Assembly: GCA_963827275.1 (NCBI GenBank)
Contig: CAWHAA010000005.1
Coordinates: 32,001 to 96,000, forward strand
Direction: 5' to 3'
DNA length: 64,000 bases
Origin: an uncultured Spirochaetota bacterium
GTDB lineage: Bacteria > Spirochaetota > UBA4802 > UBA5550
The notes under the pieces were generated by a model. It had not been told where the DNA came from. It did not search any database and was given only the letters and a program-made list of their open reading frames with translations. This document shows, piece after piece, positions 1 to 64,000 of the stretch. The translations under genes and the position numbers were made by a program. Every line of letters begins with the position of its first letter. Within the stretch, counting starts at the first letter, position 1.

Positions 1-164
1 CGGCTGACCGTGACGGCCTCCGTGCCGGCAACGGTCCTGGCGGGGTCGGAGACGGTTTCGCCGTCGATCTTCACCCATCCGGCCATGATCTCCCGCTTCG
101 CCTTTTCGCGGGTCGGGGAGAGGCCTGCCTGTGCCAGGTATACGTCCAGCCTTGTTTTTTTCAT
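1..164 (-). CDS. tlyA: TlyA-family RNA methyltransferase, N-terminal S4 domain (partial, runs off the window)
   Basis: Manual translation from ATG at 164 gives MKKTRLDVYLAQAGLSPTREKAKREIMAGWVKIDGE, a typical TlyA S4 start; lies directly downstream of dxs. Confidence 0.8.
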   Translation of the reverse strand, partial: MKKTRLDVYLAQAGLSPTREKAKREIMAGWVKIDGETVSDPARTVAGTEAVTVS

Positions 165-198
165 GGTATCCACCGCTGCGCGGGAGTCCGGCGGCGCG

Positions 199-2069
199 TC
201 ATTTCAGCAATTTCGCGAGCCGCTTCGCCAGGGATTCCGCGTCGATGCCGTGCATCTTGAAAAGCTCGTCGTTGCTGCCGTGGGGAATGAAGCTGTCGGG
301 GAACCCGGCGCAGAAGAGGAGCTTCTTCCTGAGGCTTCCCCTCACCGCGGCGAGCAGGGCCTCCCCGGCCCCGCCGGCAATGACGCCGTTTTCAAGGGTG
401 ATGGCGCACCTGACGCCGCCGAGGACCCGCTCGATCCCCCGCACGTCAAGGGGCTTTATGGTAAGGAGGTTGACGACCGCGGTGCCGATGCCGCGGTGGA
501 GCAGTATCTCGCGCACCCGGTGCGCGACCGCGACCATGTCGCCGAAGGTGAAGATGGCGAGGTCGCCGCCCGCGGTGAGCCTCCTGATCTTCCCCGGCAC
601 GAACCGGGCGCCTTCCTCGAAGCTGAAATCGCTTGCGCCCGCCCCGCCCCGGGGATAGCGAATCGCGACAGGGCCCTCGTCATGCCGCGCGGCGAAATAG
701 ATCATGTCGCGCAGCTCCTCCCCGCTTGACGGCGCCAGGAGGATGAAATTGGGTATGTTTTTAATGATGGCGATATCAAAGAGCCCGTGGTGGGTCTCGC
801 CGTCCTGGCCGACCGCCCCGGCGCGGTCGATGAGCAGCCTGACCGGCATGTTCATGATCCCGACGTCGTGGATGAGCTGGTCAACGGCCCGCTGCAAAAA
901 CGTCGAGTAGATCGACACGAAGGGCCTGATGCCGCTCGCGGTGAGCGCGCCGGCGAAGGTGATCGCGTGCTGCTCGGCGATGCCCACGTCGAAAAAGCGC
1001 TCCGGCGTCTTGTTCTCGAACTCGAAGAGGCCCGTCCCGAGCTTCATGGCCGCGGTGATCGCGACGATCTTCCTGTCGCTCTTCGCCAGGTGCGCGAGGG
1101 TCCTGCCGGCGATCTCGGAATAGGAGAGCGCTGCCGCTCCCGCGGGTGAGCCCGGTGGCCCGGTCGAAGGGGCCGATGCCGTGGAAGCGGGCCGGGTTCA
1201 TCTCCGCCGGGAGGTAGCCCTTCCCCTTTTTCGTGATGACATGGATGATCTTCGGGCCGTAATCGATCCTCCTGACGCGCTCGAGCGTCCCGATGAGCGA
1301 GGTGATGTCGTGCCCGTCGATGGGGCCGAAATAGCGGATGCCCATGTCCTCGAACAGCTGGCCCGGGATGAGCATCTTCTTGAAGCTTTCGAAGAACCGG
1401 GAGATGAAATTGAACAGCGCGCCGCCGACGCGCGGTATTTTTTTTACCATCTCCATCGACTTCCGCCGCACCTGGTTGTAGGTGGAGCTCGATATGATCC
1501 GGGTGAGGTAGCGGGACATGGCGCCCACGTTCTGGTTGATCGAATGCTCGTTGTCGTTCAGGATGATGATGAGATCGCTCTCGGTGTGGCCCATCTGGTT
1601 GATCGCCTCGAACGCCATGCCGCCGGTCAGCGACCCGTCCCCGATAATTGCGATCACCTTGTTTTTTTTACGGGTCAGGTCACGTCCCATCGCGGCGCCG
1701 CAGGCGAGGGAAAGGCTCGTGCTGCTGTGGCCCGTGTCGAAGGCGTCAAAGGCCGATTCGCGCCGCTTGGGAAAGCCCGCGATGCCGCCGAGGCGGCGGA
1801 TGTCCCGGAAGTCCTCGCGGCGCCCGGTCAGGATCTTGTGGGCGTAGCACTGGTGCCCGACGTCCCAGATGATCTTGTCGCTGCGGCGTGTTGAAGACGT
1901 AGTGGAGGGCGATGGTGAGCTCGACGACGCCCAGCGAGGAGGCCAGGTGCCCGCCATTGACGGAGATCACCTCGATGATATAGTCGCGCACTTCGGCGGC
2001 GAGCGCATCAAGGTCGCCCGCCGATAATTTCCTCAGGTCCTTAACGCCGTTGATTTTTTCAAGCAACAT
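199..2069 (-). CDS. dxs: 1-deoxy-D-xylulose-5-phosphate synthase, split over three ORFs by two frameshifts (probably sequence errors)
   Basis: [25 protein letters not shown] (1746-2069); [16 protein letters not shown] and [15 protein letters not shown] (881-1957); DVGIAEQHA and DGETHHG (199-1047). Confidence 0.93.
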
Positions 2070-2253
2070 TTACGTAGACCCCCCTGTCCCCCGGAGGGGG
2101 CATGTCAAACAGGCCATCCTTCCATTGTGCGCAACCAACGTGCCGGCCCCGTCATGCTCCGGCAGGCTGAATATGATATTTCGCATAACGTGACTATATA
2201 CAATATTGGATTAAACGGTCCGCTCCCGCGCGCCCCCGCGGGGGCCGGGCGGC

Positions 2254-3031
2254 TCAGGCAATGACCCTGCAAATGCCCTCGGTCCTGCCTTCCTTATTCA
2301 CCTCGAACACCGCCGCGTTGATCTTACTGTTCCCCTCGGCGACTTCGAATTTCACCCTGGTGAAGGTGAGGAAGCGTTTCATGGAATTTTCCTTGTTGAT
2401 CCCGATGACCGAATTGAACGAACCGGTCATGCCGAGATCGGTGATGAACCCGGTCCCGCCGGGCAGGACCTCCTCGTCCGCGGTCATCACGTGCGTGTGG
2501 GTGCCGAACACGACCGATGCCCTGCCGTCCACGTACCACCCGAAGGCCCGCTTTTCGGAGGTCGCCTCCGCGTGCAGGTCGACGACGATGATGTCCGCCC
2601 TGTCCTTGACCTCGTCGTAGATCGCATCGAACTTCTTGAACGGGCAGTCGATCGGCTCCATGAAGAGCCGTCCCTGGAGGTTGATGACGCAGACCCTGAA
2701 GCCCTTCCGCTCGATGATATGGTGCCCGTGCCCCCTGAGCCCCGCGGGATAGTTCGCCGGCCTGAGCAGGGCCGGCTCGGTCGATGATCTTCAGGGCCTC
2801 GCTGTTGTCCCAGATATGGTTGCCGGTGGTGATGACGTCCACGCCGCCGGAGAAGAACTCCTGCGCGATGTCCGGCGTGATCGACTTGCCCCCGGCGGAA
2901 TTCTCGCCGTTGACGATCACCAGGCCGATCCGGTGCGTGTCGATGATGCCCTGGAGCTTGTCCTTCAGCACCTGGCGACCGGGCCGTCCGACGATGTCGC
3001 CGACGGCGAGTATTTTTATTGTCTGAGCCAT
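2254..3031 (-). CDS. ymdB: YmdB/TIGR00282-family metallophosphoesterase (one frameshift near 2760)
   Basis: GDIVGRPGR, NGENSAGG, TTGNHIWD, VDLHAEATSEK and GTHTHV motifs; follows rny. Confidence 0.9.
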
Positions 3032-3094
3032 GTCACCCAGAATGCGGGGTTCATCCGCTCTCAATATTCGGCACGGTAGCCTTCAACCGGCCAT

Positions 3095-4632
3095 TTACTT
3101 CGCGTACTCTATGATCCTGGTCTCCCGTATGACCGTCACCTTCACGATGCCCGGGTACTTGAGCTCGGACTCGATCTTGGTGGCGACTTCTTTCGCGATC
3201 CCTTCGGCCTTTTCGTCGCTGACGATGGAATTGTCCACGATGACGCGGAGCTCGCGGCCGGCCTGGATGGCGTAGCACTTTTCCACGCCCTTGAAGGCCA
3301 GGGCTATCTGCTCAAGGTTGTCGAGCCGCTTGAGATAGGTCTCGAGCGATTCCTTGCGCGCGCCCGGGCGCGAGGCGGAGATGGCGTCCGCGACCTGCAC
3401 CAGGACCGCCTCGAAGGACTCCGGCTCCCGGTCGTTGTGGTGCGAGGCGATCGCGTTCACGCACTTGTCGCCCTCGCCGAACTTCTTGGCCAGCTCCGAC
3501 CCCACGATGGCGTGGGCGCCCTCGCCCTCGACCACGCTCCCCTTGCCGATGTCGTGGAGGAGCCCGGCGCGCTTGGCCAGGTGCACGTCGAGCTTCAGCT
3601 CGCCCGCCATGATGCCCGCCATGTTGGCCACCTCGAGGCTGTGCGAGAGGACGTTCTGCCCGTAGCTCGACCGGTACTTCAGCTTGCCCAGGTTGTAGAG
3701 CGCCTCCTTGGCAAGGCCCGTGATCCCGAGCTGGTAGGCCGCCTTCTCGCCCTTCGTCGAGCATGTTCTCTTCTATTTCAGTGGTGACCTTCTCGACCAC
3801 CTCCTCGATCCGCGCCGGGTGGATACGGCCGTTCTGGATGAGCCGCTCGAGGGAGAGGCGGGCTATCTCGCGCCGCACCGGGTCGAAGCCCGAAATGACG
3901 ACCACCTCCGGGGTGTCGTCGATGATCATGTCCACGCCCGTGAGGTTTTCAAGGGTGCGGATGTTGCGGCCCTCGCGGCCGATGATCCGCCCCTTCATCT
4001 CGTCGGACGGCAGGGAGACCGTGGTGATGGTGCTCTCGGAGGTGTAGTCCGAGGCGTTGCGCTGGATCGCGGTGATGATGATCTCTTTCGCCTTCTTCTC
4101 CGCGGCCCGCTTCGCCTCCTCCTCGATCTTGTTGATGATCTTGGAAGCCTCGAACTTGGTCTCGTTCTCCAGGTTCTTCAACAATACCTGCTTCGCCTCG
4201 TCGGACGTCATGCCGGCGACGCGCTCGAGCTCCTTCTTGTGGCGCTCGAATTCCTTCCGGAGCTCCTCCTCTTTCTCGACGGTTCTCCTGCTCTTTGATC
4301 TTCAGCACCTTTTCCTGCTTGTCGATCTGGTCCAGGCGCTTGTCGATGGTCTCCTCTTTCTGCTGCAGCCGCTTCTCGACGTTCTGGAGCTCCTGCCGCC
4401 GGTCGCGGCCCTCTTTCTCCAGCGCGTTCTTTTCTTTCAGGAGCTGGTCCTTCGCTTCAAGGAGCAGCTCCTTCCGCTTGTTCTCCGCGTCCTTGACCGC
4501 GTCCTGGACGATCCGCTGGGACTTCGCCTCCGCGGAGCTGAGCTTTATCCTTCCAAGATATGCGCGGAAAGCATATCCCACTGTTCCTACGATCGGGAGA
4601 GCTATTATAAGAATGATTGTCAATAGCGTCAT
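3095..4632 (-). CDS. rny: Ribonuclease Y (two frameshifts)
   Basis: N-terminal TM helix, coiled coil, KH motif [15 protein letters not shown] motif [19 protein letters not shown]. Confidence 0.93.
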
Positions 4633-4790
4633 ATAAAACCTCCTGTCCCCCAAGTAATATCCGCCCCGGGCCGGGCCGCATGCGCGGGCCGTTCACGGGG
4701 AGCAATGCCCGTCCGCGTGTCGTTGCGACAGACGCGCACGGGGCACCCGTTGTGCCGCCGTAACGGCGGCATGCCGCCGCTGACCAGGGG

Positions 4791-5279
4791 TCAGCGCTGC
4801 ATGGAGGAGTATTTCTTCTGGATCTTTTGTATGACGAATTGCGGGACCAGGCTGGTGAGATCACCGTTATAGCTCGCGATTTCCTTGACCATTTTCGAAG
4901 AAATAAAAGCATATTCTCCTTTAGTCATCAGGAAAATCGTTTCAATCTCAGGTGCGAGTTTATTGTTCACGGAGGCGTTCGTCATTTCGTATTCGAAGTC
5001 TGTAATGTTCCGTACCCCGCGAATGATATAATCTATCCTCTGTGATTTGCAAAACTCAACCAGTAAACCCGAAAATGAAACAACATCTATTGAGCTGTCA
5101 TCCTTATACTTAAGATTTATGATCTCTAATCTCTCCTCGACTGTGAAGAGAGGTTGTTTCTCGCGATTGATCGCTATTGCCACTACCAGCTTATCACAAA
5201 GCCCCCTGGACCGCTCGATTATATCGAGATGTCCGTTTGTTAAAGGGTCAAAGGATCCTGGATAAATCCCAATCCGCAT
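4791..5279 (-). CDS. coaD: Phosphopantetheine adenylyltransferase
   Basis: MRIGIYPGSFDPLTNGHLDII...IIRGVR...ISSKMVKEIA. Confidence 0.95.
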   Translation of the reverse strand: MRIGIYPGSFDPLTNGHLDIIERSRGLCDKLVVAIAINREKQPLFTVEERLEIINLKYKDDSSIDVVSFSGLLVEFCKSQRIDYIIRGVRNITDFEYEMTNASVNNKLAPEIETIFLMTKGEYAFISSKMVKEIASYNGDLTSLVPQFVIQKIQKKYSSMQR

Positions 5280-5413
5280 ATATAATCCAATTACTCCAGT
5301 CACCGCTAATTTAACAGGTGTATCAATCCTGTCAAGAATTATATTACTATACTGATATTAACTATCGTATAGTAAAATCCGGCATAAACAATAAACCTGT
5401 CATTTTGGCCGGG

Positions 5414-5893
5414 TTACATCATGTCCCGTCTCATGAACGTGACCGCGCCGGCATACCGCTTTTTCCAGTAGGGATTTCTCATGTCAGTGCTGGTCACCCG
5501 CTTGCCGGAGCTCGGCGCGTGGATGAACCGGCGGCCCCCCATGTAGATGCCCACGTGCGACAGGCGGCGCTTCTTCGATGTCCTGAAAAACACCAGGTCA
5601 CCCGGCTTCGCCTGCCCGAGACGCACCGGCCTGCCCGCGTGATACTGGCCCTTCACCGAACGCGGCAGGAGGATGCCGTTTTTCTTGTATACGTACATGA
5701 CGTATCCCGAACAGTCGAACCCCCGCGGCGATTCCCCGCCGTAGCGGTACGGCACTCCCCTGTATTTCTCCGCGGTACGGACAATGCGGCTGCCCTGGTC
5801 CATGCGGGTGAACCAGCCTGTGCTGGCGCAGCCCGTCAGGTTCACAACCGCTATTGCCAATAGCAATGATGCTGAAAAAAGCCGTTTTTTCAT
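5414..5893 (-). CDS. NlpC/P60 (C40) peptidase lipoprotein
   Basis: Lipobox LTGC; PYRYGG...GFDCSG and SHVGIY...FIHAPS motifs. Confidence 0.9.
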   Translation of the reverse strand: MKKRLFSASLLLAIAVVNLTGCASTGWFTRMDQGSRIVRTAEKYRGVPYRYGGESPRGFDCSGYVMYVYKKNGILLPRSVKGQYHAGRPVRLGQAKPGDLVFFRTSKKRRLSHVGIYMGGRRFIHAPSSGKRVTSTDMRNPYWKKRYAGAVTFMRRDMM

Positions 5894-6084
5894 TATCCAA
5901 TACCGTTGGCCGGCCCTATCGCAGGGATGCCCTGAGACCGGGCGGGTCCAGTATATATATCGTACCAATATGTGGGGATATGAATCAATTAATGATGCCA
6001 CCGATCATGGGGAGGGTGTGCGCGGGAGCCGCTTTGCTATTCCCTCTATCGCCGGGCGGCGAGATGGGCCGGCCCGGGCCCTGG

Positions 6085-6118
6085 CATAGGGGGGCCGTTA
6101 CACGACGGCCCCCCTATG
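6085..6118. repeat. Perfect 14-bp inverted repeat (hairpin) at the left edge of the island
   Basis: CATAGGGGGGCCGT-tacacg-ACGGCCCCCCTATG. Confidence 0.8.
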
Positions 6119-6303
6119 AACCCCCCGCGTGGTCGCTCAAACGCCGCGACTGCCTCCGGGCGTAACTCGTGCGAATCCCGCTTCGCGGGAATTCGCCCTC
6201 ATACAGACGCCCGATTGGTTTGTCCGCCTTCGGCGGACGTTTTAATGGCTTTGTTCTGGAATGTAATACGTTATTGAGGAAGTTGTGGCCAGAAGACGCA
6301 TAC

Positions 6304-6463
6304 TGTCCGCTTCGATGGCGTTGACGCGCCGATCTCGCAACGCCGCACCTCGTGTGCGGCGAATGACAGCATAGCAATGACATAAGTTTTTGACCAGAAT
6401 AGCAATCCCGCATAATACACAGACGCCCGAATTGTCCGCTTCGATGGCGCTGACGCGCCGATC
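6304..6463. repeat. 31-bp direct repeat, two copies 129 bp apart
   Basis: TGTCCGCTTCGATGGCG(T/C)TGACGCGCCGATC at 6304 and 6433; partial related copy at ~6203-6230. Confidence 0.75.
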
Positions 6464-6539
6464 GAAGCGAGGCTTCTCCCGGACGATCCCCGCACCGCTT
6501 GTCATGATCTTTCCGGAAGGCCATACCTCAAGCGCGGCA

Positions 6540-6650
6540 CGCCAGTCAGGATGACTTAGTGCGGCGCTCGCACAGGAGGTGCGAAAAAAGCGCCGCCCCG
6601 TCAACCTGGCTTCGCCAGGTTTGGCCATGCGTGGGCACGAGGCGAAGTTT
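6540..6650 (+). repeat. Eroded attC-like site (right arm)
   Basis: CAACCTGGCTTCGCCAGGTT-tggccatgc...acgaggcg aligns with the end of the 13047-13220 site (CAACCTGGCTTCGCCAGGTT-cggctatgc...gttaggcg); also carries the double-AGGA hairpin module seen at 23276. Confidence 0.65.
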
Positions 6651-6729
6651 ACCAGCATATCCAAAATATTAATATTGACATGCATCTACCATGTATATAT
6701 ATTGTATATACTCAATAAAGAGGTGCCGC

Positions 6730-6957
6730 ATGATAAAAAGAATGGTGCAACATGGAAATAGCTCTGCTCTGATAATTGATAAACCCATAATGGAGCTATT
6801 AAATATTGGCCCTGAAACGCCGCTGGAGATCGCTACCGATGGCCAAAATATTATAATTTCACCGGTGCATGACTCCACAAGAATGGACCGGCTGGAAAAG
6901 GCATTGGGAAAGATCAATAAAAAACATAACTCTACCTTAAGAAAATTGGCCAAATGA
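6730..6957 (+). CDS. AbrB/MazE-type antitoxin
   Basis: MIKRMVQHGNSSALIIDKPIMELLNIG; RBS GAGGT; overlaps the doc start (ATGA). Confidence 0.85.
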   Translation: MIKRMVQHGNSSALIIDKPIMELLNIGPETPLEIATDGQNIIISPVHDSTRMDRLEKALGKINKKHNSTLRKLAK

Positions 6958-7349
6958 CACAAAGACCAATTGAATTTATAACCCTGGCAGAAGTTATTGA
7001 AATACATAAAGATCAAACAAGACTCTATGGCGGCCCCGAAGGCATCAGGGATGTTAATCTGCTAACTTCAGCGTTAGCCCTGCCCAAATCTACATTCGAT
7101 GGGGAATACCTGCATAAAAATATATTTGAAATGGCGGCAGCATATGCCTGTCACCTGTGCCAGAACCATCCGTTCATTGACGGGAATAAGCGGGTGGCCC
7201 TGGTGACTGCCCTGGTGTTTTTAGAATTTAATGGCATTGAAATCGATGATCCAAAGGGGCTCTTATATAATGCCATGATGAATATTTCGGAAGGTAAAGC
7301 CGGGAAAAAACAAATAGAAGATATCTTCCGCAAATTGTCAAACAACTGA
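6954..7349 (+). CDS. doc: Doc/Fic-family toxin (death-on-curing)
   Basis: Fic/Doc motif HPFIDGNKR; GIRDVNLLTSAL. Confidence 0.9.
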   Translation: MTQRPIEFITLAEVIEIHKDQTRLYGGPEGIRDVNLLTSALALPKSTFDGEYLHKNIFEMAAAYACHLCQNHPFIDGNKRVALVTALVFLEFNGIEIDDPKGLLYNAMMNISEGKAGKKQIEDIFRKLSNN

Positions 7350-7392
7350 CCTGTAATATTATTATAAACCAGATGACTTATGGCAATAAGCC

Positions 7393-7470
7393 GGTAAAAA
7401 CTTCACGCAACTAACACTGCCCTGCTTTTTGTGGCCACGAAAAGCGGCCCCGTGCCCCGCCTTTCCGGCA
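7393..7470 (+). repeat. Eroded attC-like site (left arm) closing the AbrB/Doc unit
   Basis: GGTAAAAACTTCACGCAAC is complementary to the unit start GCGAAGTTTACC; GGCCACGAAAA and CGCCTTTCCG are shared with the 180-bp attC sites. Confidence 0.5.
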
Positions 7471-7541
7471 ACTGTAGCGAAGCAGAGTCAAAAATGCATA
7501 TCAGCGGACAGCTGTGCTAAAATCCGGAATAACGAGCACCC

Positions 7542-8663
7542 TCACAACGGGCTCCGGATGCCCTTAAGCTGCGGATCATAGACCTTTGTATATATCGAAG
7601 TCGTGGTTATGTTCTTATGGCCGAGCAGCGCCTGTATGTGCCGAAGCGATATGCCGTTCTCGAGCAGGTGCGTGGCAAATGTATGCCGGAGGTCATGCGG
7701 CGACGCCTTTTTATTGATGCCGGCCTCCCTGAGCGCCCTCTCCAGCACCTTCTGCACTGTCCTTCCGGAAAGGGCATGGTGCCTTCCCTGCCTGTCCGTG
7801 CCGGACGAAAGGAATATGAACTCGTCACCACGCTTCCCATCCATAAACCGTCTCAGGTCATCGACAATCTTATCGGAAAAAATGGTGATGCGGTCTTTTT
7901 TCCCCTTCCCCTCCTTCACGTGAATCGACAGGCGCTCACAATCGACGTCCCGCACCCTCAGGCTGAGCAACTCGGAGAGCCTGAGCCCGGACGAGTAAAT
8001 AAGCGCGATCATTGTCCGGTGCTTCAGGTTTTTTATGCTGTCCAATATTCTCGCAATCTCGCCCCGGGTAAACACCACCGGAAGGTGCTTCGAATTCCGC
8101 ACTCCTTCAACAAACGAGAGGTCGATTGTCATGTTCAACATGTTATTAAAATAATACGCGAGCGCGAACCTGTACACTCGTACCGTCGATGCGGATGCTT
8201 CCCTGTCATTATTCAGATAAAGAAAAAACGCGCGGAAATCTGCATGATCCATATCGTCAATGTGTTTATTTTTTTTTGCCATGCTCCAGGCATGGATCAT
8301 TCGCACCGCGCTTAAATAAATTTTTATGGTTTTCCGCGAATATCGTTTCAACTTGAGCGTTTCTTCAAACTCTGTATACTGCCGCGGCAGTGACATCGGT
8401 TGCGCCACACTATTCCCGGACGCAGACACAACGGCCTTATCATTATCCTCATTTGGAAACCATGTTTCGATCTCTTTAAAAGCATTACGATATACACCGA
8501 GCGTTTTTTGAAAATAATCGCGCACCAGCAGAAAATCCCCGTAGCTAATTCTACTCCTGTTTCTTTCAAAAAACTCCATAATATTTTGGTTAGATATAAA
8601 CATTGCCTTTTTCCATGAATATTTCTCCAGCAACATCCCCAATATTCCATTTTCCATTCGCAT
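7542..8663 (-). CDS. Integron-like site-specific tyrosine recombinase lacking the canonical IntI insertion (start could lie up to 8744)
   Basis: N-terminal SAM-like domain (LKRYSRKTIKIY); full catalytic set in GLRLSE, GKGKKDR, HDLRHTFATHLLE, LLGH and IYT; divergent from the cassette array. Confidence 0.9.
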   Translation of the reverse strand: MRMENGILGMLLEKYSWKKAMFISNQNIMEFFERNRSRISYGDFLLVRDYFQKTLGVYRNAFKEIETWFPNEDNDKAVVSASGNSVAQPMSLPRQYTEFEETLKLKRYSRKTIKIYLSAVRMIHAWSMAKKNKHIDDMDHADFRAFFLYLNNDREASASTVRVYRFALAYYFNNMLNMTIDLSFVEGVRNSKHLPVVFTRGEIARILDSIKNLKHRTMIALIYSSGLRLSELLSLRVRDVDCERLSIHVKEGKGKKDRITIFSDKIVDDLRRFMDGKRGDEFIFLSSGTDRQGRHHALSGRTVQKVLERALREAGINKKASPHDLRHTFATHLLENGISLRHIQALLGHKNITTTSIYTKVYDPQLKGIRSPL

Positions 8664-8765
8664 CACCCCCCACATGTTTTCAACTACCATATCAGACCAT
8701 GATAATAAACGAATGGGAGGTTCGTTTAATAAAACATTATTCAATAAATTATGAATTTTTTCTTA

Positions 8766-8794
8766 TTGACTTTCGGCTCGCCTAACAGTAGCCT
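8766..8794 (+). promoter_or_regulatory. Candidate Pc-like promoter reading into the array
   Basis: TTGACT-17 bp-TAGCCT, about 30 bp upstream of the first cassette. Confidence 0.55.
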
Positions 8795-8833
8795 TAAAAA
8801 ATCATTAAGAAATTCGGACAATTTTAGTTAAAC
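8795..8833 (+). other. attI-like site, crossover G/TTAAAC at 8827/8828
   Basis: The repeated cassette sequence begins exactly at TTAAAC with no attC upstream; context AATTCGGACAATTTTAG/TTAAAC. Confidence 0.75.
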
Positions 8834-9300
8834 GCCATTTCGAGCGGCGGCCGCGGTTTTTTTGTTATAAATAAAAGAAAAAAATAGGGTTGGCTTTTCT
8901 TTCGATCATATAATAATTAAGGCAATAATCTTTTCGTTCGGTTGCAGCTTAACATTACGCGGCCGCCTCTGGGCTCGCAGGTCTCTCAGTATCGTTTTAT
9001 TGGGTCTTTCTGTTGATTCATAGATATGGGATAACCGACTGACGATATTGGTATGCAACTACTGTCGGTTGCAATACATCGCATAAAGCTTTAACTGGCA
9101 GGTCCTGCGATCCCAGTCGAAACGGCGCTTAACAAAGCATGGGGCGCTGCGCGCGGCCACGAAAATTTAGACGCTGTGGCCGCGCTTGGCCTCGCGCCTT
9201 TCCGCCAGCGGCGGTACTGATTGGCGGATGTTCTAACGCACCGCCACTGGCGGGGCGCTCGGCACACCGCCCTGCGGGCGGCGTCGCCCATGCTTGGACG
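8828..9300 (+). repeat. ORF-less structured cassette, copy 1 (variant A)
   Basis: Near-identical to the units at 9301, 10838, 11310, 15024 and 19074. Confidence 0.9.
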
Positions 9301-9306
9301 TTAAAC
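9127..9306 (+). repeat. attC-like site 1 (180 bp)
   Basis: GCTTAAC-A-AAGCATGGG...CCCATGCTT-GGAC-GTTAAAC. Confidence 0.85.
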
Positions 9307-9772
9307 GCCATTTCGAGCGGCGGCCGCGGTTTTTTTGTTATGAATAAAAGAAAAAAGAGGGTTGGCTTTTCTTTCGATCATATAATAATTAAGGCAATAG
9401 TCTTTTCGTTCGGTTGTAGCTTAACATTACGCGGCCGCCTCTGGGCTCGCAGGTCTCTCAGTATCGTTTTATTGGGTCTTTCTGTTGATTCATAGATATG
9501 GGATAACCGACTGACAATATTGGTGTGCAACTATTGTCGGTTGCACTACATCGCATAAAGCCTTAACAGACAGGTCCTGCGATCCCAGTCGAAACGGCGT
9601 TTAACAAAGCATGGGGCGCTGCGCGCGGCCACGAAAATTTAGACGCTGTGGCCGCGCTTGGCCTCGCGCCTTTCCGCCAGCGGCGGTGCTGATTGGCGGA
9701 TGTTCTAACGCACCGCCACTGGCGGGGCGCTCGGCACACCGCCCTTCGGGCGGCGTCGGCCATGCTTGGACG
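9301..9772 (+). repeat. ORF-less structured cassette, copy 2 (variant B)
   Basis: Direct repeat of 8828-9300 with diagnostic substitutions. Confidence 0.9.
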
Positions 9773-9778
9773 TTAAGC
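9599..9778 (+). repeat. attC-like site 2 (180 bp)
   Basis: GTTTAAC...GTTAAGC. Confidence 0.85.
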
Positions 9779-9891
9779 GCAATACAGCGCTGGCTTTGGG
9801 TTGGCTTTATGGTTGGTCCGGCCTCCTGCCGGCCTTTAATTATGAATTTCATTTTTAAAATATTCTTTTTCATTATTATAGGTTTTTATAT

Positions 9892-10605
9892 ATGAAAAGA
9901 TTAATTACTATTCTATCAATAACTTTCACTTTAATTTATTGTGAAAAATCTTATTCTAATTATTATCTGGGTCCTTATATATCTGTAGCTGTAGGTCAAA
10001 TGGCTCATACACAATCTTCAATTCGAGAAGTTTATGATAATTATATTTTTGGCGGAGGTGGAATCTTCCAAACATCGATTTATCGACGAGGTTTATATAA
10101 TTATAGATTAAATTTTTGTTTCGAAAAGATTTATATACCACATACGACCAAACTTGGAACTGATTTTAGAAATACAATTCGAGGAAATTTAATTAATACA
10201 ATTGCTTATTCAATTTATAAAAAAAGGAATTATAATTTATGGATCGGGCCGCAAATCGGTCTTCATATTTTATGGGGCGACAATTATCTAAGTGATAATA
10301 AATATAATAAATTGAATACGATCCTCATTTCATCAATAATAATGAATCCTGAACTACCACTAATCATTTTACTATATTCTTCGAATAATTATGTGAAATT
10401 TACTGATTTTATTTTTAGTTTTGCTCCGGAAATTGGCATTGATATAAATGCAACAGACTTTTTAATTATATCATTGGAAAGTGGATTGAGAGTAGGTATT
10501 CATTTGCCAACAAATAAAATATCTAGCTCTGTTACATTGTATAGATTTGAAGGATTTTTTAATCTTTCATTTTTATTTAGAATTAACAAAGAAGAAAATA
10601 CATAA
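9892..10605 (+). CDS. Cassette-encoded hypothetical exported protein, possibly an outer-membrane beta-barrel
   Basis: Signal-peptide-like N-terminus; alternating aromatic/hydrophobic strands; single ORF in cassette 9773-10837. Confidence 0.65.
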   Translation: MKRLITILSITFTLIYCEKSYSNYYLGPYISVAVGQMAHTQSSIREVYDNYIFGGGGIFQTSIYRRGLYNYRLNFCFEKIYIPHTTKLGTDFRNTIRGNLINTIAYSIYKKRNYNLWIGPQIGLHILWGDNYLSDNKYNKLNTILISSIIMNPELPLIILLYSSNNYVKFTDFIFSFAPEIGIDINATDFLIISLESGLRVGIHLPTNKISSSVTLYRFEGFFNLSFLFRINKEENT

Positions 10606-10663
10606 TTTTATTATGCCGCCGCCGTCCTGACGGCGGCAACTTGAACTGGGAGCGCTGTACTGC

Positions 10664-10843
10664 GCTTAACAAAGCATGGGACGCTGCGCGCGGCCACGAA
10701 AATTTAGACGCTGTGGCCGCGCTTGGCCTCGCGCCTTTCCGCCAGCGGCGGTGCCGATTGGCGGATGTTCTAACGCACCGCCACTGGCGGGGCGCTCGGC
10801 ACACCGCCCTTCGGGCGGCGTCGCCCATGCTTGAACGTTAAAC
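10664..10843 (+). repeat. attC-like site 3 (180 bp)
   Basis: GCTTAAC...GTTAAAC. Confidence 0.85.
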
Positions 10844-11309
10844 GCCATTTCGAGCGGCGGCCGCGGTTTTTTTGTTATAAATAAAAGAAAAAAGAGGGTT
10901 GGCTTTTCTTTCGATCATATAATAATTAAGGCAATAGTCTTTTCGTTCGGTTGCAGCTTAACATTACGCGGCCGCCTCTGGGCTCGCAGGTCTCTCAGTA
11001 TCGTTTTATTGGGTCTTTCTGTTGATTCATAGATATGGGATAACCGACTGACGATATTGGTATGCAACTACTGTCGGTTGCAATACATCGCATAAAGCTT
11101 TAACTGGCAGGTCCTGCGATCCCAGTCGAAACGGCGCTTAACAAAGCATGGGGCGCTGCGCGCGGCCACGAAAATTTAGACGCTGTGGCCGCGCTTGGCC
11201 TCGCGCCTTTCCGCCAGCGGCGGTACTGATTGGCGGATGTTCTAACGCACCGCCACTGGCGGGGCGCTCGGCACACCGCCCTTCGGGCGGCGTCGCCCAT
11301 GCTTGGACG
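10838..11309 (+). repeat. ORF-less structured cassette, copy 3 (variant A); its attC-like site spans 11136-11315
   Basis: Direct repeat of 8828-9300. Confidence 0.9.
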
Positions 11310-11781
11310 TTAAACGCCATTTCGAGCGGCGGCCGCGGTTTTTTTGTTATGAATAAAAGAAAAAAGAGGGTTGGCTTTTCTTTCGATCATATAATAATTA
11401 AGGCAATAGTCTTTTCGTTCGGTTGTAGCTTAACATTACGCGGCCGCCTCTGGGCTCGCAGGTCTCTCAGTATCGTTTTATTAAGTCTTTCTGTTGATTC
11501 ATAGATATGGGATAACCGACTGACAATATTGGTGTGCAACTATTGTCGGTTGCACTACATCGCATAAAGCCTTAACAGACAGGTCCTGCGATCCCAGTCG
11601 AAACGGCGTTTAACAAAGCATGGGGCGCTGCGCGCGGCCACGAATATTTAGACGCTGTGGCCGCGCTTGGCCTCGCGCCTTTCCGCCAGTGGCGGTACTG
11701 ATTGGCGGATGTTCTAACGCACCGCCACTGGCGGGGCGCTCGGCACACCGCCCTTCGGGCGGCGTCGCCCATGCTTGGACG
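11310..11781 (+). repeat. ORF-less structured cassette, copy 4 (variant B); its attC-like site spans 11608-11787
   Basis: Direct repeat of 9301-9772. Confidence 0.9.
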
Positions 11782-12491
11782 TTAAGCGCAATACAGCGGC
11801 TTTATTTTTTTGCTTTATTCTGGGGCCGGCCTCCTGCCGGACTATTCTTAAAGAAAATGCTTTTTTATTAATGTCCTGGAAGTCTATATCCACCTTTTCC
11901 ACTCAATTCTTGTAAGAGTGTAGAGATATTTTTTTATTATTAAAGAAATACTAAATAAAATATTCTGAAAAATAGCTCAATCTGTTCTCTTTTAGCTAAG
12001 ACGCAAGAGTAGTCTTTTTGATTTATTTTTTTATGTTTTTCTTGACCAGTATTCTCATGTGCATATATATAATTCTGTATTAAAATACTTTTTAAATATT
12101 AATACAAAAGAAAATGTTTGGACATTTGTTCGCCGTGAATTTATTGTACTGAAACGTAAGAGCATACTTTTTTAATTTATTATTTTCTTGGCTTATTCTT
12201 AACCGTAATAGTTATCTATTTTTTACATACTTCAGTATAAATATTATTTTTTTGCTGTAAGTGTATTTGCCGCCGCCGTCCTGACGGCGGCAACTTGAAC
12301 TGATAGCGCTGTACTGCGCTTAACAAAGCATGGGGCGCTGCGCGCGGCCACGAAAATTTAGACGCTGTGGCCGCGCTTGGCCTCGCGCCTTTCCGCCAGT
12401 GGCGGTGCCGATTGGCGGATGTTCTATCGCACCGCCGCTGGCGGGGCGCTCGGCACACCGCCCTTCGGGCGGCGTCGCCCATGCTTGGACG
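11782..12491 (+). other. Second type of ORF-less cassette (AT-rich core); its attC-like site spans 12318-12497
   Basis: No credible ORF; ends are shared with cassette 9773-10837. Confidence 0.8.
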
Positions 12492-12524
12492 TTAGGCGCA
12501 ATTTGGTTGATATTTAATAATATT

Positions 12525-13034
12525 ATGACAAATTTATTATCCTTAAAAGAAATAGAAAGCGAAGTAAATAATCTTGCAAGATTGATAAATGCACCAAAAG
12601 ATTATTTGCCAACATTTGGCTATACAAATGATTTTGCACAACCTCATATTGAGATAAATTATAATCAGTATCACTATGTAATTGTCGAGCGTGGCCAAGA
12701 ATTTGAAAGAAAATCAACGGAAAATATTCATGAACTTTTATATTGGATATTTGAATCAATAACATTTAATATGGCTATTGATTATGAATTTAAAAATAGA
12801 ATTGAAGATCTTGATTCTAGACGTATTGCTTTTAAAAAACAAGAAGAATTATTAAATCTACTTAATCCAGATTGGAAGAATACATTAGAAAATAAACATA
12901 AATTAATATTAGAAAAACATCCTTTTGATGACTTATCTGGTTTAAGGGCAACATATTGTAGGGAGTTGAGAGAAAAAGGATATTGTGAAGATGATATAAC
13001 TAAAAAGGCTTATGAAAAATATCCTTTGCCTTGA
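12525..13034 (+). CDS. Imm63-like immunity protein (cassette)
   Basis: PHIE...YHYVIVERGQEFERKST...ELLYWIF...DSRRIAF pattern, recognised from memory. Confidence 0.7.
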   Translation: MTNLLSLKEIESEVNNLARLINAPKDYLPTFGYTNDFAQPHIEINYNQYHYVIVERGQEFERKSTENIHELLYWIFESITFNMAIDYEFKNRIEDLDSRRIAFKKQEELLNLLNPDWKNTLENKHKLILEKHPFDDLSGLRATYCRELREKGYCEDDITKKAYEKYPLP

Positions 13035-13046
13035 CAACCAAACTGC

Positions 13047-13220
13047 GCATAACAAAGCATAGCCGCTCCGCTCCTCGCTCGCTAAGGCTCGCTGCGGTGC
13101 TCGGCCTCGCGCTTATCCCGCCAGCTGCGGCGGTGATTTGGGGAGGGTTTTGAGCCGCCTTGCTGGCGGGGCGCTCGGCAACCTGGCTTCGCCAGGTTCG
13201 GCTATGCTGAGACGTTAGGC
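13047..13220 (+). repeat. attC-like site (174 bp)
   Basis: GCATAAC-AA-AGCATAGCCG...CGGCTATGCT-GAGAC-GTTAGGC. Confidence 0.85.
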
Positions 13221-13298
13221 GCCATTTCTGGCTGGCTTTTTTATTTCCTCGCCATCCATGGCTCGGAATTATTATCATATTTTATCAGGAGGACATTT

Positions 13299-13883
13299 AT
13301 GGGTCTAATTGTTCATTCATTAGAAAACATACCTCAATCTTCAAATAGGGATTATATAATATATTTACTCGATTATGGCTGGAGTGAACCAATTGGAAAA
13401 GCTCTTAATGATAATTTTGATCATATGGCTAATATTGCAGCAAATAATCGAGCTGTAATTATTAAGGGAACTAGATTAGGTGATTTTGCAAACGAAGTTT
13501 TTTCTTGGCATCATATAAATAATATTGATGCCGATGACATTCTTCCTGCATTATTAATTACCAATAAACATCCCGTATATTTTAAAGATTATGAGTTTGG
13601 ATATCGCCAAAAAAAGGGATTATATAGAGACACCAAAGATGATGATTTAAAATTAATTCTAATACCTTTTAAAAAGTTTTGTAAAACAACAACTGAGGTA
13701 ATTTCTTTAATCGAAAAAGTATTTTCTGATATAATTAACAAAAAGGATTTATCAAATTTTTCTGTAGCAAAAGAAATGAAAAAAGGAATATGTTCTGCAA
13801 TTGTAGACGCTATAATACTTGAGCCTAATTTTTCCGGAATTGGTTTTAGTTTTAATAAATTCAGGAGTTATTTAAAAACTTAA
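13299..13883 (+). CDS. Cassette-encoded hypothetical protein
   Basis: 194-aa ORF with a strong RBS (AGGAGG); family not recognised. Confidence 0.8.
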   Translation: MGLIVHSLENIPQSSNRDYIIYLLDYGWSEPIGKALNDNFDHMANIAANNRAVIIKGTRLGDFANEVFSWHHINNIDADDILPALLITNKHPVYFKDYEFGYRQKKGLYRDTKDDDLKLILIPFKKFCKTTTEVISLIEKVFSDIINKKDLSNFSVAKEMKKGICSAIVDAIILEPNFSGIGFSFNKFRSYLKT

Positions 13884-13958
13884 AATTAACTTATTTGTAA
13901 TTACTCAAAAGTACATCCATGTACTTTTGAACTTTTTCGTTTTAATGCCAGAAACGGC

Positions 13959-14206
13959 GCCTAACAAAGCATAACCGCTCCGCTCCTCGCCCACTTCGCG
14001 GGCTGCGGTGCTCGGCCTCGCGCCTGGCCGCCTCCGTCGGTGCCGATTTGGGGATGATCTAAAGCACCGACTCCGGCGGCGCGCTCGGCTCATTTTTCGG
14101 CGCTTCTTAGTTTCAAATAAATTAGTACTTGCAAAATTGCTTACAACAGGATAGATAACTTTTCGCGGCCAGGCCTCAAAACGACGGTTATGCTTGGACG
14201 TTAAGC
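13959..14206 (+). repeat. attC-like site (248 bp)
   Basis: GCCTAAC-A-AAGCATAACCG...CGGTTATGCTT-GGAC-GTTAAGC. Confidence 0.8.
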
Positions 14207-14241
14207 GACATTGCCATTTTTTTATGTATTTGGAGTTATGA

Positions 14242-14863
14242 ATGATTCCATCAGAAAGACACCCAATTGTTTCATTCTTCCTTGATGCTTATTTCATTGA
14301 AACATTTTTAAATCTTATAAAAAAATTATATCTGCCGAACGAGTATTTTAATATATCTATAAGAATAATATTTAATGATAATATTCATATTTTACCATGC
14401 TTACTATTATAAAAAAACAAAATTCCGCACTATTGGCGAACTTATTACTGGAACCTATATAGATAGTGATGGTAATAAATATTTTCTTAATCCATTTTAT
14501 TTAAATCGTTTTATTTTATGGGTTCCAATGTTTCTCACCTTTGTTGGTTTAAAATCTGTAAATATAATTCAAATAAATGACTTAAAATTAATTTCATCAT
14601 TAATATTTATTGGCATTTTATTATTAACATATTTTTCATACATCATGTTAAATAGAGGATATGTTATCGGTTTAATTTTATTATTAATAATTTATGCTTC
14701 TTTAATTTTTAATGTAATATACAATAAAGGATTTATTATAAAATTATTTGATTGGGAATTAATAATAGAATTCACATTATTATTGTTATTTATAACAATA
14801 ATAATAGCATATTGGATTATAAGAATGAATAAATTTCAAAATATAAATGGCAACGTCGCTTAA
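14242..14863 (+). CDS. Cassette membrane protein, RDD-like N-terminus; apparent frameshift near 14373
   Basis: MIPSERHPIVSFFLDAYF from 14242 after RBS GGAG, continuing in another frame as YYYKKTKFRTIGELITG plus four TM segments; stop codon lies within the attC R'' box. Confidence 0.6.
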
Positions 14864-15029
14864 CACGGCGTTCACGCTCCGCTCCTCGGGGCTTCGCCCC
14901 TGCGGTGCTCGGCTTCGCGCCTCGCCCGCCGGTTTCGGCGGTTTTCGGAGGAGTGTTCTGAGCCGTTTCACCGGCGGGGGCGCTCAGCAACCTGGCTTCG
15001 CCAGGTTCGTAAACGCCGGAACGTTAAAC
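14858..15029 (+). repeat. attC-like site (172 bp)
   Basis: GCTTAAC-A-CGGCGTTCACG...CGTAAACGCCG-GAAC-GTTAAAC. Confidence 0.85.
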
Positions 15030-15495
15030 GCCATTTCGAGCGGCGGCCGCGGTTTTTTTGTTATAAATAAAAGAAAAAAGAGGGTTGGCTTTTCTTTCGA
15101 TCATATAATAATTAAGGCAATAGTCTTTTCGTTCGGTTGCAGCTTAACATTACGCGGCCGCCTCTGGGCTCGCAGGTCTCTCAGTATCGTTTTTTTGGGT
15201 CTTTCTGTTGATTCATAGATATGGGATAACCGACTGACGATATTGGTATGCAACTACTGTCGGTTGCAATACATCGCATAAAGCTTTAACTGGCAGGTCC
15301 TGCGATCCCAGTCGAAACGGCGCTTAACAAAGCATGGGGCGCTGCGCGCGGCCACGAAAATTTAGACGCTGTGGCCGCGCTTGGCCTCGCGCCTTTCCGC
15401 CAGCGGCGGTACTGATTGGCGGATGTTCTAACGCACCGCCACTGGCGGGGCGCTCGGCACACCGCCCTGCGGGCGGCGTCGCCCATGCTTGGACG
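15024..15495 (+). repeat. ORF-less structured cassette, copy 5 (variant A); its attC-like site spans 15322-15501
   Basis: Direct repeat of 8828-9300. Confidence 0.9.
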
Positions 15496-15547
15496 TTAGG
15501 CGAAAAAACGCCAAAATATAAGTCGAGGTAAAAAGGAAATTTATATT

Positions 15548-17989
15548 ATGGAAATTTATGCTATACTATTAAAATTATTTGATTTTCTTAATAAAATGTC
15601 TAATATTTCCTTTACAACATTTATCGCATTCATAGGAGCTATTACTGGTTCATTAACTTTTTATTATACTTTTTTAAAAAGATTTAATCCAAAATGTATA
15701 ATTAGTGGTGATATTATTTTTCATTGCAACAAAGGTTCTTTAAAAAATAATGATGCCTATTTAAAAGAAATAGAGTTAAATATTACATTCAGCAATGAAT
15801 CTAATAAGTATGGGTTGATTGAAGACCTACTAGTTCGTATATATTCAACGGATGGGATCACAAGAGAAACTGATCCTACCCCACAATTCGACCAGTTTCA
15901 AGTTTAGTTTTCTCGATCACTAACATATCATTATATTGTTTTGGCGTCATCCCTTTTAATCTCTTTTGAGGTCTTTCCTCGTTATATTCTCTCCACCATT
16001 CATGAATAATCTCTCTGGCTGTACTCAGTTTTTTAAAATAATGAGCACTGAGACATTCATTCCGAAATGTTCCATTAAAACTTTCTATGTGGCAATTATC
16101 TGATGGCTTGCCGGGCCTTGTGAAAATTATTTTAATCCCCTTTTCATAGCACCAACGGTCGAGTTCCTGGCTTCTAAATTCAGGACCATTGTCACATTGT
16201 ATAAATTCTGGATACCCAAAGGATTCACATGCTCTTTCAAGTAGTTCAGAAACATCCTTACCCGTTATTGAAAATCCAGTATGAATAAGTGGCGAATGAT
16301 TCGTTACAGGGTCAATCGCTGTCAGTATTTTGAGATTCTTTTTAAAGCCCACCGAGTCATGAATGAAATCTAAAGCCCATATGACGCCAGGTTCATTCGG
16401 CAATTCAACGGGTGATCGTTCTAATGAAGCTATCTTTTTCCGACGTTTCCGCGCTCGTAATTGCAGCCCATGCTCTTTATATATCCTTTCTGTACGCTTA
16501 TGATTAATCAGTATCCCTTTTTGCCTCAGCTTGAGCTGTATCATTCCGCAGCCATATTTTGAATTTTTTGAAAGGATCGAATCTATCTCTCCAATGATTC
16601 GTGCGTCATCATTTGGCTGCGGACTATATAAAAATGTAGAACGAGCCATGCAAGAAACCTTGCATGATCGTCGTATCGAAAACCCGAAGCTACTCATCAG
16701 ATAGCTTACTGCCTCTCTCTTCACTCCGGGTCGCAGAACTTTTTTATGATCTCCTTCTGTGCCATGTTATCCAGGGATAAATCGGCAACCAGTTTCTTTA
16801 ATCGTGTATTTTCATCTTCAAGTAGTCGCAATCGAACAATTTCCTGAGAGCTCATATCTCCATATTTGCGCTTCCAGATATAAAAGGAGTTCTCACTAAT
16901 GCCGTGTTCTCGGGCGATATCCTTTACCTTTTTTCCCGCCTTATGCTCACCAAGGATCCTGACAATCTGCTCTTCTGAGAATCGTTTTTTCATTTTAACC
17001 TCATTAGTCTTGATTATTTATCGGTTAAAACTAAACTATCTCGTGGTACAAATTTAAGGGGTGGGATCAAAACCACTCCTTATTTTATAAGTCTTTTCAA
17101 GGATCATGATAATCCTGATAAATTGCCATTTTACCCTATCGTATTAATCCCTAAAAGTTTTCGTTCATCTACATTTATCTTTATCGATCGAATTGCCGCA
17201 TCAGAAAAAATAATAAATATTGATCGTGATTATAATCTTCAATTATTCATTAAATATAAAAAAGAAAATAATTGGGTTTTAATTGATGATATAACTCTAT
17301 ATTGTAAATTAAAAGATAATACCAATCAATTATTTGATTTAATATTTATGTCTATAAATCAACAGATTATTCGCGATAAGGCTAAAGACTATATTGGGAA
17401 AATTCCAAAACCTTTTTACAGAGGAATAATACATCAATGGTTTAAAATTATATTTGAGGAAGTTAAGTTTTTCATTATAAGGACAATTTATAAATTGTTG
17501 CATTTCATACAATGTATTTACCATCTTATTCTCTCTGGAATTAATTGGCTTGTATCTTTTATTGTAATAAATAACCTATTAATATTTTTATCTTCAAAGA
17601 CTAAGGAAATTAAAACAAGTAGCCAAATTGGTCCCGATGAGCAAACACTGGATTATATAAAAAAACTACACAAAGTAATTTTAAAATTAGTTACTAAAAT
17701 TAATAATAGATCAGAAAGCAAAATTGATATTCAATACAAAGGCAAAGATATTTTATTAAGTCGCAATAATTTTGAAATTATTATTTATGCACCTGGCGTT
17801 AACCATATAATGGCACATGATAAAGAAAGTCATGAATATAAGCTTTTTCTTGAATTTGCGATGGTTGTAAATAGGATTAATCATAAATATTGGACATATG
17901 ATGATAAATTTATATCGATTACGAGAATAGCATTAAAAATTATTGATAGTTTTAGCTTAATGACTCAATATAAAATAATTCCTGAATAA
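15548..17989 (+). pseudogene. Cassette hypothetical membrane protein interrupted by IS3
   Basis: Removing 15871-17073 rejoins ...TDGITRET-TPYFISLFKDHDNPDKLPFYP... in frame. Confidence 0.8.
15871..17069 (-). mobile_element. IS3-family element, copy 1 (1199 bp; orfA 16721-16993, orfB 15876-16724)
   Basis: IRs TGATCCTACCCC/GGGGTGGGATCA; AAAC target duplication; orfA MKKRFSEEQI; orfB DDE motifs WALDF, DNGPEF, IESFNG; A6G slippery site at the orfA end. Confidence 0.95.
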
Positions 17990-18002
17990 TTGACGTTTCT
18001 TC

Positions 18003-18125
18003 GCCTAACAAAGCATAACCGCTGCGCGCGGCCACAAGAAATGAAGCTGTGGCCGTGCTCGGCCTGCGGCACACCGCGCCAAGGGAGGAAGCTGGCGCGG
18101 CGTCGGTTATGCTTGGACGTTAAGC
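18003..18125 (+). repeat. attC-like site (123 bp)
   Basis: GCCTAAC-A-AAGCATAACCG...CGGTTATGCTT-GGAC-GTTAAGC. Confidence 0.85.
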
Positions 18126-18189
18126 GCCATGGAAAAAGAGCTTTTTGCCCGCCATCCGTGGCGGGCTTTTTAAGAAATATATTTTTTTC

Positions 18190-18218
18190 TTGACATGTAG
18201 TCATTATATGACTACTTT
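18190..18218 (+). promoter_or_regulatory. TA cassette promoter with palindromic operator
   Basis: TTGACA-17 bp-TACTTT overlapped by GTAGTCAT-tat-ATGACTAC. Confidence 0.75.
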
Positions 18219-18223
18219 GATTT

Positions 18224-18487
18224 ATGTTCTCAGTTAAAATATCAAAAAAGGCTATTAAGGGCATTCATAAAATGCCCATTAAAATTCAAGAAAGAATGAA
18301 TGTCCTTCTTAAAGATCTACGTGCAAAAGGACCCATGCGATATGAATGGCCAAATTTTAGTAAATTAGATGAAAATCTGTATCATTGTCATTTAGCTCAC
18401 AAATGGATCGCATGCTGGAAATATGAAAAACATACAATCATTATAGAGGTTTATTATGCAGGCTCACGTGAAAACGCCCCATATTAA
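18224..18487 (+). CDS. RelE-like toxin (toxin-first TA cassette 1)
   Basis: 87-aa basic protein ending IIIEVYYAGSRENAPY, upstream of an XRE-HTH gene. Confidence 0.7.
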   Translation: MFSVKISKKAIKGIHKMPIKIQERMNVLLKDLRAKGPMRYEWPNFSKLDENLYHCHLAHKWIACWKYEKHTIIIEVYYAGSRENAPY

Positions 18488-18824
18488 AATTAATATTAAA
18501 GGTGAAATTCATCCCAAAGTTCTTTCTGTTTTAAAAGAAGTCTATGGGAAAAAAGTTAAACTTATCAAGGAAAATGATGAAGAATTAGTTGATGCCTTTG
18601 AAACTGAATGGTTTAAAAATATTGATGCCACCATGTCTCCCGGCAAAAACATGAGGATATATCGAGAAATTCATAAAATGACCCAAGAAGAACTAGGTAA
18701 CAAATTAGGTGGCATTTCTAAACAAAATATTTCTCATATGGAACGAGGTATTAGACCTATTAGTAAAAAAACTGCTAAATCATTGGCTTCAATTTTTAAA
18801 GTTCCGGCAGACCGTTTTATTTGA
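18456..18824 (+). CDS. XRE-family HTH antitoxin (HigA-like)
   Basis: MTQEELGNKLGGISKQNISHMERGIRPIS. Confidence 0.8.
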   Translation: MQAHVKTPHIKINIKGEIHPKVLSVLKEVYGKKVKLIKENDEELVDAFETEWFKNIDATMSPGKNMRIYREIHKMTQEELGNKLGGISKQNISHMERGIRPISKKTAKSLASIFKVPADRFI

Positions 18825-18900
18825 CTATTTTTAAGATATTGCCCTGCCCTCGCCCGTCCTGGACTCGGGCAGTAAATACTTATACTATTTTTTCCACGGC

Positions 18901-19079
18901 GCTTAACACGGCGTTCACGCTCCGCTCCTCGGCGGCTTATTGGCGCCTGCGGTGCTCGGCTTCGCGCCTTGCCCGCCGGTTTCGGCGGTTTTCAGAGGAG
19001 TGTTTTGAGCCGCCTCACCGGCGGGCGCGCTCAGCAACCTGGCCTGCGGCCAGGTTCGTAAACGCCGGAGACGTTAAAC
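18901..19079 (+). repeat. attC-like site (179 bp)
   Basis: GCTTAAC-A-CGGCGTTCACG...CGTAAACGCCG-GAGAC-GTTAAAC. Confidence 0.85.
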
Positions 19080-20482
19080 GCCATTTCGAGCGGCGGCCGC
19101 GGTTTTTTTGTTATGAATAAAAGAAAATAAATAAGGTTGGCTTTTCTTTCGATCATATAATAATTAAGGTGTAATAGACTCGATTTAATCTGACACTCTT
19201 CCGATAAATGGAGCAGAAAATGCTCTGAATAATTATACGGAGGAGTACATGACAACAGAACAGAAAGTCATCAGGAACAAAATGGGGTTATTAAACCTCG
19301 CAGAGCAGATTGGGAATGTCAAAAAAGCATGTCACATTATGGGATATTCCCGAGACAGTTACTACCGGCTAAAGGAACTTTATGATACTGGTGGTGAAGA
19401 AGCGTTAAAAGAAATCAGCAGAAAAAAAGCTAATATAAAGAATCGTGTTGATCCAAGTGTTGAAACTGCAGTTAACAGCATTGCAATTGAGTATCCCGCA
19501 TTTGGACAGGTTCGGGCTTCTAATGAACTGAGAAAACAGGGGATATTTGTCTCACCTACCGGAGTAAGAAGCATATGGCTCCGTAATGATCTTGAAACCA
19601 TGAAGAAGCGGCTCAAGGCACTTGAGGCCAAGGTCGCTCAAGATGGAATCATTCTCACGGAATCACAGCTTGCCGCATTAGAGAAAGCCAAAGAGGAAAA
19701 GGAAGCTCATGGTGAGATTGTATCTGAACATCCTGGTTATCTGGGTTCGCAGGACACAATGTATGTAGGAACGGTCAAAGGTGTTGGCCGGATATACCAG
19801 CAGACTTTTATAGACACGTATTGTAAGGTGGCTTTTGCAAAGTTATACAATATGAAAACACCAATTACCTCTGCCGACATATTGAACGACAGGGTTATAC
19901 CGTTTTATGAAAACAGCAGCATTAAGCTGATCCGAGTATTGACGGATCGTGGTACCGAATATTGCGGGAAAATGGAAAGTCATGACTATGAACTGTTTCT
20001 TTCGATTGAGGATATTGAGCACACAAAGACAAAGACGCGGCATCCTCAAACAAATGGAATATGCGAAAGATTTCATCGAACCATTCAAGATGAATTTTAT
20101 CGCATAGCATTTAGAAAGAAAATTTACAACACTCTTGATGAACTTCAGAAGGATCTTGACATATGGATTGTTCAATATAATAATGAGAGACCGCATAGTG
20201 GAAAATATTGTTATGGCAAAACACCGATAGATACGTTCAAGGATTCGTTAGTGCTTGCAAAAGAAAAACTGCTAAACTTTAACTGACAGGCAGTTTGGAA
20301 GTGATTGGTGAGTGTCAGATGAAGTTCAGAGTTTTACAATTAAGGCAATAATCTTTTCGTTCGGTTGCAGCTTAACATTACGCGGCCGCCTCTGGGCTCG
20401 CAGGTCTCTCAGTATCGTTTTATTGGGTCTTTCTGTTGATTCATAGATATGGGATAACCGACTGACGATATTGGTATGCAAC
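19074..20482 (+). repeat. ORF-less structured cassette, copy 6, interrupted by IS481 and truncated by IS3
   Basis: Repeat sequence is present at 19074-19169 and 20339-20482. Confidence 0.85.
19170..20338 (+). mobile_element. IS481-family element (transposase 19249-20286)
   Basis: TGT...ACA ends with imperfect IRs sharing ATCTGACACT; ATTAAGG duplicated on both sides; TDRGTEY and TNGICERFHRT motifs. Confidence 0.93.
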
Positions 20483-21681
20483 TGATCCTACCCCACAATT
20501 CGACCAGTTTCAAGTTTAGTTTTCTCGATCACTAACATATCATTATATTGTTTTGGCGTCATCCCTTTTAATCTCTTTTGAGGTCTTTCCTCGTTATATT
20601 CTCTCCACCATTCATGAATAATCTCTCTGGCTGTACTCAGTTTTTTAAAATAATGAGCACTGAGACATTCATTCCGAAATGTTCCATTAAAACTTTCTAT
20701 GTGGCAATTATCTGATGGCTTGCCGGGCCTTGTGAAAATTATTTTAATCCCCTTTTCATAGCACCAACGGTCGAGTTCCTGGCTTCTAAATTCAGGACCA
20801 TTGTCACATTGTATAAATTCTGGATACCCAAAGGATTCACATGCTCTTTCAAGTAGTTCAGAAACATCCTTACCCGTTATTGAAAATCCAGTATGAATAA
20901 GTGGCGAATGATTCGTTACAGGGTCAATCGCTGTCAGTATTTTGAGATTCTTTTTAAAGCCCACCGAGTCATGAATGAAATCTAAAGCCCATATGACGCC
21001 AGGTTCATTCGGCAATTCAACGGGTGATCGTTCTAATGAAGCTATCTTTTTCCGACGTTTCCGCGCTCGTAATTGCAGCCCATGCTCTTTATATATCCTT
21101 TCTGTACGCTTATGATTAATCAGTATCCCTTTTTGCCTCAGCTTGAGCTGTATCATTCCGCAGCCATATTTTGAATTTTTTGAAAGGATCGAATCTATCT
21201 CTCCAATGATTCGTGCGTCATCATTTGGCTGCGGACTATATAAAAATGTAGAACGAGCCATGCAAGAAACCTTGCATGATCGTCGTATCGAAAACCCGAA
21301 GCTACTCATCAGATAGCTTACTGCCTCTCTCTTCACTCCGGGTCGCAGAACTTTTTTATGATCTCCTTCTGTGCCATGTTATCCAGGGATAAATCGGCAA
21401 CCAGTTTCTTTAATCGTGTATTTTCATCTTCAAGTAGTCGCAATCGAACAATTTCCTGAGAGCTCATATCTCCATATTTGCGCTTCCAGATATAAAAGGA
21501 GTTCTCACTAATGCCGTGTTCTCGGGCGATATCCTTTACCTTTTTTCCCGCCTTATGCTCACCAAGGATCCTGACAATCTGCTCTTCTGAGAATCGTTTT
21601 TTCATTTTAACCTCATTAGTCTTGATTATTTATCGGTTAAAACTAAACTATCTCGTGGTACAAATTTAAGGGGTGGGATCA
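20483..21681 (-). mobile_element. IS3-family element, copy 2 (encodes proteins identical to copy 1)
   Basis: Same IRs and identical orfA/orfB translations; flanks come from two different cassettes. Confidence 0.95.
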
Positions 21682-21689
21682 AAACCCAT

Positions 21690-22142
21690 ATGAAAATACT
21701 TATAAAACTCCTGCCATTTATATTAGGTGGTGCCTTAGTTATTCAATCTTCACTAAATAAATCAATTGCCCAATCAAAAGGCTTAAGCACAGCATTAGTC
21801 ATAAATGGATTAATTGTTGTATTCTGTTCATTAATAATATTTATTTTATCATATTTTTTCCCACATCACTTCTCGGAAATTATTACTTATAACAACAATA
21901 ATTTGATATTTAAATGGTGGTATATAATTCCTGGTTTTTTAGGATTTTGTGCATTATTAATTCTTCCAATTGGAATTATGAAAATTGGTGCCTTACCAAT
22001 TTTTCTTGGAGTAATTGCTGGGCAAATAATCGTAAGTATTATATATGATTTTTATTTTGAAAATATTTCAATTAATTTAATTCGTGTATCAGGAGCCTTA
22101 TTAACTTTTATTGGAGCCTTTTTGGTAGTTTGGAAAAGATGA
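21690..22142 (+). CDS. DMT-superfamily (YdcZ/DUF606-like) small transporter (cassette)
   Basis: Five TM segments; QSSLN, WWYIIPGFLG, GQIIVSIIYD, RVSGALL. Confidence 0.75.
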   Translation: MKILIKLLPFILGGALVIQSSLNKSIAQSKGLSTALVINGLIVVFCSLIIFILSYFFPHHFSEIITYNNNNLIFKWWYIIPGFLGFCALLILPIGIMKIGALPIFLGVIAGQIIVSIIYDFYFENISINLIRVSGALLTFIGAFLVVWKR

Positions 22143-22317
22143 ATAATTATTCAAATCACAAGTAATAACCAACAAATAACTAATAACTTGACAAAATATG
22201 TATTTATTATTATAGAATATATAAATTACATGCAAAATATTATTTTTTTTTACCTTAATGTTGCTTTTCGCCATCCATGGCTCAAAGCAAATATGCCTTA
22301 ATGTGTATGGCCACTTC

Positions 22318-22455
22318 ACCTAACAAAGCATAGCCGCTGCGCGCGGGAATACCGCGCTTGGCCTCCGCGCCAAGATATGAAGACGGCGCTACGGCACATT
22401 TTCACCTCCGCGAGTACGCTCCGGTGAAAACGTCGGCTATGCTTGGACGTTATAC
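22318..22455 (+). repeat. attC-like site (138 bp)
   Basis: ACCTAAC-A-AAGCATAGCCG...CGGCTATGCTT-GGAC-GTTATAC. Confidence 0.85.
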
Positions 22456-22515
22456 GCCATGGCAAACTTTTCGCCTGCCATCCATGGCGGGCGTGGTATT
22501 TCATAATAAAATATG

Positions 22516-22544
22516 TTGACAAGTAACCCTTATTTGGTTACATT
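22516..22544 (+). promoter_or_regulatory. TA cassette promoter with palindromic operator
   Basis: TTGACA-17 bp-TACATT overlapped by GTAACC-cttattt-GGTTAC. Confidence 0.75.
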
Positions 22545-22549
22545 GCATT

Positions 22550-22813
22550 ATGTATAAAGTAGTAATTACAAAAAGCACCCTCAAAGGCATTGAAAAAATG
22601 CCTAAATTTTCACAATTAGCAATGGGGAACTTAGTTGATGATCTTAAGGAGTGTGGCCCTATTCAAAAACACTGGGCTAATTTTAGTAAAATTGGAAAGA
22701 ATAAATTCCATTGCCATTTATCATATAAATGGGTTGCATGCTGGGAATTTTATGAAAATAATATATTAATTGAGGTTTATTATGCAGGTTCACGTGAAAA
22801 CGCCCCGTATTAA
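22550..22813 (+). CDS. RelE-like toxin (TA cassette 2)
   Basis: Paralogue of 18224-18487 with the same EVYYAGSRENAPY end. Confidence 0.7.
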   Translation: MYKVVITKSTLKGIEKMPKFSQLAMGNLVDDLKECGPIQKHWANFSKIGKNKFHCHLSYKWVACWEFYENNILIEVYYAGSRENAPY

Positions 22814-23147
22814 AATTGATATTAAAGGCGAAATTTCTAAAAAACACCTTTCTTTGCTGAAAAAAGAATATGGTGAAAATCTTCATTTAATTAATAAAGA
22901 TGATAAGTCTATTGATGTCTTTAAAACTGAATGGTACAAAAATATTAAATCTCAAATGACCCCTGGGACAAATTTAAAAGTTTATAGAATAAATAAAGGA
23001 TTAACCCAAGCTCAGTTAGGGGAATTACTTGGTGGCATTCCTAAACAGCATATATCAAATATGGAAAACGGGAGAAGGCCCATTAGTTTAAAAATGGCAA
23101 AAATTTTAGCCAGATTCTTTAAGGTATCAGTTGATAAATTTGTTTAA
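22782..23147 (+). CDS. XRE-family HTH antitoxin
   Basis: LTQAQLGELLGGIPKQHISNMENGRRPIS; paralogue of 18456-18824. Confidence 0.8.
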   Translation: MQVHVKTPRIKIDIKGEISKKHLSLLKKEYGENLHLINKDDKSIDVFKTEWYKNIKSQMTPGTNLKVYRINKGLTQAQLGELLGGIPKQHISNMENGRRPISLKMAKILARFFKVSVDKFV

Positions 23148-23222
23148 TTTTTTATTACCTTTGGCCCGCCTCCGCACGTCCTGTGCTTCGGCGGTAGAGC
23201 TTTTTTACTTCATTGCCACGGC

Positions 23223-23528
23223 GTATAACACGGCGTTCACGCTCCGCTCCTCGGCGGACTTGGGCCGCCTGCGGTGCGCTGATCAGGATGATCGAGTGTC
23301 GAGCCGCAACAGGATGTTGCGAAAAGGCTCGACCTCGGCCTCCCGCCTTTCCGCCTCCGTCGGTGCCGATTCGGGGATAATCTAAAGCACCGACTCCGGC
23401 GGGGCGCTCGGCTCATTTTTCGGCGCTTTTAAGTTTCAAATAAATTCTTCTTGCAAAAATGCTTATAACAGGCTAAATAACTTTTAGCAGCCAGGCCTCA
23501 AAACGACGGTTATGCTTGAACGCTATAT
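23223..23528 (+). repeat. Chimeric, probably inactive attC-like site (306 bp)
   Basis: GTATAAC-A-CGGCGTTCACG left arm paired with a CGGTTATGCTT-GAAC-GCTATAT right arm. Confidence 0.75.
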
Positions 23529-23599
23529 GCAATTGCCCCATTTTATATAGAATAGAAAAATATAGTATAAATATTACAAAAAAATTGTGCATATAAATT

Positions 23600-24355
23600 A
23601 TGTCTGTAGATTATAACCAACTATCAAAACAATATAAAAACTATAGAAGACCTGACACTCGGATTTTAAGGCAAATACAATATTATCTTCAAAATGCTCA
23701 ATGTATTTTAAATGTTGGAGCTGGTATTGGATCCTATGAGCCTGTAGATAGTAAAGTAGTCGCCATCGAACCATCTTTTGAAATGATTTCAAAAAGAGAT
23801 AATTCAAAAGCACTTTTGGTACAAGCAATTGCCGAAAAGCTGCCTTTTAAAAATAATATCTTTGATTGCTCCATGGCAATTTTAACAATACATCATTGGT
23901 CAAATGCAATTTCTGGTCTTAAAGAAATGATCAGAGTTACAAAATATAAAATTGTCTTATTTACTTGGATTGGATATGGCAATAACTTTTGGCTAGAGAA
24001 TTATATACCCGAAATTATTGGAATTGATATAAAATTATTTCCAACAATAGATGAACTTAAACGAATACTTGGAAATGTCATAGTTGAAATTGTTGAAATA
24101 CCTTATGATTGTACAGATGGATTCATGTGTGCCTATTGGAGAAGACCGGAAATGTATTTGGATCCAAATGTGCGGAAGGCCATATCTACTTTCTCACGCA
24201 TACCCGAAAATCCCGAGGGACTAAATAAACTACGAAAGGATATTGAAAGTGGCGAATGGTATAATAAGTACAGCTATTTGCTTGATAAAGAAACTATTGA
24301 TTTAGGATATAGATTAGTTATATCTGAAAACAAAGAATGGGGCAACTGCACATAA
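23600..24355 (+). CDS. Class I SAM-dependent methyltransferase (cassette)
   Basis: LNVGAGIGSYE, AEKLPF, LTIHHW; stop codon lies in the R'' box. Confidence 0.88.
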   Translation: MSVDYNQLSKQYKNYRRPDTRILRQIQYYLQNAQCILNVGAGIGSYEPVDSKVVAIEPSFEMISKRDNSKALLVQAIAEKLPFKNNIFDCSMAILTIHHWSNAISGLKEMIRVTKYKIVLFTWIGYGNNFWLENYIPEIIGIDIKLFPTIDELKRILGNVIVEIVEIPYDCTDGFMCAYWRRPEMYLDPNVRKAISTFSRIPENPEGLNKLRKDIESGEWYNKYSYLLDKETIDLGYRLVISENKEWGNCT

Positions 24356-24474
24356 CAAAGCACACCCGCTGCGCGCGGCCACAAGAAATGAAGCTGTGGC
24401 CGTGCTCGGCCTGCGGCACACCGCGCCTAAGGGAGGAAGACGGGCCCGGCGGCGGCTATGCTGGAACGTTGTTC
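24350..24474 (+). repeat. attC-like site (125 bp, partly degenerate)
   Basis: ACATAAC...GGAAC-GTTGTTC; core similar to the 18003-18125 site. Confidence 0.75.
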
Positions 24475-24515
24475 GAAACCCGGCGGTTTTGAAATTTGAG
24501 AGGAACTCTTTCATA

Positions 24516-25406
24516 ATGAAAAACTTCAAGTTTAAGAAAATCGATGCTTTTACAGATAAGTCATCTCATGGCAATCCGGCAGCTGGCATTTATTTAGATA
24601 ATCTTAATGATATTTCAGACATGGAAATGCTAACTATAGCCAGTGAACTTAAAGGTTTTGTCAGCGAAGTTGTATTTCTATTTCCAGAGAAGGATGGATA
24701 TTTTTTAAAATACTATTCTTCTGAATGTGAAGTTGAATTTTGCGGCCATGGAACTATTGCAATAATGTTTGATCTGATTAAAAATAGCCCGAATCTTTTA
24801 GATGAAAAAGTCATCAATATTAGAGTTAGAAACGAAAATCTTAAAATCTATAATCAAATTAATAATAATAACTCAATTTTTATAACTGCCCCAAACCCGA
24901 CGTATCATTCTTGTAATATTAATCATAATGATCTAATTTCTTGTCTAAATATTTCTTTAGATACAATTAATAGCAATCTGCCAATTGATATAATAAATGC
25001 CGGACTGAATACTCTAATTGTACCAATTATAAATCTTAATAAATGCCTTAATGTGAAGCCTGACCAAGAAGTTCTAAAATATTTCTGCCTGGACAATACT
25101 ATTGATATAATACATATCTTCACAAATGAAGTATCGAAAGGAACCAATAATTATCGAACAAGAGTTTTTGCTCCAAAGTATGGGTATTTGGAAGATCCGG
25201 CAACTGGTTCTGGCAATTCTGCCTTTGGGTATTATTTATTGAAAAATAACCTATGGGCTGGACAATTACTGAAAATTGAACAAAATAAAGAATATGAAAT
25301 GTCTAATTTGGTGAAATTAAATACGGTAATGTTAGATAATAAACTACGTGTTTTATTTGGCGGCTCCGCAACACTAAAAATAGATGGAGCATATACTTTA
25401 TATTAA
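24516..25406 (+). CDS. PhzF-family isomerase (cassette)
   Basis: IDAFT...GNPA, EVEFCGHGTIA, EDPATGSGN. Confidence 0.9.
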   Translation: MKNFKFKKIDAFTDKSSHGNPAAGIYLDNLNDISDMEMLTIASELKGFVSEVVFLFPEKDGYFLKYYSSECEVEFCGHGTIAIMFDLIKNSPNLLDEKVINIRVRNENLKIYNQINNNNSIFITAPNPTYHSCNINHNDLISCLNISLDTINSNLPIDIINAGLNTLIVPIINLNKCLNVKPDQEVLKYFCLDNTIDIIHIFTNEVSKGTNNYRTRVFAPKYGYLEDPATGSGNSAFGYYLLKNNLWAGQLLKIEQNKEYEMSNLVKLNTVMLDNKLRVLFGGSATLKIDGAYTLY

Positions 25407-25425
25407 GGAATTATCGCCGATATTC

Positions 25426-25550
25426 GCACAACATAGCATAGCCGATCCGCTCCCCGGCGGGCTTGGGCCTCCTGCGGTGCGCTGATCAGGGTGATCGAGT
25501 GTCGAGCCGCAACAGAAGGGTGCAGAAAGGCTCAACCTCGGCACTCGCGC
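25426..25550 (+). repeat. Truncated attC-like site (left half only)
   Basis: GCACAAC-ATAGCATAGCCG followed by the double-hairpin module; no matching right arm or GTT. Confidence 0.65.
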
Positions 25551-25599
25551 TTGCATCGCCATCCATGGCATCGAATAATAATAGACACGGGCCAATGTA

Positions 25600-26439
25600 A
25601 TGTTTAATGAACTACTTGAAATCAACAGACGGCCAAAACCATTTGAATATTATACTGCTCCAGAATTATGGACGGACGGGCACACCTCTCAAAAAATGCT
25701 GGAGTTTCATTTGAATGAATCAATTGATGTTTCATCAAGAAATATCAATTTCATCAACAAATCATCCGAATGGATAATAAGCCATTTCGGTCTTGATGCC
25801 GCATCCAAAATAATTGATTTTGGATGCGGCCCGGGACTTTATACCTCCCGTTTTGCCAGGAAGGGCATCCACGTAACCGGCATAGATTTTTCAAAGAGAT
25901 CAATTGAATACGCAAAGCAGGCCGCGCTGAACGAAAAACTTGACTGTGACTATATTTGCTGCAATTATCTTGATTTTAAATCATCGAATAAATTCAACCT
26001 GATAACCATGATCATGTGTGATTTTTGCGCTTTAAGTCATGATCAACGAAGGATCATGCTGGGTAAGTTCAAAAATATTTTAACACCAAATGGATCAATA
26101 CTGCTTGATGTCTATTCCATAAACTTTTACAATGCAAGTAAAGAAAAATCCATATATGAATTTAACCAGCAATCTAATTTTTGGTCAGCGGATGATTATT
26201 ATTCTTTTCAGAATACTTTTAAATATGATGACGAGAAAGTTATTCTTGATAAATATACAATTATTGAAAAATCACGAAAACGTGTTGTCTGCAATTGGCT
26301 GCAATGTTTCAGCGTTGATTCATTGAAGAAAGAATTCGAGGAAAATGGCCTGAAAATTATTGAAATATTTTCAGATGTATCAGGATCAGAATACAGACAG
26401 GACTCTTTGGAGATTGCGGTCGTAGCACGGACCATCTGA
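25600..26439 (+). CDS. Class I SAM-dependent methyltransferase
   Basis: IIDFGCGPGLY, GIDFSKRSI. Confidence 0.88.
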   Translation: MFNELLEINRRPKPFEYYTAPELWTDGHTSQKMLEFHLNESIDVSSRNINFINKSSEWIISHFGLDAASKIIDFGCGPGLYTSRFARKGIHVTGIDFSKRSIEYAKQAALNEKLDCDYICCNYLDFKSSNKFNLITMIMCDFCALSHDQRRIMLGKFKNILTPNGSILLDVYSINFYNASKEKSIYEFNQQSNFWSADDYYSFQNTFKYDDEKVILDKYTIIEKSRKRVVCNWLQCFSVDSLKKEFEENGLKIIEIFSDVSGSEYRQDSLEIAVVARTI

Positions 26440-26645
26440 TCTGCAGCCAGGCTCAACATCCGTGTTCCGCCTGCCTTGCGGCAGGCCCGCTTTCCGCGTA
26501 TAACGCGGCATCACCGCGCCGCTGCGCTCCCCGGCCCCTGGCGGCGCCGCCCGTTGTTTTACATTATGCGCAATGCCCGGTATACATTACCATGGCATCG
26601 CCGTCAGAATATAGTTGGCAATTCATACCACGGGAGGGGTCCTCC

Positions 26646-27422
26646 ATGAAAGTCACCGCATTTATCGGAAACGTCCGGAAGAAGTACACCTACGATGCCA
26701 CCGTGCAGCTTTTGGAAAAACTGCGGTCACACGGCGATATTGAATATGAAATAGTCATGCTGGGTGATTATCGACTGGGAATATGCAGGGGATGCAAGCA
26801 GTGCTTCGAAAAGGGGGAGGAGTGCTGCCCGCTGAAAGATGACAGGGACGTGCTTTTAGAAAAAATCAATAGCTCCGACGGGATTGTCCTGGCGTCCCCC
26901 AACTATTCTTTCAACGTATCAGGCCTCATGAAGGTGTTCCTTGACCGGCTTGGATTCATTTTCCACCGCCCCTGTTTTTTTGGCAAAGCCTACACCAGCG
27001 TCGTGGTCCAGGGGATATACAGGGGCAAAGAAATTTCCAAATACTTTAACTTCATCGGGAACGGGCTCGGGTTCACCGTGGTGAATGGCTGCTGTTTGAC
27101 GGCTATTGAGCCGATGACCGAAAAAGACCGGAAAACCTTCGACAGGGTCCTTGACCGGCTGAGCGGTAAATTCCATGCGGCACTGGCACGAAAAAAATAC
27201 CCGGCCCCGGGGCTTTTCAAATTATTCATATTCAGATACGCGCGGACAAGCATGAAATTGCTGCTTGACGATCGCAGCAGGGATTACGCGTATTATAAGA
27301 AAAACGGCTGGTTCGAATCCGAGTATTATTATCCGATACAATTAAACCCATTTAAAAAATTGGCCGGCAGGCTTTTTGACCGCATGACGGTCCTGACGAC
27401 ACAGACCGACCGGCAGTCATAA
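26646..27422 (+). CDS. Flavodoxin-like / NADPH-dependent FMN reductase family protein
   Basis: CRGCKQC...CPLKDD, DGIVLASPNY, MKVFLDR. Confidence 0.85.
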   Translation: MKVTAFIGNVRKKYTYDATVQLLEKLRSHGDIEYEIVMLGDYRLGICRGCKQCFEKGEECCPLKDDRDVLLEKINSSDGIVLASPNYSFNVSGLMKVFLDRLGFIFHRPCFFGKAYTSVVVQGIYRGKEISKYFNFIGNGLGFTVVNGCCLTAIEPMTEKDRKTFDRVLDRLSGKFHAALARKKYPAPGLFKLFIFRYARTSMKLLLDDRSRDYAYYKKNGWFESEYYYPIQLNPFKKLAGRLFDRMTVLTTQTDRQS

Positions 27423-27454
27423 CAGACCGCGAGGCAACAGCCAGAGGTGGTGCA

Positions 27455-28168
27455 ATGCACGCGAGCGATGTAATTATAAAGATCCGGCAGGAACTGAAGC
27501 GCAGCAGCGACAGGAAAAATACAGCTTCCGCCCGGAAATTTTTTAAAGAAAAAATCAAGCTGTATGGCGCAACAACCGCGGTGACAAGAAAAATCGGGAA
27601 AGAATACTTTAAAGAAATAAAAAATAAAAAGAAAAAATATATTTTCGGCCTGTGTGAAGAGCTCTGGCGATCAGGATACATGGAAGAATCATTTATCGCG
27701 TGCAACTGGTCGTATTATATCCGCGGGGATTACGAGCCGGGTGACATCAGGGTATTTAAAAAATGGGTCAATACATACGTCAGCAACTGGGCATCATGCG
27801 ATACCCTGTGCAATCATACTATCGGCGCGCTCCTGGAAATGTATCCCGGCCAGGTATCACAGCTGAAGCAATGGGCCCGGTCCAGGAACCGCTGGATGCG
27901 GCGGGCCGCTGCCGTGTCCCTCATCATCCCCGCCAGGCAGGGAAAATTCTTAAAGGATGTTATTGAGATCGCCGGGCTCCTGCTCGCGGACCGGGACGAC
28001 CTGGTGCAGAAAGGCTATGGGTGGCTGCTCAAGTCGGCCAGCAACGCGCACCGGAAAGAGATATTCGATTATATCATGAAAGAAAAAGCGGCGATGCCCA
28101 GGACGGCGTTACGGTATGCAATTGAAAAAATGCCGAAAGGGCTGAAGATGAAGGCCATGGCGAAATAA
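27455..28168 (+). CDS. AlkD-like DNA alkylation repair protein
   Basis: VSNWASCDTLC, WMRRAAAVS, DLVQKGYGWLLK, PRTALRYAIEK. Confidence 0.88.
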   Translation: MHASDVIIKIRQELKRSSDRKNTASARKFFKEKIKLYGATTAVTRKIGKEYFKEIKNKKKKYIFGLCEELWRSGYMEESFIACNWSYYIRGDYEPGDIRVFKKWVNTYVSNWASCDTLCNHTIGALLEMYPGQVSQLKQWARSRNRWMRRAAAVSLIIPARQGKFLKDVIEIAGLLLADRDDLVQKGYGWLLKSASNAHRKEIFDYIMKEKAAMPRTALRYAIEKMPKGLKMKAMAK

Positions 28169-28222
28169 TCAGGGGGATCGTTCCTCGCCCTGCCCACGGA
28201 AAACCGCTGCTGGCGGTGCTGC

Positions 28223-28963
28223 TTACGCAGTAGCGGGCGTATGCTTCTGCAGATTGTCCGCTATCACGTTCCGCGCCTTTTCCACGAGCTGGGCCGCCTG
28301 CTCGATGCCGCAGTCCACCGTGGAGATGGCCTCGCCGATGATGATCGTGATCGTCCCCTTCCTGATGGCGAAGGACCCGCTCGGCATGAGGTTAAAGCTG
28401 TTTATGATCGTGACCGGCACGAGCGGCAGCCTGGAGGAGATGGAAAACATCACCCCTCCCTTTTTGAAGGGCTGGAGCCTGCCGTCCCTGCTCCGGTGCC
28501 CCTCGCCGAAGAACAGGACACTGATGCCGTTCCTGAGCTCCCTGCCATAGCGGTTGATGGTCTCGATCGATTTCTTCCCGTCGTTGCGGTCGATGGGGAT
28601 CATCCTGCCCAGCTTGAAGGCCTGCCCCATGATCGGTATTTTCAGCAGGGACCTCTTGATGACGAAGCGGAGGGGCGACGGGAGGCTCGTGCCTATGGCA
28701 AGCCCGTCGAGATTGCTCTGGTGGTTCGAGATGAAGACATACGACGTTTTCCGGTTGATGCGCTCCAGGCCCTCGACCCGCACCCTGACGCCGTTCAGCC
28801 TGAGCACGACCCTGGCCCAGGCCTGGCCGATGCGGTAGGGGACCCTGCCGGTCCTGTCGACGAAGGCCGAAAGGAGCGAGGGGATGCCAAGCATAAGCGA
28901 GGCGACGATCATGATGGTCATGGTCCGCACCGTTCGTAACACATTGATGATTTTTTGCTTCAT
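28223..28963 (-). CDS. plsC: 1-acyl-sn-glycerol-3-phosphate acyltransferase
   Basis: SNHQSNLD, FGEGHRS, FKKG motifs. Confidence 0.85.
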   Translation of the reverse strand: MKQKIINVLRTVRTMTIMIVASLMLGIPSLLSAFVDRTGRVPYRIGQAWARVVLRLNGVRVRVEGLERINRKTSYVFISNHQSNLDGLAIGTSLPSPLRFVIKRSLLKIPIMGQAFKLGRMIPIDRNDGKKSIETINRYGRELRNGISVLFFGEGHRSRDGRLQPFKKGGVMFSISSRLPLVPVTIINSFNLMPSGSFAIRKGTITIIIGEAISTVDCGIEQAAQLVEKARNVIADNLQKHTPATA

Positions 28964-29133
28964 GGCCTGCCCCCTGGATTGTCATCTGTCCCATGAATAG
29001 GTATAGCAGAGGCCGGTAAACAATCAATTATTTTTTTGGTCGCCGTCCAACTCTTTTCCGGGGCAGGGGCACGGGTGAAACCGCCGCGGGCGGTCCCGAT
29101 ACCCGTCATACGGGGACGGCGGACAGGCCGGTC

Positions 29134-29472
29134 CTAAAGGGGATACATCGTGTCGAATTCTTCGCGGGTGAGGATGAGAAATATCTTGTTCAGCTTCGCC
29201 TTGTTGAATATGCGGGATATCGATTCGTTCAGATCAAAAAACAAGAGCTTCATGTTGTGGGACATCGCATAGTGCAGGAACTTGACGAAGGTGCCGATGG
29301 CGGAGGAGTCGACGAACGTCATTTCACTGCAGTCAATCGCCATCACCTCGGGATTGGCCGCGACGGTCTTGTTCCAGGTCTCCTCGACCTGGCGGACATA
29401 TCCGAGGAAGAACTCCCCCCTGATCTTGATTATCTGCAATTTGCCATGATCTTCAACATCGATTGAAACCAC
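29134..29472 (-). CDS. STAS-domain protein (anti-sigma antagonist)
   Basis: IDCSEMTFVDSSAIG. Confidence 0.85.
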   Translation of the reverse strand: MVSIDVEDHGKLQIIKIRGEFFLGYVRQVEETWNKTVAANPEVMAIDCSEMTFVDSSAIGTFVKFLHYAMSHNMKLLFFDLNESISRIFNKAKLNKIFLILTREEFDTMYPL

Positions 29473-29749
29473 GCGGATCTCCTGTTTCGCCAGTGATGGA
29501 TTTCCCGAAGACAGACAGTACCAGATGAATAAATTTTGCCTGTCACAACAAAATTATTGACCTGCGCCGCTGACCATACAATTATTATACCATAGTGAAA
29601 TTTGAGTCAACAAATTTATATAAATTGTAAATAATACGGCCCGCGGACACGAACGCGGGCGGGTCGCGGGCGATCATCGAAGCATGGAGCTGCCGGCTGT
29701 TCCGGACGGCACCCTGCCCGCGGCTCAACAACGGAAACGGGGAAGGCAT

Positions 29750-30940
29750 ATGAAATTTTGTGACGGCGGACTCGAACAGGTTGAAGGCTTCACCTGCGGG
29801 GCGGTGGAATGCGGGATCCGCTACACGGGAAGGCTTGACTACAGCCTGATCGCCGCGGACGGGCCCTGCAACGCCGCGGGAGTATTCACCACGAACCTGG
29901 TTTCCGCGGCCCCGGTCAAGCTGTGCCGCGCCAGGATCGGCGGCCCCGTGCGGGGGATACTGATAAACGCCACCAATGCGAACGCCTGCACCGGCGACCA
30001 GGGGTCCCGGGCGGCGGAGGCGCTCACCGCCGACATTGCGACGCGGCTCGGCGCGGCGCCGGAGCAGGTGCTCATGGCGTCCACGGGCATCATCGGGCGC
30101 CAGCTCCCGCTGGAAAAGATGCTGCAGTCCCACCAGGGGCTCGTATCGTCGCTCTCCCGCGAGGGCGGCAGGCTGATCCCCCGCGCCATCATGACCACCG
30201 ACACCGTCCCGAAAGAGACATGCGTCTCCTTCACCGCGTCCGGCCGGGAATACCGGATTGCCGGTACGGCAAAGGGCTCGGGGATGATCGCGCCCAACAT
30301 GGCCACCCTCCTCTGCTTCATGATCACCGACGCCCCCCTGCGCAGGGAAGACCTCTCGGCCATATTCAGCCGCGTGATCGGGACCACGCTGAACGCCATC
30401 ACCATAGACGGCGACATGTCGACCAACGACACGGCGCTCATACTGTCGCCCCGCTCCGGCGCGCCGCTCACCGGGGACGGCGACCGCGCCGCCTTCGAGG
30501 AGGCCCTGCGCGCCGCGCTCACGCGCATCTCGGAGATGCTCATCGATGACGGCGAGGGGACGACGAAGCGCGTGCGGATCAGCGTTAAAAACGCGCGGTC
30601 CGACGGCGACGCGGCCCGGATCGCCCGGGCGATCGCCCAGTCGCTCCTGGTCAAGACCGCCTTTTTCGGCAACGACCCCAACTGGGGCAGGATCGCCGCC
30701 GCCGCCGGTTACTCCGGGGGCGCGATCGACGAGCGGAAGCTGTCGGTTTCGTTCGACAGCATGCCGCTCCTCGTCAACGGGACGCCGGCGGAATTCGACC
30801 GCGACGGGCTGGTCGCCATCATGAAAAAAAACATCTTCGAGGTGACGGTCGATGTCGGCCTCGGCACGGCGGGGCACTCCATGCTCACCACGGACATCTC
30901 GTTCGATTACGTCAGGATCAACGCCGAATACTCCACGTAA
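29750..30940 (+). CDS. argJ: Bifunctional glutamate N-acetyltransferase / amino-acid acetyltransferase
   Basis: NANACTG, ASTGIIG, IMTTDT, KGSGMIAPNMAT, DGDMSTNDT, NAEYST. Confidence 0.95.
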   Translation: MKFCDGGLEQVEGFTCGAVECGIRYTGRLDYSLIAADGPCNAAGVFTTNLVSAAPVKLCRARIGGPVRGILINATNANACTGDQGSRAAEALTADIATRLGAAPEQVLMASTGIIGRQLPLEKMLQSHQGLVSSLSREGGRLIPRAIMTTDTVPKETCVSFTASGREYRIAGTAKGSGMIAPNMATLLCFMITDAPLRREDLSAIFSRVIGTTLNAITIDGDMSTNDTALILSPRSGAPLTGDGDRAAFEEALRAALTRISEMLIDDGEGTTKRVRISVKNARSDGDAARIARAIAQSLLVKTAFFGNDPNWGRIAAAAGYSGGAIDERKLSVSFDSMPLLVNGTPAEFDRDGLVAIMKKNIFEVTVDVGLGTAGHSMLTTDISFDYVRINAEYST

Positions 30941-31036
30941 CCGGCGCGGCTGAAAACCCAATTTCAGATTGACAATAATATCCGCCCGGGCTAGAGTAAA
31001 AACCGCCCGCCGCAATGCCGTGGCGGCACAGGCCCT

Positions 31037-32188
31037 ATGCAGAAACTATCAATCATAACCGCACTGTTGGTTTTCTCATTTTCCGCCGCCGGAGCGGTTT
31101 CCGGCAGGGAGAAGGTCCTTATCTTCAACCTCGAGATAATCCACGAAAAAAGCATCCTGGTGGATCGGCACGGCAAAAACAAAGAAGAGCGGTATGACTA
31201 CTACTCCCTTATCATTCCCCATACGATCGCCAAGAACCTGAACGCGTCCGGGAACGTCGAGGCGCAGAAGATAGCCGGCACCCTTCCCCTGGCCGACATC
31301 GGCAGCGACGAGTTCTACTCGCAGATGGCGTCGATCGCGGAGCGGCACGCGGCCGGCTACCTGCTCGGCGGAAAAGGGACCATCAGGGGGAAAAAACTGA
31401 CCCTGGAGCTCGCGCTGGTCGATCCCAAGGGAAAAAGCTTCACTCCGATAACGAAGGAAACGTTTGAAACCGGCGCCGAGATGCGGGGCATCATCACCGA
31501 GCTCAGCGCCGATATAGAGCAGAAGCTTGAAGCCGCCATCAGGGAGGCCGGCCCCCCGAAAAAGGGGACGGAGCCCCTTCCGGCCGAAGAGGAGGAGGCC
31601 CGGCCCGCCCCCGGCGAAACGGAGATGAAAAAAGAGACCGCTCCCGGACCGGTGCCGGTATCGCCCTTTCTTGCAATGTACCGGGCGCTTGACGGCCTGT
31701 CGTTCGGCATCATGGCCGGCAGCTTTTTCATAAAAGGCTCCTTCCAGAAGATATACGGGGACGCGGAATATGTCAGCCCCTATATCCGGTATGGCATACT
31801 CCCGTGGCTGGGCGTTACCGCGCAGGTCGATTACCTTGCCGCCACTAACGACACCCAGTTCGTGACCAAGCACAGTTCACTGGCCCTGTGGGGCGTCTCG
31901 CTGAACGCCGACTTTACCTGGTGGCTCTTCAGCCATTTCGGGGTGAGGCTTACCGCCGGCGCCGGGGTTTCGCACGGCAGGCTGTACGTGGGGAGCGCGG
32001 ACAACCCGTTCGACGGCATCACCAGGACGACGACATCGACCGATCCGTACCTGAACATCGCCGCATCTGCCGTCATGCAGTACAGGCCCGTTGAGCTCCA
32101 ATTCGGGGGTTCGTATAAATCAGCCTTCTTCACGGGGAAGGTCCTCTCCCTCATCACCGTCTTTTTCGGCATCGGGTACCACCTCTAA
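31037..32188 (+). CDS. Exported hypothetical protein with a C-terminal beta-barrel-like domain
   Basis: Signal peptide; Pro/Glu-rich linker; C-terminal FGIGYHL. Confidence 0.7.
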   Translation: MQKLSIITALLVFSFSAAGAVSGREKVLIFNLEIIHEKSILVDRHGKNKEERYDYYSLIIPHTIAKNLNASGNVEAQKIAGTLPLADIGSDEFYSQMASIAERHAAGYLLGGKGTIRGKKLTLELALVDPKGKSFTPITKETFETGAEMRGIITELSADIEQKLEAAIREAGPPKKGTEPLPAEEEEARPAPGETEMKKETAPGPVPVSPFLAMYRALDGLSFGIMAGSFFIKGSFQKIYGDAEYVSPYIRYGILPWLGVTAQVDYLAATNDTQFVTKHSSLALWGVSLNADFTWWLFSHFGVRLTAGAGVSHGRLYVGSADNPFDGITRTTTSTDPYLNIAASAVMQYRPVELQFGGSYKSAFFTGKVLSLITVFFGIGYHL

Positions 32189-32374
32189 ACCGGCAGAAAT
32201 GATTTAATATTTTTCTTGACGTGCTGATATATTATATTAGTATGAACGTTGTTCTTTAATACGCTCAATACGCATAATTGTTAATAGAATCGGGACCGTT
32301 CCCGATTTTCTTTTTTTGGGCGGCGCCGCCGGCGCATGCGGGGCAGGCGCAATTTTTATACCGGGATATCGATT

Positions 32375-33592
32375 ATGAGCTCCAGCAAACTGAAAAAGAT
32401 CATGGCGGACGACAAAAGCTACCTGTTCCAGAACTACGGGCAACGGAAGCCGGTCTGCTTTGTCAGGGGCGAAGGCAGCCACCTCTTCGACCAGGACGGG
32501 AAAAGATACGTCGATTTCTTCTCCGGCATTGCCGTGACAAGCCTGGGATACGGCAACAAGGCCTACCGGAACGCCCTGCACCGCCAGATCGACAGCATAG
32601 TCCACAGCTCCAACCATTACTACAACCTGGAGCAGAACCTGGCGGGCAAGCTGCTTTCGGAAGTCTCGTTCCCGGGGAAGACACTCTTCGCCAACAGCGG
32701 GACCGAGGCCAGCGAGGCCGCCATCAAGCTCGCGCGCCGCTACGGGGTGAGCCAGGGAAAAGACCGGTACGAGATAATCACCTTCTCGAACTCGTTCCAC
32801 GGCAGGACCTACGGCGGCATGACCGCGACCGCGCAGAAGAAAATCCATGACGGGTTCGGCCCGCTGGTGCCGGGGTTCATCTATCTCCCGTACAATGACA
32901 TCGAGGCTTTCGCGAAAGAGGTGAAAAAAAACCGCAGCATCTGCGCGGTCATGATCGAGCTGATACAGGGAGAGGGCGGCATCGTGATCGCCGGCAGGGA
33001 GTTCGTGCGGGAGATGTTCCGCCTCTGCAGCAAGCACGGCATCCTTACCATCGTTGACGAGGTGCAGACCGGCGTCGGCAGGACCGGCGCCATGTTCAGC
33101 TACAAGCATTACGGCGTGACGCCGGACATCATCACCATGGCGAAGGGGCTGGGCGGGGGCGTGCCGATCGGCGCCATACACGCGAAAAATTTCCTGACGG
33201 GGTTCTTCCCCGGCGGCGCCCACGGCTCCACGTTCGGCGGGAACCACCTCGCCTGCGCGGCCGCCGCCGCCGTCCTGGCGCAGGTGCGCAAAAAAGGCTT
33301 CCTCGACAACGTGAACGCGGTGAGCGCGTATTTCTTCGATGCGCTGAACGCCCTCGCCAGGAAGGTCGACGTTGTGAAAGAGGTCCGCGGCATGGGCCTC
33401 CACATCGGCATCGAGCTCACAAAGCCCGGCGCGGACCTTGTTGCCGCGGCGCTGGAACAGGGCCTGGTCATCAACTGCACGGCTGAAAAAGTGATCAGGA
33501 TCATGCCTCCCCTGAACATTACCCTGAAGACCGCGCGGGAAGGCATGAAGATCTTTGAACGATTACTCATCGAAGAGGGGGGGAAACCGTGA
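32375..33592 (+). CDS. argD: Acetylornithine aminotransferase
   Basis: NSGTEASE, SFHGRT, DEVQTGVGRTG, AKGLGGG; within the arg cluster. Confidence 0.92.
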   Translation: MSSSKLKKIMADDKSYLFQNYGQRKPVCFVRGEGSHLFDQDGKRYVDFFSGIAVTSLGYGNKAYRNALHRQIDSIVHSSNHYYNLEQNLAGKLLSEVSFPGKTLFANSGTEASEAAIKLARRYGVSQGKDRYEIITFSNSFHGRTYGGMTATAQKKIHDGFGPLVPGFIYLPYNDIEAFAKEVKKNRSICAVMIELIQGEGGIVIAGREFVREMFRLCSKHGILTIVDEVQTGVGRTGAMFSYKHYGVTPDIITMAKGLGGGVPIGAIHAKNFLTGFFPGGAHGSTFGGNHLACAAAAAVLAQVRKKGFLDNVNAVSAYFFDALNALARKVDVVKEVRGMGLHIGIELTKPGADLVAAALEQGLVINCTAEKVIRIMPPLNITLKTAREGMKIFERLLIEEGGKP

Positions 33593-34533
33593 AAATTCCA
33601 GGACTCAAATCAAAAGACCTGGTGACAGTGAGCGACCTGACCAGGAACGAGATACTGGCGCTGTTCAGCCTGACCGCCGGCCTCAAGAGGGACGCGGCCA
33701 GGGGCAGGCACCCGGACTTCTTGAACAAGAAATCGCTCGCGATGATCTTCGAGAAGAGCTCCACGCGCACCAGGGTGTCGTTCGAGACCGGGGTCACCCA
33801 GCTCGGGGGGCACGCGCTCTTCCTCGACGGCAACAGCATACAGCTGCGGCGCGGGGAAACCATCTTCGATACCGCCAAGGTGCTCTCCCGCTACGTTGAC
33901 GGCATCATGATACGGACCTATTCGCACGACAACGTGGTCGAGCTGGCGAAAAGCGCCACCGTGCCGGTGATCAACGGGCTCAGCGACGAGCACCACCCGT
34001 GCCAGGCCCTGGCGGACTTCTTCACCATATACGAGCGGGAGAAAAAGTTCAAGGGAGTGAACCTCGCGTACGTCGGGGACGGGAACAACGTCGCCCATTC
34101 GCTGATACAGTGCGCGGCCATACTCGGCGTGAACATTACGCTGGCCTGCCCGGCGCAGTACGAGCCCGACCCTGACATCGTGGAGGACGCACGGCAGGCC
34201 GCGTCACGCTCCGGCTCGACCGTGGAGATAACCCGGGACCCGGAAAAGGCGGTCAGCGACGCGCACTACATCTACACCGATGTGTGGATCAGCATGGGCG
34301 AGGAAAAAAAGGCGGCGGCCAAGAAAAAGGCGCTGGCGAGGTACAAGATCACCAAGGAGCTCCTCAGCAAGGGACGGGCCGACTCCAAGGTGATGCACTG
34401 CCTCCCCGCGCACCGCAACGAGGAGATCGAGGCGGACGTCCTCGACTCGGGCCGGGCCATCGTTTTCGATGAGGCGGAAAACCGGCTCCACGTGCAGAAG
34501 GCGGTGATGTGCGCCCTGATGGGGAGGCGCTGA
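33589..34533 (+). CDS. argF: Ornithine carbamoyltransferase
   Basis: SSTRTRVSFE, HPCQ, HCLP. Confidence 0.95.
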   Translation: MKIPGLKSKDLVTVSDLTRNEILALFSLTAGLKRDAARGRHPDFLNKKSLAMIFEKSSTRTRVSFETGVTQLGGHALFLDGNSIQLRRGETIFDTAKVLSRYVDGIMIRTYSHDNVVELAKSATVPVINGLSDEHHPCQALADFFTIYEREKKFKGVNLAYVGDGNNVAHSLIQCAAILGVNITLACPAQYEPDPDIVEDARQAASRSGSTVEITRDPEKAVSDAHYIYTDVWISMGEEKKAAAKKKALARYKITKELLSKGRADSKVMHCLPAHRNEEIEADVLDSGRAIVFDEAENRLHVQKAVMCALMGRR

Positions 34534-34857
34534 CCGGCGCGGCGTTTCCATCCGTATCGGCATTACAACATAGGTGATGCCGCTCCACTGGAGGCGCCGC
34601 TGGATCGCGCAGGCAGTCTCATTCGAGTACATGGCCACCAGCGCCGAAATCGTGCCACGGGCATAAAAGAGCACCCCCAGGGCCGCCACAGATAGAATGC
34701 ATGCGTCAATCCCAAGCATATGCGCCGTTTTTAATGCTATCATGATCACGGGAGTTGCGGCGTTCAGCTCCCGGCCCTGAAAAAAACCGTTTTTTTCATT
34801 GAAAAAATATCGCTTTGGAACACGCTTGGCAGGTGCAATTATTAAGCGAGGTAAACT

Positions 34858-36060
<1,203 letters not shown>

Positions 36061-36071
36061 CGGCAGCAGGA

Positions 36072-36111
36072 CCGATAGTTATCGGTTGCGGCCCTCACCG
36101 ATAACTATCGG
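36072..36111. repeat. Inverted repeat of a quasi-palindromic 15-mer; a third copy lies at 42295-42309
   Basis: CCGATAGTTATCGGT-N10-ACCGATAACTATCGG. Confidence 0.7.
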
Positions 36112-36326
36112 ACGAAGGCGGCGTTACGGGACCCCGCCTTCCGTTTAAACAGGCCCGCGAGGGGGCCTGTCCAGACAGGTGATATTTTTTCAATTTTTTT
36201 AAATATATAAAAATTTTTCCGCCCTTTCCCTTATAAAACGACACGTTACTATTGACACTCCCCTGATGAATCGGGGGAGCGGTCTGCATTTATTTTTATA
36301 AAATTTTATATGGAGGGAATAACAGA

Positions 36327-38126
36327 ATGAGAAAATTGCCCGGGTCTCTGGTTGTTTTCCTGTTTATCATGATAGCGGGGGGCTGCTATTACGATATCGG
36401 GAACATGGACAATGAATCTGCCACTGTCGACGAAAATCAATATATCAGCGGCATCATATTGAAAGTAAAGGACGGGGAGTCACTCTCCTCGAGCCAGCTT
36501 GCCCCCCTTCCCATGGATACGGCATCGATAGGGACGCTTTTGAAGGGCCGGAAGGCGCACTCAATACGCCGGCTTGTACCGGATACCGTAATCGAGGGGT
36601 TCCGGAACAGGGCCCGGCGCACCGGGATCATTTCAGCACGGATGATCGAAAAAAGGGCGGAGTCGAAAAAAAGACTGCACCTGGTACAGGTTGACAAGCT
36701 CACTCTGGAACAAGCGAAGGAGATCTGCCGGGAACTTCAAAACGATCCCCGCGTGGAATACGCCGAGCCTGACCACAGCGTCTATGCCACGGAAACGTTC
36801 CCTGATGATCCGAATTTCATGTACGGCTATCAGTGGAGCCTGTTTACGCTTGACATGTATGACGCATGGGACCACACCACCGGCTCCGCGGATGTTATCG
36901 TGGCGGTCATTGACACCGGCGTGGACTATACCCATCCGGACCTTGCCGGCAACTGCATGGCGGGCTATGATTATAGGAATAACGATCCGGACCCCATGGA
37001 TGACCACTTTCACGGGACACACGTTGCAGGCATCATCGGGGCGATGGGAAACAACGGCTTCGGCAACACGGGTATTGCATGGCGCGTGCGCATCATGCCC
37101 CTCAAGTTCATGTCGCTGGTGCCTGAAACAGACAAAAATTACATGTACGGGAGCGCCAGCGGGTCTATTTCAAGCGCCATATCATGCATCAACTACGCTA
37201 TCAGCAACGGGGCGGACATCATCAACGCGAGCTACGGCTCCTACACCTTTAACGCCGCCGAACGGGAGGCCATTCTTGACGCCCGGGACGCGGGGATACT
37301 CTTCGTCGCGGCTGCCGGCAACGGTACCGGGGATGATGATCCGGCGGGGGACAACACCGATACCATGCCTCACTATCCTGCGAGCTACAACGTGGACAAT
37401 ATCATCTCTGTGGCGTCCTCGACAAACGTCGATACCCTGGCAAGCTATTCAAACTACGGGGCCGCCTCGGTGGACCTTGCCGCGCCGGGGTCCGGCATTT
37501 ACTCGACAACGCCCATGACCCTGACAACGTCAATGGATCTTGCCGACGTAGCAGCGCAATGGGCATCACTGGGCGGGACCTCCATGGCATCGCCGCACGT
37601 TGCGGGGGTGGCCGCGCTCATCAAGTCACTCCGGCCCGAATTCAGCTATGCCGACATAAAGCACTGCATCCTGCACGGGGTAGAGGAGAATTCCTACTTC
37701 TCGGGCAAGGTCCTCACCGACGGACGGCTGAATGGCCATAACAGCGTATTGTACGCATCGACCTATACACGGCCGGCCCCCTCGGACATCGCCTTCACCT
37801 TGCCGCCTAACGGGACCTATACAACCCCCTGGCAGTGGCTCGGCCTCAGCACGAAACCGCTGGTGCTCAAATTCACGGTTGACAGCGCGTACCCCGTGGC
37901 TGCGTTTTCGAACGCCCAGTATGTGAGCGGAAACACCTACAGTGTTACGCTGCCTACCACCTATTCGATCAACGGCGTCAACACCCATGAGCTCCTGGTG
38001 AGCTTTGTGGACAACCGGGGGTACATCAAGGAATTCAAGGTCAGCTATTCTGTTAAAATTTCCCTGGGCTACCTGATATACCACTATGTATACAGGAACA
38101 AAATCACCTATACGTTCATACAATAA
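36327..38126 (+). CDS. S8 (subtilisin-like) serine peptidase, probable lipoprotein
   Basis: VIDTGVD, HGTHVAG, GTSMASPHVAG triad; AGGC lipobox. Confidence 0.92.
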   Translation: MRKLPGSLVVFLFIMIAGGCYYDIGNMDNESATVDENQYISGIILKVKDGESLSSSQLAPLPMDTASIGTLLKGRKAHSIRRLVPDTVIEGFRNRARRTGIISARMIEKRAESKKRLHLVQVDKLTLEQAKEICRELQNDPRVEYAEPDHSVYATETFPDDPNFMYGYQWSLFTLDMYDAWDHTTGSADVIVAVIDTGVDYTHPDLAGNCMAGYDYRNNDPDPMDDHFHGTHVAGIIGAMGNNGFGNTGIAWRVRIMPLKFMSLVPETDKNYMYGSASGSISSAISCINYAISNGADIINASYGSYTFNAAEREAILDARDAGILFVAAAGNGTGDDDPAGDNTDTMPHYPASYNVDNIISVASSTNVDTLASYSNYGAASVDLAAPGSGIYSTTPMTLTTSMDLADVAAQWASLGGTSMASPHVAGVAALIKSLRPEFSYADIKHCILHGVEENSYFSGKVLTDGRLNGHNSVLYASTYTRPAPSDIAFTLPPNGTYTTPWQWLGLSTKPLVLKFTVDSAYPVAAFSNAQYVSGNTYSVTLPTTYSINGVNTHELLVSFVDNRGYIKEFKVSYSVKISLGYLIYHYVYRNKITYTFIQ

Positions 38127-38288
38127 AAGTTCAACCTTATTATTCCAGGCGCGGGCGTCCTTCCACGGATGCCCGCGCCACGGCCCTTCCACCGTCAGCC
38201 TTAAAAATAGGTTGACTCCACCGGTTTAACGGCCTATCGTCAATGAATCATCTTTCACGATATTTGTCCCGGGCATAATCATCACCTT

Positions 38289-38894
38289 ATGAAAAAAATC
38301 CTGATCGTCATTGCAATCGCCGCAATTGTATCGGGTGGATACAGGACGCACGCAGCCGATAATCCGGTGAAGCCCGAAGAGCAAAAAAAGACCGAAAGGC
38401 CCCTCTCCCGGGGCTCTGCCGGCGTCCTGTGCGGCATCACCATGGCCGGCGTGCAGGCGGAATACACCCCCCTGCCGGAACTCGGGATCAGGGCAGTGGG
38501 GCTCGGCGTCTTCGGCGCCGGTTTCAACAAGATGAACAGAGGTGAATTCATCCTGTCCGGCATCCTTGCGCCCGTCCTCCACCTGGCGCCGAAATCACGG
38601 ATCATCGACCCGCTCCTCATGATCGGCCTGGTCTATTCATACCACCACTGGGAGACACGGGCATCCGAACTCGGCATCAACCGGCGAACAGCAGTCCGCG
38701 AGGGTGCCATGCACGATGTCACCGTCGGCGCCGGCTTCGGCATACTGTTCAGGTTCGCTGACCGCTTCAAGGCCGGGCTGACACTGTGGCTCAACTACGA
38801 TTACGGGGTCGAAACCACACTGACGTTCAGGAAAAAAAAGGGGAACCGGTTATTGTTCCCCTTCCCGATCGCGGAATGTACCGTACAATTTTGA
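38289..38894 (+). CDS. Exported hypothetical protein, outer-membrane-like
   Basis: Signal peptide; C-terminal Phe. Confidence 0.65.
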   Translation: MKKILIVIAIAAIVSGGYRTHAADNPVKPEEQKKTERPLSRGSAGVLCGITMAGVQAEYTPLPELGIRAVGLGVFGAGFNKMNRGEFILSGILAPVLHLAPKSRIIDPLLMIGLVYSYHHWETRASELGINRRTAVREGAMHDVTVGAGFGILFRFADRFKAGLTLWLNYDYGVETTLTFRKKKGNRLLFPFPIAECTVQF

Positions 38895-38915
38895 AATAGA
38901 CAACGGAGGCCGGGC

Positions 38916-40056
38916 ATGAACAGCAACCGCACCGCTCGATATCAGGGGCCCCGCATAAAACGCCGTCATGCGGCCCTGTTTGCAGTCATGATGATGGCTT
39001 CCTGCATCGGGCCGGCAGAGACCGCCCCGCCGGCCCGCACGGGTCCCGCGGCCAGCCCCGTCAATGCTGCGCCGAAGCCGCTATACGCCAGGAGCAACCG
39101 TCCCCGTTCCCGGCACCTTCTATTCAATGGCCGCCAGCGCTCCCGGCGACGTCGTGTACCTCGCCGGGGACCTGCCGGTGATCATCTCGGTCCCGCACGG
39201 CGGCTCGCTCTCGCCCGACATCCCCTCCCGCGCCAAGCGGTGCAGCATCATCAACACGAACGACGATGACGCCACCATCGACCTTGCGCTGGACATCGTG
39301 AAGGCAATCAGGAACGCCACGGGCGGGGGATACCCTCACGTTATCATGAACAACCTCTCCAGGACGAAGATCGACCAGAACAGGGACCGGGGCCAGGACT
39401 GCAATCCGACCACGGGCAGGGGCGGAGCGGCGTGGACGGACTTCCATGACCGCTTTATCGGCGCGGTCGCGATTCCCGCGGTCCTGAAAAAGCACGGCTC
39501 CGGCCTGTTCATCGACCTCCACGGCAAGCCGGACGGATACGGGTCTGACATCATCATCGGCTACAACCTGACCGCGGCGGAGCTGTCGAATTCCGACAGG
39601 CACCTCAACACCGGGAAGAAATCCTACGCTGACAAGAGCAGCATACGCTTTTTGTCGAAAAAGCTCGGCGCGGCGGTCGATTTCGCGGACCTGCTTCGCG
39701 GCGACAGGACCGGCCATGAAAGCTTCGGTCATCTCCTGCAGAAGGAGCTGCATGCGCCCGGCACGACACGGGGAAGGAAGTACCGCGTGTCTCCCCGTCC
39801 CGGGCTTAAAAAGCCGCTGCTGAACCTGAGCGGCGGGTACAACATCAAGGCGTTCTGCGGCGTGAGGGACGGCTCTTTCAACAACCCGTACGGGTACAAT
39901 GAATCGCGCTTCATAAGCGGTTTCCAGATTGAAGTAAGCCGCGGTCTCCGGGTGAGGGACGCGCGACTGCGGGAGGAATTCGCCCGGGCGCTCGCGGCGG
40001 CGGTCATCACCTACGTGGAGCGGAATTTCGGCATAGCGATGCGGCCGGCTGATTGA
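38916..40056 (+). CDS. N-formylglutamate amidohydrolase-like lipoprotein (frameshift near 39100)
   Basis: IISVPHGG, IDQNR, IDLHG, GGY, FQIE motifs; signal peptide lies in the upstream frame. Confidence 0.65.
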
Positions 40057-40073
40057 CGTGAGCGGATGGGACC

Positions 40074-41021
40074 CTACACCCCCTTCACGTCGCTTTCCGC
40101 CTCGCTCGGAGAAAAATCGATATTCACCATCAGGCCGGCGGTCACGCCGTAGAAATGCTCCCAGAGGCTCCGCTGCCGCCTGACGGATTCGCTGGCATCG
40201 CTATCAAGGAGCTTGAACATCTGGTAGCGGAACCCCGCCGTAAGCGTCGTCCTGATGGGACGGATATAATAGGCGAACGCCGCGCTCGCGTTGCACCCGA
40301 TTTTGTTCAGCGACGTGTCTGACGGCGTCGCCGGGAACAGCAGTATCATGCTGGGATGGAAAAATACCGACTTGACCCTCGTCTCAAGCCGCGTGAAGTT
40401 GTAAATCACCGATCCGTTTATGAGAAGATAAAAGCTCCCCTTGACCAGCGGAATGGTGAAACCGAGGCCCAGTCCCGGCGCGTATTCGTCATATTTCTTT
40501 TTGATATCATCATACATCAAATAGCCCGTGGGATACTGTCCCCAGGGCAGGATCCCGCGTATCTTGTAATCATAATGGATGTACTTGAAGCCAAGGAACA
40601 GATGGAAAAAATTCGTGATGGAATAACTGATCATCGAATCGCTGTCATACCGCCTTATCTTTAAAGAAGTCCTGTTAACCATCCAGGCATAAATCAGGAC
40701 CGAGCCATACCCCTTCCCCGAGCCGGAGAATTCACCATACATAAAAGAAGAGCTTATCTTGAAGTGCTTCGGCAGGGAGAGTGACACCGCGGGGCCGTAT
40801 AATATTGACGGGTCCATGCTGTTCTTTTCATGGTAGTACGTGAGCGCCCCATTGCGGGGAAACCCTCCCCACGATTTCGTGAAATGGGAATTTTTGCCCC
40901 AGTACGGCTGCCACCAGACACGCCAGACAGAGCCGCCCAGTCCCAGGGAAACGGCCTGCGCGGGAATATGCAACCCGATGACAAGCGCCACTCCTGTTGC
41001 GGCGATCAGCAATTTTTTCAT
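40074..41021 (-). CDS. Exported hypothetical protein, outer-membrane beta-barrel-like
   Basis: Signal peptide; amphipathic beta strands. Confidence 0.7.
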   Translation of the reverse strand: MKKLLIAATGVALVIGLHIPAQAVSLGLGGSVWRVWWQPYWGKNSHFTKSWGGFPRNGALTYYHEKNSMDPSILYGPAVSLSLPKHFKISSSFMYGEFSGSGKGYGSVLIYAWMVNRTSLKIRRYDSDSMISYSITNFFHLFLGFKYIHYDYKIRGILPWGQYPTGYLMYDDIKKKYDEYAPGLGLGFTIPLVKGSFYLLINGSVIYNFTRLETRVKSVFFHPSMILLFPATPSDTSLNKIGCNASAAFAYYIRPIRTTLTAGFRYQMFKLLDSDASESVRRQRSLWEHFYGVTAGLMVNIDFSPSEAESDVKGV

Positions 41022-41036
41022 AAAACGCTCCTGTTA

Positions 41037-41564
41037 TTACAGACCCGGCATATGGTCAACCGGCTCATCGGTAAAATCACCCTTCTCCTTGCGTTCTTTC
41101 CCGGAAGCCGGCGGCGCCTTCACGGTTTCACCAGGCGCGGAGACGCGCGCGGGCCGTTCCGGGGCAGCGCCGGCCTCCTTTTTCTGCGCGGACGGCGCGT
41201 GCCGTTCCGGCGCGGCTGCCGCTTCACGCCGCGGCTCCGGCCGTTCAGGGGGAGGCGGCTTCAGACCGGACACCGCAACATACGCGCCGGCGGAGACCAG
41301 GCCGGCGGTGAGCGCCGAAAGCGCCGCGGCAATTACCGCGCTCTGCGCCATGGTAACGTTCACGCCGCACCGCTTCAGGAAAAAAAACAGGTGCGAAACA
41401 ATGAGCAGCAGCAGCGACGAGGCCCCCGCACGCTTGACTGTTTTCCTGTACTGCTGCTTCTTTACCGTCATGATGCGCCGGCGCACCGCCGGGGGGACCG
41501 GCCTGTTAAGGCGGTATTTTTCCAGAATCTTATTGAACAATGCTGCGATGGGGAGCTCTTTCAT
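41037..41564 (-). CDS. Membrane protein, putative anti-sigma partner
   Basis: Overlaps the ECF sigma stop; contains TM segments. Confidence 0.55.
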   Translation of the reverse strand: MKELPIAALFNKILEKYRLNRPVPPAVRRRIMTVKKQQYRKTVKRAGASSLLLLIVSHLFFFLKRCGVNVTMAQSAVIAAALSALTAGLVSAGAYVAVSGLKPPPPERPEPRREAAAAPERHAPSAQKKEAGAAPERPARVSAPGETVKAPPASGKERKEKGDFTDEPVDHMPGL

Positions 41565-42088
41565 AGCAGGTCCTCCAGTTGTGCAATGCCTTTCCCCCTG
41601 AAATACGCGGTGATCCTCTCAAGTATCAGGCCATACCGGTACCGCGCCTGCGTCCTGCTGTAGCCGAGCTGGGCGCCCGCTTCCTCATAGGAAAAATTCA
41701 TGACGGCGATAAGCTCAAAGAGCGTCCGCTCCCGTTCATCCGTAAAGTTGCCGGAATGCTCGATGGCCTCATTGATCATGATCCTGGTGTCCCTGAAACC
41801 GTTCACGAACACGAGCCCCGAATCGTCATCAATATCATCGATGCTGACGTCATGACGCCCCTTTTTGCGGTAATAATTCAAGAGCACAAACTTCATCGTT
41901 CCGTAAAGCCATTTGCGCTGGTTATCGATTTCATCAATTTTATTCAAAAAGTGAATAAAAATCTCCTGGCAGAGGTCTTCCGTGTCATCAGCATTCCCGA
42001 TCTTTCTATAGACAACGCCATAGAGAAGCGGGAAATAATCATTATAGGCCTCTGTGAACCGGCTGCTTCTTGAGAATGACGATGACAA
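41561..42088 (-). CDS. ECF-type RNA polymerase sigma factor
   Basis: DTEDLCQEIF, KWLY, FSYEEAGAQLG. Confidence 0.85.
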   Translation of the reverse strand: MSSSFSRSSRFTEAYNDYFPLLYGVVYRKIGNADDTEDLCQEIFIHFLNKIDEIDNQRKWLYGTMKFVLLNYYRKKGRHDVSIDDIDDDSGLVFVNGFRDTRIMINEAIEHSGNFTDERERTLFELIAVMNFSYEEAGAQLGYSRTQARYRYGLILERITAYFRGKGIAQLEDLL

Positions 42089-42375
42089 ACAACCCTTCCT
42101 TGACTAAGTGTCGTGAAACATGATTAATGAAAAAATATTTTGCAGTATTGAATGAAATTGTGCGGGTCATCCTCCGGTTTTTCCCGGGAATTCCCGTCGA
42201 AAACGATTTTTTGTGCAACATTGTATTTTGATGTTCGATATTTTGCAAGATAAATAATTTACTCTGACCCCGGGGACATACTGCGAGCCAGGCTACCGAT
42301 AACTATCGGCGTTAAAAATCGGGCAGATCCAATAAAAATCCTTGCCAATCAAGGCCGTCCTGCAACAATATCCGC

Positions 42376-43287
42376 ATGTTGTTCGACAGTGTAAAAAGCA
42401 CGATCGAAGGCCTTGCCGGCCAGAGATATATCGCCTCGGAAGACATCGCCACCACCGTGTACCTGGCCCTCAGGATGGAGAAGCCGATACTGGTGGAAGG
42501 CCCCGCCGGCGTGGGCAAGACCGAGCTGGGCAAATGCATCGCAGGCGCTCTGAACATGGACCTCATCCGGCTCCAGTGCTACGAGGGACTGGACGAGTCC
42601 AAGGCCCTGTACGAATGGGAATACGCCAAGCAGCTCCTCTACACCCAGATATTGAAGGACAAGCTCTCCGCCATCATGAAGCACGAAGACACGATGGCGA
42701 AAGCCGTGGAACGCCTTTCCAAAGAGGATGACGTGTTCTTTTCCAACAAGTTCCTCCTTCCGCGGCCCATACTGAAAGCGATCACCGGGAAGAACCAGGC
42801 GCTCCTCCTTATAGATGAAATCGACAAGTCGGACTCCGAATTCGAGGCCTTCCTGCTTGAAGTGCTCTCCGATTTCCAGGTGACCATACCGGAGATCGGG
42901 ACCATCCAGGCCGGCATCAAGCCGCTGGTGTTCCTCACCTCCAACAACGCCCGCGAGATGTCCGACGCGCTGAAACGACGCTGCCTCCACCTCTACATAG
43001 ATTATCCCACCAGGGAGCTCGAGGAACGGATCGTTTCACTCAAGGTGCCGGAATGCGGGGAAAAGCTCCGCGCCGAAGTGGTCGGGGCCGTCCACAAGAT
43101 ACGCGAACTCCAGCTGAAAAAAGAGCCGAGCATCAGCGAGACGCTCGACTGGGCACGCGCGCTCGTCATCCTCGGGATCGACGACCTCACCCGCGAAACG
43201 GCCATCGAGACCCTGAACTTCATCCTGAAATACGAAAAAGACATCGAGCTCGCGAAGCAAAACGCCAAGAACATCTTTCTGCATTGA
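42376..43287 (+). CDS. MoxR/CoxD-family AAA+ ATPase
   Basis: GPAGVGKT, RLQCYEGLD, LLIDEIDK, DALKRRC. Confidence 0.92.
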   Translation: MLFDSVKSTIEGLAGQRYIASEDIATTVYLALRMEKPILVEGPAGVGKTELGKCIAGALNMDLIRLQCYEGLDESKALYEWEYAKQLLYTQILKDKLSAIMKHEDTMAKAVERLSKEDDVFFSNKFLLPRPILKAITGKNQALLLIDEIDKSDSEFEAFLLEVLSDFQVTIPEIGTIQAGIKPLVFLTSNNAREMSDALKRRCLHLYIDYPTRELEERIVSLKVPECGEKLRAEVVGAVHKIRELQLKKEPSISETLDWARALVILGIDDLTRETAIETLNFILKYEKDIELAKQNAKNIFLH

Positions 43288-44684
43288 TCGGGAGGCGCGA
43301 CACGGACACCGCGACCGGCGAATCTGCAATCCAGGCAAAACTCTACGAGTTCATGGACGTCCTCAGGCACGCCGACGTCAGCATCTCGACTGACGAGGTC
43401 CTCTCCATGTTCAACGCCCTCCCCCACATCTCCATGATGGACAAGACGGTGTTCAGGCAGGCCCTGAAGACCACCCTGGTGAAGGACTATACCGACATAC
43501 CCGTGTTCGACCGGTGCTTTGACGAATTTTTCTGCGGCGGCGAAGACGCCCAGGTGGATGTCGCCAACGCGTTCATGGACATGGCCGCGCGCGACACGAT
43601 GCGCGAGCGCACGGGGCTGGACGGCAAGGACGCAGACGCGCTGGAACAGGCCTTTGCCCATTTCATGGAGGGCCTGCCGGACGAGGTCCTGTTCGAGCGG
43701 TCGCCTGAAGAAATCCTGAACCTCTTCCTCGAGGAGATCGAACAGACGGAATCGGCGGGCGGCATGGGACAGATGCTCTTCAATGTCCGGAACCGGAACC
43801 GGCAGTCCGCCGGGCGCGGCATGGGCGGCAAAGACGGAGATGACAACAGGGAGCTCGCCGAGCTCCTGAACGCAATACGGGCCAGGGCGGGCAAGCGCCT
43901 CTCCACCGAAAAAATCGGGACCGCGATCAGCGACCGCGAAGACTATCTCCTCCACAAGGCGATCTACAAGATCACCCCGGAGGAGATACGGGAGATGCGC
44001 GAGCTCATCAAGAGGTTCGGGCAGAAACTGAAGAACAGGATTTCATTACGGAAAAAACGGGTCAAGCACGGGCACATCGACATAAAACGGACGCTCCGCA
44101 CCAGCCTCCAGTACGGGGGGGTCCCTTTCAAGATCTTCCGCAAGGACCGCAAGATGGACCGGCCGCAGCTGGTGGTCATGTGCGATGTTTCCGGCTCGGT
44201 CAACCAGTATTCCCGTTTCATGCTCCTCCTCACCTATACGCTGCAGAGCCTCTTTTCCAAGGTGCGGACCTTTGCCTTCATCAGCAATATCGTGGAGATC
44301 ACCCCGCTGTTCATGGAGATGGACCCCGAGCGCGCGCTCTCATCGATATTCGAGGACACGAATTTCACCTATGGATGGGGCAGCAATTACGGCCGCACGT
44401 TCGACCAGTTCATAAATGATTACAGCGACTCCCTGACCAGCAAGACCACGGTCCTCGTCCTCGGGGACGGGCGGAACAACCATCAGAACCCCGGCCTCGA
44501 CTCGTTCGTGCGGATAAAGGAACGGTCGCGCAACCTCCTGTGGCTGAACCCCGACAGGAAGCACCTCTGGAACTGGAACGACAGCCTTGCCTATCTCTAC
44601 CAGGTCCATTGCGACGAGATGAAAGAAGTTAATAATTTTCTTGACCTTTCCGAATTTATCGATAAATTATTTCTTGATTTATAG
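43284..44684 (+). CDS. VWA-domain CoxE-like protein (start approximate)
   Basis: IDIKRTLR, CDVSGS MIDAS motif, LGDGRNN, WLNP. Confidence 0.88.
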   Translation: MIGRRDTDTATGESAIQAKLYEFMDVLRHADVSISTDEVLSMFNALPHISMMDKTVFRQALKTTLVKDYTDIPVFDRCFDEFFCGGEDAQVDVANAFMDMAARDTMRERTGLDGKDADALEQAFAHFMEGLPDEVLFERSPEEILNLFLEEIEQTESAGGMGQMLFNVRNRNRQSAGRGMGGKDGDDNRELAELLNAIRARAGKRLSTEKIGTAISDREDYLLHKAIYKITPEEIREMRELIKRFGQKLKNRISLRKKRVKHGHIDIKRTLRTSLQYGGVPFKIFRKDRKMDRPQLVVMCDVSGSVNQYSRFMLLLTYTLQSLFSKVRTFAFISNIVEITPLFMEMDPERALSSIFEDTNFTYGWGSNYGRTFDQFINDYSDSLTSKTTVLVLGDGRNNHQNPGLDSFVRIKERSRNLLWLNPDRKHLWNWNDSLAYLYQVHCDEMKEVNNFLDLSEFIDKLFLDL

Positions 44685-44895
44685 GCCGCACTGTGCATTA
44701 TTTAATCCCGGTATGCATTGAAAATGGCCGCAGGACCGGGTCCAGAGGCCCCGCAGGGCGGTTTTGGCAGTGCCATATATAATCCACCGATGAAATTTTC
44801 TGCTTTACAAAGTGGATATTATTTAATGTAATATACAAAATTCCGGACCGTTGATGCCTGACAGTGTATCGGCGTTTTTTTCCCAGGAGGAATTG

Positions 44896-45219
44896 ATGGA
44901 TATAGAATTCAGGGACCTTGGCGAGCACAAGGTAATCCAGGTCGGCGGCGAAGTCGACCTGTACAACGTGAGCGAGCTCAAGCGGGCGCTTTTCAGCATA
45001 ACCGACGGGAAACACCACAGCGTCATTGTCGACATGAGAAATATAAATTACATGGATTCATCCGGTATCGGCGCCCTTGTGGCCGGCCAGAAGAAGATGC
45101 GCGCCCATAACGGCAAGTTCGCCCTGATGAGCCCCACCGAAGACGTCCTGAACATCCTCAAGCTGGCAACGCTGGACAAGTTCTTTAAAATTTATGACAG
45201 CGAAGACGAAGTAGTCTGA
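44896..45219 (+). CDS. STAS-domain anti-sigma factor antagonist
   Basis: GEVDLY, INYMDSSGIGAL. Confidence 0.9.
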   Translation: MDIEFRDLGEHKVIQVGGEVDLYNVSELKRALFSITDGKHHSVIVDMRNINYMDSSGIGALVAGQKKMRAHNGKFALMSPTEDVLNILKLATLDKFFKIYDSEDEVV

Positions 45220-45242
45220 TATCGCAGCCATCAAGCGCCATA

Positions 45243-45278
45243 CACAAAAAAGCCGGGACAGCCCCGGCTTTTTTTGTG
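45243..45278. terminator. Bidirectional intrinsic terminator
   Basis: AAAAAAGCCGGG-acagc-CCCGGCTTTTTTT between convergent genes. Confidence 0.85.
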
Positions 45279-45290
45279 TGCGCCCGCGTG

Positions 45291-46882
45291 CTACAGCACG
45301 CGCTTGAGCACCAGTATGGTCGTATCATCATGGGGCGGCTCCTGCCCCCGGAATGTTTCCAGCTCATCGACCAGGAGCTTAACGAACTCTTCCGCGCTCA
45401 GGGAGTGGTTGTCGACAATGAGCATATTGAGCCGCTGGACGCCGAACTCCTCCCCCTGCTCGTTACGCATCTCGGTGACGCCGTCGGTGAAGAGGATCAC
45501 CATGTCACCGGGATACAGCTTTACCTTTGCCTGCTTGTATTCAAAATCCTCCTCTATGCCGATGGGCACGCCGTCGAGCTTCGCTATGGTGCATGAATTC
45601 ATGGATGCGCGGTAGCAGAAGAGGGGCCCGTGGCCTGCGTTCGAAAAAGCGAGCTCCTCGTTCGCGCGGTCGTAAATGATGAAGAAGAGCGTGGCAAACT
45701 TGTCGATGGCCATCTCCGCGTTCATGGCTTCATTTATAGCGCGGACGACGCTCGCGCAGTCCACGTTGGGCCGGGATATATAGGAGGTGAACACCGTCCT
45801 GATCATCACCATCACCAGGGAGGCCGGCACGCCCTTCCCCGAAACGTCGCTGATCAGCGCGCACACCCTGTTGTCATCCATGTCGATATAATCAAAATAG
45901 TCGCCGCCCACCCCGCGGGCGGCCTTGGTGTAGCCCTTGATCTGGATGCCGCCCTTTTCGTAAAACGTCGTCGGGTTCAGGCCCTCCTGTATCTCCTTGG
46001 CCATTTCGATCTGCTCTTCCATGATCCGCGACTCGATCTCCTTTTCGCGCGCCTCCTTGATCTGCGCGGTCATCTGGTTGAATTCCCGCGCGAGCTGTCC
46101 GAGCTCATCCCTGCTCTTTATCTCTATCCTGTGGTCGAGGTTCCCCTTGCCGATGATCTCCGCGCCGCGCGACAGCGCTTTCACCGGGCGTATGGTCAGG
46201 GTTGCCATGATAATCGAGCCGGCGATCGAGATCAGGAGAAACACCAGCGATATGGGCACGATGATCCAGACCAGGTTGTTGATCTCGTTCCGGATCACGC
46301 TGTCGGAAAGGCCGATAATGACCGTTCCGATCTTTCGTCTGTCGATCTTGTTCAAAACCGTTCTGGAAAAATCGTATATCGTTCCCATCTGATCGGCGGG
46401 GTCTTTCATGTTGAGGACCTGGGTGTCGCCGCTTGCCGTCCTCGATGCGAGCTTGCGATCGACGCCGTCTTCCAGCGGCTGCGTTACGGCGCGCTTCCCC
46501 TCCGGTCAAAATACTGGATGACCATGTCCCCCTTGTCGAGGACAAAGGCGTAGAGCAGGTAATCGATTTTTTTGAGGTCGTTAATGGAGGCCGATCAGCG
46601 ACGAGCTCGTCCACGCCGATGGATTGCTGCGCGGTATTGGCGAGGTGGATGGTCTCCCGCTCCACGAGGTCAACGACCTGCATCGTGAGTATATCGCTCT
46701 CGCGCCAGATGAAAAAGAGCGTAATGGAAACGATGATCAGCACCGACGAGCGATATGATGGCCAGCGAAAACTTGAGCCGTATGCCGAACCTGACGCCGT
46801 GTCGCCTTCGCCCCTTCCCCGGCGCGGACTGCGGCCTCCCGCGTGTCCTGCTTCTGTGCGATCTTTCTCTGTTGTCCATCAT
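45291..46882 (-). CDS. HAMP-SpoIIE (PP2C) membrane phosphatase (frameshifts in the 5' part)
   Basis: SRDELGQLAREFN, VGGDYFD, DVSGKGVPA, FTDGVTE, DDTT. Confidence 0.88.
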
Positions 46883-46885
46883 CCT

Positions 46886-48847
46886 CTACCGCTCCATGAA
46901 TGCCAGCACCTTGCGGATATTGTTGCGCGCCTTGACGTTGCCCGGGTCAATGGCGAGCACCTTGCGCCACTCCTCTATCGCCTTCTGGAAATTATTGTTC
47001 GTGTAATAATTGATGCCGTTGTAATAATACTTGTTCACGAGCTCACGCTGTTTCGCGGTCAGCACCTGCTGCCGCTCGGCCTCTACGCCGCCGATCCGCA
47101 GCTGCGGATTCTATCTTGTTGACGGTGATCACCGCCTTGATGTTCGTCGGGTCCTTCTGGACGACCCAGCGGAACTGCGCCAGCGCCTTCTCGATGTTGT
47201 CCTTTCCGCCCATCTGGTACAGGTTCATTCCCGCCTCGTATCGGCGGTTCGAGTTCGGCCCGGTCCGCCGGGCGTCAGGTCCCTGCCGCTTCCGCTTCTT
47301 TCATCCCGGCGTTGGCCTGCGCGATGAGATTATCCAGCCCCGGATAATTCCTGTCAATTGATTTTATTATATTGAAGGTCCGGAGCGCGTTCCGGTAATC
47401 CTTTTTCTCGAGGTACGCCCTTCCCTCCAGGACCCGCGAGGCCACCACGTTCTCCTTGTTGTCAGGATTGATCATGAGGTCGCACTTGATGATGTACTCC
47501 CGCGCGATCTTGTTCTTGGGGAAAGAGCTTCAGGATGCTGTCCCATTTCTTTCCTCGACTCCGCGTACTGCCCCTTTCATAGAGGCTCCGTGCCCGCGAC
47601 GGTCAGGGAATTGACAACGTCATAGTAGGGCGAATTGTGATCGACCGTCTCCTCTTCCGTTGATCCGCAGCGCGTCCCGGGCCCGCTGGAGGTACTCTTT
47701 TGCCTGGACATTTTTTTTATCGAGGGAGAGTGTCGTGACCAGCGCGTCAATCGCCTCCTTGTACTGCCCCTGCGTGTAGGCCATGATGCCCTCCTGGAAC
47801 TTCTGGTTGATCTCGCTGGAGCCTGCGCGCCTGTTCCCTTTTCTCGAACTCCCTCCTCAGCCGGTCAAGGTCTCCTGGAGGCGCTGCCTTGCGTCCCTGT
47901 AGTCATTGACCAGCGCCAGGGCGGTCTCGAGGTCCTGCTGGGCCTCGTCGAACCTGTTGTTGGCGATGTTCCCGATCCCGGACCGGTAGGCGTCTTCGGC
48001 CTGCTGGCGGCGCTTGGCGTAATCAGGGTGCCCTCTTCTATCGCATCGTCTATCTTTTCCAGATAGTCCCTTGCGTCACGGTGCTTCGGGTCCACCTTCA
48101 GCACCTCGCTCAAATTCCGACTTTCGCTGCGCCGTACTCCTTCTTGTCAAAAAATTCGACCCCCCGCGCCATGAACTTCCGGATTTTTTCGAACTTGATC
48201 CGGTTTTCAATGGCAAAATCGCACTTGCGCTTTCCCTCGAGGGCCTCGTTGTCCTGGGGAACATAGCGGAGCACCTCCTTCCAGATGTCCCGCGCCTTTT
48301 CGTAGTTCGGGATACTCGAGCGGCCATCTCGGCCGTCGCCTCGGCCTTCAGCCGTTCAACTTTTTCCCGCTGCAGCCGGGACAATCTCAGCCGCTCCTGG
48401 ACGGCACGTATCTCCTCGTCGAGGTTCTTCATCTCGTTCAGGGCGTCTTTCATATCGCCGTCGTTGGGGTCCAGCCGGTAGGCATAGACATAGTCATCGA
48501 CGCGCCCTTTTCCCGATCACTATGCCGACCTCGAGTTCTTTGTCGTCATCCTCCCTGAGCTTTTTCCTCGCTATGCGGTAATTGAGCCTCGCCTTCTGGA
48601 ATGAGATGTCCTTCCGCTGCTTGATCTCGTAGACCAGCTCGATCATCTGCTGGATCTTCTCATTCTCGGGCTCGATCTCCAGGCAGTTGAGCCAGAGGCC
48701 GATGGCGCGGTTATAATCCTTGTTATCGAAAAACTCCCGGGCATCGTTGTCCATCTCCCTGACCGTTGCGGCGCGCGGGCCGTCAAACGCCAGGCAGACA
48801 ATCATGGCGGCAAGGATAACAGTGGCATATGTCGGTTTGGGTATCAT
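46886..48847 (-). CDS. Tetratricopeptide-repeat protein, fragmented by many indels
   Basis: TPR-like fragments in several frames (AIGLWLNCLEIEPENEK; VLKVDPKHRDARDYL; ALRTFNIIKSIDRNY). Confidence 0.7.
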
Positions 48848-49011
48848 AATAGCGCTTCTTATTGTCTCACCTGTATATGACAATCAGATGGGCCGGTTAT
48901 CCATCAATTTTCAAGAATTTGGCCGCCATGTCATATAAATAAAATTTTTTTCTTGAAATTATACCAGCCGCCGATTCATTAGTACATTCATAAGGTCGCA
49001 CAAGGCATTCC

Positions 49012-49074
<63 letters not shown>

Positions 49075-49083
<9 letters not shown>

Positions 49084-51510
49084 CATCATTCTTTTCACCG
49101 CACGCCGGTACAGCAGCCCGAGCCTGAACAGCGCCAGCTGAAAGTAAAACGATATCCTTGTCCCATACCCCAGCGTCGTTATCACCAGCCCGATTCCCGC
49201 AAAGGTGAGGGTTATCAGGCCGAACCGGCGCGGGAACTTGTCGATGACCCGCCGCGCGTAATTCACCACCGGCGAGCGCTCCGCCGGGAGCAGTATTGAA
49301 AATCTGGCGACATACGGCCGTGTCCAGAGTTGCGTCTCCGCGCCGTTGACGACCGCCGTGTACTTGCCGCGTACCCGGATGTAATAGTCCCCGTCGCCGA
49401 GGTCTTTCACGTCGACCACGGACCCCTTGTGGTTTATCCGGTCGGGCCCCGCCCTCTTCTCATCATCGATATACAGGGAGTACCCGAGCACCGAACCGGC
49501 GGGGATGTTTCTGGTCACGATGACGGCCCTGAAGGACCTCCTGTCGTACGGTTTCCGCGGATCAAAGGGGAACCGGACCGCCACCATCGGGACCGCTCCC
49601 GTGAACTCCGGCTCCGGTTGCTTGCGGTAGCGGTTCATCTTCTGGAACTTTTTCTCCTCCTCGGCAATCCGCTTGTAGTATTCAGGATCAATGACACGGT
49701 CAGGCGGCCCGATTATGAAATCATACGTCGAGACCCTGCTGACCTGGTTGGTCTTGTCAATGGCCGCCACGCTGAAAAAATAATTCCCCTCTTCAAGCCC
49801 GCTGAATACCGTCCTGAGGTCGGTGGTGAACGTATCGGGCATTTTGATCGAATCTTTCGACAGGCTGACCAGGAAGCCCTTGACCCGTTCCGGCTCATCG
49901 ATGGACCAGTTGAACACCGTTTCCGGCACCTGGGCCGGCTTCCCCTGCGGGTTCGTGGGCGAGACGATGACGGGGCCCGGCAGCGGATTTACCGCGAGCT
50001 GGAGCCGGTAGTGTATCGTCCTGCTGAAGTTGCCGGCGCCGTCAACGGCGCGGATGTGGAAATAGGAGATACCATCGGTGATGTTTTCGCTTATCCTCTC
50101 CATGGTTGCATTCGGCTTCATGTTGACGACCGAAGGGTTGAAGTCGGGAATGGTGTTCATCAGCACCGCGTATCCCGCAATCCCCGACTCGTCGCGGGGC
50201 TGGGTCCATTCCATCTGCACGAACGGAAGCCTTGACCACCTCCCTTCCGGGTTCGTGGGCGAATACACGACGGGTGGCTCAACATACACGTCGGTCTGCT
50301 TGGCCATGACGACGTTCCGTTCCTCCCAGAAGACAAGGAGACGCCTGCCCATGGAAACCACCCAGGGGTTGCGCGAACCGTACCGGGCCTCCGACACCTC
50401 GGCTTCCGGCATGAAGGCCTTTTCCGCGATGGCGTATTTACGCGCGTAAATACGCGCCCCGCCCTCGCGGGTGTCATACCACATCACCATGATGTCGCCG
50501 CCGGTCGCACCGATGCTGGGCGAATAGCAGTTCGCCATGGTGGACGAAACCGTCAGCGGCACGCGGTCCCATGACCAGCCGCGGTCAAGGCCCCTGATCA
50601 TCTTGATCGCCCAGTTCTTTTCGTCGTTATTCTGGTACACCACATAGAGGGTGTTGTCGTGGAGCGTCAATACGGGCGCCGCGTTGTTTCCGCCGCTGGA
50701 GGTGATCTGCTTCTTGAAGCTCCAGGTCGAGCCGTAATCGGATGACTTCATGAAAAAGAGCTCGTCAGAAAAGTCCTCCTCTTTTCCCTGCCAGACCATG
50801 AAGAAATACTTGCCGGATATATGGATCGAGGGGAAGAACGCGCCCCTCATGCTGCCGGTGAGGCGTATGAGAGACCCGGTGGTTTTGAATTTTTCGCCAT
50901 CTTTGCTTATAGCGTGGAAAAGGTTGATGTTATCGCCCCCGCTGCCGTGATAAAAAAGGTGGAGCGCGTTCCTGTCGTCGTAATATACCCGGGGCAGCAT
51001 CTCCATGTCCTTGCCGAGCGGAAGCATCGCCGGCTTGCCCCACGTGGCGCCCATGTCTTTTGACGTGGAGTAAAATATCCTGGTCGTCGATTCCCTGTCC
51101 TGGTACGCGTGCCACATGACCGTCACCTGTCCGGACGGTGAAATCGCCGCGTGGGGATTCATGGAAGTCTTCGACGCCATCCGGGCGACCATCATCGACG
51201 GCATGAAGGTGCGCCCGCCGTTAAACGACTGGGACACGTAAATGCCCCCGGCGCCCCCCGCCCTCCCCTCGTACACGGCGATAATCATGTCTCCCCGTGA
51301 CGCGACGGTCACGTCCCGGGCAACGACGTTGAATGACGACACCTGGAAGCTTTTCTCCCAGCCCACCGGGTTGGTCGAGACCCTGCTGCTCTGGAATATG
51401 AGTGCCGCGGCGATCGAAAAAACGGCGCAGACAAAGACCCCCCACAGGACCTGCCGTATGAAGGCAAACCTGAAAGTGAGGCTCATCACGTATGAAATAG
51501 CTCGTTTCAT
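49075..51510 (-). CDS. Membrane-anchored BNR/Asp-box (sialidase-like) repeat protein
   Basis: Asp boxes SFNGGRTF, SKDMGATW, SSDYGSTW; FN3-like segments; TM helices at both ends. Confidence 0.75.
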
Positions 51511-51836
51511 GAAAGTTGTCGTGTATATTTCAGTCTGTTTCCGCGTTCAGTATTCAAGTTATACAAGCCTGCCGGACACGTCAAGGTATCTCCCTTCTAT
51601 CATCGCCATTTTAAAAAAAAATATTATTCAATTACCGCCATTTGTATAAAAAAATACCGGGACAATGACACGCCGTCACCATGCCGGGGTTCGCGCTGAT
51701 TATCAGACACCCGTTCCTTCCGTGAAGTTAAATTTTAATTGCATTCCTGCTCCATAACCTGTAAAAATGATTTAAAGCAAAAAAAACAGCGTAACATCGG
51801 GCCCGGTAACCGGCCTGATATAAGGTTTGGACGGAT

Positions 51837-54800
51837 ATGGAGATCCAGGACATAATAAAAGCAGACAGCGACCGGGTGTTTATCGTCGACCCTGAATGCT
51901 ATATCATATTCACCGGCGAGACAACGGACGACATCAAGCCCTTCATACGGATCGGGAACTGGAACGACATGCCCGTTGAGCTGATCCCGCTCATAGAGAA
52001 CATCATCATCACCGACGGACTCATCGGGAACCCGGCCCACGAACAGTTCAACATCGACGTGCGGGACCTTCCTGAAAACAGGTACATCGGGAGCCGCGGG
52101 ATCGTGCGAAAGTTCCTCGATTACCAGAGGATTTTCGGCCTCGACCTCACCAACGCATCGATAGTGGACATAGAGAAAGACCTGCCCGAGCTGTCGAAGG
52201 AAAAAAACATATCGCACAAAGACCAGTTCATGGGCGTGTTCTACCGTGACGGGAACTTCAAAATCCTGCTCAATAAAAACACCATCTTCGACCTGAATAA
52301 AATAATCGAGAAGCCCATCAGCTGGCAGAAATTCCATGACATGCTCTCCGCCGCCTATGGCCCCTCGGCGCGGTACGGCGGGTCCGGCATGGTCGTCATC
52401 GGGCACAACCCCATGTTCTATGACCGGGGGCAGTTCCACTCGTACCTGTTTCCCGGCGACTATCTCCGGGACTTTTCTCTCCTGGGCATCGACCCCGGGA
52501 AAATCCGCACGGTCTTCCACCCGTCGCTCAACCTGATCAACATATCGAAACTGCTGAAATGGCTGAACACCGCCGCCAGGAACATCTCCGTGTACTGCAA
52601 CAGCACCGACATCGACCTCGTCAAAAAGCTCTTTTCGAATTCCTCCATGCAGAACAGCGGATTCAACGGCTTCGATTTTACAGCCGCGACCGGCATCTCC
52701 GTGGCCAACTACCCCGGGACCTACAACCTGAAGGTCAGCTACAGCGCGGTCAGGCCGCATGGCGACGCGCTGAACATAGCGTTCATCAAAAGCCCCGCCG
52801 GCATCCAGGAGATCCTCAAGGAGAAGCTGGACGCGATGGTGATTTCCTATTCCGCCTACGAGGACATCCACATGCTCCTCAGGTCCACCGCGACGCCCCG
52901 CGCCATCATCGACGACGGGAACAGGAACGTCGCGAAGCTCGGCGGCGAGGACAGGATCATCCTGTCCCCGGGAACGCAGTACGAGTTCCGGGCCTTCCGG
53001 TCCATCGACGAGATCGTCCCGCTATCCGGCATAGCCGCTGACACCGTCGCGCGCATCACCGGCGACCCGGCTTCCCTCGCGGCCGAGCTTTCGTCCCGGG
53101 AGGCCGATACCGCGGGTCCCGGGCGGCGCCGGGAGCTCTACAACCTGCTCTCCCTTGTACGGGTCCACCTCTACAACACCCGGGACAGGAACCTGTCACT
53201 GCAGCTCAGGTCCATGGCGGGGACCCTCGCGCTCATGGCGGGCCGGGGCGGAAACACGCACGACCCGGCGAACTCTGCGGTGGTCCTTGCCCTCTACAAC
53301 GGCGCGGTCTTTCCCTTTATTGAAGATACCGGCCCCGGCGGCACGATCAGGCTGTTCGACGGCATCCGGAGCGACCAGGGGACCGCGGGCGCACCGGAGG
53401 ACACGGAGATGCGGGAGCACTACGGGCGTATCCTGTCCGACCGCGAGCGGCTCGGGCACCTTATTGAAATATACACGCGGTCGCAGAAATACAATGAGCG
53501 GAACGCCGCCCGTATCCATCCTCTGAAAAAGGCGATACATGCGAGGAAGGAGGAGTACCGCGAGGAATCGCTGAGCCTGGAGAACTCGTGGACGCGCTCT
53601 ATCGCCTCGGCAGCAGCCCCGGCGGCGGGCAGCGCCGCCGGCGGGGGCCCCGCCGCGCGCGGGGAGGAACGGGCCTTCGCCGGGATACGCCCCGCGCCGG
53701 CCCAGGGAACGCACGCATCGCTTGCGGCCAGGGTCCGTTCGCTGCCGGCAGCGGTGAAGATCGGCGCCCCGCTCGCCCTCGTCGCGCTCATCGCCGCCGC
53801 CCTGCTCCTCCTGCTCGGTCCCGGCGTGCCGGGGCTCTTCACGGACCGCACCGCCGGGCGCGGCACAGGCCCCGTCGTGCAGAGCCGCGACCTCGACGCC
53901 CGTTTCCGGGAGGCGGGAAAGCGGATGAACATCCGGATAAGCGACCGCGACATATACCAGTACGCCAACCAGGTGGCGCTGAAAAACGGGTACAACCCGA
54001 TCGCCCCGTCAAAGATACGCGAGCGGAACCCGGACTGGATATTCCCCGAAAATGTCTTTGTCATGCTCGACAACCAGCGCGTGGTGGTGAGCCGCGGGGA
54101 CACGCTCTGGAACCTTGCGAAGAACAAGCTCATCGAATCGACAATCGCGTTTGACGACATCATGAAGCAGGCCGGGGCCGCCGCCCCCGCCGAGAAGCAG
54201 CGGCTCATGCAGGAGGCGCGGCGCCATGCCTTCACGCGGGAGCAGCTGGAGACGCTCAGAACAATGATGGAAGCCATGCCCCGCCACCGGGGGTGGACCG
54301 GCGCGATGATAATAGATAAAAACAGGAATTATTACGTCGAGCCCGTCGAGATCGAGGTATACCTCAAGAAGGCGGGGAAGGTGCGCACCGTCATCAAGGA
54401 CCTCCACGTGGAGCTGATCCCGGTGGAGCCGACCAGCGAGAAAAACAAGGAGATATTCGACGCCTTCTCGCTCAAGGACGAGCCGATCGACCTGATGGAG
54501 GTGCAGAACCTCTACCCGGAATATATCCGCATGATCTACGATTCGTATTACCAGAACATGGAGCTCTTTGAAAAGCTTTCAATGCATTTCAAGTCCGGAC
54601 TGTCCGGGAGCATCGATTCCTGGCGGATGGCGCTCTATTTCACCGAGCTCCTGATGAAATACGAGCCGACGGTGGCATCGAAAGTCATCGGGGACTTCCA
54701 GACGTACAATCTGAACTACCTGATCATCAGGCTGAACCGCTTGAAAGAACCGTTCCTGCTTGAAGACGCCACGGTGGCCTACCTGATCAAGCGACGCAAC

Positions 54801-54887
54801 AGCGCGTACAAGGACCAGCCGAGGGACAAGGAATTTGAAAAGCTCGTTGAATTGTGGGAATACAACGTAAAAGAGAAGTTCTTCTGA
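51837..54887 (+). CDS. Large hypothetical protein with a TM and LysM-like segment; probably two genes (second starting at 54306)
   Basis: NPDWIFP and VSRGDTLWNLA motifs; an abrupt new domain MIIDKNRNYYVEPVE follows an odd linker. Confidence 0.65.
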   Translation: MEIQDIIKADSDRVFIVDPECYIIFTGETTDDIKPFIRIGNWNDMPVELIPLIENIIITDGLIGNPAHEQFNIDVRDLPENRYIGSRGIVRKFLDYQRIFGLDLTNASIVDIEKDLPELSKEKNISHKDQFMGVFYRDGNFKILLNKNTIFDLNKIIEKPISWQKFHDMLSAAYGPSARYGGSGMVVIGHNPMFYDRGQFHSYLFPGDYLRDFSLLGIDPGKIRTVFHPSLNLINISKLLKWLNTAARNISVYCNSTDIDLVKKLFSNSSMQNSGFNGFDFTAATGISVANYPGTYNLKVSYSAVRPHGDALNIAFIKSPAGIQEILKEKLDAMVISYSAYEDIHMLLRSTATPRAIIDDGNRNVAKLGGEDRIILSPGTQYEFRAFRSIDEIVPLSGIAADTVARITGDPASLAAELSSREADTAGPGRRRELYNLLSLVRVHLYNTRDRNLSLQLRSMAGTLALMAGRGGNTHDPANSAVVLALYNGAVFPFIEDTGPGGTIRLFDGIRSDQGTAGAPEDTEMREHYGRILSDRERLGHLIEIYTRSQKYNERNAARIHPLKKAIHARKEEYREESLSLENSWTRSIASAAAPAAGSAAGGGPAARGEERAFAGIRPAPAQGTHASLAARVRSLPAAVKIGAPLALVALIAAALLLLLGPGVPGLFTDRTAGRGTGPVVQSRDLDARFREAGKRMNIRISDRDIYQYANQVALKNGYNPIAPSKIRERNPDWIFPENVFVMLDNQRVVVSRGDTLWNLAKNKLIESTIAFDDIMKQAGAAAPAEKQRLMQEARRHAFTREQLETLRTMMEAMPRHRGWTGAMIIDKNRNYYVEPVEIEVYLKKAGKVRTVIKDLHVELIPVEPTSEKNKEIFDAFSLKDEPIDLMEVQNLYPEYIRMIYDSYYQNMELFEKLSMHFKSGLSGSIDSWRMALYFTELLMKYEPTVASKVIGDFQTYNLNYLIIRLNRLKEPFLLEDATVAYLIKRRNSAYKDQPRDKEFEKLVELWEYNVKEKFF

Positions 54888-55023
54888 CCGTCAGGCGGCG
54901 CGGGTACCGGCGCCCGCCCGGTTAATTGAAGAGCCAGTACAGGATATCAAGAAATATAAGCGTGGAAAAAAGGATTGAAAAGGCCGCGATGGCCGCATAG
55001 ATGACTTTTTTCAACATGACCGC

Positions 55024-55387
55024 CTACTCCCCGCGCACCACGTCAACGACCGCGGTCTCGTCCTTCCTTTCAACGATCAGGGTCACCTTCGTCCCGGCCG
55101 GCCCCAGGAGGAGATTGTTGTAGATATAATCATACTCAAGGCCGTCAATCTCCTTTCCGTTGATCTGCACGATCCTGTCATCAGGGCGCAGGCCGGCGCG
55201 GGAGGCGGGGCTGTCCTCATATACGCCGGTTATGACATAGGGGGTGTCCTTCCCGACATGCTCCTGCCCCACGGGGACCACTATCCCGAGGAGGCCCTTC
55301 TTGCCGCTCTTCCCGCATTCAGCGAGGCCGCATACTATCGCACACACGCGCAAGCAGTGTCATCGCCCGCACCGAAATGTTTTTCAT
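55024..55387 (-). CDS. PDZ-domain protein (frameshift in the signal region)
   Basis: GLLGIVV, DSPASRAGLRPDDRIVQING. Confidence 0.8.
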
Positions 55388-55516
55388 ACGCCACATCCTG
55401 GCACATAGAATAAGAAGCGTGTCAATGGTGTGCGTTCAAGGGATAATTGCAACAATTTTTTGGTGGGACGCGCGGGGCCGCCCCGCGAAATGCACGGCGG
55501 TCCCCATCGCGCGGCG

Positions 55517-56710
55517 CTACTGGATCTTCCCGGCGTCCGTCTTTTCCGGCGCCGCTTCCTTTGCCGCCCCGTCGTCTTGCCCGCCGTTCTTTTCCCCGTC
55601 GTCGTCCTCCGGGATATCGTCCTCGACCGTTACCATGTCAAGGATCCCGTCAAGGGCCGACTTCTTCGAGAACCGGTTATAGTTGTCCGCGAGATGGAGC
55701 TTGAACTTGTCATAATCCGCCTTGAGGAGGCGGTGCCGGTCGGCTTCGGCCGACTCGCCGCTGGCCGCGCCGAGGACGTCGAAGGTCGCGACGATGAGCT
55801 TGAAATTAAAATCGTCGATATGCTCCCGCATGATGTCTTCCGCCATGTCGAAGTCGCCGTTCACGAGATAGCGGGCGGTCCTGGTTTCGTTCCTGAAGCG
55901 GACCCTGCTCTCGACCCTGGATTCATAGGTCTGCCCGCCGTAGCCCTGGGCGGAGAACTTCCCGCTGTCAGTGCTCTCCTGGCCCTGGCGGCGCGCCCGC
56001 TCATCCTTCCTGAAGCTATCGTAATTTTTATCGATCTCGTTGATATAGTCCTGGTCGTTCAGGTCAACAAATCTGGCCATGTAGCGGTTGTCCATGTCGC
56101 GCTCGGACTTGCAGAGCTGGTTGTAGATTTTTTTCTTCATCTCCATATTCTGGCTCTCGAAGAGCGCCAGGAACGCGTAGCGCTTCGCGCGCCGCGCCAT
56201 CTTGATGGCGTCGACATATTTGTACAGCTTGTACGAATACAGCTTCGGGTTCGATGAATCGGCCACGGTGTAGTGCACCCAGCTCACGGTCCGGTCACGA
56301 TAGCCGAGGGTGAGATAGAGGCGCGCCCGGGGGTTCTTGGAGCGGATGATGCCCGGGGCCAGCCGGTCGAGTATCTGCTTTGAATCCTCGAGGTAGTAGT
56401 TCTTCACCAGCTCGCGGTACAGCTTTTCCATGTCCCCCTGCGAGGAATAGACGCGTTTGTAGGCGCGGCGGTAATCTGACTGGAGATACGCGACGTCCGC
56501 GTTAAAATGCTTCTCGTAGGCCTTTTTGAGGTCTTCCTTTTTATCGTCAGCAAAATTGGAAACGCCGACGTTGACAAACTCGACAAAGCGCTTGTTCTCC
56601 TTGAGGATCCGCTCAGTCGTCGTCTGGTCGGAAAAAGGAAAGACGCTTGAAGCAATGAACATAAGCGCGGCCGTCATAAGCGCTGTGCGGATTGTATCTC
56701 CCTTTCTCAT
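55517..56710 (-). CDS. Exported protein resembling the leptospiral OmpL37 family
   Basis: Signal peptide; YLQSDY, LGYRD, RRAKRYAFLAL, DNY pattern recalled from memory, not searched. Confidence 0.55.
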   Translation of the reverse strand: MRKGDTIRTALMTAALMFIASSVFPFSDQTTTERILKENKRFVEFVNVGVSNFADDKKEDLKKAYEKHFNADVAYLQSDYRRAYKRVYSSQGDMEKLYRELVKNYYLEDSKQILDRLAPGIIRSKNPRARLYLTLGYRDRTVSWVHYTVADSSNPKLYSYKLYKYVDAIKMARRAKRYAFLALFESQNMEMKKKIYNQLCKSERDMDNRYMARFVDLNDQDYINEIDKNYDSFRKDERARRQGQESTDSGKFSAQGYGGQTYESRVESRVRFRNETRTARYLVNGDFDMAEDIMREHIDDFNFKLIVATFDVLGAASGESAEADRHRLLKADYDKFKLHLADNYNRFSKKSALDGILDMVTVEDDIPEDDDGEKNGGQDDGAAKEAAPEKTDAGKIQ

Positions 56711-57060
56711 AATTACGGTTCCCCTGCAGATAATGTAGTGCGCGTATACCGATCGGACCAGCCGGTACGGATATCATCCAATATAATTCTCTATATTATA
56801 TATCGTACACAACGGCAATAAATCAAATATTTATTTTATTATGCATACAAATAATTAAAAATATCCAGTTTTAAACAACCCCGCCGGCCCCATCAGGAAT
56901 TCAGCGGCGCGAAGGGCATGGCAGGAGCTGTTCCTTTCGCGGAAGGGCCCATTATCCCCCATTGCTCTATTTTTATATTGACACATAGATGATTTTAGCT
57001 ACAATTAGCTATATAGTAAACATCCATTTCTCTTTTTACATTAAAAAAACGGAAAATCGC

Positions 57061-58053
57061 ATGAACCAGGATCCCATGGACTTCCAGGACATCAAAGACA
57101 ATATCATGATTGTCAAGGGTCGCTTCAAGGCCGGGTCTCTCAATCTCTACGGCCAGTTCATTCTCATTTTTAAAGACAGGAACTCGTTCGAATCCTTCAA
57201 CGCCGTGGTCTCCACCTATTCCGACCTGTACAATACCGAGCCCCACGAGGAATGGACCAAGTACCGTGAATTTATCGCCAACATCAAGTGGAAGGGAAAC
57301 TACAACGCGAACATGACCGCCTCGATCATGGAACATCTCAAGAAATTCTCCGAGGAGATGAACTCCATATCCATCCTGTACGACCATGTCTGCGACTACG
57401 ACTACAACGCCATGGACCTGATGCTCTTCGACCTGGTCAACCGGATCATCCATGACAAGAACCTGATCATCGAAAGCGCGATACAGGAGATTACACCCGA
57501 AGAATTCCGCTCCGCACTGGGGGTCTCGGACCAGGCCAAAGGCGACGAGGGACCGCTCCCGACGGCAAGCGACGGTTTTTCCGTCGAGGACGACGCCGTC
57601 ATCCTGCCGATCAAGCCGATCGTCGCTCCCGTCAAGGGCAAGCCCATATACGAATTGCGCATTGGCGACCGGCTGATGGTATTCATCCAGCCGCAATCAG
57701 ACCGCGCGAACTATTTCATCGACCTGCTGAACCTCCGCGACGGCAAGGAGATAAAACCCACGGCGGGCGAGGTCATCGATATCAAGGCCGGCTCGGGCAA
57801 AAACAATCCCACGGACATACTGACCCTCATATCGCCGGGCATTTACGGGAAATTCACCGAGGCCGAAAAGCAGGTGAAGCTGAAGCTGTACAATCCCGAT
57901 ATCGACGGGCCGCTGAAAAAGAGTACACCGGGAATGGCTGCCGCGTCCGCGGACGACGGCCGCCCCGCCTTCTCGAAAGGCACCATCGCCATGCTGGGGC
58001 TGTTCATGGCGATCCTGGTCCTCTTTATTGTGCTAATAATTTTATTCTGGTAG
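57061..58053 (+). CDS. Hypothetical protein with a C-terminal TM helix
   Basis: Long ORF with genomic codon usage. Confidence 0.75.
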   Translation: MNQDPMDFQDIKDNIMIVKGRFKAGSLNLYGQFILIFKDRNSFESFNAVVSTYSDLYNTEPHEEWTKYREFIANIKWKGNYNANMTASIMEHLKKFSEEMNSISILYDHVCDYDYNAMDLMLFDLVNRIIHDKNLIIESAIQEITPEEFRSALGVSDQAKGDEGPLPTASDGFSVEDDAVILPIKPIVAPVKGKPIYELRIGDRLMVFIQPQSDRANYFIDLLNLRDGKEIKPTAGEVIDIKAGSGKNNPTDILTLISPGIYGKFTEAEKQVKLKLYNPDIDGPLKKSTPGMAAASADDGRPAFSKGTIAMLGLFMAILVLFIVLIILFW

Positions 58054-58147
58054 CCGGCGCCGGCATACCGTCGCGCCCGGGCGGCCGCAGGCATCGCCGG
58101 AGCGGGACACCGCGACAGGACATCCCCCAATCAGGAGTGATTTCTCA

Positions 58148-59474
58148 ATGGATACCGATCAGAACAAGGAATATGTCTTAAAGCTCGCGCACGACAACAA
58201 CGTGAAGTTCATCCGCCTCTGGTTCACCGATATACTGGGCTTCCTGAAAAGCTTCGCGATAACAATCGACGAACTCGAGGACGCCATAACGGAGGGCGTC
58301 AGGTTCGACGGGTCGACCCTCCAGGGCTTCATCCGCTCCGATGAACGTGAGATGATAGCGCTCCCCGACGTATCGACCTTCAAGGTGCTGCCCTGGCGGC
58401 CGAAGGAGGATTCGGTCGCGCGGATCATCTGCGACATCAACCAGATAGACATGCGGCCCTACGACGGGGATTCCCGCTACGTCCTGAAGAAAAACCTGAA
58501 AAAGGCGGCCGCCCGCGGCCTTACCTTTTATACCGGGCCGGAGATAGAGTTTTTCTTCTTCAAAAACTCGCTCCAGCCGGAGACGCTTGACCGCGGCGGC
58601 TACTTTGACCTCACCCCCCTTGACGTGGCGACGGACTACCGGCGCGACGCGGTGCTGACGCTCGAGAAGATGGGGATCGACGTGATATCCTCTCACCACG
58701 AGGGGTCGCACAGCCAGCACGAGATCGACCTCCGGCATGAAGACGCGCTCACGACCGCGGACAACATCATGACCTTCAGGCTGATCGTCAAGGAGGTCGC
58801 GCTCCTGAACAACATCTACGCGTCGTTCATGCCCAAGCCGCTCGCGCACCAGAACGGATCGGGCCTGCACCTCCACCTGTCCCTGTTCAAGAACGAAAAG
58901 AACATCTTCTTCGATAAAAACAGCGAGACCTATCTGTCCAGGACCGCCGAGCATTTTATCGCCGGCCTCCTCAAGCATTGCAACGAGTTCTTTGTCCTGA
59001 CCAACCAGTGGATCAACTCGTATAAAAGGCTCCATGAGGACTTCGAGTCCCCGACGCACGCCACGTGGAGCCACACCAGCCACGATGCGCTGGTCCGCGT
59101 GCCGCAGTGCAGGCCCGACAAGCCGAACGCGATGCGCATCGAGATGCAGAACCCCGATCCCGCGTGCAATCCCTACCTGGTCTTTTCCGCGATCCTTGCG
59201 GCCGGCCTGAAGGGCATAGATGAAAAGTACCGGCTCAACGAGCCGGTTGACTGCGCCCGGGAAGGGACCCGGGAAAATGAAAAGTCCGGCTACCAGCGCC
59301 TCCCGGCCCACCTGCACGACGCCCTCTCCTATTTTGAAAAGAGCGCGCTGATGAAAGAGACCCTCGGCGAGCCTGCTCTTCAACAAGATCATCGAGAATA
59401 AAAAGCTTGAGCTGGACCGGTATAACAGGTACATCACCGATTACGAAATCCAGGAATACCTGCCGATACTGTGA
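58148..59474 (+). CDS. glnA: Glutamine synthetase family (type I-like) protein, divergent; frameshift near 59375
   Basis: VKFIRLWFTDILG, GPEIEFF, HHE...QHEID, FMPKP...NGSGLHLH, PDPACNPY; ends EIQEYLPIL. Confidence 0.85.
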
Positions 59475-59487
59475 CGCCCGCGGCCGG

Positions 59488-60576
59488 ATGAAAAAGCAAC
59501 AGCCCACTATCGCGCTGATCGGGTGCGGCAGGATCGGATTCCTGCTGGAAAACGACCCGTTGCGCTACAAGCCCTGCACGCACTACGGCGGCGCGTCCGC
59601 CGCCGGGCTTGCGGTCACCCACGCCTGCGATATCGACCGCGGCCGGCTTGCCCGGTTCGGCACCACGGCGCGGATCCCGGATGACAACCTGTTCGAGCGA
59701 TTACCGGGACCTCCTGGCCGCGGCCCGCCCCGCCATGGTCATCATCGCGACCTGGACCGGGAGCCATGAGCGGATCGCGGTCGAGGCCGCGCGCGCCGGC
59801 GCTTCCCTCATCGTGCTTGAAAAGCCGATGGCCTCAAGCATCGACGGGTGCCGCGCCATAATCGAGCAATGCCGGCGCAGCGGCACCACGGTCATCATCA
59901 ACCACGAGCGCAGGTATGACAGCAGGTACCGGAAAGCCAGGGAGATCATCGCGCGCGGCAGGATCGGCCGCGTCATGACGGTACACGCGTCGATCCTCAC
60001 CGGCGGCTACGCCGGCCCGTCGGACCCCGCCGAGGGGGGCGGGCCGCTCCTCCATGACGGCACCCACCTGGTGGACATGGTCCGCTATCTCTTCGGCGAG
60101 ATCGCGTCCGTCGAGGGCGAGTTCAGGCGCGACGGCCGGTCACGCGGCTTCGAGGACCGCGCGTGCGCATGGCTGAAGACCGTAAGCGGCACCGACGTAT
60201 TTCTCGAGGCGGGCGGCGGAAGGGATTATTTCGTGTTCGAGCTTGCAATATCCGGCACCCGCGGGAAGCTCATCATCGGCAACGGGTACGAGTCGCTCCA
60301 TCTCGGGAAAAAGTCTCGGCTCTACAGCGGGTTCCGCGACATCGCCGAAGTGCCCTTCCCGCGCTACCGGAAAAACAACTGTTTCCACGAGCTGTACCGC
60401 GAGGCGAAGAAGGCCCTTGCGGGATTCACGCAGGTCAGCTCATCAGGGTCCGACGGCTGCCGGGCCCTGGAGGCGATCCATGCGGTCTACCTCTCATCAT
60501 CACTGAACGGAACGAGGGTCACCCTCCCCTCGAACCCGGCGCGGTCGACCTGAAAAAAATATTCGGCCTGAAATAA
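59488..60576 (+). CDS. Gfo/Idh/MocA-family oxidoreductase (frameshifts)
   Basis: IGCGRIG, LEKPMA, NHERRY, GGGPLLHDGTHLVD. Confidence 0.85.
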
Positions 60577-60618
60577 AAATATTTTGACATTGCGTAATTT
60601 TATTGAAAGACTCCAGCC

Positions 60619-61521
60619 ATGAGAGAAGCAATCGCCGTCATCGGCTCCCCCCTTATCGACAGCTTCATCAGGATCATCCAGAGCCTTGCGGGCCGCGGCA
60701 GGAACGTGTACCACCAGCACCTGATCGACCCGCTTACCCGCTGGTCCCCGTCCGTGCCGGCCGAACCGATCGAGAAGCTCATGACGCTCCTTGACCAGGC
60801 CAAGACATCGAGAAGCAAAAAAGTGCCCCTCCTCTACAAGATGGCGCTGGTCAAGTCGGTTGCGCCCGACCAGTTCGACCTCTCCCTGCCGGGAAACATC
60901 TCGCTGAACTTCCTGAAATCAATGAAAGAGGAACCGCGCGTATCTTCTTCCGATGAGGCCCTGCAGTTCGTGAACATTTTACGCAACCCCTTCAAGGAGT
61001 ACTCCGACAGGGAATTCGTCCGCATGAACAGGAAATTCGAGGAGGAGATCGCAAGCGCCGGCGAGATAGAGGTTGAAAAGCTGATAAAGGCCCACGAGGG
61101 TGAGGAGGCCGAGGCCGCAAAGGCTGAAGAGCAGTCGCGCCAGGCCCTGGAGGCCATCCGGGCCATGCGGAGGACAGCGGACCTTCCCGACATAAAGCGG
61201 GCCGTCGTCGTCTACCTCCTGAAATATTCCGACCCCCGGTCGCCGGGCCTCCACCTGGGGATCAACGATGTCGTCGCCCCCCTCGAGCTCAAGAACAAGT
61301 CCTTCATGAAGGAGGCGATGGACTCGGCCGCGGTCATCATCTACCACGAGGTATTGAAGGCGATCAAGGACAACAACCTCGTGCAGGCGGTGAAATACAT
61401 CGCGAAATTCGCCGTCCTGTTCAGGGGAAACCCGGAGACGCCGAACTACTGCGAGGTTGATTCCTTTGAGAAAAAGTTTTTCCGGATCATCGAAGAACGC
61501 AATCTGTGGGACCGGCTATGA
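60619..61521 (+). CDS. Hypothetical protein
   Basis: 300-aa ORF with genomic codon usage. Confidence 0.75.
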   Translation: MREAIAVIGSPLIDSFIRIIQSLAGRGRNVYHQHLIDPLTRWSPSVPAEPIEKLMTLLDQAKTSRSKKVPLLYKMALVKSVAPDQFDLSLPGNISLNFLKSMKEEPRVSSSDEALQFVNILRNPFKEYSDREFVRMNRKFEEEIASAGEIEVEKLIKAHEGEEAEAAKAEEQSRQALEAIRAMRRTADLPDIKRAVVVYLLKYSDPRSPGLHLGINDVVAPLELKNKSFMKEAMDSAAVIIYHEVLKAIKDNNLVQAVKYIAKFAVLFRGNPETPNYCEVDSFEKKFFRIIEERNLWDRL

Positions 61522-61874
61522 CCAGCCTGGAAATAACGATAGATCGGCCGAAAGATGAAATCGCGGTGGTGCGGCTGAACGGCAAGTATACCATCGAGGA
61601 CGTCAACGACTTCAAGGCCCGGACCGCCCCGCTCATGCAGGCGCCGGTGAGGCATATCCTCCTCGACTGCAGCAAGCTCAAGTACATCGATTCATCCGGG
61701 ATCGGCTCCCTGATCCTCCTGATGAACACGGCAAAAAACGTCGGCATCGGGCTTATCTTCTACGACGTCGCCAGTGATATCGTGAACGTTCTCAGGATCG
61801 CTTACCTGGACAAGTTCTTCCGCATCTCGACGTCGGTTGACCTCGGAAAATCCTTCCCCGGCGTTCAGCTCTAG
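61518..61874 (+). CDS. STAS-domain protein
   Basis: LDCSKLKYIDSSGIGSL. Confidence 0.88.
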   Translation: MTSLEITIDRPKDEIAVVRLNGKYTIEDVNDFKARTAPLMQAPVRHILLDCSKLKYIDSSGIGSLILLMNTAKNVGIGLIFYDVASDIVNVLRIAYLDKFFRISTSVDLGKSFPGVQL

Positions 61875-61889
61875 CGCCCTCCGCGCGCG

Positions 61890-62546
61890 CTACACGAACC
61901 CTCCCTCGCCCAGCTTGCGCATCAGGCCGCCCTCATCGGCGTGGCTGCCGCCCGCGTTCCCCGGCCGCAGCATCCGCTCCACGTACTTCGCGAGGATGTC
62001 CGGTTCGATGTTCACCTCGTCGCCGGCTTTCCACCCCGTCACGATGGTGTTCCCCATCGTCTCGGGGATCAGGTAGAGGGAAAACCCCGCGCCGTCGCAG
62101 GACACCACCGTCAGGGATATCCCGTCGACCGCGACCGAGCCCTTTTCAACAATATACTTCATGATGTCCGGACCGGCGGCGACGCGGACCCGCATCCCCA
62201 TTGAGTCCTTTTCCATCTTTTCGATTTTCCCGCGCCCGTCAACATGCCCCTGGACGAAATGCCCGCCGAAGCGGGACGCGGGGGTCATGGCCCGCTCCAG
62301 GTTCACCTTGCGGCCGGGCGCGAACGAGCCGAGGGTGGTGACCGATGCCGTGACAGCGGAGGCGAACACGGTGAAAGACCCGCGGTCCGCGGCGGTCACC
62401 GTCTGGCAGGCGCCGTTGACGCAGACCGAGTCGCCGGTCCTGACGCCGTCCAGGACGCGCTCGCATGCGACCGTGATAGTGATGCCGCCGCCGGCCCTGG
62501 CAACGCCGGTCACCTTCCCGACCTCCTCGATTAACCCCGTGAACAT
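61890..62546 (-). CDS. ribE: Riboflavin synthase (alpha chain)
   Basis: MFTGLIEEVG, VNLERA, GGHFVQGHVD, KGSVAVDGISLT. Confidence 0.95.
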   Translation of the reverse strand: MFTGLIEEVGKVTGVARAGGGITITVACERVLDGVRTGDSVCVNGACQTVTAADRGSFTVFASAVTASVTTLGSFAPGRKVNLERAMTPASRFGGHFVQGHVDGRGKIEKMEKDSMGMRVRVAAGPDIMKYIVEKGSVAVDGISLTVVSCDGAGFSLYLIPETMGNTIVTGWKAGDEVNIEPDILAKYVERMLRPGNAGGSHADEGGLMRKLGEGGFV

Positions 62547-62557
62547 CCCGCGCCTCC

Positions 62558-63769
62558 TTACATCATTTCGAAATGGTACTGCTCCCGGTACCCGTTATAG
62601 ACGAGATCCTCCTTCACCGGCACGACCGAAACGTCCCGCAGCGCCATCGCATCGGCGATGGCATCGACGCCCGTGCCCGCCAGCGGCGGCGGCCCGTTGC
62701 CCGCGATCTTCGGCGCGATGATATACAGGAACTGGTCTATCTCGCCCGCGTCCAGGAACGAACCCGCGAGCCTACCGCCCCCTTCCAGCATGGCGAACAT
62801 GACCCCGCGGCGCGCCAGCTCGGCGGCGATGGCCCCCGCCTCCTCGGCCGGAGAGGAAGCGTCGACGCAATGCAGGTTGATCGAATTGATCCTGCTCCCG
62901 AGCGTCCCGCCGGCCCGCAGGAGACGCTCAACCGTGTCCCGGCGCTCGAAAAACAGATAGTTGTCATCTGCCATCACGTTGCATCCGGGATCTATCTCTT
63001 CGGGAAGCCCTATCACCACCCGGAGGGGGGAGCGCATGCCCTTCATGTCGCCGGCAAGGAGCGACTTTAGAAAAAAGTTGTCCCTCCCGATCATCTTCGG
63101 AGCGCTCTCCCTGAAAAAGCGGGACACCTCCTCGCTGAACGAACCGAGCCGGACGTTCAGCGACGGATTGTCCCTGATAAAGGTGTTTTTCCCGACAATG
63201 ATTGCGTCCACCTTCGCCCGGAGACGGTGCGCCAGGCAGCGCGAATATTCCGAGGATATCCAGCGCGAGTCGCCGGTCTTCGCCGCGATCCTGCCGTCAA
63301 GCGTGACCGCGCTCTTGCTTACGATGAACGGCCTGTGGCGAAGGATATATTTTTTAAAGGGCCGGATAATTTCTACCGCGTATTCCGCCATCTCTTCCAT
63401 TAATACGACATCGATGCCGGCGCGCTTCAGCTCGGCGACGCCCTTGCCGGAAACCACCGGGTTCGGGTCGAATGCCGGTATGAACACGCGGGTGATCCCG
63501 GCCTTCTGTATGGCCGCGGTGCAGGGGGGCGTTTTCCCGAAATGGTTGCACGGCTCGAGCGAGACATACATGTCGGCGCCGGCGCACTCTCCGCCGGCGC
63601 ATGAAAGCGCCGCCGCCTCGGCATGGTCCGAGCCGAACGGGCCGGTGCCCCCGGTCGCGATGATGGTCCCGTTTTTAACGATCACCGCTCCCACCGGCGG
63701 GTTTGGCGAGGTCTCGCCCATCCGCTGAAACGCGATCTCAAGCGCCATTTCCATGTACTTCGCGTGCAT
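62558..63769 (-). CDS. ribD: Riboflavin biosynthesis deaminase/reductase
   Basis: PNPPVGAV, HAE, LEPCNH...PPC, LEGGG. Confidence 0.95.
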   Translation of the reverse strand: MHAKYMEMALEIAFQRMGETSPNPPVGAVIVKNGTIIATGGTGPFGSDHAEAAALSCAGGECAGADMYVSLEPCNHFGKTPPCTAAIQKAGITRVFIPAFDPNPVVSGKGVAELKRAGIDVVLMEEMAEYAVEIIRPFKKYILRHRPFIVSKSAVTLDGRIAAKTGDSRWISSEYSRCLAHRLRAKVDAIIVGKNTFIRDNPSLNVRLGSFSEEVSRFFRESAPKMIGRDNFFLKSLLAGDMKGMRSPLRVVIGLPEEIDPGCNVMADDNYLFFERRDTVERLLRAGGTLGSRINSINLHCVDASSPAEEAGAIAAELARRGVMFAMLEGGGRLAGSFLDAGEIDQFLYIIAPKIAGNGPPPLAGTGVDAIADAMALRDVSVVPVKEDLVYNGYREQYHFEMM

Positions 63770-64000
63770 TATTGCTTCCCTATTCCATGCCGTTCCAGCA
63801 GTTCCTCCCGGTCACCGTCGAACCGCATCGTCCCGGCGAGGGACCCGCCTGTTTCACCTGACAGCCGCGTATTGAACCGGCGCGCGGAAAGGTAGCCGCC
63901 GGCAATGCTCCCCGCGTAAAAAAAGCACCCCATGGCGCCGGTAACATACCCGATGACGTCATTGCGGGTACGGAAGGCAAAATAGGTCATGAGGACGTCC
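63769..64000 (-). CDS. Hypothetical membrane protein, C-terminal part
   Basis: FYAGSIAGGYLSARRFN; runs off the window. Confidence 0.5.
   Translation of the reverse strand, partial: DVLMTYFAFRTRNDVIGYVTGAMGCFFYAGSIAGGYLSARRFNTRLSGETGGSLAGTMRFDGDREELLERHGIGKQ

Follow-up and report, generated by a model that had tools for sequence, protein, structure and literature searches.

A probable non-canonical integron in Spirochaetota headed by a tyrosine recombinase without the IntI additional domain

The window, a 64,000-nucleotide stretch from the genome of an uncultured Spirochaetota bacterium, carries a locus that is probably a chromosomal integron, sedentary and of a non-canonical class, in which the recombinase is related to the integron integrases (IntI) and lacks their additional I2 domain. 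This reading draws on the anatomy of the locus, the co-occurrence of its parts across genomes, covariation in the attC stems, the footprints of individual cassette units and the position of the recombinase in trees. An earlier note on this DNA had proposed a distinct class of cassette-shuffling recombinase, and profile scores, genome searches, the association with arrays and the phylogeny lend that proposal support at the level of sequence.

The gene for this integron-integrase-like tyrosine recombinase, identified from its ORF and from profile and structure matches, lies at 7542..8657 on the minus strand, stop codon included. The listed ORF (7542-8744, minus strand) comprises 400 codons and extends to a TTG at 8744, and its Met30 (ATG at 8655-8657) is where homologues of 365-375 amino acids begin; translation from this ATG yields 371 amino acids. 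The recombinase has both the tyrosine recombinase fold and the active-site set R-K-H-R-H-Y. The earlier reading of a full catalytic complement is borne out across 29 family members, all of which have R255, K280, R353, H354, H376 and Y385, with H350 retained in at least 90%. PF00589 and PF13495, which had been suggested for scoring, give 148 and 57 bits, respectively. The KDR motif is followed in the translation by the 26-residue stretch that had been pointed out previously (ITIFSDKIVDDLRRFMDGKRGDEFIF).

An additional I2 domain is thought to define integron integrases, and this extra segment (LPxALxRKYP, helix I2) is needed for the use of folded single-stranded attC sites. Its absence from the window recombinase, as first proposed in the earlier note, is seen in two comparisons. 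From the KDR arginine to the HxLRH histidine there are 62 residues, versus 98 in 26 canonical IntI including IntI1. In the alignment to the IntI4 structure 2A3V (query 127-297 with 10-177, query 315-400 with 233-317), the gap region holds 17 residues in the recombinase and 55 in IntI4. The IntI-like TDRQGRHH stretch is kept, as had been noticed, and aligns with IntI4 233-241, while the C-terminal GIRSPL aligns with GVLSPL of IntI4. The predicted structure (pLDDT 84.7) has fold matches to IntI4 and XerA, the best Foldseek match being IntI4 (2A3V; E 3.5e-17). It had also been anticipated that IntI-specific profiles would miss the enzyme: the match to TIGR02249 comes in two pieces that skip profile positions 180-228 and reaches 214.1 bits, below the cut-off of 265, and NF011946 gives 151 bits where the cut-off is 435. 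With regard to IntI family membership, the recombinase thus misses the family cut-off and lacks I2, about 35 residues near patch III.

The N-terminal extension, previously put at roughly 90 amino acids, comes to about 95. Alignment and model place within it a four-helix domain particular to the recombinase clade (residues 1-64; 8466..8657, minus strand), predicted with a pLDDT of 83-95; the linker behind it is modeled as partly disordered (residues 70-85, pLDDT <50). Fold matches of this domain are weak (Z 5.9-4.1) and repeatedly fall on the core-binding domains of tyrosine recombinases, namely XerA, Cre, Brujita Int, XerD and IntI4.

A phylogeny with IntI and XerC/D, proposed earlier as a check, places the recombinase outside the canonical integrases. 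In a 108-sequence tree, 17 canonical IntI form a clade with 100/100 support, the clade of the window recombinase has 99/83, and XerC/D are split from the window recombinase group at 100/100. In a 356-row tree, 26 canonical IntI again form a clade (support 100). Alternative deeper branching orders are not separated (AU p 0.43), and archaeal short relatives branch closest to the Xer root. The short form with all catalytic residues is conserved in 27 tree rows and in dozens of protein clusters whose identity is 37-84%.

Upstream of the recombinase gene, comparison with relatives defines an attI-like site at 8797..8833 on the plus strand, with the crossover at G8827/T8828. Its left half is conserved in relatives (..AATTCRGACAATTTTA), and the opening of the first cassette makes up its right half. 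GTTAAAC begins at G8827, and from the next base on the sequence is identical to the start of a repeated cassette, which bears out the G/TT site at 8827 named in the earlier note. The junction is present in all 16 loci read, 165-190 nt upstream of the start codon. A cassette-facing, Pc-like promoter candidate (TTGACT, 17 nt, TAGCCT) lies at 8766..8794 on the plus strand. Support for this previously suggested promoter is divided: besides the window, nine related loci (read by eye) have a TTGA -35-like box at the corresponding position, but the second hexamer matches the consensus at 3/6 positions, below threshold, and a consensus scan does not list the candidate. The palindrome CGAATGGGAGGTTCG (8710..8724), which precedes the start codon by about 55 nt, is a candidate operator; relatives have related ACGAAY-N7-TCG motifs at the same place, and the motif was not found upstream of lexA or recA in the source genome.

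The cassette array, delimited by an attC model and by repeats, spans 8828..25590 and holds about 16 cassettes with ORFs on the plus strand. Its GC content is 33-47%, versus about 60% in the flanks. The covariance model finds 15 attC sites in the window, every one of them on the plus strand and within 9123-24478, and none in the remaining ~44 kb. Ten of them lie in the first part of the array: attC 1 (9127..9306; 180 nt; 60.2 bits), with a bottom-strand folding energy of -68.5 kcal/mol (z -7.6), attC 2 (9599..9778; 56.2 bits), attC 3 (10664..10843; 61.8 bits), attC 4 (11136..11315; 61.4 bits), attC 5 (11608..11787; 62.8 bits), attC 6 (12318..12497; 61.1 bits), attC 7 (13047..13220; 53.4 bits), attC 8 (13959..14206; 248 nt; 54.6 bits), attC 9 (14858..15029; 52.2 bits) and attC 10 (15322..15501; 60.7 bits). 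These are followed by attC 11 (18003..18125; 123 nt; 90.7 bits; z -5.7), attC 12 (18901..19079; 56.4 bits), attC 13 (22318..22455; 82.9 bits; z -5.4), attC 14 (23223..23528; 26.1 bits, E 1.3e-4), a weak hybrid with halves of different attC types and an R' of GCTATAT, and attC 15 (24350..24474; 70.2 bits). A last, truncated attC missed by the model (25426..25560, plus strand) retains R''-L'', has lost its L'-R' half and marks the distal array end. For the three ORFs at 25600-28168 the search yielded no attC, and the array therefore ends near 25.6 kb. The layout described earlier thus stands in its divergent recombinase, attI-like junction and attC array but not in its extent to 28168, and the previous estimate of ~17-19 cassettes gives way to about 16 (15 attC plus the truncated one).

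The footprints of cassette units indicate where the crossover falls. A cassette of 472 nt is repeated in the array, and in 5/5 cases the same 180-nt attC type stands after it, while attI or an attC of a differing type stands before it; the crossover is therefore placed at R', G/TT. In 12 of 15 cassettes, the complement of R'' is a closer match to the beginning of that cassette than to its own R', with three ties and none worse; this footprint by itself is compatible with a crossover at either R' or R'', so the placement rests on the repeated cassette.

Covariation was measured in 19 attC sites from eight genomes. Paired cells amount to 91.5%, against 71.1% in shuffled alignments and 25-38% with the partners slid, and cells with compensatory changes number 112, against 38 in the shuffles. 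The array attC sites contain R'', L'', L' and R' boxes with invariant AAC and GTT around a long, branched center of about 100-250 nt. In all 72 attC sites measured, the R-L spacer is asymmetric, the 3' spacer being 2-4 nt longer than the 5' spacer; in array-type sites the 5' arm has 0-3 nt of spacer and the 3' arm 4-7 nt, the surplus lying on the L'-R' arm. They lack the two extrahelical bases of the R''-L'' arm and so depart from the canonical geometry of a near-symmetric spacer with two extrahelical bases. By comparison, 31 attC sites beside canonical IntI in three genomes of the same phylum all carry 2-3 bulged bases on the R''-L'' arm, and 30 of them have equal spacers (mostly 2/2 or 3/3), the other being 3/4.

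What the enzyme does, and the roles that its N-terminal domain and the attC spacer may have, we infer. The recombinase would insert and excise circular cassettes at the attI-like site (G8827/TT) and at the attC sites that end the cassettes and, like classical integrases, would place the crossover behind the G of the 3' GTT box. Recognition of the attC sites would be by shape. Compensatory changes preserve the R and L stems, so the substrate is likely to be a folded single strand or a cruciform, and it is this covariation that points to single-stranded use. In IntI, the I2 helix reads the extrahelical bases. We propose that spacer asymmetry may replace these bases in marking strand and polarity, in which case I2 would not be needed, since the asymmetry would take over their role. 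Cassettes would probably be transcribed from a promoter between the recombinase gene and attI, and probably also from promoters on a repeated ORF-less cassette.

Canonical integrons, such as class 1 with IntI1 or VchIntIA/IntI4 with VCR (2A3V), share with the window locus a divergent integrase gene with attI, a promoter (here a candidate) facing an array of mostly promoterless cassettes, and cassette-ending imperfect palindromes with RYYYAAC and GTTRRRY, a G/TT crossover and sites read, here putatively, by shape. IntI is also among the best structural and profile matches of the recombinase. Unlike these integrons, the window recombinase lacks I2, has the extra four-helix domain and lies outside the IntI clade, and the window attC sites have neither the two bulged bases nor the symmetric spacer, with 2-4 nt of surplus on the other arm and a long, branched center. 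Reverse-orientation integrons of Spirochaetota carry the 'typical' Spirochaetota IntI (Ghaly 2022), and they resemble the window locus in phylum and in having chromosomal cassette arrays. They differ in their full IntI, with attC downstream of the gene, versus a short type in the window whose gene is divergent from the array, and in the length of most of their attC sites, 63-67 nt, and the classical bulges of these sites. No description of an integron with such an insert-less recombinase turned up in literature searches.

The target of Xer proteins is one double-stranded dif site. The window recombinase is like XerC/XerD and archaeal XerA (4A8E, 5HXY) in the length of its KDR-HxLRH region, and its alignment to XerA is contiguous; unlike Xer, it stands beside an array of structured sites. 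The source genome has two other Xer-like genes, and five complete genomes of the phylum each have an XerD-like gene plus a second Xer-type gene, with the short type in four of these five and canonical IntI in G284. Because separate Xer-like genes are present, the recombinase at the array head is not the housekeeping Xer. It could still act on ordinary double-stranded core sites of the Xer type, with the R boxes as binding arms and the hairpins serving, for example, transcription termination, and we regard this as unlikely. The enzyme is about as similar to XerA as to IntI, at 217.1 bits against NF040815, just under the cut-off of 220 (for XerC/XerD, TIGR02224 gives 179.5 with a cut-off of 335, and TIGR02225 163.8 with a cut-off of 329.6), and it lacks the I2 that Escudero 2020 links to the switch to single-stranded substrates. 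Yet the L stems vary in sequence and still pair (93.7-96.4%, with 9/11 pairs changed on both sides), as a structure-read site predicts, R'' and R' are 100-250 nt apart, so that no single double-stranded core site is possible, and the spacer asymmetry recurs in every site measured.

Clusters of attC sites without an integron integrase are termed CALIN (Cury 2016), and tools that require an IntI-specific profile would call the window array one, despite the dedicated recombinase and attI-like site at its head. That the array truly is integrase-less, or is served in trans by an unassembled canonical IntI while its neighbor is an unrelated Xer-type or mobile-element integrase, is improbable. A canonical IntI elsewhere in the genome had been named as a possible servicer of the array; none over the TIGR02249 cut-off was found in the source genome, which is 92% complete, so that for this genome taken alone one may lie in the missing part. 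Over the same cut-off, canonical IntI was found in 0 of 14 further genomes of the genus, and in one of 39 of the family, where short-type homologues are present in 12 and 30, respectively; it occurs in 41 of 401 genomes in the phylum sample, mostly in another family. The short-type gene heads an array, with at least one upstream attC match, in 16 of 17 homologous loci with upstream DNA, which favors the earlier proposal, for which a lack of association between homologues and arrays had been named as a refutation. The exception, L126, has no match in 1.86 kb of upstream sequence. All 75 attC matches at these loci, 59 of them outside the training set of the covariance model, are on the strand opposite the recombinase gene and face away from it. 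The fixed distance of the attI-like junction in all 16 loci read, and an attC shape unlike that beside canonical IntI in the same phylum, also argue against service in trans. Sites of the attC family do occur elsewhere without a neighboring recombinase, as one solitary site in the source genome and, in genomes G328 and G092, as further arrays and single sites, as a CALIN would have it, and adjacency is therefore not obligatory.

That the gene is a decayed IntI minus its I2 region, heading an immobile fossil array, is very improbable: the IntI-like SPL tail and TDRQGRHH stretch, the best structural match to IntI4, two cassettes hit by insertion sequences, one hybrid attC and a truncated last attC would fit decay, but the short form is conserved with all its catalytic residues, its clade lies outside the 100/100 canonical IntI clade, so that a recent deletion is excluded, and arrays differ between genomes, with a duplicated two-cassette block in the window (repeat D1) that is 100% identical over the 300 nt compared. 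The disrupting elements, seen as repeats D5 and D18, belong to the IS3 family; one lies in cassette 11 (15869..17070, minus strand; HTH_Tnp_1 and rve) and a second copy in cassette 13 (about 20481-21682). Metagenome contigs matching the array come from other organisms and show only that its attC family, its 472-nt cassette and its insertion sequence also exist elsewhere, next to other neighbors.

The low-GC stretch of the window (33-47% GC from 8 to 26 kb, with flanks of about 60%) is a real integron-like cassette platform with non-canonical attC sites. It is most likely run by a matching class of integrase that goes undetected by IntI-specific profiles. The tyrosine recombinase lies on the minus strand in an open reading frame at 7542-8744 (PF00589, 148 bits; PF13495, 57 bits), and because homologues of 365-375 amino acids begin at Met30 of this frame, the gene most likely spans 7542-8657 and encodes 371 amino acids. 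The absence of the IntI-specific insertion (the additional or I2 domain), proposed in an earlier note, is borne out at several levels. Firstly, the match of the protein to the IntI profile TIGR02249 is split, covering positions 4-179 and then 229-313 of the profile, and totals 214 bits against a cut-off of 265. Secondly, alignment to the IntI4 structure pairs query residues 127-297 with 10-177 and query residues 315-400 with 233-317, leaving 17 intervening residues in the query versus 55 in IntI4; the alignment to archaeal XerA is unbroken. Finally, 356 relatives were aligned and the residues between the KDR arginine and the HxLRH histidine counted. The 26 canonical IntI, which include IntI1, a cyanobacterial IntI and Spirochaetota IntI, all have 98, whereas the window protein has 62, the Xer of this genome 63 and a further 327 relatives 54-67. 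The TDRQGRHH stretch, which the same note described as IntI-like and retained, does align to IntI4, as does the C-terminal GIRSPL, and IntI4 is also the top Foldseek match of the predicted model (pLDDT 84.7). Residues 1-64 of this model form a confident four-helix domain. Comparisons of this domain gave weak results (atlas scores of 0.87; fold matches at Z 5.9-4.1), although the fold matches are repeatedly core-binding domains of tyrosine recombinases; a second core-binding domain here is a lead, not a finding.

Nearly all of the 150 nearest cluster representatives align to the protein without a break and carry no insert, and their N-terminal extensions vary. In a tree of 108 sequences and 273 columns, rooted on 12 spirochaete XerC/D, Xer is split from the rest at 100/100, and the 17 canonical IntI form a clade, also at 100/100, with the window protein outside it. 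The window clade comprises 27 rows (99/83), and its sister is a clade from CPR bacteria (also 99/83). Judged from the tree, the window protein is firmly placed as something other than a canonical IntI that recently lost its insert. The free tree sets IntI beside another short clade with a support of only 85/37, and constraining the 79 insert-free rows to a single group lowers the log-likelihood by 2.72 units and is not rejected (p-AU 0.43). Consequently, a nested position of IntI among short recombinases is not claimed, and neither is an ancestral status of the short form. One outlier of the residue-distance comparison, protein P0208, has 95 residues in the insert region, yet clusters with the insert-free CPR clade and not with canonical IntI; it may represent an independent insertion or a misplacement.

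A canonical IntI elsewhere in the genome that services the array would offer a different explanation. No TIGR02249 match above the cut-off was found in this genome (92% complete), and the two further matches to the profile resemble Xer. Of 401 sampled genomes of the phylum, 41 carry a canonical IntI. The figure is 0 of 14 for the rest of the genus and one of 39 for the family; the short protein (E <= 1e-50) is found in 12 of the same 14 and 30 of the same 39. Each of five complete genomes carries an XerD-like gene and a second Xer-type gene, to which four add the short type and the fifth, G284, a canonical IntI.

The plus strand upstream of the recombinase gene carries attC-like repeats, each built from an RYYYAAC box, an imperfect inverted repeat and a GTTRRRY box. 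Sites were detected by a looser scan followed by a covariance model trained on 19 sites, three from the window and 16 from seven other genomes; strict regular-expression and hairpin scans lost several sites or gave false ones. The model finds 15 sites in the window, all on the plus strand from 9123 to 24478; the other ~44 kb gave no match. A sixteenth attC, at 25426, keeps its 5' half only, and no attC site was found with the three open reading frames at 25600-28168. This puts the end of the array near 25.6 kb and its content at about 16 cassettes, so the integron layout described earlier stands, but its extent to 28168 and its count of ~17-19 cassettes do not. At Rfam gathering thresholds, tRNA alone was found in the window, with no family for attC or for a recurrent cassette lacking an open reading frame.

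The attC sites are structured and differ in shape from those of canonical systems. Pairing in the R and L stems reaches 91.5% over the 19 aligned sites, versus 71.1% in shuffles and 25-38% with slid partners, and compensatory change amounts to 112 cells versus 38 in shuffles. Bottom-strand folds of four sites give z values of -1.7 to -7.6 against shuffles. The sites of short-type arrays are ~100-250 nt long with a branched centre, and most have an L stem whose first 9-11 bp run without interruption. In 72 of 72 such sites, the R''-L'' spacer measures 0-3 nt and the L'-R' spacer 4-7 nt, the latter always being 2-4 nt longer. In contrast, of 31 attC sites beside canonical IntI in three genomes of the same phylum, most of them 63-67 nt, 30 have two spacers of the same length and one shows a one-nucleotide difference; their R''-L'' arm carries two or three single bulged bases in fixed positions. 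A passage of Escudero 2020, citing MacDonald 2006, ties I2 to the reading of extrahelical bases, and the joint absence of I2 and of bulges is coherent for this reason. The asymmetric spacer might instead mark strand and polarity, and the matched difference in site shape offers a directly testable hypothesis for how both are chosen. The attC at 23223-23528 is a hybrid, with a 5' half of the ACGGCGTTCACGC type, a 3' half of the GGTTATGCTT type and GCTATAT as R', and looks like the product of a deletion or of recombination between two sites.

Two features bear on where cassettes are cut. The complement of R'' fits the start of its own cassette better than its own R' in 12 of 15 cases, with three ties and none worse; in sequence terms, this is the footprint expected of cassettes moving as units cut at the conserved triplet, although by itself it cannot separate a cut at R' from one at R''. 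A 472-nt cassette that lacks an open reading frame occurs in five full copies (8828-9300, 9301-9772, 10838-11309, 11310-11781 and 15024-15495), along with a partial copy from 19074. All five are followed by the same 180-nt attC type and preceded by attI or by differing attC types, from which it follows that the attC belongs to the 3' end of the cassette and that crossover takes place at G/TT, as in classical integrons. The first cassette starts at G8827/TT, the very site named in the earlier note. At 16 of 16 loci read, the junction is ..AATTCRGACAATTTTA/GTTRYRYGCMAT (the slash marks the junction), 165-190 nt ahead of the start codon. The cassette-facing promoter claimed at 8766-8794 fared less evenly: by eye, nine loci besides the window have a TTGA -35-like box facing the cassettes, followed in most by a TAnnnT -10-like hexamer, but a consensus scan left the window candidate below threshold and unlisted. 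The same scan found no terminator-like site in 8500-9400. Upstream of the recombinase gene, at 8710-8724, lies the palindrome CGAATGGGAGGTTCG (CGAA-N7-TTCG), and related motifs occupy the same place in relatives. SOS control through a LexA box was considered and is not claimed, the motif not having been found upstream of this genome's lexA and recA.

The arrangement recurs beside homologues of the window gene. A contig search with general patterns gave, among the matches listed, distant relatives of 29-45% identity and none of the close clade, which was reached by a genome search. For many homologues the contig breaks off within ~1.5 kb on the 5' side of the gene, which is what neighbouring repeats would lead one to expect. 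Among clade loci with upstream DNA, 16 of 17 have at least one covariance-model match at E <= 0.01, and the single locus without one has only 1.86 kb of upstream DNA. All 75 matches at these loci, 59 of them outside the training set, lie upstream of the gene and on the opposite strand, and homologues sit at the heads of such arrays. Matches occur in 29 of 41 genomes of the bacterial family, and three CPR loci have single sites upstream. Members of the other short clade come from Bacteroidota, Ignavibacteriota, Gemmatimonadota and Spirochaetota, and several of their genes have, by eye, attC-like sites downstream in the same orientation and with the same spacer asymmetry. A second arrangement using the same attC family is found at L175, a locus in a complete genome of the window's family (G310:C1:4328801-4427751). 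The genome has 46 matches, most of which lie within the ~96 kb directly downstream of an insert-free gene; this recombinase is of a different insert-free type (40% identity) and is co-oriented with the attC sites. A solitary attC on the minus strand of the window's own genome (G000:C5:442051-442166), ~380 kb from the array, scores 92.9 bits, the highest in the genome among the 150 of 817 candidates scored.

Integron integrases are by convention recognised by their additional domain, and detection tools require it. A conserved family that lacks the domain and heads large, structured cassette arrays would mean that surveys may miss complete integrons and report too many orphan arrays. It would also mean that the I2 helix is not the sole way of reading folded attC sites, and that the origin of integrons is open to study in living I2-less systems. 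Escudero 2020 links acquisition of I2 to a switch from double-stranded to single-stranded substrates. More tentatively, insertion-less recombinases could constitute a second, widespread integron integrase class. They would serve arrays in Spirochaetota, Bacteroidota, Ignavibacteriota, Gemmatimonadota, CPR bacteria and DPANN archaea whose attC sites have an asymmetric spacer in place of extrahelical bases, and I2-bearing IntI would then be one specialised branch. Were this so, attC recognition by shape would be older than I2, and many 'integrase-less' attC clusters would be complete integrons. Our literature searches found no paper on an integron integrase that lacks I2. Four recombinases 'intermediate between IntI and Xer' appear in the supplementary figures of Cury 2016, and relatives of the short family may be among them.

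The gene content of the cassettes is typical of integrons, with Imm63, two pairs of a small open reading frame and an HTH_3 gene, methyltransferases, PhzF, YdcZ and several open reading frames without a family. Two cassettes are interrupted by two IS3-family copies and another transposase gene. The Imm63 immunity-protein cassette (12330-13034; E 1.3e-24) has no adjoining toxin gene within the cassette. The cassettes at 18224-18824 and 22550-23147 each carry an 87-aa open reading frame overlapping an HTH_3 protein of 122-125 aa, a layout that resembles toxin-antitoxin or regulator pairs, and share 72% DNA identity across a 250-nt stretch. Past a methyltransferase gene, a 65-nt GC-rich hairpin at 26498-26562, flanked by GTATAAC and GTTTTAC and without a covariance-model match, could be a degenerate attC or a terminator. 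In sequencing runs, the best matches hold 18-25% of sampled words, with no RNA run among those listed. Contigs of four runs from four studies cover attC sites, the 472-nt cassette and insertion sequences, and hardly any of the coding part; because their joints stem from repeats or belong to other organisms, they do not document excision in this genome. Versions of the 472-nt cassette ~95% identical to that of the window were present in contigs of all four metagenome runs examined, from four studies. This cassette contains a promoter-like TTGGCT and AATAAT separated by 16 nt, and at its start a T run comes after a GC-rich palindrome; the cassette may act as a mobile promoter or encode a small RNA.

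Follow-up and report, generated by a model that had tools for sequence, protein, structure and literature searches.

Integron biology credits the I2 helix of the integrase and the extrahelical bases of the attC hairpin with enabling a tyrosine recombinase to act on folded single-stranded DNA and to select the bottom strand; in classical IntI, the I2 segment reads the extrahelical bases. The window analyzed here, a stretch of 64,000 nucleotides from an uncultured Spirochaetota bacterium, carries a cassette array that looks functional, lacks I2 and, according to predicted folds, extrahelical bases as well, and has an invariant wobble and cassette-private stem extensions instead.

Organization of the cassette array

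The recombinase gene (7542–8744, minus strand) is divergent from the array, which runs from 8827 on the plus strand, and both also adjoin each other in five genomes of the same genus. The 15 attC sites have a length of 123 to 306 nt, and each is an imperfect palindrome with R'' ending in AAC and R' beginning with GTT. The cassette ORFs are located on the top strand. The features are listed below.

7542..8744, minus: tyrosine recombinase, integron type without I2 segment (Pfam Phage_integrase, 2.9e-43)
8745..8829, plus: putative attI region, between integrase start and first cassette start (junction with the first cassette G8827/TT)
8827..8843, plus: cassette 1 (type A, non-coding), start arm
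9117..9306, plus: cassette 1, end arm (9117–9133) and attC (9127–9306), folded
9300..9316, plus: cassette 2 (type A variant), start arm
9589..9778, plus: cassette 2, end arm (9589–9605) and attC
9772..9791, plus: cassette 3 (type B, 237-aa ORF), start arm
10651..10843, plus: cassette 3, end arm (10651–10670) and attC
10837..10853, plus: cassette 4 (type A), start arm
11126..11315, plus: cassette 4, end arm and attC
11309..11325, plus: cassette 5 (type A variant), start arm
11598..11787, plus: cassette 5, end arm and attC
11781..11798, plus: cassette 6, start arm; ends as in cassette 3, interior differs
12307..12497, plus: cassette 6, end arm and attC
12491..12509, plus: cassette 7 (Imm63 domain protein), start arm
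13035..13220, plus: cassette 7, end arm and attC
13214..13232, plus: cassette 8, start arm
13947..14206, plus: cassette 8, end arm and attC (248 nt)
14200..14219, plus: cassette 9, start arm
14845..15029, plus: cassette 9, end arm (coding) and attC; the stop of ORF 14375–14863 is the TAA within R''
15023..15039, plus: cassette 10 (type A), start arm
15312..15501, plus: cassette 10, end arm and attC
15495..15510, plus: cassette 11, start arm
15868..17074, minus: IS copy with rve-type transposase within cassette 11, identical to 20480–21686
17994..18125, plus: cassette 11, end arm and attC (123 nt)
18119..18137, plus: cassette 12 (87-aa ORF and HTH_3 protein), start arm
18889..19079, plus: cassette 12, end arm and attC
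19073..22455, plus: unit 13, a chimera from IS insertions, with a type A start, a second IS (transposase 19249–20286), IS copy 2 (20480–21686), and the tail of a DMT/YdcZ cassette with its attC (22318–22455)
22449..22465, plus: cassette 14, start arm
23213..23528, plus: cassette 14, end arm and attC (306 nt; R' is GCT)
23522..23542, plus: cassette 15 (methyltransferase), start arm
24336..24474, plus: cassette 15, end arm (coding) and attC (125 nt); the stop of ORF 23600–24355 lies within R''
24468..25560, plus: unit 16 (PhzF-like gene), past the given end of the array (by eye and Pfam)

The elements of the functional definition of an integron, namely an adjoining recombinase, palindrome-bounded cassettes, and a G/TT crossover, are all found here, the crossover as a probable one (see below). 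Signs of a working array are shuffled and duplicated cassettes, compensatory changes, and modules that occur in other contexts in other metagenomes. Unit 16 has degraded ends, in which positions 1–10 are paired with one mismatch, 11–13 are unpaired, and 14–18 are paired (by eye), and its attC near 25430–25560 is degenerate.

The recombinase lacks the I2 segment

The recombinase ORF begins at TTG (8744). Alignment to relatives sets in near 8660, and the real start probably lies there. The catalytic residues R255, K283, H350, R353, H376, and Y385 are invariant in the alignment. Against the classical IntI model TIGR02249, the score is 214 bits (cut-off 265), and the match is confined to model positions 4–179 and 229–313, with positions 180–228 unmatched. 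In place of 56 aa of VchIntIA (2a3v, residues 177–233), the recombinase has 18 aa, and the spacing from GKGxKxR to HxLRH is 64 aa (58 in distant relatives, 100 in classical IntI). The recombinase thus departs from classical IntI in lacking the IntI-specific I2 segment near patch III and in scoring below the cut-off. The best NCBIfam match is the XerA/integron-integrase model NF040815 (217.1 bits, cut-off 220); the scores for XerC (179.5, cut-off 335) and XerD (163.8, cut-off 330) stay well under the thresholds of these models. All curated cut-offs of the XerC/XerD/XerA chromosome-dimer resolvases are therefore missed; separate XerC/D-like genes are found on two contigs. The C-terminus reads KGIRSPL. 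As the part that usually reads the hairpin is missing, there may be a second way of choosing the right strand.

Both ends of a cassette pair with each other around a fixed mispair

For an ungapped comparison, the start of each cassette (numbered from the G of R') was set against the reverse-complemented flank that closes with the cassette's own R'' AAC. In 14 of the 15 units of 8827–24474, the two ends pair over 16–21 positions in total: positions 1–10 and 12 to 16–21 match with at most one mismatch, located in the R box, and positions 8–10 are identical. Position 11 is A at the start versus G in the reverse-complemented end in all 15 units, so that the top strand has an A opposite a C and the bottom strand a T.G pair. 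The only exception to the pairing is unit 13, which shows no match beyond position 8 and still retains A and G at position 11. Self-complementary ends with an invariant mismatch at this position had been noted in a sequence-only reading of the locus, and the description holds. All nine cassette types quoted there were found in the sequence as written; the types themselves are correct, while two R' positions had to be corrected (GTTATAC starts at 22449, GCTATAT at 23522).

In cassettes 9 and 15, the left arm, i.e., the end arm, is coding, and the start arm must therefore track it. Between cassettes 12 and 14, which are homologous, R-box positions 5–6 and position 15 have changed on both arms in a compensatory manner.

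The mark is conserved within the genus and recurs in other phyla

Together with the five same-genus genomes, the window provided 32 unique cassettes from six genomes. The A/G combination at position 11 is present in 30 of them (A at the start in 32/32, G in the reverse-complemented end in 30/32) and in all nine pairs whose ends are not partners. Conservation in related arrays, on which the earlier proposal had been staked, was thus confirmed. G is invariant at position 8 (32/32), positions 9–10 are C or A only with the partner always matched, and position 12 is T in 28/32. Positions 12–17 are 91–100% identical between a cassette's own ends and use all four bases, which amounts to covariation; pairing breaks off sharply at positions 17–20 and is at background level by about position 20. 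At least six identical bases from position 12 onward were found in 28 of 32 own-end pairs versus 5 of 988 non-own pairs. There are two natural exceptions: one cassette with a true A-T pair at position 11 and a 242-bp cassette with A opposite CG, of which one relative holds five copies. The control consisted of same-phylum classical arrays (six spirochaete loci, two attC families, 53 cassettes), in which pairing dropped from 66% at position 8 to 8% at position 9.

For the wider survey, a strict pair search blind to position 11 covered the window, the genus, the order, other phyla, and plasmids. A and G occupied position 11 in 54 of 57 unique pairs, whereas the search beside classical IntI genes returned no pair in 392 kb. 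The mark recurs in other families, in other phyla, and in two isolate plasmids of cultured Bacteroidota, Chryseobacterium sp. SNU WT5 (NZ_CP041688.1) and Rufibacter tibetensis (NZ_CP012644.1); in these phyla and plasmids, it is retained in attC families of unrelated sequence. The orientation of 14 distant pairs was checked, and A lies at the cassette start in all 11 readable ones, with none to the contrary. Among 80 metagenome loci with related recombinases, four yielded strict pairs and only one a clear array; three of six strict pairs there carry A and G, and the variants T/T and C/T were read without orientation. A literature search found no paper describing wobble-marked cassette ends.

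The sequence-only reading had allowed that the pairing might instead be a footprint left when cassettes arise. In such a scenario, the ends could stem, for instance, from fold-back copying at a hairpin and have no present function. Copying would account, without selection, for a private part that shows no relation from one cassette to the next and may overlap coding sequence. It should, however, yield perfect repeats that do not stop at 17–20 bp, rather than an invariant transition mispair at one position and a sharp end of pairing. The compensatory changes between cassettes 12 and 14, the layout that stays constant across genera and phyla, and its absence from classical integrons of the same phylum also speak against this origin, which we consider very improbable. 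Slightly less credible still is that the imperfection only protects the DNA by reducing cruciform extrusion or nuclease attack, its position being an inherited accident of one ancestral attC. The sites of the genus are all related, and shared ancestry could have fixed the position; yet the mark persists in sequence-unrelated attC families of other phyla and plasmids, and position 11 stays fixed next to private bases that turn over freely. Moreover, the arms are 0.3–2.5 kb apart in the array or flank an attC of 120–300 nt in the circle, so that one mispair would matter little for extrusion.

Predicted attC folds and the probable crossover site

All attC structures are minimum free energy (MFE) predictions. 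The bottom-strand fold has a z-score of −7.2. The L stem is predicted to be continuous and unbulged, with 11 bp in 19 of 30 folds, and none of the 30 MFE folds contained a pair of single-base bulges that could represent extrahelical bases. The same procedure gave two single-base bulges 6 bp apart for the classical sites shown as a positive control. Thus, of the features expected of a classical attC, the two to three extrahelical bases about 6 bp apart on the folded bottom strand were not predicted here, and the unpaired central spacer between R and L boxes takes a one-sided form: in 27 of 30 folds, three to four nucleotides of the bottom strand's 5' arm are unpaired, with no unpaired base facing them. 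This bulge is strand-asymmetric, too, and could suffice as strand signal, which counts against reading the wobble as such.

Positions 12–17 are paired in only 4 of 48 attC sites in the array. When the own ends were joined in silico, the mean bottom-strand MFE changed from −54.0 to −67.4 kcal/mol (n = 30), compared to −63.3 kcal/mol for the top strand of the same junction. In these models, the extended outer stem is formed only between a cassette's own two ends, i.e., in the circular form, as had been suggested for the excised cassette. The outer stem itself accounts for −21.3 kcal/mol on the bottom and −19.9 kcal/mol on the top strand. Since the wobble effect is only about 1.4 kcal/mol, stability alone cannot be how the wobble acts. 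From the wobble and the fold energies, we infer that the bottom strand is the recombining one.

R-box positions 4–7 match the cassette's own R'' in 91–100%, but the R'' of the upstream site in only 33–73%. On a contig from another metagenome, the attC ending at 14204 is kept and followed by a type-B-like cassette start. These sequences point to a crossover at G/TT, with the R' bases after G belonging to the downstream cassette. Because of strand exchange at G/TT, everything from T2 outward would move with the downstream cassette, and the full outer stem would consequently exist only in the excised circle, where the own ends are joined.

Least credible of all is that the stem acts at the RNA level and serves cassette transcripts as a terminator or as an element of translation. 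The cassette ORFs lie on the top strand, and both arms would be co-transcribed if the array were read through. The sense RNA, however, has the A.C mispair, the wobble being on the antisense strand, a transcript would have hundreds to thousands of bases between the two arms, and an Rfam search of 8700–25700 gave no family match.

Proposed mode of strand choice

The system might well be a chromosomal integron variant, with an I2-less IntI relative, a longer R arm, a family-wide wobble mark, and a private clamp formed after excision; we rate the chances of this reading as about even. On the folded bottom strand, the R stem (1–10) would be followed outward by the fixed T.G wobble at 11, a T-A pair at 12, and four to nine cassette-specific base pairs, and inward by the one-sided bulge of 3–4 nt and the unbulged 11-bp L stem. 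Positions 2–12 may constitute an Xer-sized binding arm of the recombinase, whose N-terminal core-binding domain would then cover the wobble at the outer end of this arm. There, the wobble could mark the bottom-strand hairpin as substrate as opposed to the top strand with its C.A mispair, and also set it apart from duplex DNA, in which a mispair is impossible. Replacement of the extrahelical bases by the mark, as the sequence-only reading had it, is consistent with the folding models and with the missing I2 segment. The natural exceptions that persist at position 11 speak against this mode of strand choice. The private part (13–19) might clamp the hairpin of the excised single-stranded circle and favor re-insertion, whereas sites within the array would be weaker and the array would stay stable.

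A competing account, which we regard as unlikely but weightier than those above, treats the mispair as the by-product of two base-specific contacts and not as a wobble that is read. T would be needed at arm position 11 on the cut strand (bottom-strand R'), and C in the otherwise identical top-strand R'' arm would be an anti-determinant against cleavage of the wrong strand or of the duplex R'' half-site; given both, G opposite T arises automatically. Each base is near-invariant singly (A 32/32, G 30/32, and both in the 9/9 non-partner pairs), the neighbors G8 and T12 are conserved as sequence too, the thermodynamic effect of the wobble is small, and one natural exception retains T and loses only G. 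However, this account predicts the same sequences as the wobble reading, and the unoriented T/T and C/T variants from metagenomes fit neither neatly.

More tentatively than the classification as an integron variant, it is possible that a lineage of integron-like systems across several phyla and some plasmids uses neither the I2 helix nor extrahelical bases, relies on one T.G wobble, at the tenth base pair of a lengthened R arm, to choose the recombining strand, and makes only the excised circle a strong substrate by means of the private clamp. This would be a second, independent solution for an Xer-type recombinase that reads a folded single strand. If the mark is a strand signal, it would provide a simple, testable rule of strand choice, explain why standard tools would miss such systems or call them integrase-less, and, for engineering work, offer a smaller pair of recombinase and site. 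The proposed private clamp suggests how the system could favor the capture of excised circles over array loss. The two Bacteroidota plasmids are possible bench material.

Comparison with known systems

CTX phage integration by XerCD, which has no I2, acts on a folded single-stranded attP. The catalytic-motif distance of the recombinase described here (64 aa) is Xer-like, and with about 11 bp each, the L stem and the part of the R arm that ends at the mark correspond to the arms of Xer sites in length. In contrast to Xer sites, which are single chromosomal or plasmid duplex sites, arrays of cassette-borne hairpins are found here; a further difference is the C-terminus of the recombinase, which resembles the SPL end of the aligned VchIntIA.

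CALINs, as defined in IntegronFinder, are attC clusters without an integron integrase. Going by the IntegronFinder method, a program that requires an I2-specific profile would probably report this array as CALIN-like, attC without integrase. Unlike in CALINs, a conserved recombinase adjoins the array in the window and the five same-genus genomes.

With classical integrons (class 1, Vibrio VCR/VchIntIA, and chromosomal integrons of spirochaetes), the locus shares the divergent integrase, attI, and a promoterless cassette array, as well as the imperfect palindrome R''-L''...L'-R' with AAC/GTT at each cassette end and the probable G/TT crossover, through which the first bases of a cassette complement its own R''. 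Bouvier et al. (2009; PMC2727003) describe self-pairing of classical cassettes past the 7-nt R boxes, over 9–11 consecutive nucleotides in most, and this agrees with positions 8–10 here. The differences are that pairing passes the fixed mispair at 11 and reaches 16–21 nt, whereas it ends at position 8 in same-phylum classical arrays, that the MFE folds show a one-sided bulge as spacer and no extrahelical-base pair, and that the integrase has no I2 segment.

Organization of the cassette array

To the right of a tyrosine recombinase gene in the window, AT-rich cassettes are divided by GC-rich imperfect palindromes of 123–306 nt, which open with ...YAAC and close with GTT.... Chromosomal integrons are laid out in this way, with a recombinase gene and palindrome-bounded cassettes. 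Fifteen units were counted at 8827–24474, in addition to a degraded sixteenth. One non-coding cassette of 472–473 bp accounts for five intact units, and a sixth copy of it is interrupted by insertion sequences (ISs).

Recombinase gene, repeated cassette, and insertion sequences in the window
7542–8744, minus strand: tyrosine recombinase (Pfam Phage_integrase, 2.9e-43)
8827–9299: 472–473-bp cassette, intact
9300–9771: the same, intact
10837–11308: the same, intact
11309–11780: the same, intact
15023–15494: the same, intact
19073–19168 and 20340–20479: the same, IS-disrupted
15868–17074: 1207-bp IS with rve-type transposase
19169–20340: third IS, of another type, between the two 1207-bp copies
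20480–21686: 1207-bp IS, identical to 15868–17074

The 472–473-bp cassette body contains no ORF of at least 60 aa and has no Rfam match; it occurs in two sequence variants, which alternate. An Rfam search of the array was also without a match. Short non-coding cassettes are amplified in relatives, too (242-bp body, five times in locus L012; 257-bp body in locus L013). One 1207-bp IS copy sits in cassette 11. Through the remaining ISs, a type A cassette has become fused with the tail of a DMT/YdcZ cassette, and this implies an IS-mediated deletion within the array. Unit 13 is a chimera produced by two insertion sequences.

Several further features of the array were recorded. The sequence CCATCCRTGG occurs five times (0.31 expected; 13252, 18152, 22271, 22478, and 25559, all on the plus strand), always within the array and mostly 30–40 nt past a cassette start, each copy forming the loop of a small GC-rich hairpin; the pattern SSCGTCCTGKNS was not array-specific. 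Two homologous two-gene cassettes (18224–18824 and 22550–23147) have a toxin–antitoxin-like layout, in which an 87-aa ORF overlaps an HTH_3 protein of 122–125 aa. At 24468–26460, degenerate GC-rich palindromes that show no clear R′ come after the PhzF-like and methyltransferase genes, and the array seems to be decaying at its distal end here.

Pairing of the cassette ends and position 11

With the G of R′ as position 1, each cassette start was compared with the reverse complement of the flank ending in its own R″ AAC. The sequence-only reading had claimed that the two ends of a cassette pair well beyond the R box, with a fixed A/G mispair at position 11. The extended pairing was recovered in 14 of 15 units, which are identical at positions 8–10 and from 12 to 16–21 and show no more than a single R-box mismatch; the sole unit without it is the chimeric unit 13. 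The mispair was found in all 15 units and its strand assignment is as described, C standing opposite A on the top strand and T opposite G on the bottom strand.

Arrays adjoining the orthologous integrase (54%–75% identical) in five genomes of the same genus were pooled with the window. Of the 48 consecutive site pairs in this set, 41 were unique; the 32 with matching R boxes were taken as true cassette ends, and the other nine represent a missed site or a rearranged unit. Earlier attC finders, which required an R-box match or "AC" before GTT, failed to detect sites whose R′ flanks were foreign or produced false matches in AT-rich DNA; two window sites overlooked by the attC finder were added by hand. 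Tabulated across these related arrays, position 11 proved to be conserved: the start base is A in 32 of 32 unique cassettes and its partner G in 30. One exception is a true A–T pair; the other, in which A faces CG, is a 242-bp cassette that one relative carries in five copies. Identity between the two ends is 91%–100% at positions 1–10 and again at positions 12–17, where all four bases are in use, falls to about 70% at positions 18–19, and is at background from position 20 on. A run of at least six matches from position 12 was found in 28 of 32 own pairs versus 5 of 988 non-own pairs. Positions 8, 11, and 12 are thus family-wide, while 9–10 and 13–19 co-vary within each cassette.

Signs of cassette exchange were seen as well. 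In the homologous cassettes 12 and 14, both arms differ at R-box positions 5–6 and at position 15. Cassettes 3 (9772–10836) and 6 (11781–12490) have common ends and unrelated interiors; the shared parts are 18 bases at the start and some 55 bases ahead of R″ that include a GC-rich hairpin, and the interiors are a 237-aa ORF in one and AT-rich DNA without a long ORF in the other. In one metagenome contig (at least 90% likeness), the attC is kept up to 14204 and then followed by a type-B-like cassette start; in another single contig of the same likeness, the type A start at 15021 follows a different attC. Contigs of four other metagenomes cover almost only attC sites, and the uncovered cassette bodies carry no inference. 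In sequencing runs, a fraction of 0.20 of the sampled words was matched at most.

Folding of joined cassette ends

Thirty unique cassettes were folded with DNA parameters after joining of their own ends, which meet only in the excised circle. The mean minimum free energy (MFE) was −67.4 kcal/mol for the bottom and −63.3 kcal/mol for the top strand, compared with −54.0 and −51.7 kcal/mol, respectively, in the array context. The extended outer stem suggested by the sequence-only reading formed on this in silico circularization, with 14–20 continuous pairs from AAC outward in 27 of 30 bottom-strand folds. For the outer stem alone, the bottom strand is 1.4 kcal/mol more stable. Positions 12–17 are paired in the array at only 4 of 48 sites, all of them tandem copies of one cassette; in these models, the outer stem depends on the joining of own ends. 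A bulge of 3–4 bases on the 5′ arm only was predicted in 27 of 30 bottom-strand folds, and the L stem measured 11 bp in 19 of 30. No single-base bulges were present in the L stem of the bottom-strand MFE folds of the 30 cassettes, whereas classical sites, folded likewise, showed two of them six pairs apart.

Occurrence beyond the genus

A search blind to position 11 collected unique pairs of GTT...AAC, 150–4000 nt apart, with perfect identity at positions 4–10 and 12–15.

Bases at position 11 in the position-11-blind search (A+G pairs; other pairs)
Window: 7; 0
Same genus: 36; 2
Other families of the order: 6; 1
Loci of other phyla: 4; 0
One isolate plasmid: 1; 0
392 kb flanking classical IntI genes: 0; 0

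The loci of other phyla bear the titles Fulvivirga, uncultured Bacteroidetes, and Spirochaetes MAG, and a Peribacteraceae locus contained a further pair with one mismatch. With one mismatch allowed, cassette-like units with A/G were detected just downstream of the recombinase gene on plasmids of Chryseobacterium sp. SNU WT5 (two units) and Rufibacter tibetensis (four units). On these isolate plasmids (NZ_CP041688.1 and NZ_CP012644.1, respectively), the units are codirectional with the upstream recombinase gene, in contrast to the divergent layout of the window; the former encodes a group II intron reverse transcriptase within the cassette-like region. Among 14 distant pairs with an attC search, A is located at the cassette start in 11, the contrary orientation occurs in none, and three are without assignment. 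In 80 metagenome loci that carry related recombinases, strict end pairs were present in only 4 and absent from the other 76; three A+G pairs came from a single array, besides one each of T/T, A/A, and C/T. The mark is therefore frequent, though not necessarily universal. No relative of the window integrase was found in viral contigs.

A recombinase without the I2 segment

The integron integrase model TIGR02249 aligned with the window recombinase only at model positions 4–179 and 229–313 (214 bits; cut-off 265). Residues 177–233 of VchIntIA (2a3v) are replaced by 18 residues, and the spacing from GKGxKxR to HxLRH is 64 aa in 10 of 10 genus members and 58 aa in distant relatives, in contrast to 100 aa in four classical IntI proteins of the phylum. 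From these three observations it follows that the IntI-specific I2 segment, which reads extrahelical bases according to PMC7790495, is missing. A short D-x-x-G-R-H-H stretch is retained, and the C-terminal ...SPL is common to VchIntIA in the alignment. At its N-terminus, the integrase carries some 90 additional aa (8370–8660, minus strand) without a Pfam match, an extension that is conserved in ten genus members and restricted to the genus. Distant systems bear the mark without this extension, which is thus dispensable for it. In another genome of the same family (G023, contigs C43 and C63; locus L017), a classical IntI of full length (387 bits) coexists with an I2-less relative, which is 49% identical to that of the window and adjoins cassette ends marked at position 11.

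Proposed function of the mark

Judged from the sequence, the recombinase arm would comprise positions 2–12 and be roughly as long as a Xer arm. A wobble could arise only in a folded strand, and there only on the bottom strand; being restricted in this way, it would lend itself to signalling a folded and correct strand in a system without I2 or extrahelical bases. A close rival is that T on the cut strand and C on the other strand are read as bases, the mispair being incidental, and the sequences alone fit the wobble and this base reading alike. In addition to the proposed wobble mark, the cassette-specific pairs at about 13–19, a private clamp, would let the excised circle form a far better hairpin than any site in the array does, which would promote re-insertion and hold arrays stable. 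The data fit poorly with the remaining alternatives, namely that the paired ends are a footprint of cassette genesis, act in RNA, or simply protect the repeat.

Comparison with classical integrons

Integrons of the same phylum with a full-length IntI served as negative control. Of 401 genomes searched, 41 exceeded the TIGR02249 cut-off, and six loci with two attC families provided 53 unique cassettes. Cassette chains in the control arrays were built with array-specific motifs from k-mer counts, replacing 7-nt R-box chaining, which was too noisy in AT-rich genomes. A tblastn search of plasmids with the window integrase (E ≤ 1e-15) returned no class 1 integrons, a separate set of 14 control genomes had no integron integrase over the TIGR02249 cut-off, and the comparison with class 1 and Vibrio integrons rests on a statement in PMC2727003, a passage of which gives 9–11 consecutive complementary nucleotides for most classical cassettes. 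Pairing some bases past the R box has already been published there. Neither a fixed mispair at position 11, nor cassette-private extensions to about 20 bp, nor cassette arrays served by an I2-less IntI relative were found described in open-access full text and bioRxiv. In the 53 control cassettes, pairing extends across the R box, with 85% still paired at position 7, and drops from 66% at position 8 to 8% at position 9. The extended pairing marked at position 11 thus distinguishes the window array from the classical arrays of the same phylum examined here, in which it is absent.

Follow-up and report, generated by a model that had tools for sequence, protein, structure and literature searches.

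Chromosomal integrons of Vibrio carry paralogous non-coding cassettes, with six copies in Vibrio sp. DAT722 and 45 in V. vulnificus CMCP6, which Boucher et al. proposed to be selfish elements or to have a promoter or RNA function (Boucher et al. 2006, PMC1382264). The attC sites of integrons are substrates in the form of a folded bottom strand (Bouvier et al. 2009, PMC2727003). Here we describe a gene-less unit housed in a sedentary cassette array on the chromosome of an uncultured spirochaete. Multi-copy non-coding cassettes are already known from Vibrio; what is new is the conserved junction of the present unit. The window, which is the whole stretch of DNA analysed (64,000 nucleotides), contains the following features.

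7542..8744, minus strand: tyrosine recombinase of the array, integron-integrase-like (Pfam Phage_integrase, 2.9e-43)
8827..8833, plus strand: attI core site GTTAAAC, read from the sequence; the same heptamer lies at every copy boundary
8828..9300, plus strand: copy 1, variant A, 473 bp, with cargo at 8828-9126 and attC from R'' (9127-9133) to G9300
9127..9306, plus strand: attC of copy 1, about 180 bp, 70-80% G+C, with R'' GCTTAAC (9127-9133) and R' GTTAAAC (9300-9306)
9301..9772, plus strand: copy 2, variant B, 472 bp
10838..11309, plus strand: copy 3, variant A, 472 bp
11310..11781, plus strand: copy 4, variant B, 472 bp
15024..15495, plus strand: copy 5, variant A, 472 bp
19074..19169, plus strand: 5' part of copy 6, a further variant within the AT-rich loop
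19170..20338, plus strand: IS inside copy 6, with an rve-type transposase (19249-20286) and a duplicated ATTAAGG on both sides
20339..20483, plus strand: middle part of copy 6, which stops within the arm-2 domain at an IS3-family element
20483..21681, minus strand: IS3-family element truncating copy 6, ends placed by eye

The recombinase, the translation of which probably begins further downstream than the listed TTG, has orthologues with 54-83% identity in 13 of 15 same-genus genomes, and is colinear with XerA (4a8e) in the alignment. In a structure-based alignment, its residues 297-315 span residues 177-233 of the VchIntIA chain (2a3v), and it is therefore short of about 38 residues, at what we take from the VchIntIA structure literature to be the location of the IntI-specific additional domain. 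Its score against the TIGR02249 integron integrase model is 214 bits (cut-off 265), and that against NF040815 is 217 (cut-off 220). Hence, the locus is not a complete integron, which would encode an IntI with the specific additional domain. Because the recombinase lacks this insertion and falls below the TIGR02249 cut-off, the array appears, as judged from the sequence, to function in an integron-like manner, with a recombinase that is not a canonical IntI.

Repeat finding, genome-wide BLAST, and alignment, which also delimit copies 2 to 5, reveal six copies of the unit, five intact and one broken. The preliminary description had recognized these six copies in two variants; further variants are represented by copy 6 and by a contig from a different sample. 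Copy 1 is one base longer than the other four intact copies (473 versus 472 bp) owing to one extra A. In each unit, a cargo of about 300 bases is followed by a GC-rich attC (about 180 bases), and the boundaries lie exactly at the G/TT crossovers: the first bases of every copy are TTAAAC, preceded by a G, and its last base is the G of GTTAAAC or GTTAAGC. The unit thus has the organization of an integron gene cassette, bounded by GTTRRRY core sites at G/TT and terminated by an attC that is an imperfect palindrome (R'' RYYYAAC ... R' GTTRRRY). The attI crossover lies between G8827 and T8828, and copies 1 and 2 are the first two cassettes directly after it, as had been noticed before. In G+C content, the cassette cargo (14-36%) differs from the frames (60-84%) and the flanks of the genome region (about 60%).

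Copies 1, 3, and 5 belong to variant A, and copies 2 and 4 to variant B. The numbers of differing alignment columns are 2-5 between A copies, 6 between B copies, and 12-19 between A and B; ten differences are fixed between the variants. The A-B pair is present twice in the array. The unit has been multiplied as whole cassettes, the A-B pair included. All 14 BLAST matches of the unit in the whole genome lie within the array on the window's contig, and the clamp pattern described below matches the genome five times, every time in the copies. The IS within copy 6 has a 7-bp target duplication, and the missing remainder of this copy is absent from the whole genome, as searched by BLAST with the unit. 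The first 300 bases of the truncating IS3-family element (20480-20779), the portion compared, are identical to a copy at about 15868. Parts of the cargo were found in four of four public runs from four studies, one of which may be the source sample, and one of the runs provided the contig with the further variant. Hence, the copies are not an artefact confined to the assembly of this genome.

No conserved open reading frame or codon pattern was found in the unit by the Pfam and ORF comparisons, and the ORFs overlapping it have no Pfam match. The only ORF of at least 40 codons shared by A and B is on the minus strand with a TTG start, and its frame meets a stop directly after the conserved clamp in a related genome (G103, below). 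The comparison of the copies and relatives likewise agrees with the earlier view that the cargo has no conserved ORF, and reveals no conserved translated peptide.

What, then, does the unit contain? The cargo comprises two stem-closed domains enclosed by an outer stem.

8834..8843, plus strand: 5' half of the outer stem, GCCATTTCGA, pairing with TCGAAACGGC (9117-9126) with one A.C mismatch
8846..8967, plus strand: arm 1 domain, a 102-nt AT-rich loop closed by a 10-bp clamp of G and C only (8846-8855 with 8958-8967)
8890..8917, plus strand: sigma-70-like site TTGGCT-16 nt-AATAAT, matching 9 of 12 consensus positions, in every copy and facing the next cassette
8969..9116, plus strand: arm 2 domain, 122 nt closed by a 13-bp stem (8969-8981 with 9104-9116) with one C.T mismatch

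The loop of arm 1 contains an inner hairpin (TTGGCTT / AAGGCAA) and the promoter-like site. The stem of arm 2 forms 12 of 13 pairs, and encloses two overlapping and mutually exclusive hairpins: AACCGAC (9033-9039) with GTCGGTT (9064-9070), and GTATGCAAC (9051-9059) with GTTGCAATAC (9068-9077). In the latter, one A/B difference pair preserves nine pairs by a bulge shift. The stem coordinates noted earlier are all correct (TTTCGA 8838-8843 with TCGAAA 9117-9122, and both arms as listed), and so is the observation that the A/B differences spare both arms, where none of the ten fixed differences lies. The minimum-energy fold on either strand is a three-way junction. The RNA folds have z-scores of -5.3 (plus) and -6.8 (minus), with 0 of 100 shuffles equally stable, and the bottom-strand DNA fold has a z-score of -6.2. 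Two other array cassettes folded in the same way reach -5.1 and -3.1, because the closing stem occurs in every cassette. Among the five intact copies there are no compensatory pairs, and several A/B differences disrupt predicted inner pairs.

The outer stem is an array-wide extension of the attC R-box helix. In 12 of 12 cassettes here, the 10-13 bases after R' pair with the bases before the cassette's own R'', and in the array of a related genome (G016) the extension matches at least 9 of 13 positions in 16 of 26 rows, 14 of which have a single A/G difference at position 11. The outer stem is therefore not diagnostic of this cassette: the three-way junction of the preliminary description stands as the minimum-energy fold on both strands, while its outer stem proves to be generic. 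Read on the bottom strand, the one conserved A.C mismatch turns into a G.T wobble. Three hairpins lie inside the attC of copy 1. A profile built from six array copies of attC, five of them from the unit's own copies, recovers its six source sites and about ten weaker co-oriented sites.

The family of the unit extends to at least four species of two genera, including G016, G103, and G008 besides the present genome (G000 in these comparisons). In the three species with intact copies (G000, G016, and G103), three stems converge on one junction, and thus the homologues preserve the stems, as the preliminary description required, with compensatory changes. The arm 1 clamp is invariant in G016 and G008 and retains 9 of 10 bp in G103, while arm 2 and the outer stem change in sequence between species and retain pairing. 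Compared with G000, the outer stem of G016 and G103 has A-T in place of a C-G pair and is without one T-A pair, which is lost from both halves of the stem. The duplex energies of cognate arm-2 halves are -15.8, -18.7, and -23.8 kcal/mol, as compared to at best -7.5 to -10.8 kcal/mol for non-cognate pairings of G000 with G016 or G103. Within the close pair G016/G103, cognate and non-cognate energies are similar (-16.8 to -19.5 kcal/mol), and the covariation signal therefore rests on few lineages. RNAalifold on G016 and G103 yields 76 pairs, six of them changed on both sides, and these two genomes have in common an inner stem of 19-20 bp in which a C-G pair is changed to T-A. Compensatory change is thus seen in arm 2, the outer stem, and this inner stem, in the three intact lineages only, with arm 1 invariant. 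Outside the stems, homology to G103 amounts to 61% over 219 columns and 79% over the final 34. The interior of arm 2, only partly alignable, measures 122 nt here as compared to about 290 nt in G016 and G103. In G008, the same 5' module precedes different, longer content, including the start of a protein gene, and the copy is rearranged with a partial attC at its end.

From these data, we infer that the three-stem fold is selected at the nucleic-acid level, and that its action is most likely in cis, exerted on the single bottom strand that the recombinase uses. Our best explanation, which we hold tentatively, is a largely selfish non-coding cassette under fold selection, multiplied by the recombinase or by attC-attC recombination. 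Once excised, the bottom-strand unit would form a compact dumbbell with nearly all bases paired, its two ends being attC and the cargo junction. Such a short, well-folded unit may be frequently excised and re-inserted at attI; alternatively, it may be duplicated through recombination between its near-identical attC sites. By either route, frequent re-insertion or attC-attC duplication, the unit would persist chiefly as a passenger that is selfish or nearly neutral. In addition, transcription from a promoter in the AT-rich loop may enter the next cassette.

Several observations weigh against this explanation. The role of the fold in recombination is deduced from sequence, and Watson-Crick compensatory changes do not discriminate DNA from RNA. 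The absence of compensatory pairs among the five intact copies, the inner pairs broken by A/B differences, the similar cognate and non-cognate energies of the G016/G103 pair with the few lineages that carry the covariation signal, and the low z-scores of other array cassettes all count against fold selection. The unvarying arm 1 suits a protein-binding site as well as a stem. Moreover, unequal homologous recombination between attC sites that are 96-100% identical would produce the same boundaries with no special property of the cargo.

Could the copies instead be kept as promoters? It is possible, though rather doubtful, that a sense-strand promoter in the arm 1 loop drives the cassette behind each copy, and that copies are retained along the array because transcription is re-started far from the platform promoter. 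All six copies have an identical TTGGCT-16-AATAAT site, in contrast to the variable AT-rich tract directly upstream, and AT-rich UP-like tracts precede a conserved AGGGTTGC motif in all four species. The promoters reported on many gene-less cassettes favour this reading over ours: in the accounts available, reporter assays detected promoter activity in ORF-less Treponema cassettes (Tansirichaiya et al. 2019, PMC6557892) and in most of 29 gene-less Vibrio cassettes (Blanco et al. 2023, bioRxiv 10.1101/2023.11.21.568050). In addition, a contig from an RNA library crosses the junction from attC to the cassette start, at a depth of 2.7 that may reflect DNA carry-over. However, promoter-like sites are not enriched region-wide (12 found versus 8.3 +/- 2.6 expected), and the best sense-strand sites in G016 and G103 are in another place, spanning the R'-side extension and the clamp, so that no promoter position is conserved. 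The cassette directly behind one copy (11782-12491) has an AT-rich interior with no ORF of 50 codons, and a promoter explains neither the conservation of the GC clamp nor the compensatory changes of arm 2.

A stronger form of our preferred explanation, in which the three-stem junction is itself a self-propagation device, a fully paired single-stranded DNA dumbbell that continues the attC helix and is thereby the preferred substrate of the Xer-like recombinase with its missing integron-specific domain, seems unlikely at present. If true, the unit would be a structurally defined selfish cassette and, together with the array-wide extended attC stems and the GC-rich frames shared around AT-rich cargo, would offer a way into cassette building and choice in a non-canonical integron.

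The structured RNA suggested earlier is decidedly unlikely. Here the unit would be a non-coding RNA gene, either a trans-acting sRNA or a cis-acting leader, with the arm-2 domain as the RNA and the stems as its helices. The stable folds (z about -5 to -7), the compensatory changes between species, the inner stem of G016 and G103 with its C-G to T-A change, the nine pairs retained in hairpin 9051-9077, and a sense-strand terminator-like hairpin within arm 2 of G016 are consistent with it. However, this terminator-like hairpin is absent in G103, and the arm-2 interiors differ in length and are partly alignable. An Rfam search of positions 7000-30000 at E up to 1 gave no relevant match and a single chance match at 25249, the relatives' loci gave no Rfam match, and a covariance model of the arm-2 domain had no match in 100 other genomes. 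Moreover, strand asymmetry is evident solely at the A.C mismatch in the outer stem, and there it points to the bottom strand, the one antisense to the cassettes.

We consider it quite improbable that the unit is a conserved chassis or "empty" cassette, a GC-rich frame whose AT-rich content is exchanged or deleted and here is nearly gone, with the outer stem, arm 1, and the 5' half of arm 2 as the leader, and the 3' half of arm 2, the outer stem, and attC as the trailer. The G+C contrast between cargo and frames and the G008 module ahead of different content fit this scheme, as do cassettes 9773-10837 and 11782-12491, whose cargoes are unrelated but which have in common a 60-nt leader (80%) and a 235-nt trailer plus attC (96%). 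However, gene conversion between adjacent GC-rich ends would likewise make frames similar, and the G008 content may be secondarily joined, because that copy is rearranged with a partial attC. The homology among G000, G016, and G103 reaches far into the interior, and these are therefore diverged copies of one cassette rather than a frame with foreign fillings, which also weakens the earlier idea of a blank template.

Finally, a decayed protein or peptide gene is highly improbable: of its three candidates, a 13-codon ORF (cassette 225-266) keeps its start codon (ATG or GTG) with one synonymous A/B change, and G016 and G103 have eight residues in common (LLFGLQF plus one) with four third-position differences, but that stretch sits in the 5' half of a conserved stem, an indel alters its upstream frame, and its counterpart here is out of frame, while a 51-codon B-only ORF has no start in A and is frameshifted in copy 1, and a 50-codon ORF is on the minus strand.

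How does the unit compare with known systems? Similar to MITEs and REP-type hairpin repeats, it is short, non-coding, and multi-copy with inverted-repeat ends; it is not such an element, as its copies are confined to the array, with recombination core sites rather than target duplications at their boundaries. It resembles the ORF-less cassettes of Tansirichaiya et al. (PMC6557892), which lie in a spirochaete array and also in first position. With the promoter-bearing gene-less cassettes (PMC6557892; bioRxiv 10.1101/2023.11.21.568050), it shares a downstream-facing sigma-70-like site, a candidate here, whose position is not conserved among the relatives; conserved folds or amplification are not reported in the accessible portions of those two accounts. 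The Vibrio non-coding cassettes are likewise ORF-less and multi-copy in one array, with homologues confined to close relatives, and the available text of that description defines no secondary structure for them (PMC1382264). In contrast, the present unit belongs to another phylum with another recombinase, and its three-stem junction is kept across genera with compensatory changes. Its attC shares the imperfect palindrome, the R''/R' core sites, and the G/TT crossover with the attC sites as presented by Bouvier et al. (PMC2727003). The strand asymmetry of the outer stem fits the bottom-strand folding of attC. In canonical attC sites, pairing ends at the R boxes, whereas here it extends 10-13 bases further across the cassette junction, and in the family of the unit the helix runs on through arm 2 while arm 1 branches off to the side.

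The unit, a 472-bp gene-less cassette composed of a cargo of about 300 bases and an attC site of about 180 bases, is present in six copies (c1-c6), as the preliminary description claimed. Repeat finding, whole-genome BLAST of the unit and alignment together recover five intact copies and a broken one, and all 14 of the BLAST matches in the window's genome (11 contigs, 4.13 Mb) lie inside the array that the recombinase gene faces.

7542-8744, minus strand: tyrosine recombinase gene
8828-9300: c1, intact, 473 bp
9301-9772: c2, intact, 472 bp
10838-11309: c3, intact, 472 bp
11310-11781: c4, intact, 472 bp
15024-15495: c5, intact, 472 bp
19074-19169 plus 20339-20483: c6, split and shortened

The cassettes of this array are co-oriented, from the first core site, GTTAAAC at 8827-8833, to the end at about 26.6 kb, and among them are about 16 attC sites, GC-rich and each some 180 bases long. 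The G+C content (window 8800-27000) is 14-36% in the cassette interiors and 60-84% in the attC sites, against about 60% in the window flanks; at about 45-51%, the integrase gene region, too, is AT-rich. A Doc-family toxin gene (6954-7349, plus strand) is located just outside the integrase gene, and one cassette encodes an Imm63 immunity-protein domain (12526-13034, plus strand). Two further cassettes, 9773-10837 and 11782-12491, have unrelated interiors between a common 60-nt leader (80%), containing the hairpin CCGGCCTCCTGCCGG, and a common 235-nt trailer plus attC (96%); in the latter cassette, no ORF reaches 50 codons. The leader hairpin also occurs in a cassette of the related genome G008 (locus L063, minus strand, about 2220-2205).

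The intact copies fall into variant A (c1, c3 and c5) and variant B (c2 and c4). The 10 columns fixed between them include none in arm 1, the 10-bp GC clamp, or arm 2, the 13-bp stem, in agreement with the preliminary description. The A copies differ among themselves in 2-5 columns and the B copies in 6, one column in the c1 comparisons being an artefact of the start coordinate used. An insertion sequence, flanked by a 7-bp target duplication, splits the sixth copy, which is then cut short by an IS3-family element. This element is present twice, at about 15868-17070, where it interrupts an ORF cassette, and at 20483-21681, where it cuts off c6; the two are identical over the 300 bases compared. 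The missing remainder of c6 is absent from the genome, which, together with the paired IS3-family copies, suggests a deletion or an exchange between them.

Could the cargo be an assembly artefact? Twenty public sequencing runs from 13 studies, of wastewater, digesters, bioreactors, manure and sediment, contain 9-41% of the unit's sampled words, and four of them were compared in detail. A DNA contig of run X1 exactly matches 9073-9300. Another, from X2, covers 8923-9231 with nine differences, some in B-like columns and others unique. Run X17, labelled RNA and probably DNA, yields a 140-base fragment that exactly matches 8914-9053 and lies between adapter-like ends; it is no evidence of a transcript. 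Finally, in a metatranscriptome contig of X19, a variant attC adjoins the unit's initial 29 bases. Since parts of the cargo occur in all four runs, one of which may be the source of the assembly, the cargo is not an artefact of a single assembly. These contigs carry no information on strand, transcript ends or expression level, and none extends over 8700-8826, so the attI junction falls outside their coverage.

All of the stem coordinates in the preliminary description are correct in the sequence, and the three-way junction proposed there is the minimum-energy structure on both strands. The fold z-scores of the unit are -5.3 and -6.8 as RNA, and -6.2 as bottom-strand DNA. Other cassettes folded with their own R boxes also score low (-5.1 and -3.1), consistent with the outer stem being a generic extended attC helix. 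In the hairpin at 9051-9077, one A/B pair of changes retains nine pairs through a bulge shift, and the X2 variant, which has just one of the two listed changes, would still pair. There are no compensatory pairs among the copies in this genome, and some A/B differences disrupt predicted inner pairs. The paired fractions of the circular folds are 0.63-0.70 for all, and are uninformative.

To characterize the outer stem (8834-8843 with 9117-9126 in c1), we took, for each cassette, the sequence that begins at the G of the preceding R' and compared it with the reverse-complemented sequence that ends at its own R''. In all 12 cassettes examined, the complementarity spans the 7-base core and 10-13 further bases. 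It is broken once in each of them, at position 11 counted from the G of GTT, where A on the R' side faces C on the R'' side; in the bottom strand, this A.C mismatch turns into a G.T wobble. (Row 1 is one base out of register owing to the coordinate used; its sequence is that of rows 4 and 10.) In the large array of G016, a genome of the same genus, 16 of 26 rows match in at least 9 of 13 extension positions, and in 14 of these 16 well-anchored rows the one mismatch is again that at position 11; a 1-base indel shifts the five copies of one small cassette, and five rows are mis-anchored by the heuristic or have no extension feature. Thus, the TTTCGA/TCGAAA stem that had been assigned to the unit is not peculiar to it, but is the extended attC helix of this lineage, and it is continuous with the R-box helix in the circular cassette. 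Both here (boundaries 8827-19080) and in the G016 array, the attC helices extend 10-13 bases past the R boxes, over the cassette junction.

The recombinase has orthologues (54-83% identity) in 13 of 15 genomes of the same genus, and these adjoin arrays in every genome checked (G001, G008 and G010); the platform is sedentary and vertically inherited. In a collection of genome contigs that may exclude the window's own lineage, the best integrase matches are 42-46% identical and come from unrelated phyla. The recombinase aligns colinearly with XerA. Relative to VchIntIA (structure 2a3v), it is short of about 38 residues within chain positions 177-233, which we take to be the location of the IntI-specific domain. 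It scores under the curated cut-offs of both integron-integrase models. For integron specialists, an integrase without the IntI insertion, combined with attC helices that continue beyond the R boxes with a bottom-strand wobble, could outweigh the cassette itself. The abstract of a 2013 Treponema paper (PMC3607928) names Treponema as the sole spirochaete clade then known to have integrons, and a Spirochaetes attC class was modelled by Ghaly et al. 2021 (PMC8352920).

Next, we consider the relatives. A 607-bp cassette of the same plan was recognised by eye in the G016 array. Pattern searches and BLAST with this cassette as query then add a 640-bp cassette in G103, from a different genus, that is 72% identical to the query, and a rearranged copy in G008 that retains the 5' module alone. 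In this G008 member (L063, minus strand; G008:C2 about 20600-21430), the 5' module is followed by about 600 bases of other sequence, including the first ~43 codons of a gene, and by the 3' portion of an attC, a duplicate of the one upstream; it looks like a rearranged cassette. The unit in the window is 61% identical to that of G103 over its first 214 bases and 79% over its last 34, and the interior of arm 2 measures 122 bases in the former and about 290 in the latter. Both derive from a single cassette and have diverged, with interiors of very different length. In the G016 array (L053+L054; G016:C2:4280000-4319999, minus strand), the attC sites number at least 31, and small multi-copy cassettes form two other families: one of five copies (355-411 bp, two in tandem), which may encode an ORF of about 60 codons on the opposite strand, and one of three copies of about 386 bp.

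Other searches gave no further members. BLAST of the cargo against 60 relatives found only a 27-nt AT-rich match in G018, taken as chance. With the whole unit as query, BLAST of 122 genomes from the order produced matches in 14 besides the window's own, 13 of these 14 matching in the attC part only and G018 showing nothing beyond that same match. A covariance model of the arm-2 domain, run on 100 other genomes with hits accepted up to E = 1, had no match, nor did a distant-mode search of the plasmid collection or a metagenome search with the 24-base arm junction. The clamp pattern matched at least 120 metagenome loci; all of those listed were GC-rich background (loop G+C 0.52 or more), so members of the family beyond the listing may have been missed. 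Clamp matches with GC-rich loops, in G021, G102 and G011, were set aside as chance; the reversed control pattern of the order-wide clamp search matched once each in the window's genome and G094. A 401-genome sample of the phylum, a draw that left G016 outside, yielded no further members.

The preliminary description made the fold depend on its stems being preserved in homologues, and in the intact members they are. The arm 1 clamp is identical in the window's genome, G016 and G008, and 9 of its 10 bp are kept in G103. Its loop retains a T-rich tract and the motif AGGGTTGC, as well as AAGGCAATAA in three species, and these motifs form an inner hairpin. Arm 2 differs in sequence and pairs in each intact member: the cognate duplex energies are -15.8, -18.7 and -23.8 kcal/mol, whereas the non-cognate pairings of the window's arm with those of G016 and G103 reach at most -7.5 to -10.8 kcal/mol. 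Between G016 and G103, cross-pairing almost equals cognate pairing; RNAalifold gives 76 pairs for these two, six with both sides changed, one of which falls in a 19-20-bp inner stem. In the outer stem, a C-G pair of the window's unit becomes A-T in G016 and G103, and one T-A pair is lost on both sides.

What, then, is the unit? Tentatively, we favour a largely selfish cassette that would act in cis, at the DNA level. The sole signal that is asymmetric between the strands points to the recombinogenic bottom strand, the stems prolong the attC helix, the interior can vary freely in length, and neither a promoter position nor a terminator nor an RNA family is conserved. A promoter cassette is a rather unlikely alternative. 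Promoter activity has been shown for many gene-less cassettes, according to two reports (PMC6557892; bioRxiv 10.1101/2023.11.21.568050), and a sigma-70-like site (TTGGCT-16 nt-AATAAT, 8890-8917), oriented downstream, is the same in all copies. However, the region shows no enrichment in such sites (12 found versus 8.3 +/- 2.6 expected), and a crude scan of the window's genome, G016 and G103 revealed no conserved position: the best sense-strand sites of the latter two have the -35 element in the R'-side extension and the -10 element just after the clamp. An RNA gene, as the preliminary description envisaged, is improbable, since no relevant Rfam match at E up to 1 was obtained at 7000-30000 of the window or in the relatives' loci and the terminator is not conserved. 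An intrinsic terminator formed by the clamp and T-run was rejected, as no hairpin is possible before the T-run, and so was a group II intron, retron or bridge-RNA remnant, as neither a reverse transcriptase nor a matching recombinase lies nearby and Rfam gives no match. That the unit is an emptied chassis has a slim chance. A decayed or peptide gene is scarcely credible: ORFs overlapping the unit have no Pfam match, and no conserved translated peptide explains it, as the 51-codon ORF exists in variant B only and G016 and G103 have no ORF in common. A 13-codon ORF is weakly suggestive at best, and a 50-codon minus-strand ORF, rejected as a gene, has a TTG start and runs across both clamps; in G103, the clamp read in its frame is directly followed by a stop.

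The role of gene-less cassettes, and the reason for their multiplication, is a question dating from their description in Vibrio. The present family is a compact and testable case, with a defined fold conserved across genera, natural variants and the cognate recombinase adjacent. If the stems alter the rates of excision or insertion, then the content of a cassette would influence its own mobility; if they instead mark a promoter or an RNA, then the unit would represent a regulatory cassette that is structured and comes from outside the proteobacteria. Boucher et al. (PMC1382264) describe the non-coding cassettes of Vibrio arrays as tending to be paralogous, and propose that they are selfish elements or have a promoter or RNA function. 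Cassettes that are both multi-copy and non-coding are known from Vibrio, and the novelty here is the defined three-stem fold retained across genera.

Follow-up and report, generated by a model that had tools for sequence, protein, structure and literature searches.

An integron-like cassette array with branched, foldable sites beside an insertion-less tyrosine recombinase in a Spirochaetota bacterium

A 64,000-nucleotide stretch of DNA from an uncultured Spirochaetota bacterium (the window) carries what is probably a sedentary chromosomal integron-like gene-cassette platform, in which folded bottom strands would be recombined without the usual recognition through extrahelical bases and the IntI insertion. 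A recombinase gene faces a conserved attI, followed by ~17 cassettes bounded at G↓TT (arrow, boundary), each ending in a foldable GC-rich site. Insertion-less integron-like arrays have already been published from Bacteroidales (rAID-1); new here are the pairing of cassette ends over 17-20 nt with a mismatch at position 11, a bias towards bottom-strand folding in 60 of 60 sites, and the contrast with a classical integron within one genome. Our literature search found no description of this site architecture.

Results

A relative of the integron integrases without their insertion

Classical integrons comprise IntI, attI and attC; an example is the chromosomal integron of Vibrio cholerae, with the VchIntIA-VCR structure 2a3v. 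The tyrosine recombinase of the window has 2a3v as its best structural match, followed by XerA. Its reading frame is open up to 8744, and homologues begin at Met 8657. Against the IntI profile TIGR02249 it scores 214 bits (cut-off 265), matching only at profile positions 4-179 and 229-313; it has 17 residues in place of 55 in VchIntIA, and its alignment with XerA is gapless across the region of the IntI insertion. Against the NCBIfam family NF040815, 'site-specific tyrosine recombinase/integron integrase', the score is 217.1 bits (cut-off 220). The insertion is absent from all 29 aligned homologues (37-84% identity), in which the catalytic residues R255, K280, R353, H376 and Y385 are invariant, H350 is nearly so, and a C-terminal SPL is always present. 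A conserved helical domain of ~95 aa lies at the N-terminus (AlphaFold2 pLDDT 86-95 over residues 30-98). A 55-row tree groups the family as one clade (16 rows, SH-aLRT 98) and the IntIs as another (14 rows, 100), both split from the genome's own XerC/D-like proteins (98). The recombinase is kin to integron integrases yet outside them, lacking the IntI-specific insertion and having an extra N-terminal helical domain.

The recombinase clade is conserved throughout this genome's Spirochaetota-type family. Matches at E<=1e-40 occur in 13 of the 14 other genomes of the genus and in 35 of 39 of the taxonomic family, and 26 of the 401 genomes searched (this one included) have matches that also cover the N-terminal domain. 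A canonical IntI scores above the cut-off in two of the 61 genomes searched from the family and in none of the 14 from the genus; this genome (92% complete) and 13 others of the genus gave none. The order and orientation of recombinase, conserved attI motif and array are kept in 13 of 13 loci read.

The array and its cassettes

The array spans 8826-26562 and holds ~17 cassettes (Table 1). This is longer than the 9127..24474 given in a preliminary description made from the sequence; the additional features are attI and the first cassette (8826-9126), a truncated site, and a short terminal site that is likely the end of the array. The first cassette begins at G8826↓TT, and the non-coding cassette N there has no site before it. 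The ..TTCRGAYAATTNTA↓GTT junction, at equal distance from the gene, is common to ~10 of 13 family loci, as judged by eye.

Each unbroken copy of N is directly followed by a type-A site (6/6), and the element before it varies (attI, type A or type C). In contigs from other metagenomes, which have unknown letters between sites at their joints, N and the beginning of a type-A site stand behind other site types, and the likeness begins at 15021-15023, at GTT. N had no match in Rfam at E<=1. A solo cassette with the same ends as the array cassettes lies on contig C4. Cassette bodies have a G+C content of 25-45%, the sites 54-68% and the flanking genome ~60%. In the Pfam scan of 21 ORFs, several cassette ORFs had no Pfam family. 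Because the array holds three insertion sequences and one hybrid, one truncated and one degenerate site, parts of it may be frozen.

Table 1. Features of the recombinase locus and cassette array (window coordinates; arrow, junction).
Feature	Position	Strand	Details
Tyrosine recombinase gene	7542..8657	-	Pfam Phage_integrase + SAM_4
attI region	8745..8829	+	junction motif gaaattcggacaatttta↓GTTAAACGCC; TTGACT box ~60 nt upstream
Non-coding cassette N, first-cassette body	8827..9126	+	~300 bp; read directly in sequence
Further N copies	9307-9598, 10844-11135, 11316-11607, 15030-15321	+
N copy broken by insertion sequences	from 19080	+
Type-A sites (seven)	9127-9306, 9599-9778, 10664-10843, 11136-11315, 11608-11787, 12318-12497, 15322-15501	+	180 bp each; AAC-a-AAGCATGGG...CCCATGCTT-ggac-GTT; branched fold
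Type-B site	13047-13220	+	174 bp; AAC-aa-AGCATAGCCG...CGGCTATGCT-gagac-GTT
Type-F site	13959-14206	+	248 bp; AAC-a-AAGCATAACCG...CGGTTATGCTT-ggac-GTT; AT-rich insert of ~80 nt in distal part
Type-C site	14858-15029	+	172 bp; AAC-a-CGGCGTT(C.A mismatch)ACG...CGTAAACGCCG-gaac/gagac-GTT (both copies)
Type-C site, second copy	18901-19079	+	179 bp
Type-D site	18003-18125	+	123 bp; three-way junction; AAC-a-AAGCATAACCG...CGGTTATGCTT-ggac-GTT
Type-E site	22318-22455	+	138 bp; AAC-a-AAGCATAGCCG...CGGCTATGCTT-ggac-GTT
Hybrid degenerate site	23223-23528	+	306 bp; left arm type C, right arm type F; R' = GCT, not GTT
Degenerate type-D site	24350-24474	+	125 bp; mismatches in proximal stem
Truncated site	~25426-25550	+	left half alone, without right arm or GTT; cgcacAAC-at-AGCATAGCCG, then module common to 23223 and contig C4 solo cassette
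Short terminal site	26498-26562	+	65 bp; contains CCGCTGCGCTCC; position 11 = C in R'', A in R' (read by eye)
Cassette bodies (~17, counted from 8827)	9773..26556	+	Pfam scan of 21 ORFs
Imm63 immunity protein gene, cassette body	12525-13034		Pfam
Two paralogous pairs, small protein + HTH_3 protein	18224-18824, 22550-23147		Pfam
DMT/YdcZ protein gene, cassette body	21690-22142		Pfam
Two methyltransferase genes, cassette bodies	23600-24355, 25600-26439		Pfam
PhzF-like protein gene, cassette body	24396-25406		Pfam
IS3-type insertion sequence within cassette ORF	15870..17070	-	Pfam rve, HTH_Tnp_1, rve_3
IS3-type insertion sequence, second copy	~20484-21680		sequence read
IS481-like element, breaks an N cassette	~19170-20330		sequence read

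The sites share a covarying stem and a branched interior

With length counted from the 7-mer that ends in AAC through the 7-mer that begins with GTT, all 15 sites of the preliminary description were found at exactly the lengths it gave (123, 125, 138, 172, 174, 179, 180 seven times, 248 and 306 bp). The layout it proposed for intact sites, AAC-A-stem...stem-GRAC-GTT, holds for the sites of the window: an uninterrupted stem of 7-11 bp is present in 13 of 15 sites, and the remaining two (23223, 24350) are degenerate. Both the proximal stems it named (AAGCATGGG/CCCATGCTT, AGCATAGCCG/CGGCTATGCT, AAGCATAACCG/CGGTTATGCTT and CGGCGTT/AACGCCG) and, in the alignment, its inner hairpins (GCGGCCAC/GTGGCCGC, CCGCCAGYGGCGG/CCGCCRCTGGCGG, CCGCCC/GGGCGG and AACCTGGC/GCCAGGTT) are there, and folding to minimum energy gives three- or four-way junctions. 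AAC is followed by a spacer of 1 nt (2 nt in a single site), GTT is preceded by one of 4-5 nt, and the next 7-12 bp contain no single-base bulge, in keeping with the bulge-free proximal stem that had been claimed.

A catalogue of related loci gave 62 GC-rich sites with 33 distinct proximal stems in 12 loci, counts that overstate the support since the loci are related and not independent, and that are biased against bulged sites since at least 7 uninterrupted pairs beside the spacer were demanded. Relaxing the scan brought in further family-type sites, with C.A mismatches, and no classical ones; the exception is a 76-bp site of classical appearance, bulged on its left arm, inside a family array (L120 3812-3885). 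The right spacer, described earlier as the longer, is longer in every catalogued site (62/62), with (left, right) classes of (2,4) in 21, (1,5) in 18 and (1,4) in 17, and the rarer classes (2,5) in 2, (3,5) in 2, (0,6) in 1 and (3,4) in 1. The common plan is an R box (NNAAC/GTTNN), a left spacer of 1-2 nt and a right one of 4-5 nt, an uninterrupted covarying stem of 7-12 bp, and a branched distal part with the conserved motifs CGCTNCGC..., GCTYGGS-CTNCGSCACA, and CGTC before the returning stem.

The covariation of the stems also stood up. Among 15 shorter sites from 6 genomes, 97.9% of cells are paired versus 78.5% in shuffles, slid controls pair at 25-47%, and both sides have changed in 16 of 23 pairs, a value reached by 0 of 500 shuffles. 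Scanning both strands of the whole 4.13-Mb genome for AAC-N1-7-mer...its complement-N4-GTT returned 36 matches, 11 of them lying inside a 13-kb part of the array, and other spacer classes returned ~25-45 matches each, scattered. Outside the array the genome has only one further left half, part of a solo cassette.

Cassette ends pair with each other, and the bottom strand folds better

The two ends of each cassette are complementary over 17-20 nt, except for an invariant A/C mismatch at position 11. This position is A at the start and G in the reverse-complemented end in 44 of 44 distinct cassettes, and positions 12-17 match in 39-44 of the 44; non-self pairs match far less. Given this complementarity of start and end, the R box in the excised circle would reach 17-20 bp; the top-strand A/C at position 11 reads as a T.G wobble on the bottom strand. 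Where a distinct stem has a single mismatch, it is A.C on the top strand in 6 of 8 cases. When both strands of each site were folded, a check that the preliminary description had proposed, the bottom strand had the lower energy in every one of the 60 distinct sites, with a mean difference of 4.0 kcal/mol and differences of 0.8-5.5 kcal/mol in the type-A sites.

Contrast with classical sites

According to passages of Nivina et al. (2016, PMC5027507), the length of a classical attC site is 57-141 bp, both arms have 5-6 unpaired spacer nucleotides, and extrahelical bases are found on the arm that faces the bottom-strand AAC triplet. The array resembles a classical integron in its divergent tyrosine recombinase gene, its adjoining attI and its mostly co-oriented, mostly single-gene cassettes bounded at G↓TT. 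Its sites are likewise imperfect palindromes with AAC...GTT cores whose stem covaries instead of conserving sequence, and their composition bias favours bottom-strand folding. Unlike classical sites, however, those here are 88-306 bp and branched even if short, have spacers of 1-2 versus 4-5 nt, conserve sequence motifs internally, lack extrahelical bases on the R''-L'' arm, and have an R stem of 17-20 bp with the position-11 mismatch. Our folded classical controls beside bona fide IntI genes, which are few (the sites of L067 and L069, three distinct ones read in detail, and three in L127), have spacers of 2/3, 3/4, 2/4 or an equal 3/3. In some of them, then, the right spacer is slightly longer too, so the asymmetry seen here exaggerates a classical trend and does not reverse it. 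Thus, of the geometry previously called non-canonical, the direction of the spacer asymmetry is not novel, whereas the absence of extrahelical bases is a clear break from classical sites.

One related genome (G051) has both systems, each recombinase beside its own site type. Its canonical IntI locus has a site with a 3/3 spacer and three 1-nt left-arm bulges, plus two 55-nt sites, and its classical cassettes have no extended end pairing (2/2); its family-recombinase locus has two (1,4) sites with the position-11 A/G. All 12 related loci that were read likewise combine the family recombinase with its site type. These sequence comparisons support the view that site type and insertion-less recombinase vary together, as a correlation among relatives plus one within-genome contrast. 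The co-evolution proposed earlier therefore holds insofar as site type follows recombinase in the window, in the 12 loci and in G051; this is not proof of co-evolution.

Discussion

Passages of the rAID-1 report from Bacteroidales (Ross et al. 2019; bioRxiv 10.1101/471110) also describe a low-G+C array that has intergenic repeats 'reminiscent of integrons' and is headed by a recombinase without IntI features, there an XerD-family enzyme. Those arrays hold immunity genes, and ours holds one, an Imm63 gene; their genes are co-directional and downstream of the recombinase gene, whereas the array here is divergent and begins upstream. In the same passages rAID-1 is described by intergenic motifs only, without folded-site geometry. 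In our tree, Bacteroidota relatives fall in another subclade than the window's recombinase. An insertion-less 'integron-like' subgroup of recombinases appears in parts of Smyshlyaev et al. (2021, PMC8138268) without described cassette arrays or sites; compared with those enzymes, the Spirochaetota-type family has an added N-terminal domain. XerA, XerC and XerD, the dif recombinases, share their fold and catalytic residues with the recombinase here. The Xer enzymes act at one duplex dif site to resolve chromosome dimers; in contrast, our recombinase gene stands at the head of a cassette array, in a genome with two further Xer-like genes.

That the sites are read as duplex DNA or cruciforms, in an Xer/dif-like reaction at the GTT core, with stems that serve transcription termination, cassette insulation or mRNA stability, seems unlikely to us. 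The recombinase does align end to end with XerA-type enzymes, which use duplex sites, the motifs conserved inside the sites go beyond structure alone, and GC-rich hairpins at gene ends could be terminators. However, the proximal stem is wholly different between sites (33 versions) and still complementary, so that a protein reading duplex DNA would be left without a fixed left arm. Covariation of one cassette's two ends would be useless in a duplex reaction, one DNA strand systematically has G.T mismatches where the other has A.C, and the strand that folds better in every site is the antisense of most cassette genes, whereas an RNA terminator needs a better-folding sense strand. It is very unlikely that the array is a CALIN (an attC cluster without its own integrase) served in trans by a canonical IntI, the adjoining recombinase having another job. 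CALINs are common in Bacteria and Archaea, according to passages of Ghaly et al. (2022, PMC9668308), the gene could be missing from a genome that is 92% complete, and two genomes of the family have a canonical IntI; yet this genome and 13 others of the genus gave zero IntI above the cut-off, the recombinase-attI-array arrangement is constant, and the canonical IntI of G051 has its own array of classical sites.

An ordinary integron whose normal attC sites were read in a shifted register, its insertion lost recently or through an assembly artefact, would account for the classical layout of divergent integrase, attI and cassettes, for R''/R' cores that fit RYYYAAC/GTTRRRY in 12 of 15 sites each, and for a right spacer slightly longer in classical controls as well. 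We consider it highly improbable, because the insertion is absent from all 29 aligned homologues and the clade lies outside the IntIs, because no register yields left-arm single-base bulges in the 13 intact window sites, and because only 3 of 15 sites fall in the classical 57-141 bp range. Scarcely credible, finally, is the reading in which a foreign, AT-rich island holds structured repeats of REP or MITE type that are not recombination sites: the sites are GC-rich, palindromic and repeated, seven of them nearly identical, but their boundaries lie at a fixed G↓TT, with a recombinase and a conserved attI alongside, the two ends of a cassette pair specifically, one cassette stands behind different sites in different samples, and the genome has just one more left half elsewhere.

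If the locus is an integron-like platform that recombines folded bottom strands, the recombinase would bind the folded strand and cleave AA↓C, as in integrons, and a cassette would exit as a circle and re-enter at attI. Since extrahelical bases and the IntI insertion are both absent, strand choice would not depend on them. Candidate cues are the bulge of 3-4 nt that adjoins the point of cleavage, the R-arm wobble at position 11, and a general G.T-against-A.C bias through which only the bottom strand would fold well. The missing contacts may be replaced by the conserved stem-adjacent motifs and perhaps also by the N-terminal domain. The locus bears on how integrons read DNA and on how they arose.

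A recombinase lineage lacking the IntI insertion

The tyrosine recombinase of the window has Phage_integrase and SAM_4 Pfam domains and lacks the additional domain around patch III that is specific to IntI, the classical integron integrase. The IntI profile TIGR02249 scores 214 bits against it, below the cut-off of 265, and matches only at profile positions 4-179 and 229-313, leaving positions 180-228 unmatched. When aligned with the solved structure of the Vibrio cholerae integrase VchIntIA (2a3v), which is also its best structural match, ahead of XerA, the protein has 17 residues where VchIntIA has 55, and XerA aligns to it gap-free over the region of the insertion. The insertion is likewise missing in 29 aligned homologues (37-84% identity), hereafter the family recombinases, in which the catalytic residues R255, K280, R353, H376 and Y385 are invariant, H350 is nearly so, and the C-terminal SPL motif is kept in 29/29. 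All 29 also keep an N-terminal extension of 95 residues, which AlphaFold2 models as a helical bundle (pLDDT 86-95); in the ESM Atlas, the top score for this domain was only 0.87 (integrase N-terminal SAM-like clusters and DUF3440), below the level at which we would treat a match as more than a lead.

To place this lineage, 55 rows were put into a quick maximum-likelihood tree: 16 of the 29 family members, 14 IntIs passing the TIGR02249 cut-off, 23 insertion-less relatives, and two Xer-like proteins of the same genome as outgroup (locus L072, with a stop codon, was omitted). The IntIs form a single clade (SH-aLRT 100), and the family recombinases form their own (98), beside a CPR group (92); the mutual order of the groups is not settled by this tree. 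Because the IntIs and the family fall into separate clades, the family recombinase is, on this tree, not a derived IntI. Within a sample of mutually related genomes, the window protein used as query (E<=1e-40) finds matches in 13 of the 14 other genomes of the genus and in 35/39 of the taxonomic family. In 26 of the 401 genomes searched (own included) the match extends over the N-terminal domain as well, many of these lying at contig ends, and a canonical IntI above the cut-off occurs in 2/61 genomes of the taxonomic family and in none of the 14 of the genus. A generic Xer/IntI peptide-pattern search derived from the homologue alignment returned no close family member among the matches listed, and loci from it were used solely as IntI controls and insertion-less outgroups.

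Cassette array and cassette unit

The array occupies a low-G+C island (25-45% G+C, ~8.8-26.5 kb of the window) within DNA of ~60% G+C. Cassettes follow one another on the plus strand to the right of the recombinase gene, each consisting of an AT-rich body and then a GC-rich (54-68%) imperfect palindrome that opens with NNNNAAC and closes with GTTNNNN. The attI site adjoins the gene, and the first cassette begins at 8826|8827, 169 nt upstream of the start codon, at a G|TT boundary. By eye, an attI junction of the form ..TTCRGAYAATTNTA|GTT, ~80-170 nt upstream of the gene, is common to about 10 of 13 loci.

Coordinates of features in the window and of a related cassette elsewhere in the genome
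Feature	Position	Strand	Remarks
Tyrosine recombinase gene	ORF 7542-8744; start Met at 8657 in 28 homologues	minus	Left edge of the low-G+C island
N cassette, with variant N'	8827-9126, 9307-9598, 10844-11135, 11316-11607, 15030-15321, 19080 onwards		~300 bp, non-coding; six intact, one broken by insertion sequences; first cassette after attI
Pfam-assigned cassette ORFs			Imm63, two HTH_3, DMT_YdcZ, two methyltransferases, PhzF-like
Paralogous cassettes	18224-18824, 22550-23147		Each an 87-aa ORF overlapping a 122-125-aa HTH_3 protein; small ORFs without Pfam family
IS3-type element, two copies	15870-17070, 20484-21680
IS481-like element	19170-20330
Hybrid site	23223-23528		Two site types fused, core mutated
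Degenerate site	24350-24474		Mismatched stem
Truncated site	~25426-25550
Terminal site	26498-26562		65 bp
ORFs beyond the last site			FMN_red, DNA_alkylation
Solo cassette	744288-746900 of contig C4		Low-G+C ORF, family-type complementary ends; left half of site broken by an IS256-like transposase gene

The repeated N cassette shows what the cassette unit is. A 180-bp (type A) site comes after each of the six unbroken copies of N, and the element preceding them varies (attI, type A, or the 172/179-bp type C). Since N is constant with its following site and variable with its preceding element, the cassette unit is the body plus the following site, the putative cut being G|TT in the top strand and AA|C in the bottom one. 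N is also present at ~95% identity on contigs of four other metagenomes, where it is preceded by yet other site types and the likeness opens at 15021-15023 or 19073, that is, at GTT. These contigs share sites, N, the insertion sequence and one HTH-pair cassette, and little of the other cassette bodies. All matches in sequencing runs were to contigs, with a best word share of 0.26 and little or no cover of the cassette ORFs. The metagenome contigs thus show shared modules in differing contexts, not excision; because the joints hold unknown letters between sites, they speak neither for nor against it.

Pfam families were found for 10 of the 16 ORFs scanned within the array and immediately past it, and three insertion-sequence genes were also seen. 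The paired 87-aa ORF and HTH_3 cassettes look like toxin-antitoxin pairs. One copy of the IS3-type element, which is also present on contigs of other metagenomes, divides a cassette ORF (15548-15907 / 17123-17989). N does not resume after the second copy, so a deletion or rearrangement must have joined N to the DMT/YdcZ cassette. N itself carries a GC hairpin and a T-run, then a TTGGCT-16-AATAAT box facing the array, and could be a promoter or small-RNA cassette; a promoter scan of N did match this box, yet its 3 sites against 1.8 expected are not significant. Immediately outside the platform is a Fic/DOC family gene (6954-7349), and far downstream is a tRNA gene (49012-49083); neither has a link to the array.

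Architecture of the sites in the window

All 15 sites listed in the preliminary description were found, each with exactly the length recorded there. It had placed them within 9127-24474, a range that holds for these sites and misses the attI and first cassette (8826-9126) as well as the truncated and terminal sites. The layout it had described, with a short left and a longer right spacer, is intact in 13 of the 15 (a left spacer of 1 nt, or 2 nt in a single site, against 4-5 nt on the GTT side). Its two further claims, that the proximal stem has no bulge and that the middle is branched, are borne out by the same 13 sites, in which the stem is 7-11 bp and unbroken (13/13). By manual count, 12/15 sites fit each of the consensus cores RYYYAAC and GTTRRRY. 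Only three (123, 125 and 138 bp) fall inside the classical range of 57-141 bp.

Searching both strands of the 4.13-Mb genome for AAC-N1-7mer...complement-N4-GTT yielded 36 matches, 11 of them within 13 kb of array, and a search with the left-half motif recovered all array sites plus one extra copy, on contig C4. The solo cassette there suggests insertion at a secondary site. At gathering thresholds, Rfam matched one tRNA elsewhere and nothing inside the array, and at E<=1 it matched nothing across 8700-15600; these nulls say little because Rfam has no attC model.

Sites in relatives share the layout and covary

We read the DNA 5' of the recombinase gene in 11 relatives, and later in one more, with sites read away from the recombinase. 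An energy-ranked AAC/GTT scanner was dropped, as it fused neighbouring sites or chose inner ATAAC/GTTAT pairs, and a stem-anchored catalogue was used instead. It gave 79 matches, from which 17 with G+C <0.5 were discarded as chance matches in AT-rich DNA, leaving 62 sites from 12 loci with 33 distinct proximal stems. The right spacer is the longer in 62/62, at 1-2 versus 4-5 nt in 58. Written as (left, right) unpaired nucleotides, the spacer classes are (2,4) in 21 sites, 20 of which come from one genome, (1,5) in 18, (1,4) in 17, (2,5) and (3,5) in two each, and (0,6) and (3,4) in one each. All 62 have 7-12 uninterrupted pairs, with the extra bases on the other arm. Distinct family sites measure 88-251 bp from AAC to GTT, and even those of 88-104 nt are still three-way junctions.

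Covariation of the stems, claimed from the window sites, is upheld in 15 short sites from 6 genomes, where 97.9% of cells pair versus 78.5% in shuffles and 25-47% with slid partners; two-sided changes occur in 16 of 23 pairs, a number reached by 0/500 shuffles. Sequence is conserved as well. Motifs kept across genera are an initial AACA, GCTNC following the stem, a central T-GG-CTNCGNCANA, CGTC ahead of the returning stem and a final CGTT, with CGCTNCGC and CGTC among the conserved motifs, whereas classical attC sites are without such conservation. One family array (L120, a locus of genome G328) also holds a 76-bp classical-looking site at 3812-3885, with a spacer of ~5/7 and one left-arm bulge, whose loop contains the family motif CCGCTGCGCTCC.

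In the flanks of other insertion-less relatives, a 7-mer scan showed no consistent spacer class. Counting of 14-mer repeats in 19 such loci found arrays in only two, each 5' of an insertion-less IntI-like gene: L010, from a Firmicutes MAG (240-4730), and L036, from Oceanirhabdus (2500-8950).

Complementary cassette ends and the folding strand

A cassette begins, at G|TT, with 17-20 nt whose reverse complement forms its final 17-20 nt, which run up to AAC; this complementarity of cassette ends is a new observation. Among 44 distinct cassettes of 7 loci, 39-44 have agreeing ends at positions 12-17, and agreement is far lower in non-self pairs. Position 11 breaks the pattern in 44/44 cassettes, with A in the start and G in the reverse-complemented end. 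The R stem of an excised circle would therefore reach 17-20 bp with a single fixed mismatch that reads A.C in the top strand and T.G in the bottom one. Single mismatches within distinct proximal stems lean the same way, with 6/8 being A.C on the top strand and five at stem position 8.

We folded both strands of 60 distinct sites, and the bottom strand had the lower predicted energy in all 60, by a mean of 4.0 kcal/mol. Because of this difference and the asymmetry of the mismatches, the bottom strand is the folding strand, as in integrons. The alternative, that the top strand is the reactive one, was considered because its extra bases lie opposite its AAC; the cassette unit of body plus following site, the wobbles of the bottom strand and its lower energy argue against it.

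Small hairpins were also seen by eye near cassette ends. GC hairpins with a TCCRTG loop lie soon after cassette starts (18147-18166, 13247-13265, 22470-22492, 25553-25572), others with a GTCCTG loop soon before the R'' end (10616-10640, 12270-12295, 18845-18875, 23165-23200), and similar ones occur in loci L118 and L120. A search for hairpins with TCCR or GTCCTG loops and perfect stems of at least 5 bp at cassette ends found only 2 in the array.

Comparison with classical integrons and other arrays

The platform resembles a classical integron in its intact tyrosine-recombinase catalytic residues, its attI beside the gene and its RYYYAAC/GTTRRRY cores. It differs in that its recombinase is without the IntI insertion and its sites are without the extrahelical bases carried on the R''-L'' arm. 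Classical attC sites, as the accessible text of Nivina et al. (2016, PMC5027507) describes them, are 57-141 bp long, with 5-6 unpaired spacer nucleotides per arm and extrahelical bases opposite the bottom-strand AAC. Against ~5-6 nt on each arm, family sites have 1-2 versus 4-5.

The preliminary description had presented the spacer asymmetry as a break with attC. Its size stands up; its direction does not set the family apart, since classical controls lean the same way. In two IntI control loci (L067 and L069), spacers of 2/3, 3/4 and 2/4 precede a 5-7-bp helix and 1-2 single-base left-arm bulges. As the right spacer is slightly longer here too, the family asymmetry is an exaggerated classical tendency. 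The missing extrahelical bases, the long wobble-bearing R stem, the branching and the inner motifs are real differences that track recombinase type.

One genome of the same taxonomic family, G051, carries both systems: a canonical IntI with classical attC sites (L127) alongside an insertion-less recombinase with family-type sites (L129), making it a natural test case for cross-reactivity. Its classical controls have a 3/3 spacer and three single-base left-arm bulges, plus two 55-nt sites, and the ends of its classical cassettes pair over merely 5-10 nt (2/2 cassettes). Its family-recombinase locus has two (1,4) sites with the position-11 A/G. The proposal that site architecture co-evolved with the insertion-less recombinase is thus supported by correlation, in that site type tracks recombinase type, including within G051.

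Insertion-less platforms are already known. The available text of Smyshlyaev et al. (2021, PMC8138268) calls the insertion "not fully conserved" within the integron-like subgroup. The rAID-1 arrays, as far as the accessible text of Ross et al. (2019, bioRxiv 10.1101/471110) describes them, occur in 226/423 Bacteroidales genomes and have integron-like intergenic repeats and, at the head, an XerD-family recombinase gene lying 5' of the array and co-directional with it; they are recognized by a recombinase >=44% identical to BF9343_RS08045. The window array is like rAID-1 in being low in G+C with repetitive intergenic sequences. Compared by description, it differs in orientation: the recombinase gene (minus strand) and the array (plus strand) diverge from attI, whereas the rAID-1 gene is co-directional with its array. 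In the main texts of the literature on insertion-less integrases, integron-like arrays and attC-like sites, and Spirochaetota CALINs, we found no description of the branched architecture with 1-2/4-5-nt spacers.

A proposed mechanism and its implications

From the established layout, cassette unit, covariation and strand bias, we infer roles in binding, cleavage and strand choice. The recombinase would bind the folded bottom strand through two monomers, the first seated at the R arm and the second at the proximal stem. Cleavage would occur at AA|C, immediately 5' of a 3-4-nt bulge that may pre-bend the central region. The strand would be chosen through this bulge and the wobbles rather than through extrahelical bases, and the conserved junction motifs, possibly with the N-terminal domain, could provide the contacts made by the IntI insertion in a classical integron. 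At somewhat less than even confidence, we propose that this is a second integron class, in which folded single strands are recombined by enzymes of a lineage that at no time possessed the insertion, the strand being selected by the bulge and the position-11 T.G wobble in a long R arm, possibly read by the lineage-specific N-terminal domain.

The IntI insertion and the extrahelical bases that it reads are regarded as the defining pair of integron recombination (Messier and Roy 2001, as cited in PMC9668308; Nivina et al. 2016). Archaeal IntIs, in the available text of Ghaly et al. (PMC9668308, PMC8352920), carry the additional domain, and those authors' phylogeny kept only IntIs with a complete one. 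Here, a whole clade keeps arrays with neither. The sites bear clear signatures of folding as single strands, in that the stems covary, the wobbles favour one strand and the long R arm always carries its mismatch. These signatures make testable both the origin of IntI from Xer-like enzymes and the minimal features needed to pick one hairpin strand. If the proposal is true, single-strand hairpin recombination would predate the IntI insertion or be more evolvable than it, and standard integron finders would overlook a whole clade of cassette platforms. Because tools that define the integron by the insertion would label such arrays as integrase-less or overlook them, the cassette diversity of these phyla is probably under-counted.
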